DNA of 64,000 nt from Dehalococcoidia bacterium (GCA_963663235.2 CAXXNO010000012.1:320001-384000); one strand, 5' to 3'; positions 1 through 64,000 are shown, numbered from the stretch's first letter. Numbers and translations are program-made. Notes: generated by a model not told the origin, from the sequence alone.

Positions 1-1152
1 TCGCCGCCGTGCGCGATGCGTTCGCGGAGAACTTCGCCGTCCACGGCGAGGTCCGGCGCCGCGCTCGCCGTTACGGTCGAGAGCGAGCCTGTGGTCGACC
101 TCTGGGCCGGTCACGTCGACGCCGACCGCTCCCGTCCCTGGCAGCGCGACACCATCGTCAACGTCTACTCCACCACCAAGGGCATGGGCGCTCTCTGCGC
201 GCACATGCTGGTCGACCGCGGCCTGCTGGACCTGGACGCGCCGGTGGCCACGTACTGGCCCGAGTTCGCCCAGAACGGCAAGGAAGCGATCCCCGTGCGC
301 TGGCTGCTCAGTCATCGCGCCGGCCTCCCGGCCGTCGAGCGTTCCCTGCCGCTCGATGCCGCCTTCGACTGGGAGACCATGACGGCGGCCGTCGCGGCGC
401 AGAAGCCCTGGTGGGAGCCGGGGACACAACACGGCTACCACGCCTTCACCTTCTCCTGGCTGGTCGGCGAGGTGGTCCGACGGGTCGGCGGCAAGAGCAT
501 CGGCGCGTTCTTCCGCGATGAGGTGGCGACGCCGCTCGGGCTCAACGCCCACATCGGCATCGGCCCGGAGTTCGACGCCCGCACCGCCGACATCATCCCC
601 ACCCCGCCGCTTCCCGAGGGCCAAGTCGACCCAATGGCCCACGTGTGGGAGAACCCTGACTCGATGGAGGGCAAGGCCTTCAACAACCCACCCATGCGCC
701 GGCGCACTGTGAATACACGCGAGTGGCGCGCCGCGGAGCTCGTCGCCGCCAACGGCCACACCGACGCCCGATCCCTGGCACGGATGTACGCGCTGCTCGC
801 CAACGGCGGCGAGTTGGACGGAGTGCGCCTCCTGCGCTCGGAGACTATCGAGCGCGCCCGCGTGGAGCAGTCCAACGGCATCGACGCGGTGATCGGGAGC
901 CAGAGCCGCTTCGGCCTGGGCTTCATGCTTCCCAGTCCCATGCGCCGCTTCTCGGACAACCCTGCGGCCTTGGGCCACAGCGGCATGGGCGGGTCGCTCG
1001 GCTTCGGCGATCCCGAGGCGCGGCTCGGCGTGGGCTACGCCATGAACCAGATGCTCACCAGCGTGCCCGGCGGCGACCGGCGCTGGTGGAGCATGCTCGG
1101 CGCCATCTACGGGGCGCTGGGCCTTCCGTTCACCGCGCCGGACCCGGCCTGA
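1..1152 (+). CDS. Serine hydrolase, beta-lactamase/EstA family (5' partial; +1 frameshift near 53)
   Basis: SxxK motif (VYSTTKG), LLSHRAGL, WEPGT..GYH and GHSGMGGS. The N-terminal AVRDAFAENF..GEV is in another frame and joins GAALAV if one C near 53 is removed. Confidence 0.85.
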   Translation, partial: SPPCAMRSRRTSPSTARSGAALAVTVESEPVVDLWAGHVDADRSRPWQRDTIVNVYSTTKGMGALCAHMLVDRGLLDLDAPVATYWPEFAQNGKEAIPVRWLLSHRAGLPAVERSLPLDAAFDWETMTAAVAAQKPWWEPGTQHGYHAFTFSWLVGEVVRRVGGKSIGAFFRDEVATPLGLNAHIGIGPEFDARTADIIPTPPLPEGQVDPMAHVWENPDSMEGKAFNNPPMRRRTVNTREWRAAELVAANGHTDARSLARMYALLANGGELDGVRLLRSETIERARVEQSNGIDAVIGSQSRFGLGFMLPSPMRRFSDNPAALGHSGMGGSLGFGDPEARLGVGYAMNQMLTSVPGGDRRWWSMLGAIYGALGLPFTAPDPA

Positions 1153-1271
1153 TCCTCCAGGTCCCGGGGCGCTGTCCCGGATAGCGCACCGCCCGCCGCC
1201 CCTCTACCATGAGGGTCGAGCCGATTCGGGCGCACGCATCCAATCGTCCGGGCCTGCTCCAAGGAGTACGC

Positions 1272-1850
1272 ATGCGCGGCATGATGAAGTCCATCGTCCG
1301 GGGCGCGCAGGTGTTCGTTCGCAAGCCCGTCACCATCCACTACCCCGATGAAAAACGGCGGCTGCCCACCCGGGCCCGCACCTTCCCCTACCTGATCTGG
1401 AACCACGATCTGGGCGAGGCCAACTGCACCGGCTGCGACAAGTGCGCTAAGGCCTGCCCGGTCGACTGCATGACGACGAAACTGTCGAAGAACCCCCTGT
1501 TCGCCACGGGCGGGAGCAACCACAAGGCAGTCATCGAGGCCTTTTACATCGACTTCGGCCGCTGCATGCGCTGCAACATCTGCGTCGAAGTCTGCCCCTT
1601 CGACGCCATCGCCATGCTGCCCCTCTGGGAGGGCCACGAGCAAGCCACCTTCGACCGCCGCGAGCTGGTCTTGGACCTCGACGACCTACTCGCCCCTAGC
1701 CGCGCCGACGCCGGCATCCCCTTCTGGATCCCGGAGACCGTGCTGCAAGTCACGGAGAAGGAGCGCAAGGGCCGGGCGGAGTTCACCGCCCAGCTCAAGG
1801 CCAGCCGCGGCGAGGCGCCCGCCGAACTGCCCACGGGTACCCAAAGCTAG
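1272..1850 (+). CDS. nuoI: NADH-quinone oxidoreductase subunit I-like 2x[4Fe-4S] protein, stand-alone
   Basis: RKPVTIHYPDE, CTGCDKCAKACP and IDFGRCMRCNICVEVCPFDAI; AAGGAG RBS at 1261. Confidence 0.75.
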   Translation: MRGMMKSIVRGAQVFVRKPVTIHYPDEKRRLPTRARTFPYLIWNHDLGEANCTGCDKCAKACPVDCMTTKLSKNPLFATGGSNHKAVIEAFYIDFGRCMRCNICVEVCPFDAIAMLPLWEGHEQATFDRRELVLDLDDLLAPSRADAGIPFWIPETVLQVTEKERKGRAEFTAQLKASRGEAPAELPTGTQS

Positions 1851-1874
1851 AGTCCCCGCGCCGCGCCCCTGGCG

Positions 1875-2768
1875 TCACCGCCCGGCGCGCCCGGCCGCTT
1901 CTTCCGCCAGCGCGATCGCCCCCACCACTCCGGGGTCCGCCATCCCCGGCGGCACGATGTATCCGTCGATCTGCTCCGGGTCCCGGATCGCTTCGTGCGC
2001 CACGTAGTCGTTCAGCACCTCGCGCACCTTGGCGCGGACCTGCGCGTAGAGCCACTCCTGCTCCATGACGCCGCCGCCCAGCACCACGCGCTGCGGGGAG
2101 ATCGACAGGATCAGGTTCGCAATACCCAGTCCCAAGTAGTGCGCCTCCAGCCCCCACGCCGGATGGCTGGGCGGCAGATCCTCGGCCGGCCGCCCCCAGC
2201 GCTCGCGGATGGCCGGCCCGGCCGCCAGTCCCTCCAGGCAGTCGCGGTGATAGGGACACCGCCCCAGGTACTGATCGTCCGGGCGGCGCGGGATGCGGAG
2301 GTGTCCCATCTCGGGGTGCACGAGACCGTGCATGGGCCCGCCGTTGACCATCCCCCCTCCCCCGATCCCGGTGCCGACGGTCAGGTAGATGAACGTGTCC
2401 AGCCCCTGCGCCGCGCCCCAGCGCCCCTCCGCCAGCGCGGCCGCGTTCACGTCGGTGTCGAACGCCACGGGCATGTCCGGCCCGCCACAACCCCGCCGGA
2501 TGGCCGCCACGAAGTCGAAGTCCTGCCACGCCGTCTTGGGGGTGGTGGTGATCCGGCCGCGCTTCAGGTCCACGGGCCCAAACGACCCGATCCCGATCGC
2601 CGCCAGGTCCGGGTACGACTGGAAGAAGTCGATCGCCTCGCCCACGGTCTCCTCGGGCGTGGTGGTGTCGAAGCGCACCATGTTCGCGCCGATGTCGTCC
2701 GGCCCCGTGCCCACGGCGCAGACGAACTTCGTGCCCCCCGCTTCGATCCCTCCGAAACGCCGCGCCAT
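1875..2768 (-). CDS. ROK family sugar kinase (fructokinase-like)
   Basis: [38 protein letters not shown] and [12 protein letters not shown]. Confidence 0.9.
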
Positions 2769-2893
2769 GACAGCCTCTCTCCCACACCACCGGCCTCCGC
2801 AGTCTAATCGCCCCGCAACGATACCGAGGCCCGTCGCGATGGGCACGCCGGCGCGGCTAGACTGCCTTCGATCCATCCGCAAGGACTGAGCCG

Positions 2894-3781
2894 ATGAACT
2901 GCTCCACCTGTGGCCGCGCCAACCGCGACGACGCCCGCTTCTGCGACGCCTGCGGCGCTCGCCTGCTGTTGCCCCGCGACGCGGCCTCGGGCGGCGGCTG
3001 CGACGTCCTCCTCACCTTCGACGTCGACGGCCCCTCCGCCTTCGTCAACCGCGACCCCACCATCGAGCGACGCCCCTCCACTTACTCGATGGGCGAGTAC
3101 GGCCCCACCGTGGGCGCGCGCCGGATTTTGAGCCTGCTGGCGGAGCACGGGCTCCACGCCTCCTTCTTCATCCCCGGCTGGGTGGCCGAGCGTCACGAGT
3201 CCCTGGTCAAGCGGATCGCCGAGGCAGGCCACGAGGTGGGCCATCACGGCTACCTGCACGAGCCCCCCGCCACGCTCGACCGCGACGCGGAAGCCGACGT
3301 GCTGGACCGCACCAGCGCCATCCTCGAGCGCCTCTGCGGCGCACCGCCGCGCGGCTACCGCTCTCCCGCCTGGGAGCTGAGCGAGAGCACCCTCGACCTA
3401 CTGGCCGAGCGCGGCTTCCTCTACGATTCCAGCCTCATGGGCGACGACGTCCCCTACCTCGTGGGCGATGAAGGCCGCCAACTCGTCGAGATCCCCGTGC
3501 ACTGGTCCCTGGACGACTACCCCTACTTCGCCTTCACCCCCCAGGACGGCCGCCGCCTCATGGCCTCGCCCTCCCACGTCTTCGACGCCTGGGCCTCGGC
3601 CTTCGAAGAACTGCACCAGCGCGGCGCACCCTTCGTCCTCACGATGCATCCCTGGATCATTGGTCGGCCCGGCCGCCTCAGGATGCTCGACCGCCTGATC
3701 GCGCACATCGAGTCGTTCCCCAACGTCCGCTTCCGCCGCGCGATCGACATGGCCGCGGACTTCGCCGGGCAATCCGCCTAG
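2894..3781 (+). CDS. Polysaccharide deacetylase (PgdA/PuuE-like) with N-terminal zinc ribbon
   Basis: [30 protein letters not shown] and MHPWIIGRP; N-terminal CSTC..CDAC. Confidence 0.85.
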
Positions 3782-3833
3782 GATCCCGAACGAACGCTGG
3801 CCCCATGCCTGATGTTGACGCCTGGCGTTGATT

Positions 3834-3862
3834 CCTACCCCGGCCGCAGCTCCAACCGATGC
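3834..3862. repeat. 29-bp direct repeat, copy 1 (duplicate of the acylase gene 3' end)
   Basis: cctaccccggccgcagctccaaccgatgc is identical to 7102-7130. Confidence 0.9.
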
Positions 3863-3872
3863 CGCGCCGCCC

Positions 3873-5216
3873 CTACGTCCGGCGGCGAATCAGCACGAAG
3901 CCGCCCGCCGCCGCCGCGGCGGCAGCGACGATCCCCAGGATGACCGCGAGCGCGACCGAAGACCCGTCGGACGCGATGGGCTGATCGAGCCCACCGGAGC
4001 CCGTGGCCGGCAGCCCGCCCGGCGGAGCCACGCCACCGCCGGGGTCGCCAATGCTCCCGGGGTCCCCACCCTCGCCGCCGGGCCCGACACCCGCCCCGGG
4101 GTCGCCAATACTCCCGGGATCTTCACCGCCCGTGCCCGGCCCCTGGTCCGGCACATCAGGCGCACCGCCGATGCCGGACCCGTTCCCGATCTCATCGCCG
4201 TTCCCGTTCCCGTTTTCGTAGTTGTTGTCGATGAAGCACTCCGCCACCTCCGCCAGCGCGAGGGTGATGGTGCCGTCCGGCGCGCAATCCCCGCCGATCG
4301 AGACCTGCTCGTAACCCGGCGGACCGGGATCGTCTTCGCTGACCGTGTACTCGACGCCGGCATCGACCTCGGTTGCGTCGCCGCTCGTCACGACGCCTAC
4401 GCCGCCGTCGACGCGGAGCGTGAAGTCGCCTGGACCGGCGGTGCCACCGCCGTCGTTCGTCACGCGCTTGGTGACGATCAACTCCGGCGGCACATCATCG
4501 TTGGTGACCGTGCACGTCTTGTTATCTCCAGGCGCGAGCGTGATCGTGCCATCGGGCGCGCAATCCCCGCCGATCGTGCCCACATACTCCGGGCCGGGAT
4601 CGATTTCGCCGACCGTGTACACCACGCCCGGGCTGACGGTCACCGTCACACCGCTCCCCGTCGGGTTCCCGTTGAGGAACAGAGGAAAGTCGGCCTCGGT
4701 CGCCGTGCCGCCGTTGTCGTTGATCACGATCTTGGTGACGGTCAGCATCGGATCAGGGACGGTGGGGGTGTTGCGAAGCGTGCACTCGACGTCGCCTAGG
4801 GCGATCCGCACACGGAAGCATTCGCTCTCATCGGCAGTGTAACCGGGGGGGACGGTTTCCGTGACCGTACAAGTGTGATTGCTCTCGCTCCCCCCGACGC
4901 CCATCCAATTCAGCCACAGCGCCGCGCCCGGAGCAACCGTGCCGGTCACTGTCCGCTCCGGCGCAGCCGTGCTCCCGTCTTCGACGAGCGTTCCCGAGTC
5001 GCAAGTGACGCTAACTTCGACGGGGTCCGTGTTGCCGTCGTCGTATGTCTTTTCAATGTGGAGCATGCGCACGGCGCCCGTGAGGTGACCCGCGCTGCCT
5101 CCCGAGGGCGTCAGCAGCCCGATGCCCAGCGCGACCGCTGCGCCGAGGACCAGAGCCACCGCCATCGCCCGCCGCTGCCGGCGTGCCGCTTCGAAGACCT
5201 TCTCGTGACGACGCAT
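3873..5216 (-). CDS. Sortase-anchored surface protein with repeated Ig/prealbumin-like domains
   Basis: N-terminal signal/TM, repeated LTVTK.V.ND.GGT..GDCAPDGTITL..C..ND units, Gly/Pro linker, then LPATG + hydrophobic helix + RRRT. Confidence 0.8.
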   Translation of the reverse strand: MRRHEKVFEAARRQRRAMAVALVLGAAVALGIGLLTPSGGSAGHLTGAVRMLHIEKTYDDGNTDPVEVSVTCDSGTLVEDGSTAAPERTVTGTVAPGAALWLNWMGVGGSESNHTCTVTETVPPGYTADESECFRVRIALGDVECTLRNTPTVPDPMLTVTKIVINDNGGTATEADFPLFLNGNPTGSGVTVTVSPGVVYTVGEIDPGPEYVGTIGGDCAPDGTITLAPGDNKTCTVTNDDVPPELIVTKRVTNDGGGTAGPGDFTLRVDGGVGVVTSGDATEVDAGVEYTVSEDDPGPPGYEQVSIGGDCAPDGTITLALAEVAECFIDNNYENGNGNGDEIGNGSGIGGAPDVPDQGPGTGGEDPGSIGDPGAGVGPGGEGGDPGSIGDPGGGVAPPGGLPATGSGGLDQPIASDGSSVALAVILGIVAAAAAAAGGFVLIRRRT

Positions 5217-5280
5217 CCAGCACCCCCTAGCGGATCGGAAATCGTCGCGGCCCCGCCTGGAGCGGTTCGCCGCAGTGCCC

Positions 5281-6821
5281 CTACGTCCGGCGGCGAATCA
5301 GCACCAAGCCGCCCGCCGCCGCCGCCGCGACGATCCCCAGGATGACCGCGAGCGTGGCCGAAAACCCGTCGGTCGCGATGGGCTGATCGAGCCCACCGGA
5401 GCCCGTGGCCGGCAGCCCTGACGGCTGATCCAGGCCACCCGCCGGGTCCGGAAGGCCGCCCGGATCCTCACCGCCGGTCCCGGGGTCGCCGACGTCCCCG
5501 GGGTCTCCGCCGCCGGTGCCGGGCCGATCCCCGTTCCCGTTCCCATCACCGTTCCCGTTCCCGTTCCCGTTCCCGTCGTCGTCGTTATCGATGAAGCACT
5601 CCGCCGCCTCCGCCAGCGCGAGGGTGATGGTGCCGTCCGGCGCGCAATCCCCGCTGATCGAGACCTGCGTGTAGCCCAGCGGACCGGGATCGTCTTCGCC
5701 GACCGTGTACAGGACGTCGGCCATGACCTCGGTTGGGACGCCGCTCGTCACTTCGCGGCGGTCGACGCGGAGCGTGAAGTCGCTTGGAATGGCGGTGCCA
5801 CCGTCATCGTTCGTCACGCGCTTGGTGACGATCAACCTCGGCGGTATGTCGTCGTTGGTGATCGTGCAAAACCTGTTGTCTCCAGCCGCGATCGTGATCG
5901 TGCCATCGAGCGCGCAATCCCCGCCGACCGTGCCCACATAGTCCGGATTGGGATCTTCGATGATCGTGTGCACGCCCACGGCGACGGGGGTCGCCGAACC
6001 ACTCCCCGTCGGGACCCCGTCGATGAACAGCGTAAACTCGGCCACGGCCACGGCCCCGGTACCGCCGTCGTCGTTGATCACGATCTTGGTGACGGTCAAC
6101 GTTTACGGCACATCATCGTTGGTGATTGTGCAAAACCTGTTGTCGCCAAGCGCGAGCGTGATCGTGCCATCGGGCGCGCAATCCCCGCCGATCGTGCCCA
6201 CATAGCCCGGATTGGGATTTTCGCTGACCGTGTGCACGCCCGCGGTGACGGGGGTCGCCGAACCACTCCCCGTCGGGACCCCGTCGATGAACAGCGTAAA
6301 CTCGGCCACGGCCCCGGTACCGCCGTCGTTGTTGATCACGATCTTGGTGACGGTCAGGAACGTATCGCGCGTGTTTCGAAGCGTGCAGGTGACGTCGCCC
6401 CGGGCGATGTTCACACGGACACAGTCGCTCACATCGTTGGTGTAACCGGGGGGGCAGCGGTTTCCGTCACCGTGCAGGTGCCATCGATACCGCTCGCCGT
6501 TTCGCTCGTCCAATCCAGCAACAGCGGCGCGCCCGGCGCAACCGTGCCGTCCGCCGTCGCCGCCGGCGGAAGCGTGCTGCCCCGCTCGATGAGCGTTCCC
6601 GAGTCTCAAGTGACGTTGACATTGACGGGAGTCCTGCTGCCGTCGTCGTATGTCTTTTCGATGTCGAGCAGGTGCGTCCCCCCCGTCGGGTGAACCGCGC
6701 TGCCTCCCGAGGGCGTCAGCAGCCCGATGCCCAGCGCGACCGCCGCGCCAAGGACCAGAACCGCCGCCATCGCCCGCCGCGGCCTCCGTGCCGCTTCGAA
6801 GACCTTCTCGTGACCACGCAT
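5281..6821 (-). pseudogene. Tandem paralog of the LPXTG surface protein, disrupted
   Basis: Near-identical N- and C-termini and leader to 3873-5280. TGC>TGA at 6606-6608, frameshift near 6455, in-frame TAA at 6103-6105, and one extra repeat domain. Confidence 0.8.
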
Positions 6822-7101
6822 CCAGCACCCCCTAGCGGATAGGAAATCGTCGCGGCCCCGCCTGGAGTGGTTCACCGCGGTGTCCAGCGCCCGGCGCCGG
6901 CTCTCGCGCCCCGCCGGAAGAGCGGGGCAGGCCCAAGCCGTCGTTCAGGACCAAGAGCGGTGAGATGGTGGCGCAGATGAACCGCACCCAGGACATGCCC
7001 GCCTCGGTTTCTCGCAGCATGCAGGCTAGTCCCCGGTGATCGCGAGCGTCAAGACGCGGTCCACAGGCGCCGGGCCGGCCTCACCCAAGCCGGCCTAGCC
7101 C

Positions 7102-7130
7102 CCTACCCCGGCCGCAGCTCCAACCGATGC
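7102..7130. repeat. 29-bp direct repeat, copy 2 (contains the acylase stop codon)
   Basis: Identical to 3834-3862. Confidence 0.9.
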
Positions 7131-9436
7131 GCCGCCGCCGCCGCCACCTCGGTGTCCAGGTAGTGCATCGGAACACGCTCGTGCCGCCGCCAAAGCTCCA
7201 ACTGGTCCGCGTAGTGCGCCGACCCCGGCCGCCCGCTCGCCCCGCCGGGGATAGCCCAACTCGCGTGCGCAATCTCGCTCAGGTCCACCATCTGCCGGTA
7301 CACCGACAACACCTCGATGTCGAAGCCCATCCGTTCGTTCCAGTTGTACCCGGCGTTCTGCACGGTTTCGCCGTCTCCTCCCAGCGGCGCGCGCGGCGGG
7401 TTCAGCCTCTCGCCGTGCTCCGGGAACACAGCCGCCAGCGGATGCTGCGACCCCGTCCCGTGCGCCGCGTCCCACCGCCACTTCGATGCGTCCTCCCCGC
7501 ACCGCTCGGCCGCCCCCCGCCACGCCGACGCCAGCGCCTCGGGTAGCACGTCGTCCCACGCGCGGCCGTCCGGCGCTTTCTTTGACCTCTCCAGCCCCAT
7601 GCTCACGTTGTAGAACCAGGCGCCCAGCATCCGGAACGTTGATGGATTGCCGCCCGACGCCACCCAGGCCCACGCCTCCACCCCCGTCAGCGGCTCGAAC
7701 AGCGCCCCCACCACCCGGCGACGGAAGTGCGCGTACAGCAGCGCCGCCCCGCTCTCCGGCCGCAGGTTCCCGTCCCAGCCCGCCAGCATCGCCCGCGCCA
7801 ACTCCGCCTCGCCCCGCAACGGCCCCACCCGCTCCAGCAACCGCGCCCATCGCCGCGCCACCGTCGACGTCGTGTCGCCCTGCAGCGCCGCCAGCTCCGC
7901 CGGGCTGAACCGCTCCTGCGACCGCAGCACCTCCACGATCCGCTCCGCCCTCGACGGCGGGCTGAACTCGTGCGCGATGTACGGCGCGTCGCCGTCCCGC
8001 ACCGCCTGGTTCGCCGTGGCGATGAATCCCTCCGGTGGGTTGACCGCCCGTGGCATCGCCTCGAACGGCACGTTCCCCACCCATTCGTGCTCGCCCGTCC
8101 ACCCCGGCGCCGGCAACTGCCGCCCTGCCTTCGACGACCGCACCGGCAAGCGGCCCCGCGTCATGTAGCCGATGTTCCCCATCGTGTCCGCCGCCACGAA
8201 GTTGTTGACCGGGTCCACCCACCCCCGCTGGCACTCGAACAGCTCCTCCACCGTCGCCGCCCCGAGCATCGGCCGGAATACCTCGAAGCCCCGGCACGGC
8301 TCGTCGATGGCCGTGTAGCGCAGCGCCAGCGCCTGCCCCTCGCGCGGGTCCCCGAACACCAGCGGCCCGTGCGCCGTCCGCCACACATCGATCCGCCGCG
8401 GCCCCACGCCCCGCACCGCAATCGTCTCGCTCCGCCCCTCGGCCTGCGACCACCCCTCGCGGGTTCGGTAACGCCCCGGCCGGCCCGGGTCGAACTGTTC
8501 GATGTACAGGTCCTGATAGTCCGCCCCCGTGTGCGTGATCGACCAGGCCACCCGGCCGTTGTGCCCGAAGTGCGGGAAGCCCGGCAGCCCGGCGAACGCC
8601 GCCCCGATCACGTCGAACTCCGGAAAGGCCACGTGCGCCTGCCAGTAGACGTTGGGCGCCTCCAGCGGCCGGTGGGAGTCGTTGCACAACACCGGCAGCC
8701 CGGTGGTCGTCCGGCTCCCATGCACCGCCCACGAGTTCGAGCCACCCTCGCCGCCCGCGAGCCGGCCCAGTTGCTCGGCCGCGGTTGCGAAATCCTCCGC
8801 GCGCTGCGCCATGAACGGCGCCAGCCCCCCGCCCGGCGGCAGGATCACCGGCGACCCCGCCGGCGCCCGACCGTCGAGCCGCGCGTAACGCTCCGGGCCG
8901 ATCCGCGCCAGCAGCGCCGCCTGCGCCATCTTCAACGGCCACTTGCCCATGTACACGTGGCGGATCTTGAACGCGGCCACCGAGTGCCACGGCTCCCACG
9001 GCTCCGGTTCCGTCTCCGTGAGCGCGAACTCCACCGGCAGCGGCTGTCCCGACGCCAGATACGCGTTCACCCCCGCCGCGTACGCCTCGAACATCCCCCG
9101 CGTCGAGGCCGACATCGACGCCACGTCCACCTGTGCCGCCTCGGCCAGCTGCAGCCGCCGCGCCAGGATGTCCTCGGCCACCGCCGCCCCGCCCGCCACC
9201 TCCGCCCAGCGTCCCGTCGCCCGACGCCGGTCGTAGTCCATCTGCCAGAGCCGGTCCTGCGCCGCCGCGTAGCCCATCCCGAACCAGGCGTCGTGCTCGT
9301 TTTCCGCCCGGATGTGGGCGATGCCGAAGCCGTCCCGGCGCACCGTCACCGGCGCATCGAGCCCATCGACCCTGGTCACGCCGTCCAGTTGCGGCTGCGC
9401 GGCGGCGAAATCGATTCGCCCGTTGGTTCCGGCCAT
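7103..9436 (-). CDS. Penicillin acylase family Ntn-hydrolase
   Basis: VRRDGFGIAHI, AQDRLWQMD, catalytic GSNSWAV, NDSH, FIATANQ and GASGRPGSAHYADQ. Confidence 0.92.
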   Translation of the reverse strand: MAGTNGRIDFAAAQPQLDGVTRVDGLDAPVTVRRDGFGIAHIRAENEHDAWFGMGYAAAQDRLWQMDYDRRRATGRWAEVAGGAAVAEDILARRLQLAEAAQVDVASMSASTRGMFEAYAAGVNAYLASGQPLPVEFALTETEPEPWEPWHSVAAFKIRHVYMGKWPLKMAQAALLARIGPERYARLDGRAPAGSPVILPPGGGLAPFMAQRAEDFATAAEQLGRLAGGEGGSNSWAVHGSRTTTGLPVLCNDSHRPLEAPNVYWQAHVAFPEFDVIGAAFAGLPGFPHFGHNGRVAWSITHTGADYQDLYIEQFDPGRPGRYRTREGWSQAEGRSETIAVRGVGPRRIDVWRTAHGPLVFGDPREGQALALRYTAIDEPCRGFEVFRPMLGAATVEELFECQRGWVDPVNNFVAADTMGNIGYMTRGRLPVRSSKAGRQLPAPGWTGEHEWVGNVPFEAMPRAVNPPEGFIATANQAVRDGDAPYIAHEFSPPSRAERIVEVLRSQERFSPAELAALQGDTTSTVARRWARLLERVGPLRGEAELARAMLAGWDGNLRPESGAALLYAHFRRRVVGALFEPLTGVEAWAWVASGGNPSTFRMLGAWFYNVSMGLERSKKAPDGRAWDDVLPEALASAWRGAAERCGEDASKWRWDAAHGTGSQHPLAAVFPEHGERLNPPRAPLGGDGETVQNAGYNWNERMGFDIEVLSVYRQMVDLSEIAHASWAIPGGASGRPGSAHYADQLELWRRHERVPMHYLDTEVAAAAAHRLELRPG

Positions 9437-9571
9437 CGGCCCTCTCCCGCCCGGCGATGCCTCGCCGCGATGCGCCCGCGCGATGCTACCAGCCGTGGGA
9501 GCGCATTGAATCCAGTGCGCACGCGGTGCTAGCCTCGCCCTCACTCACGCCGCAAGCGAAGGAGAAACGCG

Positions 9572-10030
9572 ATGCCGAGTCTCGAAGAGCGCGTTCAGCA
9601 ACTGGAGGACATCGAGGACATCCGCCGCCTGAAGATGGACTACGCCGCCCACTGCGACAACCACTACGACGCCCCCAAGATCGCGGCGCTCTTCACAGAG
9701 GACGGCGTCTTCGAAGCCGGCGAGTTCGGCGTGCACAAGGGTCGCCAGGCCGTTCACGACCTCTTCGACCCCATCTCCGACGACTGGACCTTCGCCCTGC
9801 ACTACTACATGGGGGACAAGATCGAGGTCACGGGAGACACCGCCACCGGCACCTGGTACTTCTGGGAGCCCGCGACCATCAAAGGGATCGCCGTCTTCAA
9901 CGCCGCCACCTACTACGACGAGTACCGCAAGATCGACGGGCGCTGGTACTTCACGCTCCAGAAGATCGACTTCAAGTTCCTCACGCCCTACGAGGACGGC
10001 TGGGTCAAGACGCCGTTCGCCGACCTCTGA
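9572..10030 (+). CDS. SnoaL-like / NTF2-family protein
   Basis: LEDIEDIRRLK..YA..CD, LFTEDG and YYDEYRKIDGRW; AGGAG RBS. Confidence 0.85.
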   Translation: MPSLEERVQQLEDIEDIRRLKMDYAAHCDNHYDAPKIAALFTEDGVFEAGEFGVHKGRQAVHDLFDPISDDWTFALHYYMGDKIEVTGDTATGTWYFWEPATIKGIAVFNAATYYDEYRKIDGRWYFTLQKIDFKFLTPYEDGWVKTPFADL

Positions 10031-10051
10031 CGGCGCCGCGCTCCGGCTGCG

Positions 10052-11281
10052 TCACGACCGCTCGACGACGACCTCGCCGCCGAGCAGCACCATGTGGATC
10101 CGCGACCGGTCCTCGAGCACCGCGAGGTCGCTGAGCGGATCGCCGTCCACCAGCAATAGGTCGGCCAGCTTCCCCTCTTCGACGGTGCCGGCCTGCTCCG
10201 CCATGCCCAGGATCTCCGCGTTCGTCGCCGTCGACGCCACCAGCGCCCCCATCGCGCCCAGCGCCTTCGACTTAAACTGCAGCTCTCGCGCCTTGAACGG
10301 CTGATGCGCCCCCAGCAGGTCCGACCCCGAGCCGATCTTCACCCCGGCGTCTCGGGCGATCTCCACTGACCCATACGCCCCCGCCAGCGCCTCTTCGATC
10401 TTGCGCACGCTGTTCTCGGGCACCCCGCGCTCGCGACCGTCCGCGGCGATCATTTCGTACACGGCGATGGTGGGGACCAGGTACGTGCCGCTCTCGGCCA
10501 TCAGCGCCGCCGTCGCCTCGTCCAGCAAATTGCCGTGCTCCAGCGTCCGCACCCCCGCCTCGATGCAGTTCCGCATCCCCTCGGGCGTGTAGGTGTGCGC
10601 CATCACGTACTTGCCGGTGGCCTTCGCCTCCTCCACCGCCGCGCGAAGCTCGGGCACGCTGAACTGGGTCGCGCCTAGCTCATCCGTGGGCGAGATCGCC
10701 CCGCCGTTCGCCATCACCTTGACCTGGTCCGCGCCTCGGCGCAGCACCTCCCGCGCCGCCCAGCGCACCCGCTCCGGCCCGTCCACGACCAGGCTCGGCG
10801 AGAAGACGCCGGGGTCGTACTGCGGGTCGCGCGTATCGTTCCGGCGGCGAAAGTCGCCGTGGCCCCCAGTCTGCGAGATCCAGGCATTGCTGATCACCAG
10901 GCGCGGCGCCCGGATCAGCCCTCGGCTCGCGGCCTCCTTGTACCCCCAGTCCAGGCCGCCGGCGTCACGGACGGTGGTGAAGCCCGCGTCCAGCGTGGCT
11001 TCGATCTCGCGCGCGACGCGCATCGCGTACACCGCCGCGGGCTCGCGCGCCGCCGCCGCGACGCTGAACTCGACCATCGCCAGATGCACGTGCGCGTCGA
11101 TGAGCCCCGGCATCAGCGTCCGCCCCGCACAATCGACTGTCCGATCCGCCCCTCCGTCCAGCGTCCCGCTCCGCCCGATCCGGGCGATACGGCCCTCCTC
11201 AACGCGCACGGCCATCTCGCGCTGCGGGTCACGCCCCGTGCAATCCAGCACTTGCGCGTGCTCAAAGAGAATGCTGGCCAT
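10052..11281 (-). CDS. Amidohydrolase (prolidase-like metal-dependent hydrolase)
   Basis: PGLIDAHVH, GFTTVRDAGG, TGGHGD, GADQVKVMA, LEHG and GKLADLL. Confidence 0.9.
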   Translation of the reverse strand: MASILFEHAQVLDCTGRDPQREMAVRVEEGRIARIGRSGTLDGGADRTVDCAGRTLMPGLIDAHVHLAMVEFSVAAAAREPAAVYAMRVAREIEATLDAGFTTVRDAGGLDWGYKEAASRGLIRAPRLVISNAWISQTGGHGDFRRRNDTRDPQYDPGVFSPSLVVDGPERVRWAAREVLRRGADQVKVMANGGAISPTDELGATQFSVPELRAAVEEAKATGKYVMAHTYTPEGMRNCIEAGVRTLEHGNLLDEATAALMAESGTYLVPTIAVYEMIAADGRERGVPENSVRKIEEALAGAYGSVEIARDAGVKIGSGSDLLGAHQPFKARELQFKSKALGAMGALVASTATNAEILGMAEQAGTVEEGKLADLLLVDGDPLSDLAVLEDRSRIHMVLLGGEVVVERS

Positions 11282-11314
11282 CGCCCGCCCTCCGCCGTCG
11301 GGCCCCGCCGGACG

Positions 11315-11833
11315 CTACGGCTTCCGCGACCCCACCAGTACCGGCGCCAGCGCGTGCAGCAGGTCCCGCATCGAAACGATCCCCACCAGCTTGCCGTCCT
11401 CCACGACCGGCAAGTGGTGGACGCGATCGATCACCAGCCGCTCCATCGCCTTGCCGATAGGGTCGCCGGCGTTCGCCACCACGGGGTCGGGCGTCATCAG
11501 CTCGCGGATCGGGATCTGCTCCCCACTCTCGTCCGGCGGAAGTTTCAACACAATATCCCGCTCCGTGATGATCCCGACGATCGCCGCTCCGTCCACAATC
11601 ACCAGCGCGCGGATGTTGTGACGGCGCATCTTCTCCAGCGCCGCCGCAACGGACTCGTCCGGCGTCGCCGTGATCGGGTTGGGGGTGGCGATCTCCGTGA
11701 TGTGGCGCTCCAGCAGCAGCGTGGAGATCTCGTCGTGCGGCAGGGGCACGTCGATGCTGCGCAGATCGGAGCCGCAGTTGGCGCACCGATCCTGGCCTTC
11801 AATGTTCTCGGTGTCGCAGGAGGGACAGCGCAT
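11315..11833 (-). CDS. Zinc-ribbon + CBS-pair protein
   Basis: CPSC..CANC followed by two CBS repeats (GIITERDI, HHLPVV..GIVSMRD). Confidence 0.85.
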   Translation of the reverse strand: MRCPSCDTENIEGQDRCANCGSDLRSIDVPLPHDEISTLLLERHITEIATPNPITATPDESVAAALEKMRRHNIRALVIVDGAAIVGIITERDIVLKLPPDESGEQIPIRELMTPDPVVANAGDPIGKAMERLVIDRVHHLPVVEDGKLVGIVSMRDLLHALAPVLVGSRKP

Positions 11834-11836
11834 GCC

Positions 11837-12352
11837 CTACGCCCCTTCGGGTGTCGGCAGCGGCTGCGTCGGTTCCGGCGGCTGGTTGAGCACCGCCTCC
11901 GGCAGCGCCTCCGCCACGAACTCCAGCACGTCGCGCACGCTGAGCACCCCCAGCGGCCGCCCTTCGTCGTCCGTGATGGGAACGTGACGGTGCCCTTCGT
12001 CGTCCAGCAGCCGCAGCACGTCCGTAACCGTATCCTGCGGTGTCAGGCGGGAAGGGTCCGCCTTCATGACGGCCGATACCGGCGCGTCGCCCGGCGTCGT
12101 CGATCGGTACGCCTTCTCCACCAGGTCACGCTCCGTCACGATGCCGACCAGCTTGCCGTCCTCGACGATCACCAGCGTACCGACGTTCTCTCGGCGGAAG
12201 ACCTCCACCGCCTCCCGCAACGGCGTCGACGGCGCCACGCTCACCAGCGGATACCGCACCAGCGCCGAAAGCGGCGTGTGCTGGAACGCCGTCCGCACGT
12301 CCCCGCCCGCATCGCCCCCGCTTGCGGACTCGTCGGCGCCGCCGTGACTCAC
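11837..12352 (-). CDS. CBS-pair protein
   Basis: GIVTERDL and RHVPI..GVLSVRD; GTG start overlaps the ppdK stop. Confidence 0.82.
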   Translation of the reverse strand: MSHGGADESASGGDAGGDVRTAFQHTPLSALVRYPLVSVAPSTPLREAVEVFRRENVGTLVIVEDGKLVGIVTERDLVEKAYRSTTPGDAPVSAVMKADPSRLTPQDTVTDVLRLLDDEGHRHVPITDDEGRPLGVLSVRDVLEFVAEALPEAVLNQPPEPTQPLPTPEGA

Positions 12353-15072
12353 AATGCCGCCCCCCGCAACGCAGCCTGCGCGGCCGCCAGCCGGGCGATG
12401 CGCACCCGGTACGGCGAGCAAGAGACGTAGTCGAAGCCGGCCTCGTGGCAGAACTCGATCGAGGCCGGGTTCCCGCCGTGCTCCCCGCAGATGCCGATCT
12501 TGAGGTCGGGGACCGTCTGGCGGCCCCGCTCGATGCCCATGCGCACCAGGTCGCCCACGCCCTCCCGGTCCAACTCCACGAAGGGGTCCCGCTCCAGCAG
12601 CCGCTTCTCGAGGTACGCGGGAAGGAAACGGCCGGCATCGTCGCGCGAAAGCCCGAAGACGGTCTGTGTCAGGTCGTTGGTGCCGAACGAGAAGAAGTCG
12701 GTGTGCGCGGCGATGGCGGCCGCCGTGACGCAAGCGCGAGGCAGTTCGATCATCGTGCCGATGGTGTAGTCGACGCGCACACTCCGCTCCGCCATCACCT
12801 CTTCCGCCACCGCCACGATACGCTCCCGCACCTGCCGCAGCTCCTCCGCCATACCCACCAGCGGCACCATGATCTCCGGAGTCACTCGCACGCCCTCGGC
12901 CGTCAGCGTGCAGGCCGCCTCCATGATCGCCCGCGTTTGTGCGTCGTAGATCTCTGGGTAGGTGATTGCCAGCCGCACACCGCGATGCCCCAGCATGGGG
13001 TTGAACTCCTCCAGCGCCGCGACGCGCCGCTCTACGTCCGCCGTCGACGTCCCCAGCGTCTCCGCCAGGCGCGCAATCTCCTCCGCGCCCCGCGGAAGGA
13101 ACTCGTGCAGCGGCGGATCGAGCAGGCGGACGGTCACGGGGTACCCCTCCATGACGCGGAGGATCCCTTCAAAGTCCTGGCGCTGCATCGGCAGGATCTT
13201 GTCCAGCGCAGCCCGACGCGCCTGCGCCCCCTCCGCCAGGATCATCTGCCGCACCGCCAGGATGCGGTCCTCCCCAAAGAACATGTGCTCGGTGCGGCAC
13301 AGCCCGATCCCCTCAGCCCCAAACTCGCGGGCCCGCGCCGCGTCCTGCGGCGTGTCCGCGTTGGCCCGCACCCCCAGCCGCCGTTCGGCGTCGGCCCAGC
13401 CCATCAGCCGTTCGTACTCGTCCGGCAGGACCGGCGCCACCAGCGGCACGCTGTCCAGCATCACCTCTCCGCTGCTGCCGTCCAACGAAACGATGTCGCC
13501 CCGCCGGACCACCACTTCGCCCTGCCCGTCGACCTGCACGCTGAACTGGCCCCGCTGATAGTCGATGGCGATCGCGTCGCAGCCGGCGACGCAGCACTTG
13601 CCCCAGCCCCGCGCCACCACCGCCGCGTGCGACGTCATGCCGCCCCGCGCCGTCAGGATCCCGCGGGCCACGATCATCCCCTGGATGTCCTCGGGGCTGG
13701 TCTCCGTGCGAACCAGGATCACCGCCTCGCCGCGCTCGCTCCATTCGTTCGCCTCCTCGGTCGAGAACACCACTCGGCCCACGGCCGCGCCCGGCGAGGC
13801 CGGCAGCCCCTTCGCGATCACATGCCGCGGGGCCAGCTCATCGAAAACCGCATGCAGCAACTCGGTGAGCTGCTCGGGATCTTGGCGCAGGACGGCCTCC
13901 CGCTCATCGATGATCCCTTCCGCCACCAGGTCCACGGCGATCGTCACCCCCGCCCGCCCCGTGCGTTTGCCGGTGCGCGTTTGCAGGATCCACAGCTTCG
14001 ATTGCTGGACGGTGAACTCCACGTCCTGCATGTCCCGATAGTGCGCCTCCAGCGTCTCGCAGGCGCGGCGCAGGTCGGCGTAGACCGCCGGCGTCGTCGC
14101 CTCCATCGAGTCCGGCCCGTCGTTCGCGCGGATCGGCCGCGGCGTGCGCACGCCCGCTACCACGTCCTCACCCTGGGCGTTGGGGAGGAACTCCCCAAAC
14201 AGGCTCCGGTCACCCGTCTTCGGATCGCGGGTGAAGACCACGCCCGTCGCGCAGTCCTCGCCCAGATTGCCGAAGACCATGGCTTGCACGTTCACGGCGG
14301 TGCCCCAATCGGAGGGATAGCCGTGCAAGTCGCGGTAGACCAGCGCGCGGGGACTCTCCCAAGAGTTGAAGACCGCCCCGATCGCGGCCCACAGCTGCTC
14401 CCAGGGATCGTCCGGGAACGAGATCCCCAGCCGGCGATGGATCTCCGCTTTTCCTTCGCTCACCAACTCCCGCAAGGCGTCGGCGGCCAGCTCCGTGTCC
14501 AGCGTGACGCCGTGCTCGCGCTTCTTGCGCTCCAGAATCACCTCAAACGGGTCCTCGTGCAGCTCGGATTCGCGCTTGAGGCCCAGCACCACGTCGCCGT
14601 ACATCGCCACGAAGCGCCGGTAGGAATCGAAGGCGAAGCGCGGGTCACCGGACCGGCGCGACAACCCCTCCACCGTCCCATCGTTCAGGCCCAGGTTGAG
14701 CACCGTGTCCATCATGCCCGGCATGGAGACGCGGGCGCCGGAGCGGACGGACACCAGCAGCGGGTTCTCCCCGTCGCCGAACCGCGCCCCCACGACCTGC
14801 TCGATGCGCGCCACGCCCTCCCGCACCTGCTGCTCCAGCCCGGCGGGATAGCGTCGGCCCAGCGCGTAGAAGGCGTTGCAGGCTTCGGTCGTGATCGTGA
14901 GCCCCGGTGGCACGGGGATGCCGAGGTTGCTCATCTCCGCCAGGCCGGACCCTTTCCCGCCCAGCAGGTCACGCTGATCGCGGCTGCCGTCTGCCCGGCC
15001 GTCGCCGAACAGATAGACGCGCTTATCGGAGAGCGGAGACTCCTCGCGCTGCTGAGAAGCGGTGGTTGCCAT
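12349..15072 (-). CDS. ppdK: Pyruvate, phosphate dikinase
   Basis: LLGGKG, PLLVSVRSGARVSMPGMMDT, GGMTSHAAVVARG, GIGLCRTEHMF, FSFGTNDLTQ and GICGEHGG. Confidence 0.97.
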   Translation of the reverse strand: MATTASQQREESPLSDKRVYLFGDGRADGSRDQRDLLGGKGSGLAEMSNLGIPVPPGLTITTEACNAFYALGRRYPAGLEQQVREGVARIEQVVGARFGDGENPLLVSVRSGARVSMPGMMDTVLNLGLNDGTVEGLSRRSGDPRFAFDSYRRFVAMYGDVVLGLKRESELHEDPFEVILERKKREHGVTLDTELAADALRELVSEGKAEIHRRLGISFPDDPWEQLWAAIGAVFNSWESPRALVYRDLHGYPSDWGTAVNVQAMVFGNLGEDCATGVVFTRDPKTGDRSLFGEFLPNAQGEDVVAGVRTPRPIRANDGPDSMEATTPAVYADLRRACETLEAHYRDMQDVEFTVQQSKLWILQTRTGKRTGRAGVTIAVDLVAEGIIDEREAVLRQDPEQLTELLHAVFDELAPRHVIAKGLPASPGAAVGRVVFSTEEANEWSERGEAVILVRTETSPEDIQGMIVARGILTARGGMTSHAAVVARGWGKCCVAGCDAIAIDYQRGQFSVQVDGQGEVVVRRGDIVSLDGSSGEVMLDSVPLVAPVLPDEYERLMGWADAERRLGVRANADTPQDAARAREFGAEGIGLCRTEHMFFGEDRILAVRQMILAEGAQARRAALDKILPMQRQDFEGILRVMEGYPVTVRLLDPPLHEFLPRGAEEIARLAETLGTSTADVERRVAALEEFNPMLGHRGVRLAITYPEIYDAQTRAIMEAACTLTAEGVRVTPEIMVPLVGMAEELRQVRERIVAVAEEVMAERSVRVDYTIGTMIELPRACVTAAAIAAHTDFFSFGTNDLTQTVFGLSRDDAGRFLPAYLEKRLLERDPFVELDREGVGDLVRMGIERGRQTVPDLKIGICGEHGGNPASIEFCHEAGFDYVSCSPYRVRIARLAAAQAALRGAAL

Positions 15073-15254
15073 CAAGGCTCCCTCAACATCCGGCCCCGGC
15101 GGCAGACAGCGGCGAGACTGGCTGATGACTCCAGATCCTCGCGCAGGCCAAAGCGGCCGGACGCGCCCATGAACCATCTTAGGCGGCGCGCCTCCTCTTC
15201 GCCGCGCGATCCATCCGCCCAGCTCCGTTATCCTCGCTGCACGGAGCGCGACCG

Positions 15255-15617
15255 ATGGCCCCACGCCCGAACAGCGACGCCGCCGTGACCGCGCGAATCG
15301 CCCTGATCCCGCGCCCGGAACGGGAAACCGCGACCGCCCTGCGGGACCTGATCCGGGCCGCCCTGCCGCGCGCACAAGAATCGATAAAATGAGGCTATCC
15401 CACCTACTCGGGCGAGAGCAACATCTGCTCCCTCAATCCGGCCAAGGGCTACGTCCGCCTCCAGTTCTTCCGGGGGGCGCATCTCCACGACCCCCACGGC
15501 CTGCTGGAAGGCACGGGCAAGGGCATGCGGCACATCAAGGTCCGGCGTCGCGCGGACGTGAAGAAGGGCCGCATGACCGCCCTGCTCAAGGCGGCTGAGA
15601 AGCTCGACCGCTCCTAG
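15255..15617 (+). pseudogene. DUF1801/YdhG-like protein with an in-frame TGA (not in the ORF track)
   Basis: Reads MAPRPNSD..LRDLIRAALPRAQESIK*GYPTY..DPHGLLEGTGKGMRHIK. TGA at 15390-15392 sits where the family has Trp. GGAG RBS upstream. Confidence 0.75.
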
Positions 15618-15759
15618 AACGACGAGCCCGCCCGGAGCGCGGCGGCCCGCCGGTCGTGTGTCGTACGTCATCGGGGTGGGGAAAGATCCTCAGCAGACGC
15701 CGCCCGCGGAAGTCCGCCGCCTCGCCGTTCAAGACCCCCGATCGAGCGGCCTTTCCCGC

Positions 15760-16218
15760 CTAAGCGACGGGGTGCACCCGCAGATCCACCTGGTAGTCGA
15801 TCTCCGGCTTGATGATTTGGCTCACGTAGCAACCGCGCTCCGCCCGCCTCAGTAAGGGGCGCACGGTCTCTTCCGGTGCGGAACTCCAGACATCGAGTTC
15901 CAGGGTGATCCGCTCCACCCACTTCTCCGGGTTTGCGCGCGTCCGCGCCTCGATCCGGGCAATGGGTACGTCGCGCCGCTCCGCCACTATCTGGAACGTG
16001 ATGAGCATGCAGGCGCTGAGCGCTCCCAGGAACGCGTTGACCGGGGTCGGTCCCAGGTCGCTGCCGCCTGTGGCGGCCGACCCGTCCAACGTCCACTCGT
16101 GCCGCTTGCGGCGCAGGTTGACGGCGACCGACGCGCCCTCCGCCACCGCGCGCACGTCTCGCTTCTCGAACGGCGCATCCGTCGCGGACGGGACCGAAAC
16201 GCCACCTGTCTGCTCCAT
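15760..16218 (-). CDS. OsmC family protein
   Basis: GGSDLGPTP..LGALSAC and AERGCYVS; GGAGG RBS. Confidence 0.85.
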   Translation of the reverse strand: MEQTGGVSVPSATDAPFEKRDVRAVAEGASVAVNLRRKRHEWTLDGSAATGGSDLGPTPVNAFLGALSACMLITFQIVAERRDVPIARIEARTRANPEKWVERITLELDVWSSAPEETVRPLLRRAERGCYVSQIIKPEIDYQVDLRVHPVA

Positions 16219-16312
16219 CGCAACGACCTCCTCCAGCACGCTCAGCCAGTCGCGCTGCGCGCCGCTCGATTGTTTCAGCCGCGGCGGCCGCCTTCAAGCG
16301 CTCCCGGTAGCC

Positions 16313-17164
16313 CTAGCCGCCCGTCCTCCCGGCGACCACCTTCGCCAGGCGGTCCAGTTCCGGAAGCACGGCCGCCCTCGGTCCGCTTGGCACCTCAAAG
16401 ATGCACCGCTCGATGCCCGCCCGTTCGTACGCCGCGATCAAGCCCGCGTCCGCCATCAGCAACGACGTCCCCACCGCGTCTGGATCGCGACCGGCGGCCT
16501 CAGTCCGCTTGCGCAGGTCTGCGACCCCGTGCGCGAGCCAGTCGGGGTCCGCAGCGGTGGGCAGCCAGCCGTCGGCCCACTCCGCCACCCGCTGCCGGCA
16601 CCAGCGGCTCGCCGCGCCGATGTAGACCGGCGGGTGCGGCGACTGCGCCGGCTTGGGGTAGACGAACGTCCGCGGCACGTTCACGAACTCACTCTGGTAC
16701 TCCGGCTCTTCTTCGGTCCACATCCGCTTCATCGCCGCCACCCGCTGCTCGGTCACCTGCCAGCGCGTCTCGAAGCGCGTCCCCAGCGGTTCCATCTCCT
16801 CGCGCAGCCAGCCCGCCCCGACGCCGAACAGCAACCGGCCGCCCGAGATGTCGTCCAGGCTGGCCACCGCCTTGGCCAGCGCGATCGGTTCGTGCTCCGT
16901 GACGAGGCAAACGGCCGTCCCCAGCTTGATCGTGCCGGTCGCCCCGGCGGCCGCCGCCAGCGCCACCAGCGGATCGTGCGCGCGCAGGTACCGCTCCGGC
17001 AGCGATCCGTCCTCGGACAGCGGGAACGGCGTCTGCCGCTTCACCGGGATGTGCACGTGTTCCGGCACCCACAGCGACTCGAACCCCCGCTCCTCGGCCG
17101 CCCGCGCCACCTCGACGATGGGCATCGCCTTGTCCGTCGCGAAGATAAAGATCCCGAACTTCAC
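16313..17164 (-). CDS. LLM-class (probably F420-dependent) oxidoreductase
   Basis: AEERGFESLWVPEHVHIP, LAKAVASLDDISGGR..GVGAGWLREE and PKPAQ.PHPP. Confidence 0.9.
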   Translation of the reverse strand: MKFGIFIFATDKAMPIVEVARAAEERGFESLWVPEHVHIPVKRQTPFPLSEDGSLPERYLRAHDPLVALAAAAGATGTIKLGTAVCLVTEHEPIALAKAVASLDDISGGRLLFGVGAGWLREEMEPLGTRFETRWQVTEQRVAAMKRMWTEEEPEYQSEFVNVPRTFVYPKPAQSPHPPVYIGAASRWCRQRVAEWADGWLPTAADPDWLAHGVADLRKRTEAAGRDPDAVGTSLLMADAGLIAAYERAGIERCIFEVPSGPRAAVLPELDRLAKVVAGRTGG

Positions 17165-17291
17165 AGCGGCTCTCCTCTCGTCCGGCACCGCCGCGGCGGC
17201 GCGACGCCTAGACACTGATGCGCTAGGCTAATCCATCCAGACAGCCGATTCGAACGGCCGCTCGGCCGCCACGGGGAAAGAGGCGCGCGCG

Positions 17292-18383
17292 ATGGAACTC
17301 GGTCTGATCACCAACACTCACGGCTGCGGCGGTCGCGACGACACCGACTGGTGGCACCAGCCCATGCCGCCGGAGGAGATGCGCCCGGTCGAGTCCGCCC
17401 AACTGGCGGAGCGACTCGGCTTCTACATGGTCTCCTTCGGCGATCACGTCGCCTTTCCGGAGGCCTCCCCGGAGTCGCTGACTCCCGTCTACCGCGAGGG
17501 CCGCTCCAACCTAGAGGTGCGCCAGCGCGGCGAACTGGAGGGCGACGTCGGCAGCGCCAAGCGCCACTATCCGCCCAAGCCCAACATCCTCGACGGCATG
17601 GTTGTCATGGGCGCCATCGCCACGCATACCAGCCGCATCAGGATGGGCTCCGGCGTGCTCATCTCCCCCTATCGCCACCCTCTCAGCGATGCCCGCCAGT
17701 TCGCCACCATCGACTACCTCTCCAACGGCCGCCTGCTCATGGGGGTGGGCGCCGGCTGGATGAAGGAAGAGTTTGACGTGCTCGGCCTCGATCACAGCAA
17801 GCGCCTGCAGATGCTGGAGGAGTGCATCCAGGTGTATGACTGCTGCTGGACCCAAGACTTCGCCACCTTCCACGGCCAGTTCTACGACTTCGAGAACGTC
17901 GTCATGTTCCCCAAGCCCATCCAGAATCCCCGCCCGCCCTTCATCGTCGGCGCTACCACCAAACCCGGTGCCCGCATCACCGCCCGCTACGGCGACGCCC
18001 TCTACCCCATCCTCGTCCAAGCCAACACCCGCCCCCACGAGTACGACGTCCTCCAAGACGAGATCCGCCGCGAATGCGAGAAGATCGGCCGCGACCCCTC
18101 CGAGATCGCGATGATGGGCATCGTCTCCGCCCGCATTACGGATGCCAAAGACGAGGAAGCCACCCGCAAGCCCCGCCGCAACTTCGGCGGCACCGCCGAG
18201 CAGATCCTCTCCGACGTGGAGCGCTTCGCCGACGCCGGCTACTCCCTGCTCAACCTGGCGCCGCACGCCATCTCCGCCACCTACCAGGAGTGGGAGGAGC
18301 AAGTCCAGCGCATCGGCGAGGAGGTCCTGCCCCAGGCCAAGAAGATCAAGGCCGCGGGCGAGTGGCGCCAGGACCTCTGGTGA
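17292..18383 (+). CDS. LLM-class flavin-dependent oxidoreductase
   Basis: FGDHV, YRHP..ARQFATIDYLSNGR..GVGAGWMKEEF and PKPIQNPRPP. Confidence 0.88.
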   Translation: MELGLITNTHGCGGRDDTDWWHQPMPPEEMRPVESAQLAERLGFYMVSFGDHVAFPEASPESLTPVYREGRSNLEVRQRGELEGDVGSAKRHYPPKPNILDGMVVMGAIATHTSRIRMGSGVLISPYRHPLSDARQFATIDYLSNGRLLMGVGAGWMKEEFDVLGLDHSKRLQMLEECIQVYDCCWTQDFATFHGQFYDFENVVMFPKPIQNPRPPFIVGATTKPGARITARYGDALYPILVQANTRPHEYDVLQDEIRRECEKIGRDPSEIAMMGIVSARITDAKDEEATRKPRRNFGGTAEQILSDVERFADAGYSLLNLAPHAISATYQEWEEQVQRIGEEVLPQAKKIKAAGEWRQDLW

Positions 18384-18452
18384 GGCGGACCCACAACCGC
18401 CCGGCCATCTCCCGGATATAGAGATCCGAGACACCGCGGAAGGGGTGGGATC

Positions 18453-19244
18453 ATGCAGCGCGCAAACGTCGGCAGCGTCGAAGTCGTTGGCTTGGTGGAT
18501 ACACGTTTCGCCTTCCCGGTAGGCGGCGTCTTTCCAGAGATCGGGAAAGCGGCCTCCCAGTACCGGCACTTCCTCACCCCCGATGGCGACGTCCCCATGA
18601 TCTGCGCCTGCTTCCTCCTCCGGGCCAACGGCCAGACCATCCTCGTCGACACCGGCTACGCCGAGGCGGGCGACGCCCGCCTCCTGCCCGACCTCGAGAC
18701 CGCCGGCGTCAAGCTCGCCGATGTCGACACGGTCGTCTTTACCCACCTGCATCCGGACCACACCGCCTGGAACATCGACCGCAAGACCGGCGACCCGACC
18801 TTTCCCAACGCCCGCTACTGGGCGCCGCAGGCCGATTGGGACTTCTTCGACGCCCAAGGCGCCGACCACTTCACCCGCGACATGAAGCCGCTGCAAGCCG
18901 CCGGCCAACTCGATCTCTTCAGCGGCGAGAAGACCGTCACGCCATCCCTGACCACGCTCCCCACGCCGGGGCATACGCCCGGACACTCCAGCATCGCCAT
19001 CGTCTCCGGCAACGATCGCGGCTTCATCCTGGGCGACGTCGTACTCTCCGCGCTGGACGTCCAGGATCCCGATCTCGTCAACAGCTTCGATACCGACAGC
19101 GACCAGGCGCGGCAGACCCGCCTGACCATCCTCAAGCGCTTGGAATCGGGGCAAGAGCTAGTCGGCGCCGCGCATCTCCCGGGCGAGGGCCTGGGCCACT
19201 TCGGCCTCATGGAGGGCCGCCGCGTCTGGCGGCCGCTCACCTGA
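18453..19244 (+). CDS. MBL-fold metallo-hydrolase
   Basis: THLHPDH and TPGHTPGH motifs. Confidence 0.9.
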   Translation: MQRANVGSVEVVGLVDTRFAFPVGGVFPEIGKAASQYRHFLTPDGDVPMICACFLLRANGQTILVDTGYAEAGDARLLPDLETAGVKLADVDTVVFTHLHPDHTAWNIDRKTGDPTFPNARYWAPQADWDFFDAQGADHFTRDMKPLQAAGQLDLFSGEKTVTPSLTTLPTPGHTPGHSSIAIVSGNDRGFILGDVVLSALDVQDPDLVNSFDTDSDQARQTRLTILKRLESGQELVGAAHLPGEGLGHFGLMEGRRVWRPLT

Positions 19245-19261
19245 CCGGGGCTTGGGGGCCG

Positions 19262-19711
19262 CTAGCTCGGCCGCTTCCGGATCAGATAGGCGTGCATGCC
19301 CTCCAGGCAGAGCTCGCCGTGGTGGTTGGTGATCCGGCTCGTCAGACGCACCAACCCCATGTCTGTCTTCGGGACCAGTTCGCTCACCTCTAGCTCCGGC
19401 GTAATCGTGTCGCCGATCAGCACCGGCTTGAGGAATCGGGACGACTGCTCCAGGAACGCCACGATCGACCCCTCGATTAACGGGTTCAACGTCGAGGCCC
19501 CCGCCGCCGTCATCGATGCCAGCAGCAGCCCGTGCGTCACCCGCTTGCCGAAGCGGGTCCCCTTGGCGAACTCCTCGTCGTAGTGGATCGGGTTGTTGTC
19601 CCCGGTGAGCCCGGAGAAGAAAAGGAAGTGCGCGTCCGTCACCGTCTTGGACGGGATAGAGAACGTCTCCCCGATCTGGAAGTCCTCAAAGTACTTCGTC
19701 GCCTCTGTCAT
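19262..19711 (-). CDS. MaoC family dehydratase
   Basis: YFEDFQIGE, LTGDNNPIH, RVTHG and FLKPVLIGDTI. Confidence 0.9.
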   Translation of the reverse strand: MTEATKYFEDFQIGETFSIPSKTVTDAHFLFFSGLTGDNNPIHYDEEFAKGTRFGKRVTHGLLLASMTAAGASTLNPLIEGSIVAFLEQSSRFLKPVLIGDTITPELEVSELVPKTDMGLVRLTSRITNHHGELCLEGMHAYLIRKRPS

Positions 19712-19737
19712 CGCCTCTCCTGCCGCCGTTCCCGCCG

Positions 19738-20337
19738 CTATCGCCTCGCGGCCCGCTTCCGCGCCGGAGCTTTCCGTGCCGGAGCTTTCCGTGCCGGAGC
19801 CTTGCGCGCCGTCTTCTTTGCGGCCGTCCGTTTCGCCGCCCTTTTCCGCGCGGGCGCTCTCTTCGCGGCGCTCTTCCGCGCCCGACCCTTCTTGGCGGCG
19901 GCCTTCCGCGCCGGGGCCCGCTTCCGCGCCCGCGCCGCCGGCCGCCGCGGCTCGTCCAACACGGCGATGGCGTCTATCTCGATCAGCGCGCCGTCCCGGA
20001 GGATTCCCTTGATGATCACCCCCGTGGCCGCCGAGAAGCCGTTCTTCATGAACTCCCGACGGACCGCCGCGGTCTCCCGGTATCGCTCCGTTGTCGTGAT
20101 GAACTCCGTCGTCTTCACCACGTCGTCGAAGCTGCTCCCGGCGGCCTTGAGGATCTGATCCAGCTTCCGGTAGATCTGCCGCGTCTGTGACGCGATGTCC
20201 GGCCCGACGAGCCGGCCGCTCTCGTCCGTGCCCGTCATCCCGGAGATGAACAGCAAGTTGCCCTTCCGCACCGCCGGCGAGAACGTGTAGCGGTCGCTCC
20301 ACTCCCAGCCCGGATTCACCACCTCAAACTTGGGCAT
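19738..20337 (-). CDS. RidA/YjgF family protein with a Lys/Arg/Ala-rich histone-like tail
   Basis: FSPAVRKGNLLFISG..QTRQ..DVVK..LIEIDAIAV followed by ~70 aa of ARKAP/AAKK repeats. Confidence 0.85.
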   Translation of the reverse strand: MPKFEVVNPGWEWSDRYTFSPAVRKGNLLFISGMTGTDESGRLVGPDIASQTRQIYRKLDQILKAAGSSFDDVVKTTEFITTTERYRETAAVRREFMKNGFSAATGVIIKGILRDGALIEIDAIAVLDEPRRPAARARKRAPARKAAAKKGRARKSAAKRAPARKRAAKRTAAKKTARKAPARKAPARKAPARKRAARR

Positions 20338-20509
20338 CGCTTCCTCCTTGTGCTCCCACGGGACGCAGCGTGCGCCCGCCCCGAAACTGGTGCGAGGATC
20401 GCCGATGTCCCACAACATTTCAAGCGGGCATCGGCGTCTCGCTCGATGCCGCCCGCCTCTACAACCGCACGATCGCCCCCTGCGCCTCCAGCCGATGCCG
20501 CAGAGCTTC

Positions 20510-21477
20510 CTAGTGGGCCGCGTCGTGGTGTTCCGCCATGGGTCCGGCGCTCTCCGTATGGCCACGCTCCTTGAAGACTTCCTGCTCCAAGAAGTCGATC
20601 TCTCGCGGGTCCTCGCCGATAGGGCGCTGCTCAAGCTGGATGGTGGAGAAGTACGCCGCGTAGTCCTCGCGCAGCAGGCGCGTGATCCGTTCGAGTAACC
20701 CGGCGTCGGCCAACTCGTCGATACGCACGTGGGCCGACACGACGGTCTTGCCTGAGGTGAGGGTCCAGGCGTGGATATGGTGCATATCGACGGCCCCTGG
20801 AAGCGCCTCCACGTCGCGCTTGAGCCGGACCAGATCGAGATCCTTCGGCGTCGCCTCCAGGAAGATGTTCGTCGATTCCTTGATGATTCCCACCGAGGCC
20901 CAGAGCAGCAGCACACCGAACGCCATTCCGAGAATCGGGTCAATCTCCAGAAAACCCGTCGTCGCAATGACGATCGCGGCCACGATAATAATGAGACTGC
21001 CCACGAAGGTCTGCCCCACATGCCATATTGCCCCTTGGATATTCAGGTTGCCGCGCTGGCTTCGCAGCAGGAGAGTAAGCGCGATCACCTCCGTCACCAG
21101 CCCCCCGCCGGCGATGAGTAGCATCGGGACGGTTGCCAGGTCCTTGGGGTCGCTGAGTCGCAGCGCTCCCATCACAAAGACGAGAACCGCCATGCCGAGC
21201 AGGAAGAAGCCGTTGGCGAAGGCGCCGAGGACCTCCGCGCGCGGATGAGTCCGAAGGTCCGTGTGGGCGTCGCCGGCCTGCCAGCGAGGGACGCGGCCCC
21301 CATCGCGATCAGCACCCCGCCCACCGCCGAGAGCGTGTGGAAAGCGTCCGACAGCACAGCCACGGAGCCGATGAGCAGGCCCGCCGTGAGTTCGACGACG
21401 AAATAGATCCCTGTCAGAAGCGCGGAGACCTGCAGAGCGCGTGTTGTTCGACCGTCAAGGTGCTGGGCGTGTGCCAT
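20510..21477 (-). pseudogene. Cation diffusion facilitator (CzcD/ZitB-like), frameshifted near 21240
   Basis: SDAFH, TFGLIRA|EVLGAFANG, LNIQGAIWH and HHIHAWTLT. Two extra bases in a CG run split the gene. Confidence 0.8.
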
Positions 21478-21565
21478 TAGCGATGGCTAACCTACCAGCC
21501 TTGGCCTAGCGCGCGGCGGTGGGGCCCGAACTATACCTCCGCTCTGGGCTCGGCGCTGCCCGCCC

Positions 21566-22846
21566 CTACAGCCGCACGATCGCCCCCTGCGCCTCCAGCC
21601 GACGCCGCAGCGACGCCACGTCCAGCTCCTTGACCCCAACGCCCTCCTGCAACGCCATCGCCGCCGCCGTCCCCGCCGCCTGCCCCGTCGCCATGCACGG
21701 CGGGATCTCCTTGGTCGCGTGGTGCACTCGATGGTCCACCGAGATGCACCGGCCCGCCACCAGCACGTTGCTCAGCTCCTTCGGCAGCAGGCAGCGATAG
21801 GGGATCTGGTACAGCGCCTCGTATTTCGTCCAGTGCCCCGTCACCGCCACCGCGTCGTCGAACGCGCGGTCCATCTCCTCGCGTCGCAACACGTGCTCGC
21901 CCTGCAGGCGGCGGCTCTCCGTCACCCCCAACTGGTCGGCGATGTGGCAGAAGTGCGCCTTGGCGAAGCCGGGGACCTCCCGCCGCAGCCGGTCCGCCTC
22001 CTCCATCACCCGCTTCCGACCCTCCAGCTCCGCATAGGTCAGGTCCTCTGGCTTCGTCGCGTCGATCCGGCGCGAGATCTTTTCGGTCGCCCCCCAGGGC
22101 AGCAGCACCTTCCCCTCGCCGATGGTGCGGAAGAACCAGCCCCCCGCGTCGATCGCCGCCTCCGTCTCCTCCACCCCACCCATGCAGAACCACAGCCAGG
22201 GCAGCACCTCCGCCGTTTCATGGCGGCAGCCCGCCGCCGCCACGATGTCGCCGTCACCGCTCGCATCGATCACCACCCGCGCCAGCACCGCGAACCGCCC
22301 CGCCTTCGATTGGAACGTCACGCCCGTCACCCGGTCGTCTTCCACAATCGGGTCGGCCGCCCAGGCGTGCAGCAGCAGCCGCACGCCCGCCTCTTCCACC
22401 ATCTGGTTGAAGGCGAACTTCAGCTCCTCAGGCTCGTAGGCCACGGAGTAGCACACCCGGTGCGGTCCGCTGCCCCACACCAGCCCCCAGCGGGAGGCGT
22501 GTTTGACCAGCGCCTCGTCGTCGCTTCCCCACTCCGCCTCCGGCGGGAAGTACGCCGCGCCGCGCTTGGCCAGCCGGTCCGTCACCTCCTGGCACAGCCC
22601 GCCGACCACCTGCCGGCCCCGGCCGTCGTCCAGCGTCAAGAGGAGGATGATCAACCCGCCGGTGGCCAGCCCCCCCAAGTAGCCGTAGCGCTCCACCAGC
22701 ATGACGTCGGCGCCGTTGCGCGCCGCCGCCACCGCCGCCGACACCCCCGCCGCGCCCCCGCCCACCACCAGCACGTCCGCCTCCGCCCGCACCGGCGTCG
22801 ACCGCGACGGCTCCTGCACGAACGCTTGACCCTCTGACGACGTCAT
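21566..22846 (-). CDS. FAD-dependent oxidoreductase
   Basis: DVLVVGGGAAG, LGGLATGG, IDASGDGD, IPYRCLLP, VAGRCIS and CMATGQAAG. Confidence 0.88.
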   Translation of the reverse strand: MTSSEGQAFVQEPSRSTPVRAEADVLVVGGGAAGVSAAVAAARNGADVMLVERYGYLGGLATGGLIILLLTLDDGRGRQVVGGLCQEVTDRLAKRGAAYFPPEAEWGSDDEALVKHASRWGLVWGSGPHRVCYSVAYEPEELKFAFNQMVEEAGVRLLLHAWAADPIVEDDRVTGVTFQSKAGRFAVLARVVIDASGDGDIVAAAGCRHETAEVLPWLWFCMGGVEETEAAIDAGGWFFRTIGEGKVLLPWGATEKISRRIDATKPEDLTYAELEGRKRVMEEADRLRREVPGFAKAHFCHIADQLGVTESRRLQGEHVLRREEMDRAFDDAVAVTGHWTKYEALYQIPYRCLLPKELSNVLVAGRCISVDHRVHHATKEIPPCMATGQAAGTAAAMALQEGVGVKELDVASLRRRLEAQGAIVRL

Positions 22847-23065
22847 CGCTGCACTCCTCGCTCCACTCTCACTCCCCACCGGACGCCCGAACCGCTGGGG
22901 CGCGAGTTCGCGGCGTCGGTCACGCTACACGCCACCGCGATCCCTGTCCCGGCCGGATCGACGGCTCGCGGTGGAGGTCCACAACCTTCGAAAGCTGCAG
23001 GGCCCGTATTTGACCCGATGCGCCCGCGTGCCTAGGCTGCCGCATCAAGCGGAAAAGAGCCGCCC

Positions 23066-24668
23066 ATGAGGGCCTCGACCACTCGTCTGCATCTCCGGGC
23101 GGCGCTCGCAGTCCTCCTGTTTATGCTCGCTATCGCCGCCGCGTCGCACGGGCCGACGCTTCACGCCCAGGACGATGCCCAGCCGTCGGACTCAAGTCAG
23201 ACCCTCACGCTCAACGACGGCGGTCAATTCGTCTTCTGGTCCTTCGGTCCGTTCGACGCTGCCGACATCTTCGGCACCGTCAAGATCGCCTGGCGCTTCG
23301 ACCCCGACGCCGTCAACTGGACCGCCTTCATCCCCGCCCTCGGCGCCGTCAACTTCCCCATCGACGATGGCGACGTCCTCTGGATCGTCTCCGAGGGCGA
23401 CCAGGTCATCGACCTCGCGGGCGACGTTGTCACCGCCGACGATGGCAGCGCCACCCTCACCATCCCCCCCGGCGCGCTCCCCGAGGACGTCTCCCCGGAC
23501 GACATCCAGATCACAAACCTCACGGACCTCGTCCAAGTGGAGAGCGAAGACCCCGATGTGTCGCTCCTCGCCGCCTACCAACTGGAGCCGGACGGCCTCC
23601 AGCTTCAGAAGCCCGCCACCCTCGCCTTCACCGCCCCCATCGCTGATTAACGCCGTTGTCGTCGCCTACAACGTCTCCGACGCGGTCGAAGGCATCGAGA
23701 CCATCGACCTCGAACAGGACCCGGCCACCGGCCTCACATCAATCACGGCCGAGGTCGCCCACTTCAGCTTCGTCCCCTTCTTCCAGGAGGTCGGCGCCAA
23801 AGGCTTCATTCTGGAAGAGCCGCGCGAGGTCCCTGCGGGCCCCCACACCGTTGGCTCGACCTTCTCGGTCGTCTTTCCAATCACTCGCAGCGATGACTTT
23901 CGGCACGACGTGCGATTCACCATCACCATCCCCAACGGCCCCACCATCCGCGCCAGCATCGAGTTCCGCCCCAGGTCCGGGGGCAACTGGGGCGGCATAG
24001 GCCGCCCCACCACGCAGGGCCCCATCAGCCGCGTGGCCATGGGAACGTTCGACTTCCTCTGGCTCCTCCGCACCCAGCCGGACTTCAATTTCGCTGGTTC
24101 TTACAAGTGCGATGAGGCCGGCACCTACGAGTTCGACCTCGCTGCCAAGGCGCTCATCGACGCCAGGTATACCGTCGTCCTCTCCATCGACGGTTCCCTC
24201 CGCGCCGGTTCTGGCCGCGTCACCGCCGTCGGGCGCGACACGAAACAGCACTCCGGCCTCTGCTTCACCATCGTCGTGGATGACGACCGCTTCGGCTTCG
24301 CCCCCACGGACAACGAGATCCAGGTCGTGGGCGACTTCACGGACGGCGCCCGCACCCCAGAGTCCGAGGCCGCCGGGTGCATCCCTCTGGCCCGCAGATT
24401 CTTCTCCAATCTCCGCCTGGAGTTCGACTCTGAAGGCAACGTCCTGGTCATCGTGCAGCCCATCGTGAGTCAGCGCAGCACCCACCGCATCGACCCCGTG
24501 ACCGGGCAGTTCGTCGCTGACGTCTCCACCTTCCCCGTCGCCACCGTTCCTGGCGGCGCCTTCGGCGGCCCGGGACCGTTCTTCGATCCGGACACCTTCT
24601 ATAGCGGCGACCCGGATCCCTTCGCCGTCGAGGTCGACCGCGTCCTCGGTTCTCTGGAGCAGTCTTAG
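23066..24668 (+). pseudogene. Secreted protein with the shared GGQFVFW domain at its N-terminus, frameshift near 23648
   Basis: Signal peptide, shared domain and ZU5-like ATLTIPPGALP..YQLEPDGLQL. Sequence continues in the +1 frame as NAVVVAY. Confidence 0.6.
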
Positions 24669-24846
24669 AACCCCGACGGCTTCGGCTTCTACGCCGGGAC
24701 GGTCCTCTCCGACGGATCCATGACCAACGGCCGCCACGCCCACGTCGACCCCGACGGTTGCCGCTCCACGTGGCGCGTGGACTTCGAGGCCCGCTAAATC
24801 TCGCCACGCGCTACGCTGCTCGCCGGGACGATAGGAGCCGCGCCTC

Positions 24847-25893
24847 GTGGACTTCGGCCTCTTCTACCAGCTGCCGGCCTGGCCCGGCCAGGATCCGGCC
24901 CAGCGCTACCGCGACACGCTCGATCAGATCGCGGCCGGCGACGACCTGGGCTTCGACGTCGCCTGGCTGGCCGAGATGCACTTCGCCCCCCAATTCTCGA
25001 TCATGCCCTCGCCGCTCGTCGTAGGCGCCGCCGTCGCCGCCCGCACGCAACGCATCCGCATCGGCATCGGCGTCACCCTCCTGCCGCTCCACGATCCCGT
25101 CCGCGTCGCCGAAGACACCGCGACCCTCGATATCATCAGTGGCGGCCGCCTGGAGTACGGCGTCGGCCGGGGAGCGCGGCGCCAGCACTTCGAAGGCTTC
25201 GGCATCCCCGTCGAGGAGCGCAACGATCGCTTCGTCGAAGCGCTGGAGGTCTTGCTCCGCGCCTGGAGCGACGAACCGCTCACCTATGACGGGCGCTTCT
25301 TCCACTACCGCGACGTCGACGTGATCCCCAAGCCCCTCCAGCGGCCCCGGCCCCGGACGCGGCTCGCCGTGAACAGTGACGACAGCGCCGAACGCGCGGC
25401 CCGCTCCGGCCTCCAGATCATGCTCACGCCGATCACGGCGTCGCACGAGATGCTGCTGAAACGCATCGACATCTACCGCCGCGGCCGCGCCGAGGCCGGG
25501 AGCCCCGCCACCCCAGACGACATCGCCGTGCTCCTCCCCTCCTTCGTGGCGCCGGACGGCGACACCGCCCGCGCCGGCATGGAAAAGAGCATCATGAGCT
25601 ACGTGCGCATCGTGGCGGAGGTGATGCTCGGCCCCTATCTCCACAAGGGTGCGCAGGGGCAGGCCCCCGCCCTGGCGGAGCGCCTCAGCACCATCACCTA
25701 CCCCGAGGTGCTCGACCTCATGTGCGCCACCGGCGATCCCGACGAGGTGACCGCGAGGATCCAAGAGGCCGTCGATGCCTACGGCGCCGGCCAGGTCATC
25801 TGCTGGTTCAACCCCGGCGGCCTCGTCGAGCATGACAAGGTCATCGACACCATGCGGCTCTTCATGGAGCAGGTCCGCCCGCGCTTCGCCTAA
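24847..25893 (+). CDS. LLM-class (luciferase-like) monooxygenase
   Basis: GFDVAWLAEMHF, DPVRVAEDTATLDIISGGR..GVGRG and PKPLQRPRP. Confidence 0.9.
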   Translation: MDFGLFYQLPAWPGQDPAQRYRDTLDQIAAGDDLGFDVAWLAEMHFAPQFSIMPSPLVVGAAVAARTQRIRIGIGVTLLPLHDPVRVAEDTATLDIISGGRLEYGVGRGARRQHFEGFGIPVEERNDRFVEALEVLLRAWSDEPLTYDGRFFHYRDVDVIPKPLQRPRPRTRLAVNSDDSAERAARSGLQIMLTPITASHEMLLKRIDIYRRGRAEAGSPATPDDIAVLLPSFVAPDGDTARAGMEKSIMSYVRIVAEVMLGPYLHKGAQGQAPALAERLSTITYPEVLDLMCATGDPDEVTARIQEAVDAYGAGQVICWFNPGGLVEHDKVIDTMRLFMEQVRPRFA

Positions 25894-26010
25894 TCGCCCC
25901 CGCCTGGCGCGCCCCACTCCTCCACCACCCACCGGCCCTCACGATAAAAGTGAGGGCCGCCATGTCGGCGGCCCTCACACTCTTGCTTGCCTTCGGTCGG
26001 GTGCGGAACC

Positions 26011-27168
26011 CTAGGCCAAGACCTCAATCTCCTGCGCCGTGTCGGAGACGACCCAGAGGACGTCACCGTCGGCCAGAGCGAAGTTGGTGATGCCCAATGC
26101 AGGAATGAACGAAAGCCAGCTCACAGCCGTCGCGTTGAACAACCAGGCGATCTTCACGCCCGTAAACACGTCCGCCGCGTTTGCCGGCCCGAACTGCCAG
26201 AACACGAACTGCCCGCCCGCGTTCAAGGTCAGCGTGCCGAGCAGCTCCGGCTCCGGCTCCGGCATGCCGTCGCCGTCGCCGTCGCCGTTCTCGGGCTCGC
26301 CGTCGCCCGCCGGGATGGCCACGGTGTGGACGTTCACGTAGGCGTTGCCCGCCTCCATCTCCGCAACCAGGTCGGCGATGGTCCCGCCTTCCAGCGGGCC
26401 GATGAGATCGGCGGCGGTGATAGTGCCCGGCACCTGCACGCCGTCCACGCCTTCCGCGACAAGGCCGAAGAGGAACGCCGTGACCGGCCCGTTGTCATCG
26501 GCCGGCCCGATGTGGATGTGCGCTTGCGTTACGCCGATAATGTCGACGGCCACGAGCTCGAAAGAGATCGTGTCGCCCTCCAGCGTCGCGTCGAACGACC
26601 CGCTCCCGGCCGTTTTGATGGCGGGCACCTCTGCGCCGCCGCTCAGCGTGGCGCTGAACGTCTCCTCCGGCGGAATCCCGACAATCTGGCCGCGAATCTC
26701 ACCCCCCGCGTTGACCAGGGTGTGGACGTTCACGTAGGCGTTGCCCGCTCGCATCTCCGCAACCAGGTCGGCGATGGTCCCGCCTTCCAGCGGGCCGACG
26801 AGATCGGCCGCGGTCAGGGTGCCGTCGGCATCCACGCCGTCCACGCCTTCCTCGACAAGGCCGAAGAGGAACGCCGTGACCGGCCCGGTGTCATCGGCCG
26901 GCCCGATGTGGATGTGCGCCTGCGTCACGCCGATGATGTCTATCGCCGCGAGCCCGAAGGAAATCGTGTCGCCCTCCAGCGTCGCCGCGAACGACCCGGT
27001 CCCGTCCGTTTCGATGGCGGGCACCTCGGCGCCGCCGCTCAGCGTAGCGCTGAACTACACCGCCTGCGCCTCAACCTGCCCCCCGCCCCACACCAGCACC
27101 GCCACGACGGCCGCGAGCGCCACCCCGATGACCGAGCCCCAGCGCAACTGTCCGATTTGGATTCCCAA
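26011..27168 (-). pseudogene. Secreted tandem CHRD-domain protein with C-terminal GGQFVFW domain; in-frame TAG at 27055-27057
   Basis: Two FSATLSG..EVP..AHIH.G...GPV..GNAYVNVHT repeats. The AGGAG RBS, TTG at 27168 and signal peptide are in frame but cut off by the TAG. Confidence 0.78.
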
Positions 27169-27485
27169 ACTCTCGCTCCTTCCGTTTACTGATCTCTGCA
27201 TCTGCGATCGGGCCGAAGTCTACGGCCCGGCCCTGTTCGTAGGCCGCCTTAGGATACGAAACCGGCGTCTAGCCCGATCATGCGCGATGCGCCAAAAGGC
27301 ACGGACACCTGCCTGGAGGTATCCCGTGAGACGCGCCGCGGCGAACCTTTTTACCTCGCGGTTACAGGCCGCCGGGCGCGCAAACGCCGCGAGGCCGTCC
27401 TCCCACACCGGCGGAAGAACGGCCTCGCCACAGACACACATTCGCTTGGGGTTACGGCCCCTTCCAGGCTACCGCAGTACCCCGG

Positions 27486-28769
27486 CTACGCCGCGATTGG
27501 TATCGCCTGCGCCGTCTCCGAGACGATCCACAGCACGGCGCCGTCATTCAGGGCGAAGTTGATGATGCCCAACGGCGGAATGAACGACGTCCAGCTGACC
27601 GTGGTCGAGTCGAACAGCCAGGCGATCTTCACCACCCCGAACAGGTCCGCCGCCAGCGCCGGCCCGAACGTCCACAAGACGAACTGCCCGCCCGCCCGCA
27701 ACGTGAGGACCTCGGCGGCGGGCGGCTCTTCTACCACCTCGTCCACCGGCTCCTCTTCCGCTTCCTCCTCGACGATCTCCACCAGCAGCACCGTCGTCAG
27801 GTGCGGCAGCGATGCCTGCACCACCACCGGCGGGCCCAGCGAGACGACGGTCACCGTAATGACCTCCCCGTTCACCACCACCGCGCTCGTGGCAGGGTCG
27901 AACCCCGCCGGCAGCTCGAACTGCACCGTCACCGCGGTGGTCCCCCCGATGTTGCCGCCGAACTGATCGGAGATGCTGATCTCTACCCCGAACGCCATCG
28001 TCCCCGCCGGTAGCCCGGCCTCCGCCAGCGCAGCCGTGACATCCCCCGCCGTGGCCGGTTGCATGCTCACCGTGATGTCGGTGGTGTTCCCCGGCAGGTC
28101 CGCCACGTCGATCCCCACCGTCGTCCCCGCCCCGTCCGTCACGTTGACCACGGTCATCCCGTTCTCCGTGGTGCTCTCCGTGGCCAGGTTGATCGTCGCC
28201 CGCCCCGTCGTCGGGTCCACCGTGTTAATCCCCGTCGCCGGGTCGAATGTCCCCTCGTCCGCCAGCGCCTCCTCCAAGTCGGCCGCCGACGCGGCGAAGA
28301 CGAAGTTGTCGCCCGCGCTGGCGAAGTCGACCGTCCCCGTGCTGGAGGTCACCTGCACGTCCACGGTGGCCGCCGTCCGGGCGACGAGGGTCGCCCGGAT
28401 CTGGGTGTCGCTGAGCACGTTGAATGCGACGGCGACGCCGCCGAAGGTGACGCCCGTCGCCGCCGTGAAGTTGGTGCCGTTAATGATCACGATGCCGCCC
28501 AGGCTGGCCAGGACCACAGGAGGGGCGAGGGTGACGATGCCGGGGAAGACCGTCAAGACCCCGTCGTCGGTGACGTTGGTCGCCGTGCTGGGGTTGGTGT
28601 TGGTGGTGGTCATGGTATCCCCACCACCGGCCTGGCCGTTGACGTTCAGCGTCTCGAAGGCGGTGTAGCCAGTGGCTCCCTGCCCCGTCAGCGTCACTGT
28701 GGTGTTGGTGGTGGTGATGATGTCGTTGCCGCCGGTGCCGTTGACTTTGACCTCGGCGGCAGCAACGTC
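27486..28769 (-). pseudogene. C-terminal part of a large surface protein (IPT/TIG-like + GGQFVLW domain), 5' truncated
   Basis: GGIVIINGTNFTAATGVTFGG..VLSDTQI; Thr/Gly-rich; no signal peptide; frame closed by a TGA at 28770. Confidence 0.65.
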
Positions 28770-29783
28770 TCACTCGCCTTCGCGCCGCTCTTCGTCGTCG
28801 CGCTCTTGCTCGGCGCCGCCGAGGCGGCGCTCGCCGCGGTGATCGCGGTCATGCTCGCCCAAACCGTCCTGCGCCTCCCCTGGTACAAGGTCCTCTTCAA
28901 CGCTGCGGTCTTCGCTCTGGCCGCCATGGCCACCGCGACCATCTTCCACGCGCTCGCTGGCCCGTTCGACACCGCCGATGCGGCGGCCCAGCTGGCCCCC
29001 GTCGCACTCGCGGCGCTGGGCTCCTACCTCGTGAACGGCGTGCTGGTTGCGGGCGTGCTCACGCTCTCCGGGGCGACGAGCCCGATCTCGGCCTGGCGCG
29101 ACAAGTTTCTCTGGGCGGCGCCCCACTATCTCGCGCTGGCCTTCGTCGCCTACGCCGTCGCCTTCACCTATCGCGATGTCGGCGCCGTCGCCATGATCGC
29201 CTTCGCCCTGCCCATCGCCATGATGTGGCTGATCATGAAGCAGCACACCACCCGCACCCGCGCCGACATCGCGCGCCTCCGCACCGCCAAGGAAGCCCTG
29301 CGCCTGTCGGAGGCCCGCTACCGCGCGGTGGTCGAGACCTCCACCCGAGGAATCTTCAGCTGCGACGCCGGCGGCGCCATCCACTTCCACAATCAGCAGT
29401 TTGTGGCCACGGTCGGCGACGACGCGCCCTGCGCCGATCGCTCCATCCTCGACTTCGTCTCCGCCGCCGATCGCCCCGCCGTCGAGGCGGCGTTGCGCAC
29501 GGCGCCCCCGCAGAGCCGCAGTCTTGAGGTACACCTCCCCACCCCCCAGCGCGGTGAGCGACTCGTCAACTTGACGCTGCGCCGCTACGCCAACTCGGAA
29601 GACCTCCTCGGCGAGATCGACGACATCACGGAGCGCCGCGCCTTGGAATCGCGCGTGGAGCAGGCGCAACTGATGGACTCGGTCGGCAACCTGGCCGCGG
29701 GCATCTCGCATGACTTCAACAACCCCCGGACCCGCTCGGAGAGCGAGCACACAAACGCTGCGACGTGGCCCAGCGCTCGCTAG
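28743..29783 (+). pseudogene. Membrane sensor + PAS + HisKA fragment, truncated at both ends
   Basis: Multi-TM region, LRLSEARYRAVVE..DITERRALE, then QAQLMDSVGNLAAGISHDFNN. Similarity stops at 29723 with no HATPase domain and no clear start. Confidence 0.75.
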
Positions 29784-29990
29784 AGGGGTGCTCCCAGCTC
29801 AAGGGGCGCCGGACCCTGAACTCCCGCTACCGCAGGAGGGCCACAGTGGGCGGGGTTCCACATCGTGATGGCCGTGCTGGTGCTCCAGGCGGGGGCAGCC
29901 GCCGCGGCGGAGGCGGGCGAAATCACGAACGTGCGGCAGTGCACGCGACGGATGGCCTGAAGCAGAACGAACAGATTGACGAAGATCTAC

Positions 29991-30038
29991 TTGACAGGAC
30001 ATATCATAGATGTGATATTCCACCTGTGCGATATCACA
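29991..30038 (+). promoter_or_regulatory. Sigma70-like promoter with overlapping inverted repeats (putative TA operator)
   Basis: TTGACA(29991)-17-GATATT. ATATCA/TGATAT and TGTGATAT/ATATCACA inverted repeats lie in 30001-30038. Confidence 0.6.
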
Positions 30039-30048
30039 AGGGTAATAG

Positions 30049-30393
30049 ATGGAGATCGTCTACTACGCCACGATTGCTGGCCAAGAGCCGGTCAAGGAGT
30101 ACCTAGACACTTTGGACGCTGCCGGAGAGGCCAAGGGTGTGGCTGTAATCATTGGTGCAGTGGACCTGCTCGAAGAACTCGGTCACCTAATTCGACCGCC
30201 AAGATCGAAACTGATTGACGAGAAGTATCGGATTTTCGAGCTTACGCCGGGCGACCATCGAGTCGCTTACGCCTTTCGTGCAAACAGCGCTCTGGTCCTT
30301 CATGCATGGCCGAAAACAACTCGGAAGCTTGATCGACAGGAGCGAGACCGGGCGCGACGGAATCTGGAGGACTGGGATGCACGACACGCATAG
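30049..30393 (+). CDS. Type II toxin, RelE/HigB (Gp49-like)
   Basis: YYATIAGQEPVKEYL..IFEL..HRVAY..LVLHAWPKTTRK; lies upstream of an HTH gene. Confidence 0.8.
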   Translation: MEIVYYATIAGQEPVKEYLDTLDAAGEAKGVAVIIGAVDLLEELGHLIRPPRSKLIDEKYRIFELTPGDHRVAYAFRANSALVLHAWPKTTRKLDRQERDRARRNLEDWDARHA

Positions 30394-30443
30394 TTAGCCG
30401 CTAGGTAAATGTGATGCAGAAATTTCAGAGAGCACACTTTGTC

Positions 30444-30734
30444 ATGACGACTTGGAAACAGCACCGCGAACAGCTTTTGGCCAACCCTGAAATTGCGAAG
30501 GAATACGACGCCATCCATCCTCGAATGGACGCCATTCGAGGACTCATCAAGGCACGGGCGGAGTGCGGTCTGACGCAGTTGCAGCTTGCATCGCTTTTGG
30601 GAACGACGCAAAACTCAATTAGCCGACTGGAATCTGGCGCGCACGAACCGCACTTGAGCACTCTGGCGAAGACCGCACACGCGATGGGATACTCGATCCA
30701 CGTCGAATATCGAAAAACTCTCGCTGGTCCCTGA
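30444..30734 (+). CDS. XRE-family HTH antitoxin (HigA-like)
   Basis: IKARAECGLTQLQLASLLGTTQNSISRLESG..PHLSTL. Confidence 0.85.
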   Translation: MTTWKQHREQLLANPEIAKEYDAIHPRMDAIRGLIKARAECGLTQLQLASLLGTTQNSISRLESGAHEPHLSTLAKTAHAMGYSIHVEYRKTLAGP

Positions 30735-30831
30735 GAGCTTATCGAACGTAACACCGCTCACCGCGCTACTCACTTGAGGAGTTCTGCACCTCCCTCAATC
30801 AACCGTTCGGCTCAGCGCGACGGCGCGTGCC

Positions 30832-31731
30832 CTACCCACCCACCACCGCCGGCCGGACCTCCCGCCACACCGCCTCCAACTGCCGCAACTGCGCGTCCAC
30901 GGACACCTTCGTCTTCGGATCCGTCTCCGGGTTGAGCAACAGCAACTGCGACGCCCCCGCGTCCCGATACCCCCGCAGCAACGTCGCCAGCTCGTCCAGG
31001 TTCTTGCTGAGCGGCGCCATCCACTGCACCGTGAACCGCTCCGGGTCCCGCCCCTCGGCCTTCAGCGTCTCCCGCATCCGCCCGATCGTCGCCGCCGCCT
31101 CCGCCGCCTGCGCCATCGGCGCACCAAGCCACCCGTCTCCCAGCCGCGCCGCCCGCCGCTCCGCCGCCTCCACGAAGCCCCCGATGATGATCGGCGGCCC
31201 CCCCGGCGTCACCGGCTTCGGCTCCATGTTCATCGACCGGATCGTCGTGTATTGGCCCTCGAACTCCACCGGCTCTGCCCCCCAGCACCGCCGCACCACC
31301 GCGATCGCCTCCTCGAACCGCGCGACCCGCTCCCTGAACGGCACCCCCAACGACTCGAACTCCGCCTCCCCCCACCCCATCCCGACCCCCAGCCGAAAAC
31401 GCCCGCCGCTGAGCACGTCGATCTCCGCCGCCTGCTTCGCCACCAGCGCCGGCTGCCGCTGCGGCAGCACCAGCACGCAGCTCTGGAGGATGACCCGCTC
31501 CGTGCACGCCGCCATGTGCGCCAGCAGCGTCATCGTCTCGTGCTGATACACCGGACCCGCGTAGAACCCCGGCTCACGATCCGGCCGGTTGTAGGCGTAG
31601 GCGACGTGGTCGTTCGTGCCGATCCACTCGTACCCGATCGCCTCCACCCCCCGCGCCCAGTCCCGCACCTCGGCGCCGTCCAGGTCCCACCCCATCCCCG
31701 TGAACATCACCCCCAGCTCGATCGCCTGCAT
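30832..31731 (-). CDS. LLM-class (probably F420-dependent) oxidoreductase
   Basis: LPQRQPALVAKQAAEIDVLSGGRFRLGVG and RRAARLGDGW. Confidence 0.9.
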   Translation of the reverse strand: MQAIELGVMFTGMGWDLDGAEVRDWARGVEAIGYEWIGTNDHVAYAYNRPDREPGFYAGPVYQHETMTLLAHMAACTERVILQSCVLVLPQRQPALVAKQAAEIDVLSGGRFRLGVGMGWGEAEFESLGVPFRERVARFEEAIAVVRRCWGAEPVEFEGQYTTIRSMNMEPKPVTPGGPPIIIGGFVEAAERRAARLGDGWLGAPMAQAAEAAATIGRMRETLKAEGRDPERFTVQWMAPLSKNLDELATLLRGYRDAGASQLLLLNPETDPKTKVSVDAQLRQLEAVWREVRPAVVGG

Positions 31732-31917
31732 GTCAACCTCCCATCCTGTGGCGTGCGCGTGTCCAGCGCTCGGCCGGCATGCTAGCAGCCCCGGCCCACC
31801 CGCCCCCGATGCCGACCGCCCCCGACGCCAACCACGAAGTCCGTAGCCAGCCGAGCCGCGCAGCCGCTATGCTCAAACGAGCCCGGCCTATCGGACGGGC
31901 AGTGCGTGAGGGTCACT

Positions 31918-32172
31918 ATGCTCACCGATGAACGTCACGCTGGCGAAGAAGGAGTCATCCGCAGCGACATCGCCGAGATGATCGACCGCGCTGCGGCCAT
32001 GGCCGTGTACGCCTTTAACGCCGTCACCCGCGCAGCCGAGAGCGACGCCAGCGGCCGCCACGTCCCCGAGGCGCTCGCCGAACGGCTCGCCGAGCAGACC
32101 TACACCGACGTGCTCCGATACTCGCTCGACGAGTGCTCCTGCTCCTGTCACCAGGACCATCCCGAAGAGTAG
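31918..32172 (+). CDS. Small hypothetical protein
   Basis: GAGG RBS, host-like codon usage and a CSCSCH tail; no family recognised. Confidence 0.4.
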   Translation: MLTDERHAGEEGVIRSDIAEMIDRAAAMAVYAFNAVTRAAESDASGRHVPEALAERLAEQTYTDVLRYSLDECSCSCHQDHPEE

Positions 32173-32276
32173 CCCCAGAGACCAGCCACAGCCCCGCCCC
32201 CTCCCTCTGCTATCCTGGGCGCCGCGAGCGCGCCTTCACCAACGCCCGCCGCCTCCCGCTCAGGAAGGGACCGACC

Positions 32277-32921
32277 ATGACCACCCAGCAATCCGTCGTC
32301 ACGCCCGAGCGCTATGCCCAGGGCCGCACCTGGGACGAATACCTCGATTACGTCGGCACGCCCGAAAACCTCGCCCGCAACATGCCCAACGGCAAGCCGC
32401 GCGACGACAACAGCGAGCGCATGCGCCGCAACGAGCGCGAGACCGCCCTCAAGCCCGAGCACGTCCAGGCCCTCCGCGCCCTCCCCAAACTTAGAGTCCT
32501 CGCCCTGGGCGAGGACTGGTGCCCCGATGTCTTTCGCGGCATGCCGGTCGTCGCCAAGCTCTGCGAAGCCGCCGGCTGGGAGCTCCGCATCTTCCCGCGC
32601 GACGACAACAACGGCGACATCATGGCCGAGTTCCTCAACAAGAAAGACGGTAACGAGTACCAGTCCATCCCCGTCATCGTCCTCTACACCCAGGACCTCG
32701 GCTACATCGGCCACTGGATCGAGCGGCCCGCCATCGCCAACGACTATTACGAGCGCCTGCAAAAGACCTTCACCCGACGCGAGGACGAGTCCGAGGACCA
32801 GATGAAGGCCCGCATCCGCCAGGCCTACAGCGCCATCCAGACCTCCGACGACTGGGCCGACTGGCGCCACGAGTCCGTCCGCGAAATCCTGGCCATCGCC
32901 AAGCAAGCGCCCGGCGCCTAG
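32277..32921 (+). CDS. Thioredoxin-family protein
   Basis: VLALGEDWCPDV, SIPVIV and WIERP. Confidence 0.82.
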   Translation: MTTQQSVVTPERYAQGRTWDEYLDYVGTPENLARNMPNGKPRDDNSERMRRNERETALKPEHVQALRALPKLRVLALGEDWCPDVFRGMPVVAKLCEAAGWELRIFPRDDNNGDIMAEFLNKKDGNEYQSIPVIVLYTQDLGYIGHWIERPAIANDYYERLQKTFTRREDESEDQMKARIRQAYSAIQTSDDWADWRHESVREILAIAKQAPGA

Positions 32922-32934
32922 CCAGACCCGGCCC

Positions 32935-34323
32935 ATGATCTTCGACTGCGTCGTCCGCGGTGGCCTCGTCGCCACCGCGAGCGAGGCCTTCCCCGCCGAC
33001 GTCGGCATCCGCGACGGCGTCATCACCGCCATCGGCTCCGGCCTCCCGCCCGCCGATCACGAAATCGACGCCGCCAACCACGTCGTCGTCCCCGGCGCAA
33101 TCGACGTGCACACCCACGTCGCCCAGACCTACGACTGGGTCGACGCCGACATATCCGACGACTACGAGAGCGGCACCCGCGCCGCCGCCGCCGCCGGCAT
33201 CACCACCATCCTCAACTTCGCCTTCCAGGAAAAAGGCCAACCGCTCCGCGCCGCCGTCGACGCCGAGCTCCAGAAGGCGGAGGGCCGCGCCCACGTCGAC
33301 TTCGGCCTCCACATCGTCGTCACCGATCTCAGCGTTCCCGGCGTCCTCGACGAGCTCGCCCCCCTGGCCGCCGACGGCGTCGCCAGCGTCAAGATCTTCA
33401 CCGTCACAACCTCCATCGGCCTCAACGACGCCGACACCCTGCGCGTCCTCCAGGCCTGCGCCGGCCTCGGCCTCCTCGTCAGCGTCCACGCCGAAGACGA
33501 AGCGCTCATCGCTCACCTCACCGACCGCCTCCTCGCCGGCGGCCGCACCACGGTCGACAACTTCCCCCACTCCCGCCCGCCGATCACGGAAGCGCTCGCC
33601 ACTGCGCGCGTCGCCGCCTACGCCCGCACGCTCGACTGCCCCGTCTACTTCGTGCACCTCTCCTCGCGCGCCGCCCTCGACGCCGTCCGCGACGCCCGAT
33701 CGCACGGCGCCACGATCTACGTCGAGACCCGCCCCACCTACCTCTACCTCGATGAGAGCCGCTACGCCCTACCCGACGGCGAGGGCGGCAAGTACGTCTG
33801 CCTGCCCCCGCTCCGCTCCCTCGACGACCAGCAGGCGCTCTGGGACGGCCTCCGCAACGGCGAGATCCAGACCTACGCCACCGACCACTCGCCCTGGCCC
33901 GCCGCGCTCAAGACCGACACGGCCAAGCCCTTCACCGAGATCCCCGCCGGCATCGCCAACCTCGGGACCTCCATCGGCATGCTCTACGCCGAAGGCGTCG
34001 CCAAGGGCCGCATCTCGCTGGGCCGTTTCGTCGACCTCACCGCCACCAACCCGGCGAAACTGTTCGGCCTCTGGCCGCGCAAGGGCGCGATCGCCGTCGG
34101 CGCCGACGCCGACCTCGTCCTCATCGACCCCAACCGCCGCCACCGCCCCACCGCCGCAGGCATGCAGTCCCGCGTCGACTACGAGCCCTACGAAGGCTTC
34201 GACTGCCTCGGCTGGCCCGTGCTCACCCTCTCCCGCGGCGACGTCGTCTACCAAGACGGCGCAATCCGCAGCGCCCCCGGCCGCGGCCGCTTCCTCCCCC
34301 GCACCCCCCACCAGCCCTTGTAG
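32935..34323 (+). CDS. Dihydropyrimidinase / D-hydantoinase family cyclic amidohydrolase
   Basis: PGAIDVHTH, GTRAAAAAGITT, VHAED, YFVHLS, ATDH and NPAKLFGLWPRKGAIAVGADAD. Confidence 0.9.
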   Translation: MIFDCVVRGGLVATASEAFPADVGIRDGVITAIGSGLPPADHEIDAANHVVVPGAIDVHTHVAQTYDWVDADISDDYESGTRAAAAAGITTILNFAFQEKGQPLRAAVDAELQKAEGRAHVDFGLHIVVTDLSVPGVLDELAPLAADGVASVKIFTVTTSIGLNDADTLRVLQACAGLGLLVSVHAEDEALIAHLTDRLLAGGRTTVDNFPHSRPPITEALATARVAAYARTLDCPVYFVHLSSRAALDAVRDARSHGATIYVETRPTYLYLDESRYALPDGEGGKYVCLPPLRSLDDQQALWDGLRNGEIQTYATDHSPWPAALKTDTAKPFTEIPAGIANLGTSIGMLYAEGVAKGRISLGRFVDLTATNPAKLFGLWPRKGAIAVGADADLVLIDPNRRHRPTAAGMQSRVDYEPYEGFDCLGWPVLTLSRGDVVYQDGAIRSAPGRGRFLPRTPHQPL

Positions 34324-34408
34324 CTCGCGGCGAGACTATATCCCTCCACCCCAAGCGCGACTCTTCGGACATCTCGCTTGATACCATCGTCCGAGAAGTC
34401 AGGGTGGC

Positions 34409-37174
34409 ATGAGTCCAGTTGCCGAGATTCTTGGAGCCGCGGCGGTTCGATTCGCCGTCACGCTTGCGGCTCGTCGCTTCCGCGACTACCGGAAGCGTAG
34501 ACAGTTGAAGCGCGCGTATCTGCGCGCGGCAGAAGCAACAATCACCCACTGCGAAACTGTCGGACATCCGCCACGCTCGCCCGTCTGGAACGCCGTCTCA
34601 AGCCTGCTCGGAACCGTCGACAACGCGGAGACGATCGCCAGTTGGTACGCGAACCACGCAATCAATCCTCGCGAGGCCGCCACTCTCACCGCAAGCGATC
34701 CGAATGTCGCGCAACTCCTCCAGTATTTCCTCGTCCTGCTCAACCAGCAGCGGCACAAACTGCTCTCGCTCGACCATCAGATCCTCGCCGACCTCATCAC
34801 GACGCGGACCGGCGCGCAGATCACAGAATCCACGAGCACCATCCTTGATGCCATACGCGGGCACGACCCAGCCGCACAGGCGGTGCCCCGCGTAGATCCC
34901 CTGCCCGTCGACGACTACTACACGGTGGAGCGACCCGAGCTCACCGCCATCAAGGAGGCCCTAGCCACCCACCGGATTGCCAAGATCGCCGGACCACCGG
35001 GGGTTGGTAAGAGCACGGTCGCCGTGCACGTCGCGCGCTCGGATTACAGCGGACGCACGCTCTACCTGTCGCTCGACTCCGGCACGTCCGAGAGCCGGCA
35101 AATTAACCTCGCCGGCCAACTACGGGTCGATCCCGGCGAATCACTTCAATCGGCCCTGGCCCACTACGATGGCCTTCTTTTCCTCGACAACATCGAGGAG
35201 CGCGACCGGCCCGAGATCGAACGGCTAATCCCGCGCGGTGGCCCTTGCGTCACCGTCCTTACCGCGCGCGACCAGACCCTGCTGACCTCTCTTCCCGGCG
35301 GCGAATGCAGCCGTCTGGGCGACTTCACCCTCCGGCAAGCACAGGACTGTTTCCGCCACCATCTCTCAGAGCGCTACACAACCATGCAGGACCACGTCGG
35401 AGAAATCATCAGCCTGCTCGGACACCTACCCCTCGCCGTCGACGTCGCCGCGCGCACCCTGAGCGCACGTCCTGAGCTAAGCGCAGCGGATTGGATAGCT
35501 CGTTACGGCCACGATCCCGCCACCATCGCTCAGGATGAAGTGCCTTACGACGCGACGCTTTCCGACGAGGAGATCCGCGCCCACCGAATCGTCGGCCGCA
35601 TCGTCCTCATCGGTTTCGACGGCCTGCCACGTGAAGCGCGCTTGCTACTCGAGGCTCTTACCACCTTTCCCATCGACGACGGTGGGCCGGATCTCCTGAT
35701 CGCACTCACCGCCGCAGTCGATCCCGACGCATCCCGCGATCACTTGCTCCGTCTCCATGAACGCGGCCTCGCGCTGCGAACCGCTCCCTCGGTGATTGGC
35801 GGACACCGTTTCCGCCTGCACCGTCTCACTCGCGCGGCCCTGCAACGGGCGATGCCGGAACCGGATCGCAGCAGCCTCGAGGAACGCCTCATTGCCGTTT
35901 ATGTGGCCTTCGCTGCTTCCTTGGCCTTCTTCGACCCTCCCTCTGCCGGCCATCCCGCAGCAATGGAGGAACGCGCTGCCCTGCAGGAAATCGCGCAGCG
36001 TCTCCTGCAAGCCGGTCGCCCAGAATTGCGCACCTTCACCGCGGCGATCGCCCAGTTCGCGCTGAACACCAATTGGCCAGCCGACCTCCAACGCTCGCTC
36101 TTGGACCGTCAGCTAGACCTACAACGTGAAGCCTCCAACCACCTCGGCGAGGCCAACACCCGCAGAAGCCTCGGCGACCTCGCCCTCCATCAGCAAACGC
36201 TCCCCGACGCCCACGCTCACCACACCGCCGCCCTCACCCTCTATAAAGAGATCGGCGACCGCCTCGGCGAGGCCGAACTCTCGTAAGACCTCCAAGCCTC
36301 GGCGACCTCGCCCTCCGTCAAGACGCCCTCCCCGATGCCCACGCCCACTACACCGCCGCCCTCACCCTCTATAAAGAGATCGGCGACCGCCTCGGCGAGG
36401 CCGCGAGCCTCGGCGCCTCGCCCAACGTCAGGACGCCCTCCCCGAGGCCCACGCCCACTACACCACCGCCCTCACCCTCAGATCGGCGAGCGCCTCGGCG
36501 AGGCCCACGCCCGCAGAGGCCTCGGCGACCTCGCCCGACGTCAGGACGCCCTCCCCGAGGCCCGCGCCCACTACACCGCCGCCCTCACCCTCGCCGAGGC
36601 GATCGGCGAGCGCCTCGGCGAGGCCAACATCCGCAGAGGCCTCGGCGACCTCGCCCTCCGTCAGCAAACCCTCCCCGACGCCCACGCCAACTACACCGCC
36701 GCCCTCACCCTCTATGAGGAGGTCGGCGAGCGCCTCGGTGAAGCCCACACTCTGCTTGGCCTCGCTCGGCATGACTCCATAGCGGGCAAGGTAGACGCAG
36801 AGGGCGGCTTCCGTGCTTCACTGCGAGGACTAATGGATGTCGACGACGCACTCGGCCTCCGGGCAGCCTGGGGCTACTTCGCCGAACACTGTCTGAGAAA
36901 GAACCAACCGCAGGCCGCCCTCCTCGCCTGCGAAGCGAGTCTGCAGGCCCTCCCCGAAAGCGCTGATAGCCATGGCTACGCTATGTCGCTACGCATGCAG
37001 TGCGACGCCTTTGCCCAACTCCAGGAGATCTCCGCGTTCCTCGCCACCACCGAATTGATCGAGGACCGGAACTCGCTAGGGCATCGTCCCAGTGTCTCTG
37101 ATCTCCTCACGAACTCCAAATTGACGCCGGATCAACGGGAAGAGATGCTCGAACTCCTTTCCCAGGCCCAATAG
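34409..37174 (+). pseudogene. STAND (NB-ARC-like) NTPase with TPR array, disrupted in the repeats
   Basis: GPPGVGKS, LLFLDNIE, LTAR, LGHLPLAV and FRLHRL. ~40-aa LGEA...LGDLA..AALTLY repeats; stop at 36284-36286 and frame changes to ~36480. Confidence 0.8.
36139..36760 (+). repeat. About five ~120-bp TPR-coding repeats, middle copies eroded
   Basis: Recurrent cgcctcggcgaggcc / ctcggcgacctcgccc / caccgccgccctcaccctc. Confidence 0.8.
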
Positions 37175-37335
37175 ATAGAGGGCGCGCTGCCGCGCGCCCT
37201 CTATAAAACTAGGGAAGCATTGCCGGACTTCGAGCAGCGCTTCCTTGCCGGCGATCTTGACCTTCCGCCTGGCGACTAGCTTCGCCCTACCTCTCCACGC
37301 TCCTCTTCCACCCCCTCTTACTCCGCCTTTCGCGA

Positions 37336-37364
37336 TTGACAACCCGCGCTTCGCGTGTCACACT
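37336..37364 (+). promoter_or_regulatory. Putative sigma70 promoter for the terminase genes
   Basis: TTGACA-17-CACACT with a TG extension, plus a TGACA/TGTCA inverted repeat. Confidence 0.45.
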
Positions 37365-37371
37365 GGACCCC

Positions 37372-38082
37372 TTGGACAGAGCGCATGTTCTCACAGATGG
37401 CCTGCCCGACAAACGCCCCGGCTCCCCTTCGCCCAGCGGAAGAGCCCGTGGTGAGATTGTCGAACCCGCCCGGCCCGTCCTTCGCGGAGCGGAAGGACCC
37501 GACCCGGCCATCGCCGTCCGCCTCGATCAGGTCGAGTCCCTCCACCACCGCGGCTGGAGTCACCGCCGCATCGCCGCCGACCTCGCCGTCTCCGAGCGCA
37601 CCGTCCGCCGCGACCTCCGCCGCCTCGAGGCCCTCTGGCTGGACCGCCTCGCCCAACGCGTCGCCCACGAGCGCGCCCACTCCATCGGCGTCTACCGCGA
37701 GGTCCAGTCCCTCATGTGGAAGGTGATCGACCGTATGTCCGACGCCGACGACCACAAGTCCATCGCCGCCGCCGCCCGCACCATCGTCGCCGCCGCCCGC
37801 GACGGCAAATCCTCCGTCCGCGACCTCTTCGCGGAGTTCACCGACGCCGAGCTCGACGGCACCGACGACCCCTTCGCTGCTCTCGCCCAGGGCGACGAAA
37901 ACTCCCCCTCCCACGCCGCCCTCGACTTCGACGACGATCCGGACAGCGAAGAGCCCGTCCTGAGCGAAGCCCGCACTGAGCTAAGTCGAAGGGTCGAAGG
38001 GCCTGAAACCCCTGCAGATCCCGACGCTTTCAGCGATCCCGACCCTGTCCGCACCCCTGACCGCTCCCCGTCCCAAGCGTGA
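37372..38082 (+). CDS. HTH protein, putative terminase small subunit (start uncertain)
   Basis: GWSHRRIAADLAVSERTVRRDL; GTGA overlap with terL; in-frame palindromic repeat at 37955-38001. Confidence 0.6.
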   Translation: MDRAHVLTDGLPDKRPGSPSPSGRARGEIVEPARPVLRGAEGPDPAIAVRLDQVESLHHRGWSHRRIAADLAVSERTVRRDLRRLEALWLDRLAQRVAHERAHSIGVYREVQSLMWKVIDRMSDADDHKSIAAAARTIVAAARDGKSSVRDLFAEFTDAELDGTDDPFAALAQGDENSPSHAALDFDDDPDSEEPVLSEARTELSRRVEGPETPADPDAFSDPDPVRTPDRSPSQA

Positions 38083-39461
38083 CCATCCCTGTCCAATCCG
38101 GTCCGGCCGGACAGCGCCCCCACCGCCTCATCCTCGCCCGCCGCTGGCGCCGCGACCCCGTCGCCTTCGCCCGAGAGGCGCTCGATGTGGATCTCTGGGA
38201 CACCCAGCAGGCCATCGCCCGCGCCGTCCGCGACCATCCCCGCGTCGCCTGTCGCTCCTGCCACGCCGCCGGCAAGACCTTCCTCGCCGCCGCCGTCGTG
38301 CTCTGGTTCCTCTACACCCGCCCCGGCGCCCAGGTGCTCACCACCGCCTCCACCTTCCGCCAGGTCCGCTACGTCCTCTGGCGCACCATCCAAAAGCTCT
38401 TCCACGGTGCCAAGAGCCACCTCCAGGGCGATCTCTTCGAAACCGAACTCCGCCTCGGCCCCAACTGGTACGCCCTCGGCCTCAGCACAGACAACCCCGA
38501 GCGCTTCCAGGGCTTCCACGCCCCCCACGTCCTGGTCCTGGTCGATGAGCCCGGCGCCGTCCCGCCACCCGTCTTTGCCGCCATCGAAGGCGTCCTCGCC
38601 TCCGGCTACACCCGCCTGCTGATGATCGGCAACCCCACCCAATCCAGCGGCCCCTTCTACGACGCCTTCCACAACGATGCCGCCGAGTACCGCACCTTCT
38701 GCATCAGCGCCTTCGACACCCCCAACCTGCGCGAGGGCCACACCGTCCGCCCCTACCTCGTCGCCCCCGATTGGGTCGACCAACGTCGCCGCCTCTGGGG
38801 CGAAGATTCCGACCTCTACCGCTCCCGCGTCCTCGCCGAGTTCCCCCGCGCCGCCGCCGGCCAACTCTTCTCCCTCGCCCTCCTCGACGCCGCCCTCGTC
38901 GACGCCCCACCCGGCATGAGCCGGGTGGCACTAGGAATTGACGTCGCCCGCTTCGGCTCCGACGCCACCGCCCTAAGCCGCATCGAAGACGGCGGCCTCC
39001 GCCACCAGCAGCTCCTCCACGGCCTCGACACCATGGCGGTCACCGGCCATGTCGCCGCCGCCCTCGCGCAGCGGCCCGACCTCCTCCTCGCCGTCGACGA
39101 CACCGGGGTCGGCGGCGGCGTCACCGACCGCCTGCGCGAGCAGGGCTGGGAGCCGCTCGCCGTCAACTTCGGCGCCGCGGCCTCCGAGCGGGCCTACTAC
39201 GCCAACCGCGGCAGCGAGATCTACGCCCGCCTGGCCGCCGCCCTGCGCGACGGCCGCCTCGCCATCGACGCCGCCCTCCCCACCCGCGACACCCTCTTCG
39301 GCCAGCTCGCCCAGGTGCGCGTCGAATACCGCAGCGACGGCCGGCAGCGCGTGCGCAAGCGCGGCCCCGCCGACGCGCAGCCCAGCCCAGACCTCGCCGA
39401 CTCACTGGCCCTCGCTTGGGCCGCCTACGAAGAAGGCACGCAAGGAGCAGGAGTATGGTGA
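38079..39461 (+). CDS. terL: Terminase large subunit
   Basis: DPVAF, RSCHAAGKT (Walker A), VLVDE (Walker B), IGNPT, nuclease GIDVARFGSD and SPDLADSLAL. Confidence 0.9.
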   Translation: MTIPVQSGPAGQRPHRLILARRWRRDPVAFAREALDVDLWDTQQAIARAVRDHPRVACRSCHAAGKTFLAAAVVLWFLYTRPGAQVLTTASTFRQVRYVLWRTIQKLFHGAKSHLQGDLFETELRLGPNWYALGLSTDNPERFQGFHAPHVLVLVDEPGAVPPPVFAAIEGVLASGYTRLLMIGNPTQSSGPFYDAFHNDAAEYRTFCISAFDTPNLREGHTVRPYLVAPDWVDQRRRLWGEDSDLYRSRVLAEFPRAAAGQLFSLALLDAALVDAPPGMSRVALGIDVARFGSDATALSRIEDGGLRHQQLLHGLDTMAVTGHVAAALAQRPDLLLAVDDTGVGGGVTDRLREQGWEPLAVNFGAAASERAYYANRGSEIYARLAAALRDGRLAIDAALPTRDTLFGQLAQVRVEYRSDGRQRVRKRGPADAQPSPDLADSLALAWAAYEEGTQGAGVW

Positions 39462-39730
39462 CCGATCACACCGCCGCCACTTCCGTTCGTCCTGAGCCTG
39501 TCGAAGGGCGAACCATCACCCCACCCGCGCAGCCCCTCGACCGCCCCATCTGCCCCCGCTGCCGCAAGCCCGCCGGCCTCCTGCTCGAGCGGCCCGCCCC
39601 CGCCGACTACAACCCGGTATTTCGCTGTAATGGGCGACGAGGCGGATGTGGATACCTCTGGAGTCCGAAGCAGGTCCCGCACCATCCACCCCGCGTCTCC
39701 GGGCGCGGCCCCGCAACCGCGGACGGCTAA
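39455..39730 (+). CDS. Small zinc-ribbon protein with an in-frame repeat
   Basis: CPRC..C......C; AGGAG RBS; overlaps the terL stop; SVRPEPVEGRT derives from the repeat. Confidence 0.5.
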   Translation: MVTDHTAATSVRPEPVEGRTITPPAQPLDRPICPRCRKPAGLLLERPAPADYNPVFRCNGRRGGCGYLWSPKQVPHHPPRVSGRGPATADG

Positions 39731-39760
39731 CGGGCAGCGCCGCGATCTGCGAAGAGAAAC

Positions 39761-40930
39761 CTAGGCGTGGGCGCTCTCCGCCGTCGGCGCCTCTACCAGT
39801 CGCAGCAACTCCCGCGCCACGTACAACCGCGGCCAAGAGTCCGGCACCGTCTCGACGATCCCCGCATCCACCAGCCGCTCCAAGATCCGGCGGGCCCCGG
39901 CGTTGCTCAGCCCCAGCCGCGACGCCGTCCCCGGCGCCGATGCGAACGGCCGCACGAACAATTCGTCCAGCAACTGCATCGCGTTCGCCGACTCCCGACG
40001 CTCCTGCAGCCGTTCACGATACCGCTCGTACACCTCCCGCACCCCGCGCGACCGCGCCAGCGCGTCCTTCGCCTGCTCGGCCACGCCCTCAAGGAAGAAG
40101 CGCAGCCACGGCGTCCAGTCGCCCGTCGCGCTCACGCTGAGCAGATGGTCGTAGTACGCCTGCCGCCGCCGCTCGAAGTACGCGCTGAGGTACAGCAACG
40201 GTGTCGTCAAGACCCCCTTCGCGATCAAGTACAGCGTGATCAATGCTCGCCCGATGCGACCGTTGCCGTCCTCGAACGGATGGATCGCCTCGAACTGGTA
40301 GTGCATCAGCGCGCACGCCACCAGCGGCGGCAGCCGCTCCGCCTCGTTCACAAAACGTTCCCAGTCGCTCATCAACGCTGGCAACTCCGTGTGTGGCGCC
40401 GGCACGAACCGCGCATTTTGGATCGGCGTCCCCTCGGGCGCGATCCACACCTGATGGGGCCGCCATTCGCCCGGCCTTTTCTCCTCCCCACGCACGCCCC
40501 GCAGCAACTCCGCGTGCATCTCGCGCACCAGCCGGTTGCAGATCGGCAGGCTCTCCAGCAACTCCTGACCCCGCTCGACCGCCCGCACGTAGTTCGCCAC
40601 CTCCCGCGCGTCACCCTGATCCTTCCGCTCCCCCGACGCCTCAAACAGATACAGGTCGGACAGCGACGCCTGCGTCCCCTCGATCCGCGACGACAGCACC
40701 GCCTCCCGGTGCAGGAACGGCCGGATGAGCAGGTGCGGGTTCACCAGCGTCTCCCCTACCCCCGACAGCATCGCCACCGCCCGCGACGCCTCGTCCAGCG
40801 GCAGGATCAATTCGCGGTCGATCTCCAGATCCTGGGGGAGAGGGGCCGGCACGAAAGCCTGCTGCCCCTCGACCGTCGGGACCAACCGTCCAACAGGGCT
40901 ATCTCGGAATTGCGCAGCGTCCACGGTCAA
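39761..40930 (-). CDS. Fic family protein
   Basis: HYQFEAIHPFEDGNGRIGR, EAVLSSRIEGT and a C-terminal HTH-like region. Confidence 0.93.
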   Translation of the reverse strand: MTVDAAQFRDSPVGRLVPTVEGQQAFVPAPLPQDLEIDRELILPLDEASRAVAMLSGVGETLVNPHLLIRPFLHREAVLSSRIEGTQASLSDLYLFEASGERKDQGDAREVANYVRAVERGQELLESLPICNRLVREMHAELLRGVRGEEKRPGEWRPHQVWIAPEGTPIQNARFVPAPHTELPALMSDWERFVNEAERLPPLVACALMHYQFEAIHPFEDGNGRIGRALITLYLIAKGVLTTPLLYLSAYFERRRQAYYDHLLSVSATGDWTPWLRFFLEGVAEQAKDALARSRGVREVYERYRERLQERRESANAMQLLDELFVRPFASAPGTASRLGLSNAGARRILERLVDAGIVETVPDSWPRLYVARELLRLVEAPTAESAHA

Positions 40931-41045
40931 CTCGAAACGCCAGTTTTACTTTCCCGCCAATTAGAAACTATCACGCAAACTAGTATCAACTATCAACGCT
41001 CTGGAAACCCGCGTATCACTCTGCCGCCCGCTCCCGCCCCTCCCC

Positions 41046-41075
41046 TTGACATCAGACACGCTTTACGCGTACTCT
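41046..41075 (+). promoter_or_regulatory. Putative sigma70 promoter for the portal-capsid-tail operon
   Basis: TTGACA-18-TACTCT about 75 bp upstream of the portal start. Confidence 0.45.
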
Positions 41076-41148
41076 AGTTCTAGTTTCAGGGACTCACCCC
41101 GACCAACGACCACGCACTGACGGAATTCTGCGGGACTGACCCCTCGGG

Positions 41149-42678
41149 ATGCCCATGCCGCTCCTCGAGACGGGCAGCCTCGCGCTCATCCCCTCTTGGC
41201 AGGTGGGCGTCGAGCAGTACCCCGCGGTCGACTTCCCCAAACTCGCCCGCGAGGGCTACCGGCAGAACGAGGTCGTCTACGCCTGCATCCGGGAGATCGC
41301 CACCACCGCCGCGGAGGTCCGCCTCCGGCTCCAGGACCGGGACGGCGCTCCCCTCCTCGACCACCCCCTCCAGCGCCTCCTCGAGCATCCCAACCCCCAG
41401 CAGTCCGCCTTCGAGCTCTGGGAAAGCCTCCTCACCGATCTCCAGGTCTTTGGCAACGCCTTCCTCTTCAAGGAGCACGACCCCGTCGTCTCTCTGGACC
41501 CGGACCGCGGCTTCGACGCGCTGGCGCCCAACGCTTCCGTGGGGAGCATCTGGAAGCTCCGGCCCGACCGCATCACCATCGTCCCCGGCGACCGTCGCCT
41601 CGTCGACGCCTACATCCACCGCGTCGGCGAGCGCGAGACCCGCCTCGACCCCGCCGACGTCATCCACTTCCGGCTCAGCGATCCGCTCAGCGACCTCTGG
41701 GGCCTCTCCCCCCTCGAGGTCGCCGCCCGCCAGATCGACATCGACACCGAGGCCTCCAAGTTCATCGACGCCTTCTTCCGCAACGCCGCCGTCCCCTTCG
41801 GCCTGATCAAGCTCAAGCGCACCCTCCGCGGCGGCGAAGACGAGGCCCGCCGCATCGGCCGGCGCTGGAGCGACCGCTTCCGCGGCCTCCTCGGCCGCTT
41901 CCAGGTCGGCGTCCTCGATGCCGACGCGGAGTTCCAGCGCATCGGCCTCACGCAGGAGGAGATGGCCTTCCCCGAGATCCGCGCCCACACCGAGGCGCGC
42001 ATCTGCGCCGCCTTCCGCGTGCCGCCCATCCTCGTCGGCGTCAAGGTCGGCCTGGACCGCGCCACCTACAGCAATATGGCCGAAGCCCGGCGCCTCTTCT
42101 GGCAAAACACCATGCTCGCCCTCTACCGGCGCGTCGAGAGCAAGCTCGATGCCGACCTCGTCCCCGCCTTCGCCCGGCCCGGCGACTCCCTGTGCGTCCG
42201 CTTCGACTTCAGCGACGTCGCCGCCCTGCGCGAGTCGCGCGAGAGCCTGGAGCGCTCCGCCATCGCCGGGCTGCGCGCCGGGGCGCTCACCATCAACGAC
42301 GCCCGCCGCCGCTTCGGCTTGGAGCCCCTCCCCGACGGTGACGCGCTCTTCCACTCCGTTCGTTCTGAGCCCGTCGAAGGACGAACGGAGTGGAAGAGCG
42401 CGGCCTTCCGCTCCGGCCGGAGACCCTCGCCCCTCGCAACGGAGGACGGCCGTGACCCGCATCACCGGCTACGCCGCCGTCTTCGGTCGCGCCGACAGCC
42501 AGGCCGACCGCATCGCCCCCGGCGCTTTCCTCGCCTCCCTCGCCCGACACGCCGGCCGCGTGCCGCTGCTCTGGCAGCACGACATGGCCGAGCCCATCGG
42601 CCGCCTCACCACCATGCGCGAGGACGACATCGGCCTCTGGTTCGACGCCGACCTGTCCGGCAGCCGCCGTGCCCGTGA
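41149..42678 (+). CDS. Portal protein, HK97 family (homology ends near 42350; the ORF runs on into the protease gene)
   Basis: VVYACIREIA, HPLQRLLEHPNP, GNAF, LRPDRI, DVIHFR, GLSPL, ICAAFRVPPILVG, TYSN and TINDARRRFGLEPLPDGD. Confidence 0.92.
   Translation: MPMPLLETGSLALIPSWQVGVEQYPAVDFPKLAREGYRQNEVVYACIREIATTAAEVRLRLQDRDGAPLLDHPLQRLLEHPNPQQSAFELWESLLTDLQVFGNAFLFKEHDPVVSLDPDRGFDALAPNASVGSIWKLRPDRITIVPGDRRLVDAYIHRVGERETRLDPADVIHFRLSDPLSDLWGLSPLEVAARQIDIDTEASKFIDAFFRNAAVPFGLIKLKRTLRGGEDEARRIGRRWSDRFRGLLGRFQVGVLDADAEFQRIGLTQEEMAFPEIRAHTEARICAAFRVPPILVGVKVGLDRATYSNMAEARRLFWQNTMLALYRRVESKLDADLVPAFARPGDSLCVRFDFSDVAALRESRESLERSAIAGLRAGALTINDARRRFGLEPLPDGDALFHSVRSEPVEGRTEWKSAAFRSGRRPSPLATEDGRDPHHRLRRRLRSRRQPGRPHRPRRFPRLPRPTRRPRAAALAARHGRAHRPPHHHARGRHRPLVRRRPVRQPPCP
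42351..42393 (+). repeat. Palindromic repeat family A hairpin
   Basis: ccactccgttcgt-tctgagcccgtcgaagg-acgaacggagtgg. Confidence 0.85.
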
Positions 42679-42949
42679 CGCCGCCGCCCTTCTCCAGGCC
42701 GGTGCGCTGCGCGAGTGCAGCATCGGCTTCCTCCCCCGCCGCATCGCCTTCGAGCGGCGCGGACAGGAGCGCGTTCGCGTCCTGCAACAGATCGATCTCA
42801 TCGAGATCAGCCTGGTAACTCTCGCGGCCAACCCATTGGCCCGCGTGATCAGCGTCGATGGCGCCTCGCTCGGGCCCGGACCGCCCATTGGCACGAGCGC
42901 ATCCATATGGCGCCGACGGCTCGCCGCCGTCGCCCCCACCCGCGATTAG
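42452..42949 (+). CDS. HK97-family prohead protease
   Basis: ITGYAAVF..DRIAPGAF..PLLWQHD..PIG..CSIGF..LIEISLVT..ANP; GGAGG RBS. Confidence 0.92.
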   Translation: MTRITGYAAVFGRADSQADRIAPGAFLASLARHAGRVPLLWQHDMAEPIGRLTTMREDDIGLWFDADLSGSRRARDAAALLQAGALRECSIGFLPRRIAFERRGQERVRVLQQIDLIEISLVTLAANPLARVISVDGASLGPGPPIGTSASIWRRRLAAVAPTRD

Positions 42950-42966
42950 AAGTAAGGAGTGCTGCT

Positions 42967-44229
42967 TTGCCTACGCTCAATGCGCTACGCGACTAAGCCC
43001 GCAACACGCTGACCGAAGCTCGCGGGCTCTTGGAAACCCACAACGGAGCCGAGACCTCCCTCCCGCCCGAGACCGCCGCCCGTGTCGATGCGCTGATCGC
43101 GCAGGGACGCGAGGAGTGGCAGGCCTATGAGGCCGCCCTGGCCGAGCGCGAACGGCGCTACCAACTCGGCGAGCTGGAGCACGACCTGCAACGCGCGCCC
43201 GCCACCTGGACCGACCCCAACGCCGGCGCCGCGCCCGCCCCCACCGCCGGCCGCGGCGACACGGACGCCATCTATCGCAAGGCGTTCGAGCGCTACATCC
43301 ACCACGGCGAACGCTCCGTGCTGGCCCTCGGCGCCCCCTACATCAAGGCGCTCACCGAGGGCACCGACAGCGAGGGCGGCCACCTGGTGCCCATCGACTG
43401 GCAGGCGCAGATCTTGCAGGCCGTCGGCGCCCGCGCCGGCCTGCGCCGCTTCGTCACCGCCATCCCCACCGGCCGCGACGCCATCGAGTGGCCCACCATC
43501 GAGGGCGCCGATGACATCCACGCCAGCGCGGTGCGCCGCACCTGGGTCGATGAGCAGCCCGCCGAAGGCGCCGCCGACACCGAGCCCACCTTCGGCGCGA
43601 TCCGCATCCCCGTGCACACGGCCATGCTCACCACCAAGGCCAGCCGCAACCTGGTCGAGGACAGCGCCGTCCCCTTCACCACCATCCTCACCAACCTCTT
43701 CGCCGACGAGGTCCGCCTCAGCGACGAAGAGGCGTTCCTCACCGGCGACGGCGTCGCCAAGCCGCTGGGTCTCCTCTCGACCACCGACATCCCCACGGTG
43801 AACAGCGGCAACGCCGCCCTGGTCACCGCCGATGGCCTCCTGGACCTCTTCTACGGCGTCCCCGCCCAGTACCGCGACAACGCCATCTTCGTCATGACCA
43901 GCGCCACTGAGGACGCGGTCCGCAAGCTCAAGGACTCCAACAACCAGTACCTCTGGATCGGCGGCTTCGCCGCCGCCCCGGAGACGCTGCTGGGCCGCCA
44001 GGTGCTCAGCTCGGAGTTCATGCCCGCCGTCGCCGCCAACGCCACTCCCATCGCCTTCGGCGACTTCAGCCGCTACGTCGTGGCGGACCGCGTGGGCTTC
44101 TCCATCCAGCGCATCGACGGCGACCAGCAACTCGCCGAGAAGAACCAGATCGGCTTCGTGGGCCGGCAGCGCGTCGGCGGCCGCGTGGTGCAGTCGCGCG
44201 CCTTCCGCTTCCAGAAGATCGCCGTCTAG
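42967..44229 (+). CDS. Major capsid protein, HK97 family; in-frame TAA at codon 10 (42994-42996)
   Basis: GTDSEGGHLVP, WVDE, EEAFLTGDGVAKPLG, KLKDSNNQYLW, LLGRQV and AFGDF. The AAGGAG RBS precedes the TTG at 42967; the ORF reopens at 43030. Confidence 0.93.
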
Positions 44230-44297
44230 CGCCGCAACCTGATGGCCGCTGTGCACTCGGAGCTTTCCCAAAACCCACGCCTACAGGAGTTGGCAAA

Positions 44298-44711
44298 ATG
44301 ACCATCAAAGAAGCGCTCAAGTACGACACCGGCCAGATCGACCCCGACGCCTACGCCGCCTCGACGGTCAACGGCGCCTGGGTCTCTATGGCCGACTTCA
44401 CCGAGGCCGCCGCCATCGTCGTCGTCGGCGCCATGGCCGCCGGTGCAACGGTGGATGCCAAGCTCCAGCAGGCGAAGGACGCCGCCGGGACCGGCGCAAA
44501 GGGCATCACCGGCAAGGCCATCACCCAGCTCACTCAGGCTGGCGGCGACGGCGATGAGATCGTCACCATTCCGCTCCGGGCCGAAGAGATCGACATCGCC
44601 AACGCCTTCACCCACATCCGCGTCCAGGTCACCACCGCCGTCGCCAACGTCGACTACGGCGCGGTCCTGATCCGCGGCGGCGCCGGCCACCACCCGCAAA
44701 CCAACGCGTAA
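44298..44711 (+). CDS. Putative capsid decoration/cement protein
   Basis: Directly after the capsid gene with an AGGAG RBS; beta-rich; ATVDAKLQQAKD..GTGAK resembles proteins seen at this position in prophages. Confidence 0.55.
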   Translation: MTIKEALKYDTGQIDPDAYAASTVNGAWVSMADFTEAAAIVVVGAMAAGATVDAKLQQAKDAAGTGAKGITGKAITQLTQAGGDGDEIVTIPLRAEEIDIANAFTHIRVQVTTAVANVDYGAVLIRGGAGHHPQTNA

Positions 44712-44722
44712 CACCTCTTGTT

Positions 44723-44848
44723 TCCCCTCTCCATCCTTCCGTCCTGGGAAGGATGGAGAGGGGGCAAGGGGTGAGATTTCCATGCCCCTCATCGCCAGCG
44801 CCAACAGCAACATTCCGCTCGTCCTGAGCCTGTCAAAGGGCGACCGGG
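44723..44848 (+). repeat. Family B + family A palindromic repeats
   Basis: cccctctccatccttcc..ggaaggatggagagggg..ggggtgag, then gtcctgagcctgtcaaaggg. Confidence 0.85.
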
Positions 44849-44871
44849 CGACTCGCTAGAAGCAACCAGAT

Positions 44872-45390
44872 ATGCCCCTCCTCACCACCGCCGACATCCG
44901 CCCCCACGTCGAGACCGCCCTCGACGACACCGCCCTCCAGCGGATCGTCGATCGCATCGACGCGGACGTCGTCGCGCGCGTCGGGCCGCACTCCGGCCCC
45001 CTGACCGAGGTGGTGGCCGGCCGGACGCAGTCCGTCTACGTCCGCCGGCCCATCGCCTCCGTCACCACCGTGCGCGAGGGCAACGTGATCGACGCCGGCG
45101 CGACAACGCTGACCGTCGACACTCACTACCGCCTCTGGGCCGCCGAGGGCCGCCTGGAGCGGCTGCCCGCCGGCGCCGGCTTCGGCCAGCTTGTGGAGGT
45201 CGTCTACACGCCCGTCGACGACACCGAGCAGCGCAAGCGTGTCCTGCTGGAGCTCGTCCGCCTGGACCTGGCCCAGAGCGGTCGCCTGCGCGAGGCCGTC
45301 GGGCGTGACTACGACTACGCCGCCCTCGACTACGGAGGACACCGCGAGGCGCTCCTCCGGGAGCTCTATCCGTTCTTGACCTTGGAATAA
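44872..45390 (+). CDS. Putative head-tail adaptor
   Basis: Position and size; RRPIASVTTV..VEVVYTP pattern. Confidence 0.6.
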   Translation: MPLLTTADIRPHVETALDDTALQRIVDRIDADVVARVGPHSGPLTEVVAGRTQSVYVRRPIASVTTVREGNVIDAGATTLTVDTHYRLWAAEGRLERLPAGAGFGQLVEVVYTPVDDTEQRKRVLLELVRLDLAQSGRLREAVGRDYDYAALDYGGHREALLRELYPFLTLE

Positions 45391-45406
45391 GCGAAGGGAG
45401 CCCTTA

Positions 45407-45742
45407 GTGGCCCGAGTCACTGTACCCCTGCAGACCCTGGACCCGGAGGATTCCGTGGTCCTCAGCTACACCGCCGCCGACGCGACCAACGATCACGCCT
45501 TCACCAACACCGGCCGCGTGCTTTTGCTCGTGAAAAACGGCGGCGGTTCCAGCGTCACCGTGACCATCGTCTCCACGCCCGACGCCCGCGGCCGCACCGG
45601 CGACGAAGTGCGCGCGGTCGCCGCCGCCACCGACGCCCTCTTCGGCCCCTTCCCGCGACAGGGCTGGAACCAGTCCGACGAGTCCGTCCACGTCGATCTC
45701 AGCGCCGATACCAGCGTGCAGCTGGCGGCGATCGTGATCTAG
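45407..45742 (+). CDS. Small virion-associated beta protein
   Basis: NTGRVLLLVKNGGGSSVTVTI..LFGPFP; within the neck gene block. Confidence 0.5.
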   Translation: MARVTVPLQTLDPEDSVVLSYTAADATNDHAFTNTGRVLLLVKNGGGSSVTVTIVSTPDARGRTGDEVRAVAAATDALFGPFPRQGWNQSDESVHVDLSADTSVQLAAIVI

Positions 45743-45759
45743 GAAAGCTGAGGCGGAGC

Positions 45760-46095
45760 GTGATCGGTGGGTTGGTTCATCGCTGTACGGTCTCCCGGCC
45801 GCTGGACGGGCCGGTTGACGCCTACGGCCGCCCCGCGCCCGCGGGCTACGCCGCGGAGGCCCGATCCCTCCGCTGCCGCTTCATCGCCGGCAACGACCGC
45901 GATGCCCCGCGCCTCCTCTTCCCCGCCGACGCCGATGTCGCCGCGGGCGATCGGATCGGCGCCGTTGAAGACGGCGCGGGACGGGTGGTGGACGCCGGAC
46001 CGTTCGCCGTGCTCGCAGTGACAACCGGATCGGGACGGGCGCAGGTCGCCTATCGCAGCGCGCTGCTGCAACGCATCGCACCGGAGAAAGCATGA
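45760..46095 (+). CDS. Putative head-closure protein
   Basis: HRCTVSR..DAYGRP..ADVAAGDRI; position in the operon. Confidence 0.6.
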   Translation: MIGGLVHRCTVSRPLDGPVDAYGRPAPAGYAAEARSLRCRFIAGNDRDAPRLLFPADADVAAGDRIGAVEDGAGRVVDAGPFAVLAVTTGSGRAQVAYRSALLQRIAPEKA

Positions 46096-46448
46096 GCACT
46101 CGATTCCGCCTGCTGCGCTGGGAGCCCCACCTCGCCGTCGACACCGTGCACCGGCGCGCCGACCGCTGGCTGGCGCGGGCAGCGGCCTTGGGGAGCGCTG
46201 CGGCCCGGGAGCGCGCGCCCGTGCGCACCGGCTTCTTGCGCTCCTCCATCATCCCGCTGCCCGTTCGACGCCTTGGTGGTCGCTCCACGGCGGGCATCTG
46301 GGCGGCGGCGCCCTACGCCCTCTGGGTGGAGATCGGCACCCGCCGCATGGCGGCGCAGCCCTACCTCCGCCCCGCGCTCAACGCCGTCCGCACCGCCGCC
46401 GCCGACCTCATGGCGCAGGTCCGCGCCACCGAGAGGACCATTCAATGA
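46092..46448 (+). CDS. HK97 gp10-like tail completion protein
   Basis: APVRTGFLRSSI..APYALWVEIGTRRMAAQPYLRPA. Confidence 0.85.
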   Translation: MSTRFRLLRWEPHLAVDTVHRRADRWLARAAALGSAAARERAPVRTGFLRSSIIPLPVRRLGGRSTAGIWAAAPYALWVEIGTRRMAAQPYLRPALNAVRTAAADLMAQVRATERTIQ

Positions 46449-46867
46449 CGCCCCTCACCGGCTCAGAAACTCCGTTCGTCCTGAGCCTCAAGTCTGGCGA
46501 AGGGCCTGCAGAGCGGCAGGCAGCCCCGCCCGATCGCCATACGCCCCCTCTCCATCGCTTGCCGATGGAGAGGGGGCCGGGAGGTGAGGTTCCCTCTCCT
46601 GCCCCGTTCGCCCTGAGCGAAGTCGAAGGGCGAACCGCTGACACCCGTGCCCTTCCCCCTCACACTCCCCCTCTCCATCGCTTGCCGATGGAGAGGGGGC
46701 CGGGGGGTGAGGTTCCCTCTCCTGCCCCGTTCGTCCTGAGCGGAGTCGAAGGAGAACGGGGCAGCCCAGCTGTCCTCCTTGCGCCTGTCGAAGGAGGGCC
46801 GGGGGGTGAGGTTCCTCTCCACGCCGCCGAACCGACCGAAGACACGACAAGCCGAGACCGCCGATGA
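46445..46867 (+). repeat. Composite array of family A/B repeats forming an open 140-aa frame
   Basis: Two HTPPLHRLPMERGPGGEVPSPAPF units; ATGA overlaps with both neighbouring genes. Confidence 0.8.
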
Positions 46868-47282
46868 CCCTCCCCGCCGACCCCGTGGCCGCGGTGCTGA
46901 CCTACCTCCGCACCGACCCCGACTTGCTCGCGTTGGTGGGCGATCGCATCTACGGCGCCGGCCGGCCGGAGAGCGGCCCGGCCTCGCTGCCCGCGCCGGC
47001 GCTCACGCTGACGCCGGTGGGGGGGCCGGCGCACCGCGACCTCCCGCTGGCTGACGTGGAGATGGAGATCCGCTGCTGGGCGGCCTGGGCGTCGACGGCG
47101 CCGTTCGGGCCGTGGCCATCTGGCGCGCCATCCATCGCGCCCTCAACGTCAGCGATCGCGTGGCCGCGAACGCCCGCTTGCTCTGGGCGGTGGAGGTCAG
47201 CGGCCCCGCCCTGCTGCGCGATCCCGATACCCAAGAACCCTTCGTGCGCTGCGGCGTCCGCGCCGCCACCGCCGACGACTGA
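46864..47282 (+). CDS. Putative tail terminator, frameshift near 47085
   Basis: LLALVGDRIY..EIRCW. The alternative frame gives AVAIWRAIHRAL..EVSGPALLRDPDT and ends at TGA 47280-47282. Confidence 0.65.
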
Positions 47283-47299
47283 GTGAAAGGAGCTGCATC

Positions 47300-47857
47300 G
47301 TGCCGGTCAAGCTGCTGGTCGGATCCGGCCGACTCTATCTCAACGCGGAAGCGGCGGCCATGCCCGCCATCGACGCCGACCCCGTCGCCGCCGGCTGGAC
47401 CGACCTCGGCGCCATCGCCGGTGGCGTCACGGTCGAGCGGGAGCAAACGCTGGAGGAACACTTCGTCGACCACGAGACCGGCCCGGTCGACGTGAGCCGC
47501 ACCGCCGAGGCGCTGATCATCGAGACCAGCCTGGCGGAGCCCACGCTCGCCAACCTCGGGCGCGTCCTCAATGACCTCACCCCCACCTCTGCGGCAGGCC
47601 CGCCCGCCACCGAGCGCCTCGGCAGCTACCGCGGCGCGACCGTCGCTCGGCACGCCTTGCTCTTCCGCGCCGGATCGCCGGAAGGCGCGGGCAAGACCGG
47701 CCAGACCTACGTTGCCCGCGGCTACTTCGCCGGCGACGTCGGCCTCGCTCACCGCAAAGACGAGCAGACCCTCGTCCCCGTCGAGTTCCGCGCCCTGGTG
47801 CACGAAGCCGCTGCCACTTCCTCCGAACGCTTCGGAGTCACCGTCTATGAAACCTAA
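47300..47857 (+). CDS. Major tail (tube) protein
   Basis: LLVGSGRLY..WTDLGAIAGGVTV..VD..IETSLAEPTLANL..PVEFRAL; AAGGAG RBS. Confidence 0.8.
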   Translation: MPVKLLVGSGRLYLNAEAAAMPAIDADPVAAGWTDLGAIAGGVTVEREQTLEEHFVDHETGPVDVSRTAEALIIETSLAEPTLANLGRVLNDLTPTSAAGPPATERLGSYRGATVARHALLFRAGSPEGAGKTGQTYVARGYFAGDVGLAHRKDEQTLVPVEFRALVHEAAATSSERFGVTVYET

Positions 47858-47993
47858 CGCTTCCCAATCCAGGGCGCGGAACCCGGCCCGCGACGCTCGC
47901 CGAGCGGGCCAAAACAACCCAGCCGCGCCCTCGTGCACGAAGCCGCCGCCACCTCCTCCGAACGCTTCGGAGTCACCGTCTATGAAACCTAAC
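47798..47993 (+). repeat. ~60-bp direct duplication of the tail-tube 3' end
   Basis: gtgcacgaagccg..ccgaacgcttcggagtcaccgtctatgaaacctaac at 47798-47858 and 47933-47993. Confidence 0.85.
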
Positions 47994-48827
47994 CAGCCTC
48001 CCCCTCCCCCGCCCCCTCTCCATCGCTCGCCGATGGAGAGGGGGCCGGGGGGTGAGGTTCCCACTGAGCTCGTCGAAGGAGGGCCGGGGGGTGAGGTTCC
48101 CTCTCCTGCCCCGTTCGTCCCGAGCGAAGCCCAAGGGCCTGAAGAACGGCAAGCAACCCCGCCCGATCCCCACACTCCCCCTCTCCATCGCTCGCCGATG
48201 GAGAGGGGGCCGGGGAGTGAGGTTCCCACTGAGCTTGTCGAACGAGCGCCGGGCGGTGAGGTCCCCTCTCCTACTCCGTTCGTCCTGAGCGAAGCCCACG
48301 GGCCTGAAGAACGGCAAGCGACCCCGCCCGATCCCAACACTCCCCCTCTCCATCGCTCGCCGATGGAGAGGGGGCCGGGGGGTGAGGTTCCCACTGAGCT
48401 TGTCGAACTAGCGCCGAGCGGTGAGGTCCTTTCCGCCGCCACCCCCCTCCAGCGCCTCCTCGACCTCGACGCCGGCCGCCTGCCCCCGCTCGTCGTCCGC
48501 GTCGACGGCCGCGACGTGCCCCTGCGCCTGCCGGAGAGCCTCTCCCTGGCCGACACGCTCCGCCTCGGCGATCTGCTCCGCGCTCTCGCCGACCCAGCCG
48601 CCACGCCCCAACGCTTCGACGCCGCGGCGGCGGAAGTCGTCGCCCTGGTCGCGCCCCCTCTCGGCCCGGACGGCCCCACGCCCCTGCCGCCGGGGCAGGC
48701 CCGCCGCCTCGTGGCCTTTTACGCCGCGCACCTCGCCCGCGCCGCCGAGGCGCTGAGCGGAGCGGACGGCATGCTCCCTTTTGCGATGGCGCAGCCGCTG
48801 GCCGCGTCTGCGCCCGGATCGCCATGA
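47847..48827 (+). CDS. Tail assembly chaperone (gpG-like), N-terminal half repeat-derived (start uncertain)
   Basis: Lies between the tube and tape measure genes. Folded-looking part starts near 48445 (LLDLD..VRVDGRDVPLRLPESLS). C CCT TTT slippery site near the end. Confidence 0.6.
   Translation: MKPNASQSRARNPARDARRAGQNNPAAPSCTKPPPPPPNASESPSMKPNQPPPPPPPLHRSPMERGPGGEVPTELVEGGPGGEVPSPAPFVPSEAQGPEERQATPPDPHTPPLHRSPMERGPGSEVPTELVERAPGGEVPSPTPFVLSEAHGPEERQATPPDPNTPPLHRSPMERGPGGEVPTELVELAPSGEVLSAATPLQRLLDLDAGRLPPLVVRVDGRDVPLRLPESLSLADTLRLGDLLRALADPAATPQRFDAAAAEVVALVAPPLGPDGPTPLPPGQARRLVAFYAAHLARAAEALSGADGMLPFAMAQPLAASAPGSP
48000..48430 (+). repeat. Tandem ~165-bp composite A/B repeat units (about 2.5 copies)
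   Basis: cccctctccatcgctcgccgatggagagggggccgggg at about 48013, 48178 and 48343. Confidence 0.9.
48776..48782 (+). other. Programmed -1 ribosomal frameshift site (G/GT chaperone)
   Basis: In-frame X XXY YYZ heptamer C CCT TTT; the -1 frame is open into 48824-49099. Confidence 0.7.
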
Positions 48828-49099
48828 CGTACCACCTCTCACTGCGCACGCAACTGGCGATGCCGATGGCGGAGTGGGCCTGCTACGCCACCCAACTCGC
48901 GCCCCTGGAGGCGGAGCGATCCCTCCGCGACGCGGAAGCGGCGGCGCTGCCCTGGATGGGTTCCGCCGATCGGCGGCGCGCCGTCGGCCGTCTCCACCGC
49001 CTCGCCTTCGCCGACCTCGATGCCGCGGCCCCGCTTCCCATCGACGGGCTCGCGCTTCGTCATCAAGCGGCCCAGCCCTCCAGGAAAGGTCATCGCTGA
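48824..49099 (+). CDS. Tail chaperone extension (gpT-like)
   Basis: In the -1 frame of the upstream gene; its stop overlaps the tape measure ATG. Confidence 0.6.
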   Translation: MTYHLSLRTQLAMPMAEWACYATQLAPLEAERSLRDAEAAALPWMGSADRRRAVGRLHRLAFADLDAAAPLPIDGLALRHQAAQPSRKGHR

Positions 49100-49734
49100 T
49101 GGTCGAAATCGCCGATGCGGTCCTCACCCTCAGCACCGACGACGGCCCGCTGCAGGCCGGTCTGGCCCAGGCGGAGACCTCCATCCGGGATTCCTTGGCG
49201 CGCATGGAAGCCGTCTTGCGCGATGGCGCCCTCAACACCGGCGAGGAGCAGGTGGCCCTGGCCCAGGCCGCGACGGCGCTCGTGGTCCTCACCATCTCGA
49301 TGGCCGGCATCCCCCCGGCGGCGACGACCGCCTCCATCTCGCTCACCAATCTGAGCCGGGCCGCATCGGACTTCGGCGCTGCCGCGACTGTCGCCGCGAC
49401 GCAAGCCCGCCTCGCCGCCCTCACCATCACCGCCGCCTTCGCGCGGGTGCTCGCCAGCGCCAGGGCAGCGCTCGCCGCGCTCAATGCGGCGGCGGCGGCA
49501 CGCGGCGCTGCCGCTCCCGGCCCGGCGACGTCAACCGGTGTGGTCCCGCCCCTCGCCGCGCGCGCCCTACCCCCCGGACGCGCGGCCGCCGCGGCCCGAC
49601 CCCCCCTCGGTCCGCTGGTCGGAACGCTCAACGTCACCGTCGATCGTGAACATCCCCGTGCCATCCAGGCGGGCGTCGAGCGCGCCTTGATCGAGCTCGC
49701 TGAACGCGCCGAGCTCGCGGGAGCGCTGGACTGA
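49099..49734 (+). CDS. Very short tape-measure-like protein (211 aa)
   Basis: MVEIADAVLTLSTD N-terminus, Ala-rich helical body; lies between the chaperones and Dit with TGATG coupling at both ends. Confidence 0.65.
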   Translation: MVEIADAVLTLSTDDGPLQAGLAQAETSIRDSLARMEAVLRDGALNTGEEQVALAQAATALVVLTISMAGIPPAATTASISLTNLSRAASDFGAAATVAATQARLAALTITAAFARVLASARAALAALNAAAAARGAAAPGPATSTGVVPPLAARALPPGRAAAAARPPLGPLVGTLNVTVDREHPRAIQAGVERALIELAERAELAGALD

Positions 49735-50648
49735 TGACCATCGACTGGACCGCCGCCGACGGCGTCACCGTCAGCCTGGACCGGGACCCCCGCTGGGCGC
49801 TCTTGAGCATAAGCGGGCACGGCGCCCCCGATACCGACCTCCTCACGACCGGCAACCCCGATCGCGATGAGCGCCTCCCGCTCCACGCCGTCGCGCAGCC
49901 GCGACTGCTCTCCCTGACCCTCCGCATCGAAGGCGAATCCCTCACCGCCTACGAAGCCAACCGCGCCGCGCTGGCCGCGGCCTTCGCCCCCTGGCGCGAT
50001 GCGGGCACGCGCAGCCGCCCGGGCGCTCTGGCCCTCACCCTCGCCGACGGCCGCCGCCGCGCGCTGCGCGCCGTGCCCCGGCAGGGGCTGGCCTGGGCGT
50101 CGGGGCGACAGCGCGGCACCCGCACCGTCGAGTCGGTGCTGCTGGAGGCACCCGATCCATTTTGGTACGACCCCACGCCCCGCACCGGCGCGGCCACCAT
50201 CCAGAGCCCCGGCAACCTCCGCTTCGATGCCGTCACCGAGTTGGGCTTCCCCGCCGGCTTCGGCAGCGACCGCCCCAGCGCGGTCGTCACGGTGACCCAC
50301 GAAGGCAGCGTCCGTAGCTTCCCGCTCTTCACCGTGCCCGGCCCCTCCATCAATCCCAGCTTTCGCCTTGGCGCCTCCGGTTTCTCCGTGGCCTTCTCCC
50401 TGACCGTTCCTCAGGGGCTGACGCTCCAGGTCACCTGTGGGGCGCAGCCGGACGGCTCCGTCGACGCCCCCAAGGCCGTCCTCATCGATGACCTCGGCGG
50501 CGAGTCCAACGTCCTCGGGGCGCTCCGCAGCGGTTCCCGCTTCTGGGCGCTCGGGCCCGGTCCGAATACCGTCGTGCTCACCCAGGACACCCCCGCGGTC
50601 GGCACGGTCTTCAACTATCAGTTCTTCCAACGCGAAGTGGCGGTGTAA
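49734..50648 (+). CDS. Distal tail (Dit-like) protein
   Basis: PRLLSL, LEAPDPFWYD, EGSVRSFP..VPGP..NP and FWALGPGPNTV. Confidence 0.8.
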   Translation: MTIDWTAADGVTVSLDRDPRWALLSISGHGAPDTDLLTTGNPDRDERLPLHAVAQPRLLSLTLRIEGESLTAYEANRAALAAAFAPWRDAGTRSRPGALALTLADGRRRALRAVPRQGLAWASGRQRGTRTVESVLLEAPDPFWYDPTPRTGAATIQSPGNLRFDAVTELGFPAGFGSDRPSAVVTVTHEGSVRSFPLFTVPGPSINPSFRLGASGFSVAFSLTVPQGLTLQVTCGAQPDGSVDAPKAVLIDDLGGESNVLGALRSGSRFWALGPGPNTVVLTQDTPAVGTVFNYQFFQREVAV

Positions 50649-50651
50649 CCC

Positions 50652-51674
50652 ATGGCTGAAGAGAGTTTCCCCTTCCAGGAACTGGCGGACGGCGACCGCA
50701 CCGTGAGCGCGGCGATGTTCGCCAAACACATCGGCATGATCCGCTCGCGCGGCGTGATCAAGTCGGTGGACAACGGCCTGGCCGTCAGTCAGTCCTCACC
50801 GGCGGCGATGAGCGTCGATCTGGACACCGGCGCGGCCTTCGCCGGAGCCACCCAGTTGCGCGCTTACCGCAACACGCTCGCACGCACCATCACCATCGCC
50901 GCCGCCGACCCCACCGACCCTCGCCACGACCTCGTCGTCCTGGACATGAACACGGACACGGGCCCGCCCGACACCCGACGCGTCACCACGATGATCGTCC
51001 AGGGCACGCCCGACCCCTCCCCCTCCGACCCCGCCCTCGTCCAGACCGAGACGCACTATCAACTCGCCCTCGCCCGCGTGCTCGTCGGCGCCGCCGTCGC
51101 CAGCATCGTCGACGCCAACATCACCGACCTCCGCACCTACTCCACCCCGCTCAACGCACCAACCGGCGGCCTCACCCGGGAAGGCGGCAACACCACCGAG
51201 GCGACCACGACCAGCACAAGCGCGGTGGACCTCGTCTCGATCACCAGCCTGAGCGTTGCCACAGGCTCTCCCATCGACGCACGCGGACTTGCCCGCAAGT
51301 CTGGTGGGGCCGCCTCGAATGGCGGCATCGGCCTAAAGATCAACGCGACTGTGGTGTCAGAAGCCAACGCGACAGCAGGTCATGGAGGGGCGGTCTGGAC
51401 AGGAAGCACCAACGCCGACCGAGCGGAAGCAGGGGCCTTCCATGTTGTCGGGTTTGTCGCCCAGACGAATTACGCCTTTACCCCGGCGATCTCGACGTTC
51501 AGCGCTGAGGACACCGTGCCGCAACTCATCTACGCGCAGGTTGATTCTCTTGGCTCAACGGCCGAGTGGCCCGTCGCGACGCTCACCTCGTTCATCTTCC
51601 GCGCGATCAGCGGCAACGCATCGGTCACTGTGGGACTCGATGAAGTCCATCTCTACAGCCTGGCGGTGAGTTAG
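50652..51674 (+). CDS. Baseplate/tail fibre structural protein
   Basis: MSVDLDTGAA..IAAADPTDPRHDLVVL..YQLALARVLV..ITDLR, then a beta-rich C-terminus. Confidence 0.7.
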   Translation: MAEESFPFQELADGDRTVSAAMFAKHIGMIRSRGVIKSVDNGLAVSQSSPAAMSVDLDTGAAFAGATQLRAYRNTLARTITIAAADPTDPRHDLVVLDMNTDTGPPDTRRVTTMIVQGTPDPSPSDPALVQTETHYQLALARVLVGAAVASIVDANITDLRTYSTPLNAPTGGLTREGGNTTEATTTSTSAVDLVSITSLSVATGSPIDARGLARKSGGAASNGGIGLKINATVVSEANATAGHGGAVWTGSTNADRAEAGAFHVVGFVAQTNYAFTPAISTFSAEDTVPQLIYAQVDSLGSTAEWPVATLTSFIFRAISGNASVTVGLDEVHLYSLAVS

Positions 51675-51676
51675 CG

Positions 51677-52147
51677 ATGCTCTACATCTTCGCCGGCTTC
51701 CCACGCTCCGGCCTCAACGCAGGCGGCATCCAGCACCTCATCGAGCGGGTGGAGGAGATGGGCGTGCTGGAGCACAACCCCACGGTCCAGACCACGAAGG
51801 AACACACCGACACCTGCCGCACCGACAAGACGCTGGACGAATACCTGCGCCTTGGTGAGCCCGTCCCACTCGCGGCGCTGCAACTAGTGAAGCAGCGTGT
51901 CCGGCACGAGGGCTGGGAGACATACGAGCAGCGCTGGCGACCGGGGACTTGCCCGCAACAGAGTCACCTCGTCCATCTGACGTGGCTCATCACGGGGCAG
52001 CCACTGCCCGAAGCCGCCTACGAACGCCTCTGCGAGATCATTGAACGCGGCGCGCGACCTGAGCCGCGTGACGCCTACGAAGATAAACACTTCTCCGAGA
52101 TCCGACGCTGGGACGGCAAGCGCTCCCAGGTGCTCGCGGGAGTGTAA
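51677..52147 (+). CDS. Hypothetical protein
   Basis: Starts 2 bp after the fibre stop; N-terminal AGFPRSG weakly resembles a sulfotransferase-type loop. Confidence 0.45.
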   Translation: MLYIFAGFPRSGLNAGGIQHLIERVEEMGVLEHNPTVQTTKEHTDTCRTDKTLDEYLRLGEPVPLAALQLVKQRVRHEGWETYEQRWRPGTCPQQSHLVHLTWLITGQPLPEAAYERLCEIIERGARPEPRDAYEDKHFSEIRRWDGKRSQVLAGV

Positions 52148-52190
52148 GCGTGCCCACCCCCGAACAGGCCATCATCAGAGAGAGTCAGCC

Positions 52191-52466
52191 ATGCCCCGCA
52201 ACTTCCGCCAGATCAGCACCGGCAGGTACCTCGCCCGCTTCGACGACCTTCAAACCATGACGCCGGCCGGCCACCTCGCCCACGTCGCCGCCGAGTACGG
52301 CACCCCCGCCGCCGACCTCGAACTCATCGAGACCGCCGTCGACCTCCGCGACCCCGTCCTCATGATCAGCCCGCCCCCGCCCGATCCCGCAACGCTGCCC
52401 GACCCACAGGAGCAGGACTTCACCCCGCAGGAACGCAAGCGAATCCGCACCGCCCTGCAGATCTAA
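52191..52466 (+). CDS. Small hypothetical virion-cluster protein
   Basis: Host-like codon usage; same strand as the operon. Confidence 0.45.
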   Translation: MPRNFRQISTGRYLARFDDLQTMTPAGHLAHVAAEYGTPAADLELIETAVDLRDPVLMISPPPPDPATLPDPQEQDFTPQERKRIRTALQI

Positions 52467-52517
52467 CGAGAAGCGTGACCGCCGTTCTTCAATCTCACGA
52501 CGCCTAGGTCGCCAGCG

Positions 52518-53645
52518 ATGCCGAACCACGAGATCGTGCTCTTCCACCGCAGTCCCGCCCAGGAGATTCGGGCCATCCCGCCCTTCACCGCCCTGGACTG
52601 GACCCGGCGCTTCCGCGGCAGCGGCGCCTTCCGCGTCGAGATGCCGCTGGAAGCGGGCGCCGCCATCGCCGGCGGCGACGTCCTCGACATCGAGCTCGAC
52701 GGCCGCGTCGATCTCTCCGGCATCGTCCAGCGTCGCACCATCGTCTTCCGCCCCCAGGAGGCGCCCGCCTGGCAATTGGAGGGAATGGATCTGACCTGGT
52801 GGCTGCACCAGCGCGCCATCGTGCCGCCCGGCGGCTCGTCCCACGACGAGCAGATCGGGGTGCCCGCCGAGGACGCCATCCGCCACTACATCGATGCCCA
52901 CCTCCTCAACCCCACCGACGGCGCCCGCAAGATCCCGGTCTCCGCGGCGCTCGAGACGGCCCACAGCCCTCGCCTCGGACCCAACGTCACGATCCGCGCT
53001 CGCTACGCCAAGCTGGCCAAGGAGGTGGACCGCATCGCCGCCCTCGCCGACCTCGGCTACGCCGCCCTCCGCGACGACGCCGGCTCCATCAGCTTCCGCG
53101 TCCTCGCCCAGCGCGACCGCTCGGCCTCTTCGCCCCAGCCGGTGATCTTCTCCCCCAACCTTGGCACGGCAGAGGAGATGACCTTTGTCGAAGACACGGT
53201 CGGCAGCCGCAACGCCGTCTACGTCCTCGGCAGCGGCAGCGGCAGCGGCCGCCTCGTGGAGACCGTGCTCGACGCCGCCGACGTCACCGCCCGCTGGCGC
53301 CGCGAGCTCGCCCTCGACGCCCGCGACGCCACCACCAGCGCCGCCGCCATCGACGCCGGACAGGCCGAGCTCGCCCGTCAGGCCGTCGCCCGCCTGCGGC
53401 TGCACGCCCTCCCGGCCGCCCTCGGCCCGCTGGCCTATCGTCTCGACTGGGATGTCGGCGACCTCGTCACGCTGGACATCCCCGATCTCGCGCTGCGCCT
53501 CGATCGCCGCATCGAGGAAGTGCGCTGCTCCGTTGACGACCGCGAGCCGCTCCGGATCGACCTAGCCTTCGGCGCCCCGGCGCCGGACGCCACCAGCGCG
53601 CTGCGCCGCCTCGATGAGCGCACTGCGCCGGGACGCTTCACTTGA
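52518..53645 (+). CDS. Siphovirus Gp37-like minor tail/hub protein
   Basis: FTALDWTRRFRGSGAF, VIFSPNLG, NAVYVLGSG.G..R, RRELALDARD and YRLDWDVGDLVT..RIEEV. Confidence 0.78.
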   Translation: MPNHEIVLFHRSPAQEIRAIPPFTALDWTRRFRGSGAFRVEMPLEAGAAIAGGDVLDIELDGRVDLSGIVQRRTIVFRPQEAPAWQLEGMDLTWWLHQRAIVPPGGSSHDEQIGVPAEDAIRHYIDAHLLNPTDGARKIPVSAALETAHSPRLGPNVTIRARYAKLAKEVDRIAALADLGYAALRDDAGSISFRVLAQRDRSASSPQPVIFSPNLGTAEEMTFVEDTVGSRNAVYVLGSGSGSGRLVETVLDAADVTARWRRELALDARDATTSAAAIDAGQAELARQAVARLRLHALPAALGPLAYRLDWDVGDLVTLDIPDLALRLDRRIEEVRCSVDDREPLRIDLAFGAPAPDATSALRRLDERTAPGRFT

Positions 53646-54067
53646 GCGCCCTGGACGCGGCCGTCCTGACCACCGCCTGCGCCGGGCTGATCACCGCCCT
53701 GGCCCAGTGGTTTCGCCTGTTCGGGCCCCGCCGCAACGGGCGCAAGGCGGTGATCCGCTATTTCGAGGCGCGCCTCGCCGCCACCGAGGCCGCCCTGGCC
53801 GATTGCCTGGAGCGGACCTCTCCCCGTCACCGCACCCAACCCGGCCGCTGGCGCCGGCCCAACCCGTTCGTCCAGAACCCTGTCCTGAGCAGAGTCGAAG
53901 GGCCTGTCCTGAGCTCCCTCGAAGGGCCTGTCCTGAGCACAGTCGAAGGGCTCCGGCCTCTTCCCCCTCTCCATCGCTTGCGACGGAGAGGGGGCCAGGG
54001 GGTGAGGTTCATCTTGAGCATGCACACAACCCGCGCAACGAAAGGAAACTGCGACCATGAACCGTGA
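53642..54067 (+). CDS. Holin-like membrane protein with a repeat-derived C-terminus
   Basis: N-terminal TM then coiled coil; TTGA overlap; three PVLSxxEG units encoded by repeats. Confidence 0.45.
   Translation: MSALDAAVLTTACAGLITALAQWFRLFGPRRNGRKAVIRYFEARLAATEAALADCLERTSPRHRTQPGRWRRPNPFVQNPVLSRVEGPVLSSLEGPVLSTVEGLRPLPPLHRLRRRGGQGVRFILSMHTTRATKGNCDHEP
53879..54008 (+). repeat. Three tandem 24-bp family A units plus a family B unit
   Basis: cctgtcctgagc-NNNN-tcgaaggg at 53879, 53903 and 53927. Confidence 0.9.
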
Positions 54068-54296
54068 CTTCCCCTGGGGGTTGCCGCCCGGCTCCGTGCG
54101 GGCGCTGCTGGCCGCCATCGTCCTCGCCGTCTGGGCCGCGCTCGATCTGGGCGCCGGGCCGGACGCCGCGGCGCCCGATGCGGTCCGCGCCAGGGCCGCG
54201 GCCGTCGCCGCCGGCTACGGCCTGATGCGCACCCGGGGCGAGAGCGACGCCGCCCGCGCCGCCACACCGTACAGGGGCGAGCACGATGGCCGCTGA
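54057..54296 (+). CDS. Small membrane protein, holin-like
   Basis: PWGLPPGSVRALLAAIVL; upstream of the lysin. Confidence 0.5.
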   Translation: MNRDFPWGLPPGSVRALLAAIVLAVWAALDLGAGPDAAAPDAVRARAAAVAAGYGLMRTRGESDAARAATPYRGEHDGR

Positions 54297-54304
54297 CCCG
54301 CCGT

Positions 54305-54600
54305 CCGTCCGTCCTGAGCCTGTCCTGAGCGAAGTCGAAGGGCCTGCCCTGAGCTCCCTCGAAAGGCTGCCGGCCTCTTCCCCCTCTCCGTCCTTCCCGG
54401 GAGGGAAGGATGGAGAGGGGGCCAGGGGGTGAGGTTCGTTCTGACCTCCGCAAAGGGGCTCCCCTGAGCGAAGTCGAAGGGCCGGCCGAAGGACCTGCCA
54501 AACGGCAAGCGGCCCCGCCCGACTCCCACACTCCCCCTCTCCATCGCTCGCCGATGGAGAGGGGCCGGGGGGTGAGGTTCCCCTGAGCAGTGTCGAAGCA
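54305..54600 (+). repeat. Composite family A/B repeat array
   Basis: gtcctgagcgaagtcgaaggg and cccctctcc..ggagagggg..ggggtgagg units. Confidence 0.88.
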
Positions 54601-54657
54601 CGAACGGCTCATCGCGGCCCGCCCGGCGCCGATCCCGTCCGTCGCTGCCCCCCCCTG

Positions 54658-55221
54658 ATGCGCGAGCTCCGCGACGCCTGGCCTGTCCCCCGGGAGCGGC
54701 CGCCCCTCAGTCTCTGGGCCGCCCTCATCGACACCGAGAGCGGCGGCCGCCCCGACGTCATCAGCGTCGCGGGCGCGGTGGGACTCGGGCAGGTCATGCC
54801 CTCCGACTTCGCCGGCTACTCCGCCCGGCTCCGCCGCATGTTCCGCGACCGCCCCACCACCGCGGCCCTCCTCGACCCGCGCACCAATCTGGAGTGGTCC
54901 TTGCGCATCCTCGTCACCCTGGGCTACCGCCGCTGCCGCTCCTGGCCCGCCGCCCTCATGGCCTACTTCACCGGCCGCTGCGACGCCCCCACCGCCACCG
55001 ACGCCACGGGGACCAGCGGCGCCCACTACGTCCGCCTCATCCTCGCCCGCCAACAGCGCTACCGTGACCTCGACGCGCCCCCGCCGCCGCCCACGGCCGG
55101 CGATTCAGACGTGAGTCGCCGTGTCGATGCCCTTACTGACGACCTGCAACAGCTCCGCGCCCGCGTCGCCCAAAACAACGCCCGCATCCGCGGCATCGGG
55201 AGAGCCGCCGTGGACGGTTGA
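54658..55221 (+). CDS. Lytic transglycosylase (SLT) endolysin-like protein
   Basis: ALIDTESGG, GAVGLGQVMP, LLDPRTNL and ALMAY; coiled-coil tail. The start may extend upstream across a C-run indel near 54650. Confidence 0.85.
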   Translation: MRELRDAWPVPRERPPLSLWAALIDTESGGRPDVISVAGAVGLGQVMPSDFAGYSARLRRMFRDRPTTAALLDPRTNLEWSLRILVTLGYRRCRSWPAALMAYFTGRCDAPTATDATGTSGAHYVRLILARQQRYRDLDAPPPPPTAGDSDVSRRVDALTDDLQQLRARVAQNNARIRGIGRAAVDG

Positions 55222-55397
55222 CTCGCCCCTCGCCCGATCTCGGCGCGGACCGCCCTCCCGCATTCTCGTTCTCCCCTAGGGATCGTCGGGTGGCGGCATG
55301 AGCGCAATCCCGATAGCAACGCGGTCCCGCCCTCGCCACCCTTGTAGTGCCCGCAGAAGCGGGGATGTCCGCACCAGCAGACCGAAGGAGGGACGGC

Positions 55398-55643
55398 ATG
55401 GACCAGAACCAGCTCACCCAAATCGAGTCCTCGATTCTGGAGACGATCGCAACTGCGTCGGCCCAGAGCTACGAGGAAGTGCCGGTCCGGCGCATCGCGT
55501 CGCGGATCGGACAGGACGTGATCCAGGTCGAGCGCGTGCTCAACGATCTGATGGACCAGCTCGAAAGCACCAGCCAGGCGGATCTCCTGATCGAAGCGCG
55601 CCGGCGCGGCCTGATCATCACCCCCGAGCGCCGCGTCGCCTAA
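55398..55643 (+). CDS. Small LuxR-like HTH protein
   Basis: LTQIESSILE..RRIASRIG..VERVLNDLMDQL..S...L..A.RRGLI; AAGGAGG RBS. Confidence 0.5.
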   Translation: MDQNQLTQIESSILETIATASAQSYEEVPVRRIASRIGQDVIQVERVLNDLMDQLESTSQADLLIEARRRGLIITPERRVA

Positions 55644-55726
55644 TCGCCGCGCCACGCGGTCGGCCCTGGTCCGCGCCCGCTCCTCAGGGCGCGGACCAGG
55701 AAAAACGCCGGACGGCGGCGCGCCGC

Positions 55727-56776
55727 CTAGGGCTGGAGCGCCGCACGCACCGCGGCCTCCAGCTCCTGGACCGTAAGCGTCCCCTCGAAGCGGGCGCTGA
55801 TCCGTCCGGCCGTGTCCACCACGAACACCCAGGGCTCACTGGGCAGGCCCCATTCCAGGAACGCCGCCGCCTCGCGCAGGGCGTCGGGCTCATCCGGGTT
55901 TTCGAATACCTCCACGTGGATCGCGCGCACGGCGGGCGCATGCGCTCGCCACACCTGCTTGACGATGTCCATCGTGGGTCCGCAGGTGCGCGAGTGGCAG
56001 AACGCCGGCGTGGCGAACGCCACGATCAACGGTCCTCCCTGGTCCAACGCTTCGTCCACGCTCAACTGGTAGAGCCCCGGCTCCGGCGCCAGGTCCGACG
56101 TGAGCCGCCGGATGTCCGGCTCGTCCGCCAGCGTCCGCGTGCGGCTGCGCGGCGCTGGATCGCCGACCGCCGGCGCCTGCGGCCGTTCCCGCACGCTGAG
56201 CCGGAAGCGCACGGTGCTCGCGTCCGCGCCGCCGCCGCGCGGCGTGATGCGGAATTCCAACCCCCATACGCCGGCGTGCGTGAAGGTGACCGGGACCACG
56301 TAGACGCCGGCGCCAACGGAGCGGGCGTCGTCGGAGGGGCTGCCGTCGGCATGCCGGTGCGGCGTCGGCACCGGCGACTCCGCCCCGTAGGGGATGAAGG
56401 CCGCCGGCTGAGTGCTCACCGCGTGTTCCCGGTCCCGCTCCAGGTCGTAGAGGCTTGCCACTACATCCACGTCGGACACGATGATCGCGTCTGCATCCTG
56501 CACGACGAAACTGAGCCGCGTGGGACCGACGGCCAGATCGGCGTTGGCGAGCGTCGGCAGGTATGCCAGGTCGGCATCGACGCGGATCACGTCCCAACTG
56601 TCCGCATCCGCCGGGAGCGCGCTCTGCGACGAGCCGCCGCTCAGCGCCAAGACGGCCGCCGCAATCGCGACTCCGGCCGCGGCCGCCATCAGCGCCGCCC
56701 CCACCACTGCAATCCGCCGCCCGGTCCACTGCACTCGGTTCAGCACCGCCGCCCGCCCTTTCTTTTGGGCGGGCAC
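55727..56776 (-). CDS. Membrane-anchored thioredoxin-like protein (start uncertain)
   Basis: N-terminal TM; FATPAFCHSRTCGP and WGLPSEPWVFVVD. Confidence 0.7.
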   Translation of the reverse strand: MPAQKKGRAAVLNRVQWTGRRIAVVGAALMAAAAGVAIAAAVLALSGGSSQSALPADADSWDVIRVDADLAYLPTLANADLAVGPTRLSFVVQDADAIIVSDVDVVASLYDLERDREHAVSTQPAAFIPYGAESPVPTPHRHADGSPSDDARSVGAGVYVVPVTFTHAGVWGLEFRITPRGGGADASTVRFRLSVRERPQAPAVGDPAPRSRTRTLADEPDIRRLTSDLAPEPGLYQLSVDEALDQGGPLIVAFATPAFCHSRTCGPTMDIVKQVWRAHAPAVRAIHVEVFENPDEPDALREAAAFLEWGLPSEPWVFVVDTAGRISARFEGTLTVQELEAAVRAALQP

Positions 56777-56797
56777 CAGGGTATCGGGCCGTCTCCG

Positions 56798-58096
56798 CTA
56801 GACGAAGCCCCGGAGGTCCAGCGCTTCGGCCACTCGCTCCACGCCGATCATGAAGGCCGCGTTCCGCAGGCTCACGCCGTCATGCCCGGCCCGCGTCTGG
56901 ATCGTGCCGTAGGCGTCGCAGAGCAACGTCTCCAACTCATCGTTCACGCGCTCCAGGCTCCAGCGGTACTGCTGAATGTTCTGCGCCCACTCGAAGTAGG
57001 AGACCAGCACACCCCCCGCGTTCGCGATAAGGTCCGGCACCACTACCGTGCCCCGGCGCTGCAGCTGCCAGTCGGCGTAGGGCGTCAGCGGCCCGTTGGC
57101 CCCCTCCACGATCACGTCCGCCTGCACCGTGTGCCAGTTGTCCGCGTGGATCACTCCACCCAGCGCCGCCGGAACCAGCACGTCGCATTCCACCTCCAGA
57201 ACGCCATCGGAACTCAGAGCCCAGGCGTTCGGAAACCCCACCACGCCACCGCTGGCATCGACGTGGGCCTGCACTGCCGCTACATCCAGGCCGTCGGGCC
57301 GGTGCACGCCACCCGTGACATCGGAGACCGCCACCACGCGGCAGCCCAGATCGCACAGCCATTGCGCCGCGTACACGCCGACGTTCCCGAACCCCTGCAC
57401 GGCGACGCGGATCCCCTCGGGGTCCCGGCCCAACGCCCGCAGCGTTTCGCGCGTGACAAGTGCCACGCCCCGGCCCGTCGCTTCCATCCGGCCCCGGGAT
57501 CCTCCCATGGCCAGCGGCTTGCCGGTTACGATCCCCGGCGTGTGGCCGTAGCGAGCCCCGTACGCGTCCATCATCCAGCCCATCGTCTGGGCGTCGGTGC
57601 CCATGTCGGGGGCCGGGATATCACGGTTGACGCCCAACAGGTGCGCGATGTTCTGCGTGTAGGTCCGGGTGAGCCGCTTCTTCTCCTCTTTGCTCAGCGC
57701 CTTGGGGTCCACCTGCACGCCGCCCTTGGCCCCACCGAAGGGAATGTCCACCAGCGCCGTCTTCCACGTCATCAGTGATGCCAGCGCCCGGACCTCGTCC
57801 AGATCCACGGACGGGTGATAGCGAACACCGCCTTTGTACGGCCCCCGCGCGCCGCTGTGCTGCACCCGGTAGCCGGTGAAAACCTCTAGCCGCCCGTCGT
57901 CCATGCGCACCGGCACTTCCACGTGCAGTTCGCGGTAGGGCCGTGCCAGCAGCGTCACGATCTCGGAATCGATGCCCACGCGCTCCGCCGCCTCCATGAA
58001 GAAGTAGCGGGCCGCCTCCCACGGCGACATCGCGGCCGCCGGTGGCCCCGCTCCTCCCACCTCCGGCTCGACGTCCCTGACCACGGCGTCGCCCAT
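56798..58096 (-). CDS. gdhA: Glutamate dehydrogenase (Glu/Leu/Phe/Val family)
   Basis: GYRVQH, GPYKGGVRY, FGGAKGG, DIPAPD, VQGFGNVG and ANAGGV. Confidence 0.95.
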   Translation of the reverse strand: MGDAVVRDVEPEVGGAGPPAAAMSPWEAARYFFMEAAERVGIDSEIVTLLARPYRELHVEVPVRMDDGRLEVFTGYRVQHSGARGPYKGGVRYHPSVDLDEVRALASLMTWKTALVDIPFGGAKGGVQVDPKALSKEEKKRLTRTYTQNIAHLLGVNRDIPAPDMGTDAQTMGWMMDAYGARYGHTPGIVTGKPLAMGGSRGRMEATGRGVALVTRETLRALGRDPEGIRVAVQGFGNVGVYAAQWLCDLGCRVVAVSDVTGGVHRPDGLDVAAVQAHVDASGGVVGFPNAWALSSDGVLEVECDVLVPAALGGVIHADNWHTVQADVIVEGANGPLTPYADWQLQRRGTVVVPDLIANAGGVLVSYFEWAQNIQQYRWSLERVNDELETLLCDAYGTIQTRAGHDGVSLRNAAFMIGVERVAEALDLRGFV

Positions 58097-58245
58097 GACG
58101 ATCTCTCCCTAGGCGCGCCGCGTCCCAGAACCGACCGGGCCGGCGCGGGCGCGCACCCTCTCAAGGATGATCGGTTGGGGGGGGGCTCCGCCGTATCGGG
58201 GTTTTCCCGCAGGAGCGTCTCGCCGTCCGAACCCGGCGCGGCCGA

Positions 58246-59079
58246 CTAGCCTGCCCGTCCCAGGAAAGGCTCCACCGCCTCCAGGAGCCGCTGCGGCTGC
58301 TCGACCATGACCGCGTGCCCGGCATCGGCCACAGTAACCACGCGGCAGTCGTCGATTTCCGCGGCCATCGCCTCGGCGGCCTCAGGGGGTAGATCGGCAC
58401 TTTCGGCGCCCCGCACCAGAAGCACGGCGCAACGGATCCGGGCCAGCCAGGGGCGGACGTCCCAGCGATCGGGGTCGGCTCGTGCTGCGGGGGCCCACTT
58501 GGGGACGTGCCCGCCCTCAGCCGCTCGAAACAGGTACGGCACCAGCCAGGTGAGAGTGGCATCATCGGCGCGGGGCGCCGTGGCCCGCGCCGCCTGGACG
58601 AGCGCTTCGTAGCCCTGCAGCAGCGCGTGTCCTTCGTCGCCGGCCGCCGGTCCCGCCTCGCCGCCCCCCGGCCCCGCCCGGGCCGTCGGCTCAACCAGCA
58701 CGAGCCGCTGCACGGCCGTCGGATACGCCCCGGCCAGCATGGCCCCGAGGACAGCGCCGAAGCCTTGGCCCATCAGGGCATAGCGCCCGATCGCCAGTCG
58801 GGACAGCAACGCCTCGATGTCCGCCCGGTGCTCTCGCGGTCCGTAGGCCGGCGGGCTGACGTGCTCTGAGTCGCCGTGGCCTCGGAGGTCCGGCGCGATC
58901 ACCAGACGCCCCGCCATCAACCGACTGGCCACCGGGTCCCAAACATGGCTCTGGCCGGTGACGCCATGGAGGCAGAGTAGGGGTGGCCACCGCTTCTCCT
59001 CCGGCCCCCACTCCAGCCACGCCAGATCGTGTCCGTTCAGCGTCTCAAAGCGCTCGTGGAAGGCATCCAGTGATGGCAC
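58246..59079 (-). CDS. Alpha/beta hydrolase fold protein
   Basis: LHG, APDLRGHGDS, RLVLVE and AGH; the nucleophile elbow reads GQGFG. Confidence 0.85.
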   Translation of the reverse strand: MPSLDAFHERFETLNGHDLAWLEWGPEEKRWPPLLCLHGVTGQSHVWDPVASRLMAGRLVIAPDLRGHGDSEHVSPPAYGPREHRADIEALLSRLAIGRYALMGQGFGAVLGAMLAGAYPTAVQRLVLVEPTARAGPGGGEAGPAAGDEGHALLQGYEALVQAARATAPRADDATLTWLVPYLFRAAEGGHVPKWAPAARADPDRWDVRPWLARIRCAVLLVRGAESADLPPEAAEAMAAEIDDCRVVTVADAGHAVMVEQPQRLLEAVEPFLGRAG

Positions 59080-59324
59080 CGCTCCAGACTAGCAACCGTC
59101 GGCCCGGCCCCGCCCGCCGTTCAGTCTCGAGCGAGTGCCACCTCTGGCCGGACGCCCTCCCCCTCCACCGTGGGCTACCCTGTATCCACAGGAAGATATA
59201 TTATGTAATACAAGATGCGTCCTCGATAGGGTTGACCGCCCGGTCTCAAGAGGCTTCAATTCGAGGGTAGGAGTTTCCGCTAAACGGAATACTCCCTTTG
59301 CCCGTTCCGAAAGGGGACGTAACT

Positions 59325-59522
59325 ATGGCCTTTTCGACGACCAACTCTAGAGGGCAGACCTACTACCTGCACGGCAAAGACGTCATGCTGAAGAACGGCC
59401 ACGAGCAGCGGATTTACTACTTCGCCAAGCAGCCCAAGGCAGAGGCGATCGAGGCTGTCCCGGCCGGCTACATGATCTCCGAGAACAGCCGGACCGGACT
59501 GCCCGTCCTCAAGAAAGCCTAG
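59325..59522 (+). CDS. Small basic conserved hypothetical protein
   Basis: NSRGQTYYLH..IYYFAK..PAGY...EN.RTGLPVLKK; good RBS and codon usage. Confidence 0.7.
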   Translation: MAFSTTNSRGQTYYLHGKDVMLKNGHEQRIYYFAKQPKAEAIEAVPAGYMISENSRTGLPVLKKA

Positions 59523-59544
59523 ACCACGGTCAACAGGCCTTGTG

Positions 59545-60354
59545 CTACTGGCCGCCGAGCAGCGCCATAGCCTGATCGTGCGCCCGCCGGTCGCCCGCCG
59601 CTAGGACGCCGCCGCCGGACTGCAGCCCCAGCGCTCCGCCTGACCAGTCCGTGATCACGCCACCCGCGCCTTGCACCACGGGCGCGAGCGCCAAGAAGTC
59701 GTGCGGCTGCAAGGAGGCCTCCGCCACCAGGTCGACGAACCCGGTCGCCAGCAGAGCGTACGCGTAGCAATCGGCGCCGTAGCGCACCGTACGCACCGCC
59801 GACCGCACCCGCGCGAACGCCTCCGCATCGGCGCCCTGAAACATTTCGGGTGCGGTCGCATAGAGCATCGCCAAGTCCAGCCGCGGACAAGCGCGGACCC
59901 GGACCGGCTCGCCGTTCAGCGTGGTCAGCGCACCCGCGGTCCCCGTGGTGATGCCGACCCAGCGTTCGTGCGTGATCGGCTGGTCGATGATGCCGAGTAC
60001 GGGCGCTCCGCGATGCAGCAGCGCCACCAGCGTCCCGAATGATGGCTTGCCACTCACGAACGCCTTGGTGCCGTCGATCGGGTCGAGCACCCAGACGTAC
60101 TCCGCATCCGGCCGCTCACTGCCATACTCCTCGCCCACGATGCCGTCGCTCGGACGCTCCGCGCTGATCAGCGAGCGCATCGCCACTTCCGCCTCGCGAT
60201 CGGCAACGGTCACTGGGCTACGATCGGGCTTTTCCTCTACGGCGATCGGCGTCCGAAAGTACGACCGCACTACCGCAGCCGCAGCATCGGCCACGCGTTC
60301 AGCCAGAGCTCGATGCACGGGCAGCACAGCGTCGGTTCCTGGAGAGAATCCCAT
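59545..60354 (-). CDS. Inositol monophosphatase family protein (HisN-like; start uncertain)
   Basis: SPVTVADREAE, GEE, WVLDPIDGTKAF, DCYAY and GGVITDW. Confidence 0.88.
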   Translation of the reverse strand: MGFSPGTDAVLPVHRALAERVADAAAAVVRSYFRTPIAVEEKPDRSPVTVADREAEVAMRSLISAERPSDGIVGEEYGSERPDAEYVWVLDPIDGTKAFVSGKPSFGTLVALLHRGAPVLGIIDQPITHERWVGITTGTAGALTTLNGEPVRVRACPRLDLAMLYATAPEMFQGADAEAFARVRSAVRTVRYGADCYAYALLATGFVDLVAEASLQPHDFLALAPVVQGAGGVITDWSGGALGLQSGGGVLAAGDRRAHDQAMALLGGQ

Positions 60355-60525
60355 TGCCGATAGTTTCCTGGTCCGGCATCAGAAAAGGAAGCAGGTTGCG
60401 GGGAGGCCGATTGTCGCCACGGGGAACGCCCCCTATATTGAGGGCCTTGCCGTCCCAGGGGAATTGGGCTTCACGGCTCGACACCGCGCACATGCGACCG
60501 GCTCTGGTTAAAGGAGGACCCAACC

Positions 60526-61608
<1,083 letters not shown>

Positions 61609-61609
61609 C

Positions 61610-62548
61610 GTGCTCACGGCCCTGCTCCTCTACATCGCCTGGCGACTGCTGGCCCCACTCGTGCGCGCCTTACCCGTGCCCCTCACCTACGCGCTCGGCG
61701 GCGCCATTGTCGAGTGTTCCATGCTGGCCTGGCCCAGCGGCCGCCGCGCGCTGCGTGAGAACCTGGCCGTCGTCCTGAACACGCGCGACCGGCGGATTAT
61801 CGACTATTGGGCCGGGCGTCACTGCCGCCGCTACGGCGAATACCTCATCGATGCCATCCAACTTGACTCCCACACGCCCCAAGAGTGCCGCGCCGCGGTC
61901 GAGACCGATGACTGGCCCGCCCTGGAGCAGGCCGCTGCCGAAGGGCCCCTGATCCTGGCCCTCATGCACTGCGGGAACTGGGACGTGGCCGGCGGCGCGG
62001 TCGCCACACGCATCGGTCCACCCATCGTGCTGGTCGGATCGCTCGGGCACCCCCGGCTGGATGCAGCCGTCCAGGGCGCCCGAGCCCGGATCGGGATGCG
62101 CCCAATGCCCGTTGAGGCCGGCACGCTGCCGGTCCTGCGCGCGCTGAAGGCTGGGGCCACGGTCGGCATCCTTTTCGACCGTCCGCTCTCGCCGGCGGAA
62201 CCCGGCATCGACGTCACCTTCTTCGATCATCCTTGCCGCTTGCCCACCGGCTTGGCCCGGTTGGCTCTGGCCAGCGGGGCGCGCGTCATCCCCGTCGCGC
62301 CGATTCGCCGGTCCAGCCGCGCCTTCCGCTTCCAAGCGCTCCTCGATCTCGACTTCTGCTACCGGCCCACCGCCGACCGCGACCATGACGTGCGCGCCCT
62401 CACCCAAGCGGTCCTGGACGTCTACGAGCGTTGGGTGCGCCGCTATCCCGACCAGTGGTACCAGTTTCGTCGCTTCTTCCTTCCCTACCCAGCTGGACCG
62501 CTCCCGCAAGACACAGATTCAGTGCCCACGGGCATCGAAAACCCATGA
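61610..62548 (+). CDS. Lipid acyltransferase (PatA/LpxL family)
   Basis: HCGNWD, LFDR, VTFF..LPTG.A.LA and YPDQWY. Confidence 0.85.
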   Translation: MLTALLLYIAWRLLAPLVRALPVPLTYALGGAIVECSMLAWPSGRRALRENLAVVLNTRDRRIIDYWAGRHCRRYGEYLIDAIQLDSHTPQECRAAVETDDWPALEQAAAEGPLILALMHCGNWDVAGGAVATRIGPPIVLVGSLGHPRLDAAVQGARARIGMRPMPVEAGTLPVLRALKAGATVGILFDRPLSPAEPGIDVTFFDHPCRLPTGLARLALASGARVIPVAPIRRSSRAFRFQALLDLDFCYRPTADRDHDVRALTQAVLDVYERWVRRYPDQWYQFRRFFLPYPAGPLPQDTDSVPTGIENP

Positions 62549-63420
62549 TTTGGGCCGTCACTATCGTCGTGCTGCGGGCGCTGGCCTCGGTCGTCCCGGC
62601 TCGATTCCTCTATCGCGTGGCGCGCTTCGCCGGCACGCTCGCACTGCCGATCATGGAACGGAGGCGCCTCCGCGTCCGCGCCAACATGCAGCGGCTCCAG
62701 CCGCAGTGGACCGCGCGCGAACTCGATCGCGGAGTGCAGGCTGTGTTTCAAGAGACCGCCTGTTACTACGTCGATCTGGCGCTCCTGCTGCCTCGCCGCC
62801 CCGAGTGGATCTTGGAGCAGCGGCTGGAGATCGAGGGGCTGGGGCACCTCCAGAGCGCCCTCACGGCAGAGAACGGGGTCGTGATGGTCAGCGCTCACCT
62901 CAGCAATCCCGAGGTGGCCATCCAAGCGCTGCCTGCCCTGGGAGCCCGCGCGACGGTGATCGTGGAGTCGCTGCGCAGTCCGCTGCGTCAGCAGGTCATG
63001 CGATCGCTGCGAGAGGCGGGCGGCCATCGCTTCGTCCCCGCGACGCTGGACGGCGTGCGCGACGCCATCGGGACCCTCAACGGGGGTGGCGTTGTGGCAG
63101 TCCTGACCGACCGTGACATCCAGGGGGGCGGGATCTGTGTCCCGTTGGCCGGGCGGCTCGCCCGCTTCCCCACCGGGGCGATCGACTTGGCCCTCCGTAC
63201 GAACGCGACGCTGCTCCCTGCCTTTGCGACACGCATCCGGGACGATCGCTTTCGCGTCGTCTTCCTAGAGCCCGAATCGCTCCCCCATGACGATGATCGG
63301 GCCCGGGCCGTACGCGCCGGGCTCGCTCGCCTGATCGGACGGCTGGAGCCACACATCCGGGAGCACGTCGACCAATGGCGTGTATTCGAGTCGCCCTGGC
63401 GGTCCTGTCGCGATGCCTGA
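62545..63420 (+). CDS. Second PatA/LpxL-family acyltransferase
   Basis: HLSNPE, LTDRD, FPTGA..LA and DQW; ATGA overlap with the upstream paralog. Confidence 0.85.
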   Translation: MIWAVTIVVLRALASVVPARFLYRVARFAGTLALPIMERRRLRVRANMQRLQPQWTARELDRGVQAVFQETACYYVDLALLLPRRPEWILEQRLEIEGLGHLQSALTAENGVVMVSAHLSNPEVAIQALPALGARATVIVESLRSPLRQQVMRSLREAGGHRFVPATLDGVRDAIGTLNGGGVVAVLTDRDIQGGGICVPLAGRLARFPTGAIDLALRTNATLLPAFATRIRDDRFRVVFLEPESLPHDDDRARAVRAGLARLIGRLEPHIREHVDQWRVFESPWRSCRDA

Positions 63421-64000
63421 TCGCGGGCTCGACGCACCGCCGCCACCCCGACTCGGTGTCGCCGACCTGCAGACGCACACCACGCACAGTGACGGCATCG
63501 GCACGCCGGAAGCGATGGTCCGTTGGGCCGATGCCCACACCGATCTCGATGTGCTGGCGGTCACGGACCACGATGACCTCAGCGGCGCCGTGGCCGCGCG
63601 CGCTGCGGCCGAGCGACTCGGCAGCCGCATGCAGGTCATCGTCGGCATGGAGATCACCACGCGCGGCGGTCACTTGCTAGCGCTGTTCCTGGAGGAGCCG
63701 GTGCCTTCGTTCCGTTCCCTCGCCTCTACGCTGGAAGCGGTGCACGCGCAGGGCGGGCTATGCGTCGTGCCGCATCCCCTCAGCGTGCTGCCCCCGAGCA
63801 TTGGGCGCCGCGCTATCGATTGCCTTGGGACGGAACGACGCGACGGCCGCCACCTGGACGCCGTTGAGTTGGCCAACCCGGCGCACCTCGCCCGCCTAGC
63901 AAGCGCGCGCGTGCGCCGGCTCAACGCCCGGCGCTGGCACCTCGCTGAAACCGGCGGCAGCGACGCCCACCTGCCCGAGGCGATCGGCGGCGCCGTCACG
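63413..64000 (+). CDS. PHP-domain protein (3' partial; not in the ORF track)
   Basis: ADLQTHTTHSDG, AVTDHD, GMEITT..GH, PHP and GGSDAH. Confidence 0.88.
   Translation, partial: MPDRGLDAPPPPRLGVADLQTHTTHSDGIGTPEAMVRWADAHTDLDVLAVTDHDDLSGAVAARAAAERLGSRMQVIVGMEITTRGGHLLALFLEEPVPSFRSLASTLEAVHAQGGLCVVPHPLSVLPPSIGRRAIDCLGTERRDGRHLDAVELANPAHLARLASARVRRLNARRWHLAETGGSDAHLPEAIGGAVT

Follow-up and report, generated by a model that had tools for sequence, protein, structure and literature searches.

A vertically inherited phage head-tail gene cluster in Dehalococcoidia and its candidacy as a maker of gene-transfer-agent-like particles

Gene content of the locus

In the present work, we examine a set of phage head and tail genes of about 18 kb that Pfam and PHROG searches locate at 37336-55221 of a 64,000-nucleotide stretch from a Dehalococcoidia bacterium (GCA_963663235.2, CAXXNO010000012.1:320001-384000), hereafter called the window. 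A previous sequence-only reading had listed terminase, portal, protease, HK97 capsid, neck, tail and lysis genes here, and these classes are indeed found in their places (Table 1). It had also taken the set to be fully co-directional, which has to be amended, as the SoFic gene between the large terminase (TerL) and the portal lies on the minus strand. The source, which had been given as a probable Chloroflexota genome, agrees with the closest relatives.

Table 1. Genes and repeats of the cluster and its conserved neighbours, in window positions.
Feature	Position	Strand	Evidence
Host thioredoxin-like gene (Trx), conserved left neighbour	32133-32921	+	PF14595; synteny
HTH protein in small-terminase position	37336-38082	+	Weak HTH matches under Pfam cut-offs
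TerL, large terminase	38079-39461	+	phrog_2, 3.6e-39; 65-69% identity with orthologs
SoFic-type Fic defence gene	39761-40930	-	PF13784, PF02661; PADLOC SoFic, 3.9e-119
Portal	41149-42678	+	PF04860, 1.1e-68
Prohead serine protease (S78)	42452-42949	+	GTG start, GGAGGA upstream; frame overlaps portal ORF
HK97-type major capsid protein (MCP)	42967-44229 (open ORF 43030-44229)	+	PF05065, 9.5e-63
Two conserved head/neck genes	44298-44711, 44872-45390	+	phrog_28483 (first); orthologs 58-73% in all relatives
Neck gene, window only	45407-45742	+	PHROG matches across neck genes: phrog_16194, phrog_5
Neck gene, conserved	45760-46095	+	Presence in relatives
HK97 gp10-like neck gene	46092-46448	+	PF04883 (neck region)
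Hairpin repeat copies	46538-46815		Repeat families D1, D6; further copies elsewhere in genome
Tail completion protein, gp17-like	46864-47286	+	PF11367
Major tail (tube) protein	47300-47857	+	phrog_2175, phrog_117; 73-77% identity with orthologs
Three tandem 165-nt repeat units between tube and chaperone genes	47986-48480		Repeat family D3
Gene in tail-assembly-chaperone position	48441-48827	+	48-52% identity with G023/G005 genes of 141-142 aa in same place
Short tape measure candidate, at most ~210 aa	49099-49734	+	48% identity with 205-aa gene of G005
Dit, distal tail protein	49734-50648	+	phrog_5577, phrog_33; 63-65% identity with orthologs
Tail hub or fibre protein	50652-51674	+	phrog_1220 and others match residues 1-162
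Two window-specific ORFs	51677-52147, 52191-52466	+	
Sipho_Gp37-like minor tail protein	52518-53645	+	PF14594, 2.2e-46; 59-60% identity with orthologs
Two small holin-like proteins	53642-54296	+	One hydrophobic segment each (hydropathy)
SLT lytic transglycosylase	54658-55221	+	PF01464, 5.4e-13
Host gene without assigned family (unk55727), conserved right neighbour	55727-56776	-	Synteny; then IMPase, MIPS

The cluster opens with a protein that we assign as putative small terminase from its position. Its orthologs (153-176 aa) stand immediately 5' of TerL in five relatives, and since the homology begins near 37519, the start is probably later than 37336. The AF2 model shows a predicted HTH and a long helix, for which Foldseek gave no significant fold match. 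TerL has motifs that we take to be Walker A/B-like and nuclease acidic, and these are unchanged in all six sequences. The portal ORF lacks its usual stop in the window; homology to the orthologs ends near 42453, and the ORF continues across the start of the protease, which is 60% identical to PF04586 proteins of three relatives (G005, G009 and G023). The capsid protein, 75-80% identical to its orthologs, starts in these at the equivalent of TTG 42967, and the open ORF of the window restarts at TTG 43030.

In the tail part, two functions are suggested by gene order: the gene following the tube gene would be a tail-assembly chaperone, and the gene before Dit would be the tape measure. The latter is short, as had been claimed, and its counterparts in genus g10 are shorter still (101-133 aa). 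The hub or fibre protein is conserved over its N-terminal ca 165 residues and variable in the C-terminal part, ortholog alignments spanning residues 1-164 to 1-194 only. For the two ORFs that follow it, neither a Pfam or PHROG family match nor an ortholog in the relatives was found, and the stretch 51820-52040 differs between populations, with length variants among contigs. The first holin-like ORF is conserved in genus g10 over its N-terminal 70 residues, while its 3' half is repeat DNA (families D9 and D12). The place of the SLT gene is occupied by Amidase_2 in G003, G005 and G023.

The gap between TerL and the portal holds defence genes in most copies of the cluster. It is a slot for variable cargo, chiefly of this kind, and in the window the cargo is SoFic. 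Codon-position GC shows that the minus strand is coding here, and the plus-strand ORF at 39767-41077 is a shadow frame over this gene. Two further ORFs were discarded: that at 46445-46867 is repeat DNA without ortholog, and the plus-strand ORF of 826 residues that lies close beyond the cluster (55298-57778) shadows two host genes on the minus strand. The tube and chaperone-position genes, between which the window has tandem repeats, are only about 74 nt apart in the relatives.

Absence of mobility genes

The absence of integrase, excision, replication and lysogeny modules was judged by family search. A six-frame search of the genome gave 15 matches to PF00589 (tyrosine recombinases) and one to PF00239 (serine recombinases), none of them inside the window, and of the 24 PF00589 matches in G005, G009, G015, G020 and G023, none was located closer than 150 kb to a cluster. 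For 36 variable ORFs of the window and five relatives, the best 25 of the 29 families listed include one Peptidase_M78 and one HTH_3 match and no integrase or replication family. No tRNA was found within the window, and of 17 loci scanned only one gave a tRNA, which lies ca 7 kb from Trx in a genome that does not have the cluster. No direct repeat flanks the cluster in the 20 largest repeat families, out of at least 60. The earlier claim that integrase, replication gene and att repeat are missing is thus borne out, and so is that of host-like composition: GC content is 0.706 in the cluster and 0.684 genome-wide, and the respective codon-usage scores per codon are 0.23 and 0.28.

These results distinguish the cluster from several known types of element. 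The integrase, repressor, replication genes and attachment repeats of an intact temperate prophage are not present as a set, and the cluster is not a tailocin, i.e. a tail without capsid, portal and terminase, as capsid, portal, protease and TerL are all present and constrained. Phage-inducible chromosomal islands have an integrase and a replication or primase module and depend on a helper, and their capsid-forming kind is without tail genes; here we find a full tail module and no integrase or replication family.

Site, distribution and isolation

The cluster occupies one site, between Trx and unk55727-IMPase-MIPS, that is common to three genera. The order lux2-Trx, HTH-TerL-(cargo)-portal-protease-MCP-neck-tail-lysis is found in G005, G009, G015, G020, G023, G079 and G080, and unk55727-IMPase-MIPS follows wherever the contig of the relative extends far enough. 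The contig of G079, at which no Trx match was found, stops inside the tail genes. Host genes adjoin both ends of the cluster in every genome, and among the relatives the identities of its proteins (58-78%) resemble those of the flanking genes (47-87%).

Synteny, which the sequence-only reading had proposed as a check, is accordingly seen in the relatives. Broad conservation, on the other hand, is not: the capsid was found in 9 of the 65 species genomes of the family, and genera g3, g7, g8 and g9, with 49 genomes, gave none. At the corresponding site, G003 (genus g4) retains only a remnant of the tail genes, in which Dit is split, and in genus g5 DUF6941, a type IIG restriction-modification (RM) gene and Fic fragments are left, the structural genes having been lost. 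This decay and loss mean that selection has not been universal. The lineages also differ in the neck gene at 45407-45742, the gp10-like gene, the use of SLT or Amidase_2, and the fibre C-termini, which indicates that some exchange with phages has occurred.

For capsids from outside the clade that align over most of the length, identity does not exceed 36% in the 401 genomes sampled from the class; it is 32-35% in the collection of species genomes, and at most 34% in IMG/VR, with the exception of one contig with the same gene order, a 9.5-kb fragment with structural genes only. Capsid fragments of 110-185 aa reach 39-42%. None of the close relatives of the cluster sits in a complete phage, a location that would have counted against the earlier proposal. 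It is important to point out that the carrier organisms are uncultured and represented by metagenome-assembled genomes only.

Co-divergence and selection

We now turn to the evolution of the cluster together with its host. For eight genomes, both the head tree and the tail tree have 5 of 5 splits in common with the RpoB tree, in line with the expected congruence. The patristic distances correlate with those of RpoB with r = 0.98 and 0.96, the pairs not being independent. RpoB itself is only 71-74% identical between genera.

In four species of genus g10, dS is 0.17-0.30 for the cluster and 0.17-0.24 for the flanks, and the corresponding dN/dS values are 0.17-0.49 and 0.10-0.42. Ratios below one had been anticipated and are obtained for MCP (0.17), protease (0.22), portal (0.24), Gp37 (0.24), tube (0.25) and TerL (0.38). 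Two genes lie outside the range of the cluster, namely the HTH gene (0.60) and the chaperone-position gene (1.07), for which the gene call is unsure. No in-frame stops were found in 19 reference genes across six relatives, for which random change at 10-25% per site predicts 19-41 stops, spread over 11-15 of these genes. Dit of G015 and the portal of G020 each have one frame split. Vertical inheritance with purifying selection is thus found for genera g6 and g10. Taken together, the synteny, the RpoB-congruent trees, the dS and dN/dS values and the isolation of the capsid establish that the cluster is a vertically inherited element under selection, and not a recent prophage.

The copy in the window may have been damaged recently. 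Counted from the ortholog start, codon 10 of the capsid gene is an in-frame TAA (42994-42996), and the tail completion gene changes frame near 47079-47103 when compared with its orthologs, those of G005 and G023 each aligning as two HSPs in different frames. The contigs of runs X7 and X9 have an extra G after 47077. Since the assembly also bears frameshifts in rpoB, the split may be an assembly error. No acceleration is seen on the G000 branch, for which the ratio of head to RpoB path is 0.86 (G000-G005), compared to about 1.3-1.4 for other pairs.

Interpretation

The explanation that we favour, and consider probable as a whole, is that of a phage-derived cluster that entered once, has been kept by vertical descent, and most likely makes particles like those of a gene transfer agent (GTA). 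It builds on what the sequences show, namely the anatomy of a cluster without mobility genes that is syntenic, diverges together with its host and is under selection. The cluster would have entered the chromosome between the Trx-like gene and unk55727-IMPase-MIPS before several genera of a single Dehalococcoidia family (Chloroflexota) diverged, in their common ancestor, and has been passed on vertically ever since, with no genes for integration, excision, replication or lysogeny. In genera g6 and g10 it is kept by purifying selection, and it most likely continues there to form DNA-filled siphovirus-like particles with a short tail, which its holin-like and lysin genes would release. We infer that these particles may carry host DNA and deliver it. 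A selected, particle-building cluster without mobility genes would qualify as a GTA-like "viriform".

A head and tail set that has no integration or replication genes and is passed down with the chromosome is a candidate GTA, and a GTA function is plausible from the sequences. Terminase, portal, capsid and tail are all there, with the capsid stop and the split gene in the window copy, and the family search gave no self-propagation module. In contrast to the small terminases of known GTAs, which are described in PMC11841831 as being without DNA-binding domain, the protein encoded ahead of TerL carries an HTH at its N-terminus. Packaging from a specific site may therefore occur. The domesticated, GTA-like virion factory of the sequence-only reading thus gains from synteny, congruence, selection and the missing mobility genes, while the patchiness, the HTH and the possible inactivating changes in the window copy tell against it.

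The most similar known system is RcGTA of Rhodobacter capsulatus, a head-tail cluster of ca 15 kb with a short tape measure and host control. With it and the RcGTA-like clusters of Alphaproteobacteria the present cluster shares the size (ca 15-18 kb), the lack of integrase and replication genes, vertical inheritance with loss in some lineages, the order terminase-portal-protease-HK97 capsid-neck-tube-chaperone-short tape measure-distal tail-hub, and a gp17-like (PF11367) tail completion gene. The RcGTA capsid (Rcc01687, 5e-38) and portal (Rcc01684, 9.5e-30) are also the best matches among solved structures. However, the capsid identity is only about a third, no nearer than that to unrelated phages (at most 34-36%), and only capsid and portal match RcGTA chains, whereas membership of the RcGTA-like family would involve the whole head-tail set including the distal tail. 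For TerL, tube, Dit, the Gp37-like protein and the first neck protein, no solved chain was matched. Further differences are the actinophage type of the distal tail (PF14594), the HTH in the gene before TerL, the internal slot for defence cargo and the host phylum. We put forward only tentatively the more specific proposal of an independently evolved GTA of Chloroflexota (Dehalococcoidia), the first of the phylum in the searchable literature, siphovirus-derived, its head RcGTA-like and its tail tip actinophage-like, maintained at one site since before several genera split and gathering anti-phage defence genes in its TerL-portal slot.

An unlikely alternative is an old defective prophage that is now functionless and slowly decaying, at a locus that survives by chance or through its defence cargo (SoFic, restriction-modification, toxin-antitoxin). 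The patchy spread, the remnants in genera g4 and g5, the stop, split and repeat insertions of the window copy, and the defence genes in most TerL-portal gaps all fit this scenario, and structural genes without integrase, moron-type cargo (SoFic, RM) and decay in some lineages are what cryptic prophages have. The cargo could account for the persistence of the locus, but not for the constraint on the capsid genes; selection on cargo does not shield adjacent capsid codons. The single site in three genera (the g4 remnant being a fourth), the co-divergence with RpoB, the dN/dS well below one at dS equal to that of the flanks, the missing stops and the invariant catalytic motifs of TerL also speak against decay, and all this applies across genera in which RpoB is only 71-74% identical.

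Also rather unlikely, in our estimate, is a domesticated particle with a use other than transfer, for example PBSX-like killing, or lysis and DNA release, in which packaging would be a by-product or site-specific. The evidence of vertical descent and selection serves this scenario equally well, the HTH in the small-terminase position agrees with it, and the variable fibre C-termini and the polymorphic stretch 51820-52040 would be expected for surface recognition under diversifying pressure. PBSX-like defective prophages are likewise chromosomal, phage-derived particle clusters at one locus across related species; they cannot propagate and have their own lysis genes. The PBSX-like prophages of Bacillus subtilis have a contractile tail, however, while the present tail, for which no sheath gene was found, belongs to the type with tube, tape measure and Dit. 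No counterpart of the PBSX regulators was identified. Against this scenario, terminase, portal and capsid are constrained as much as the tail, so that a DNA-filled head appears to matter, although the results agree with killing as well as with transfer. A live temperate phage with one preferred site, whose integrase and replication genes lie elsewhere or are too divergent to recognise, is very improbable. It could use the HTH protein for site-specific packaging, lysis genes are present, and the IMG/VR contig has the same genes, but that contig is a mere fragment, recombinases are missing from the window and the surroundings of the clusters in five relatives, neither att repeat nor tRNA was found, both ends adjoin host genes, and the cluster trees and dS follow the host.

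The Caulobacter crescentus GTA is, according to PMC13236601, also a domesticated prophage cluster, with lysis under the control of the NLR-like LypABC. Immediately upstream of the present cluster, the window codes for a STAND NTPase that has TPR repeats. Such genes are absent from the corresponding place in all relatives examined. The STAND/TPR genes of the window have only weak matches to known defence STAND families.

Gene content and chromosomal site

The sequence comparisons support well the reading of the cluster at 37336-55221 as a virion gene cluster that is vertically inherited and under selection in genera g6 and g10. Since the genome has ca 70% GC and gives long ORFs in many frames, genes were called by codon-position GC together with a codon model trained on the genome, and were named from Pfam and PHROGs. 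The plus-strand phage gene series that results is listed in the table. The sequence-only reading had described a co-directional phage set, and this gene set is borne out, but the Fic gene in its midst lies on the minus strand. The plus-strand ORF over the Fic gene is a shadow frame and not a gene. The same is true of the 826-residue plus-strand ORF at 55298-57778, which shadows two host genes of the minus strand (the unknown gene and glutamate dehydrogenase). The upstream flank is host DNA with luciferase-like monooxygenase, thioredoxin-like (Trx), amidohydrolase and STAND NTPase genes, the last with TPR repeats. The downstream flank, also host, has an unknown gene followed by glutamate dehydrogenase, a hydrolase, inositol monophosphatase, inositol-phosphate synthase and an acyltransferase. 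In base composition, as had already been noticed from the sequence, and in codon usage, the cluster resembles the host.

Features of the cluster and its surroundings (window positions)
Feature	Position	Strand	Remark
STAND NTPase (nSTAND3-like), then TPR repeats	34409-37174		also ~120-130-nt DNA repeats (36142-36745)
HTH protein	first gene of cluster	+	small-terminase position
TerL	second in order	+	phrog_2, 3.6e-39
TerL-portal gap	39461-41149		variable cargo slot; also in loci L009, L011, L013, L014, L017, L074 of relatives
~30-nt repeat	39481-39511		after TerL
SoFic-type Fic gene	39761-40930, between TerL and portal	-	SoFic defence family over full length, 3.9e-119
Portal	after TerL/Fic gap	+	PF04860, 1.1e-68
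S78 prohead protease	42452-42949	+	overlaps end of portal ORF
HK97-type capsid protein	after protease	+	PF05065, 9.5e-63
Five neck genes	after capsid	+	incl. HK97 gp10-like and gp17-like tail completion protein
~30-nt repeat	44813-44843		after first neck gene
Hairpin repeat	46538-46815	+	within supposed ORF 46445-46867
Tube protein	after neck genes	+	
Hairpin repeat	47986-48480	+	three 165-nt tandem units between tube and chaperone-position genes
Chaperone-position gene	after tube	+	
Tape measure candidate, ~210 aa	after chaperone-position gene	+	
Dit	after tape measure candidate	+	
Hub or fibre protein	after Dit	+	N-terminus conserved
Sipho_Gp37-like protein	after hub/fibre	+	
Two small proteins	after Gp37-like	+	one hydrophobic segment each
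Hairpin repeat	53869-54035	+	
Hairpin repeat	54303-54620	+	before SLT gene
SLT lysin	54658-55221, cluster end	+	

A six-frame search of the whole genome gave 15 matches to tyrosine recombinase and one to serine recombinase, none of which falls within the window. No tRNA was found in the window, and of at least 60 repeat families, the 20 largest include no direct repeats that bound the cluster on both sides. The recombinase search and the repeat listing agree with the earlier remark that a recognisable integrase or att repeat is absent. In five relatives, none of the 24 tyrosine recombinase matches lies within 150 kb of the cluster, and no tRNA was found in their loci.

The capsid protein is present in 9 of the 65 species genomes of the family, the window's own included; the order holds only this family, and the order-level capsid search is thus the family search. 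By genus, it occurs in 1/1 genomes of g1 (the window's own genus), 1/1 of g6, 6/7 of g10 and 1/3 of g2, and in 0/2 of g3, 0/1 of g4, 0/3 of g5, 0/37 of g7, 0/9 of g8 and 0/1 of g9. The g10 genome that lacks it, G078, was considered as a loss and rejected as such; because the neighbouring MIPS gene is missing along with the capsid, the locus is taken to be unassembled.

The close relatives are metagenome-assembled genomes of Dehalococcoidia or Chloroflexota. The same gene order and neighbours are found in seven of them (G005, G009, G015, G020, G023, G079 and G080), which answers in the affirmative the question of synteny raised by the sequence-only reading. On one side stand the luciferase-like and Trx genes (a Trx match was not found in G079), and on the other the host genes unk55727, IMPase and MIPS wherever the contig extends, that of G079 stopping within the tail genes. 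Protein identity to the window is 58-78% for the conserved cluster genes, 47-61% for the flanking genes and 86-88% for MIPS.

Genus g4 (G003) has a tail-only remnant, in which the 3' part of one neck gene is followed by the tail genes as far as Gp37 and an amidase. The head module is missing entirely, and the Dit gene is split. In two genomes of g5, structural genes were not found between Trx and unk55727, and the site holds instead DUF6941 and a type IIG restriction-modification gene, with Fic fragments in one of them. These are the families that fill the TerL-portal gap in other genomes. Genera g7 and g8 have kept MIPS-IMPase-unk55727, where no trace of the cluster was found, and in g3 Trx is ~6 kb distant and in opposite orientation.

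Descent, selection and isolation

The RpoB tree of 26 genomes has four lines, namely g2, g1+g5, g4+g6+g10, and a long-branched g3+g7+g8+g9. Concatenates of the head proteins, of the tail proteins and of the flanking host proteins gave three trees of the same shape. Congruence with the host tree, proposed earlier as a check, is seen for both modules: among the eight genomes whose cluster is complete, 5/5 internal splits of RpoB recur in the head tree and in the tail tree. The path lengths correlate with those of RpoB at r = 0.98 (head) and 0.96 (tail), the pairs being non-independent. Most simply, the cluster would have entered once, in a common ancestor of the g1/g5, g2 and g4/g6/g10 lines, with losses later on. 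The g3/g7/g8/g9 group may have lost the cluster or never had it.

Among four g10 species, cluster genes and the host genes on either side show equal synonymous divergence, 0.17-0.30 and 0.17-0.24 respectively. The earlier suggestion that dN/dS should lie below 1 holds in these species for eight cluster genes, with values of 0.17 for the capsid, 0.22 for the protease, 0.24 for both portal and Gp37-like, 0.25 for the tube, 0.38 for TerL, 0.44 for Dit and 0.60 for the HTH gene; the poorly delimited chaperone-position gene gives 1.07, and the host flanks 0.10-0.42. Only values within g10 are used, since between genera dS (0.33-1.0) is saturated and uneven. Six relatives were further compared with 19 reference genes of G023. 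No in-frame stops were found, and the only frame splits are those of Dit in G015 and of the portal in G020. When these 19 genes were altered at random by 10-25% per site, on average 19-41 new stops arose, in 11-15 of the genes. In TerL, the ATPase and nuclease motifs do not vary across three genera.

The cluster is also remote from circulating phages. A single 9.5-kb contig of IMG/VR shares its gene order, with a capsid 77% identical, and the other capsids there that align over most of their length reach at most 34% identity (one 128-residue fragment, 42%). Among species genomes, identity drops to 32-39% for the next capsids beyond the clade, which belong to unrelated phyla. A 401-genome sample of the class contains 12 genomes outside the family with capsids 25-36% identical, and one 110-residue fragment at 41%.

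The 9.5-kb contig (L080) is a more divergent copy of the cluster, running from the portal to the fibre gene and including a gp10-like gene. Its GC of 0.653 is below that of the other copies, and its lineage is absent from the species genomes.

Relation to known systems and possible function

The best sequence matches among solved structures are the capsid (5e-38) and portal (9.5e-30) of RcGTA, the gene transfer agent (GTA) of Rhodobacter capsulatus. The capsid identity is, however, only about one third, and TerL, tube, Dit, the Gp37-like protein and one neck protein have no match among solved chains, which places the cluster outside the RcGTA family. What it has in common with that family is layout, head type and mode of inheritance. 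To our knowledge, few GTAs are known, each being a separate phage domestication. In the titles and opening parts of abstracts within a coverage that leaves aside many subscription journals, we found no paper describing a GTA in Chloroflexota, Chloroflexi or Dehalococcoidia.

The data rule out, with good confidence, a prophage that is recent or active. The cluster could instead be only an unusually long-lived cryptic prophage, and would then be of smaller value, although the evidence for selection would still need explaining. We consider a domesticated particle-forming element, in the broader sense, the somewhat more probable reading of these genomic data. A GTA-like function would be a narrower and less probable proposition; a particle that serves killing or lysis, or has some other function, is an alternative that sequence does not separate from it. 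The earlier GTA-like reading is upheld as regards a vertical cluster under selection; as regards GTA function it is a possibility.

Should the GTA reading be true, the range known for this kind of gene exchange would extend, with Chloroflexota, to a large set of uncultured bacteria, and there would be another case in which selection keeps all the genes of a virion together on a chromosome over the long term. From intact copies through the tail-only remnant to the cargo-only site, the relatives display stages of the element that lend themselves to the study of retention and loss, and the defence-gene slot within the cluster joins two fields, those of GTAs and of defence islands.

The protein encoded upstream of TerL, in the position of a small terminase, begins with an HTH and continues into a long helix and an acidic tail. 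Its homologs did not give it a name, as the search yielded just 17, every one of them in the same clade. An AF2 model from the 17-row alignment (pLDDT 74) gave no Foldseek match at E <= 0.001. The top matches are HTH domains of regulators, with the small terminase of phage G20c at rank 13 (E 0.85), and Foldseek therefore supports naming it a small terminase by fold neither way. According to a review (PMC11841831), known GTAs have small terminases with no DNA-binding domain, in contrast to the HTH here. Packaging from a specific site may occur in this element.

Cargo slot and repeats

Over the loci, the slot between TerL and portal contains SoFic, a second Fic-like gene, a type IIG restriction-modification enzyme and a toxin-antitoxin pair, as well as DUF6941 (five relatives), glyoxalase, PaREP1, and Peptidase_M78 and HTH_3 matches; in G080 it is almost empty. 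The STAND/TPR genes and the amidohydrolase stand between Trx and the cluster in the window's genome only, with a lower GC of ~0.655. The STAND and TPR ORFs may be one NLR-like gene split in two. A role for them as cluster regulators was dropped, as they are window-specific and the PADLOC match is weak.

A hairpin-bearing repeat has 34 copies on six contigs of the genome. Six of the copies are inside the cluster, all on the plus strand, i.e. in the direction of transcription. The second repeat, of ~30 nt, follows several genes, among them TerL and the first neck gene. At the places where the window has repeats, the spacers of relatives are short, and Rfam gave no family at gathering score over 36000-56000. 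Possible identities of the repeats are REP- or MITE-like elements and structures at transcript ends.

State of the window's own copy

The capsid orthologs align from a TTG at 42967 with AGGAG upstream. This frame meets a TAA at 42994-42996, its codon 10, and the open ORF restarts at a TTG at 43030. Compared with its orthologs, the tail completion gene follows one frame to ~47103 and another from 47079. In the portal ORF the usual stop is missing, and the frame stays open for 230 nt of the protease gene.

The window was compared with contigs from four public runs, each of a different study. These are short assembled contigs, from which only junction-bridging ones and listed indels were used; depth and the many joints with sides of 20-25 letters reflect repeat elements and other organisms and were left out. 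Both cluster junctions are spanned. The window's version of the tail completion gene occurs in two runs, both of which have a 2-nt insertion after 43050, and the two others differ by a 7-nt insertion near 42391 and by one extra G in the G-run that follows 47077.

It is important to point out that in this assembly rpoB (G000:C4:535000-539000) falls into four pieces in three frames against a relative's RpoB, amounting to three frameshifts. As this gene is essential, indel errors must occur in the assembly, and the frame changes in the window are not to be trusted. Frame splits were therefore rejected as proof of decay, and those in the window, G015 and G020 may be assembly errors. The capsid TAA, unconfirmed as it is, is more likely real, being a substitution. 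The head proteins show no acceleration relative to RpoB on the branch of the window's genome, so any inactivation must be recent; the window's own copy may be newly broken.

Variation in other copies

The lysin has been exchanged, being an SLT transglycosylase in the window and Amidase_2 in g10, g6 and g4 (locus L010, 11547-12242). In G005, the pair of small membrane-protein genes after Gp37 is present in three tandem copies (L008, 10024-11692), and in G079 alone the capsid gene is separated from the gene that follows it by ~1.3 kb of additional DNA (L074, 17342-18707). Finally, in the public runs the stretch 51820-52040, inside the window-specific ORF 51677-52147 just past the fibre gene, varies in length between populations, with ~218 nt replaced by 23 nt in one contig and ~124 extra nt in others.
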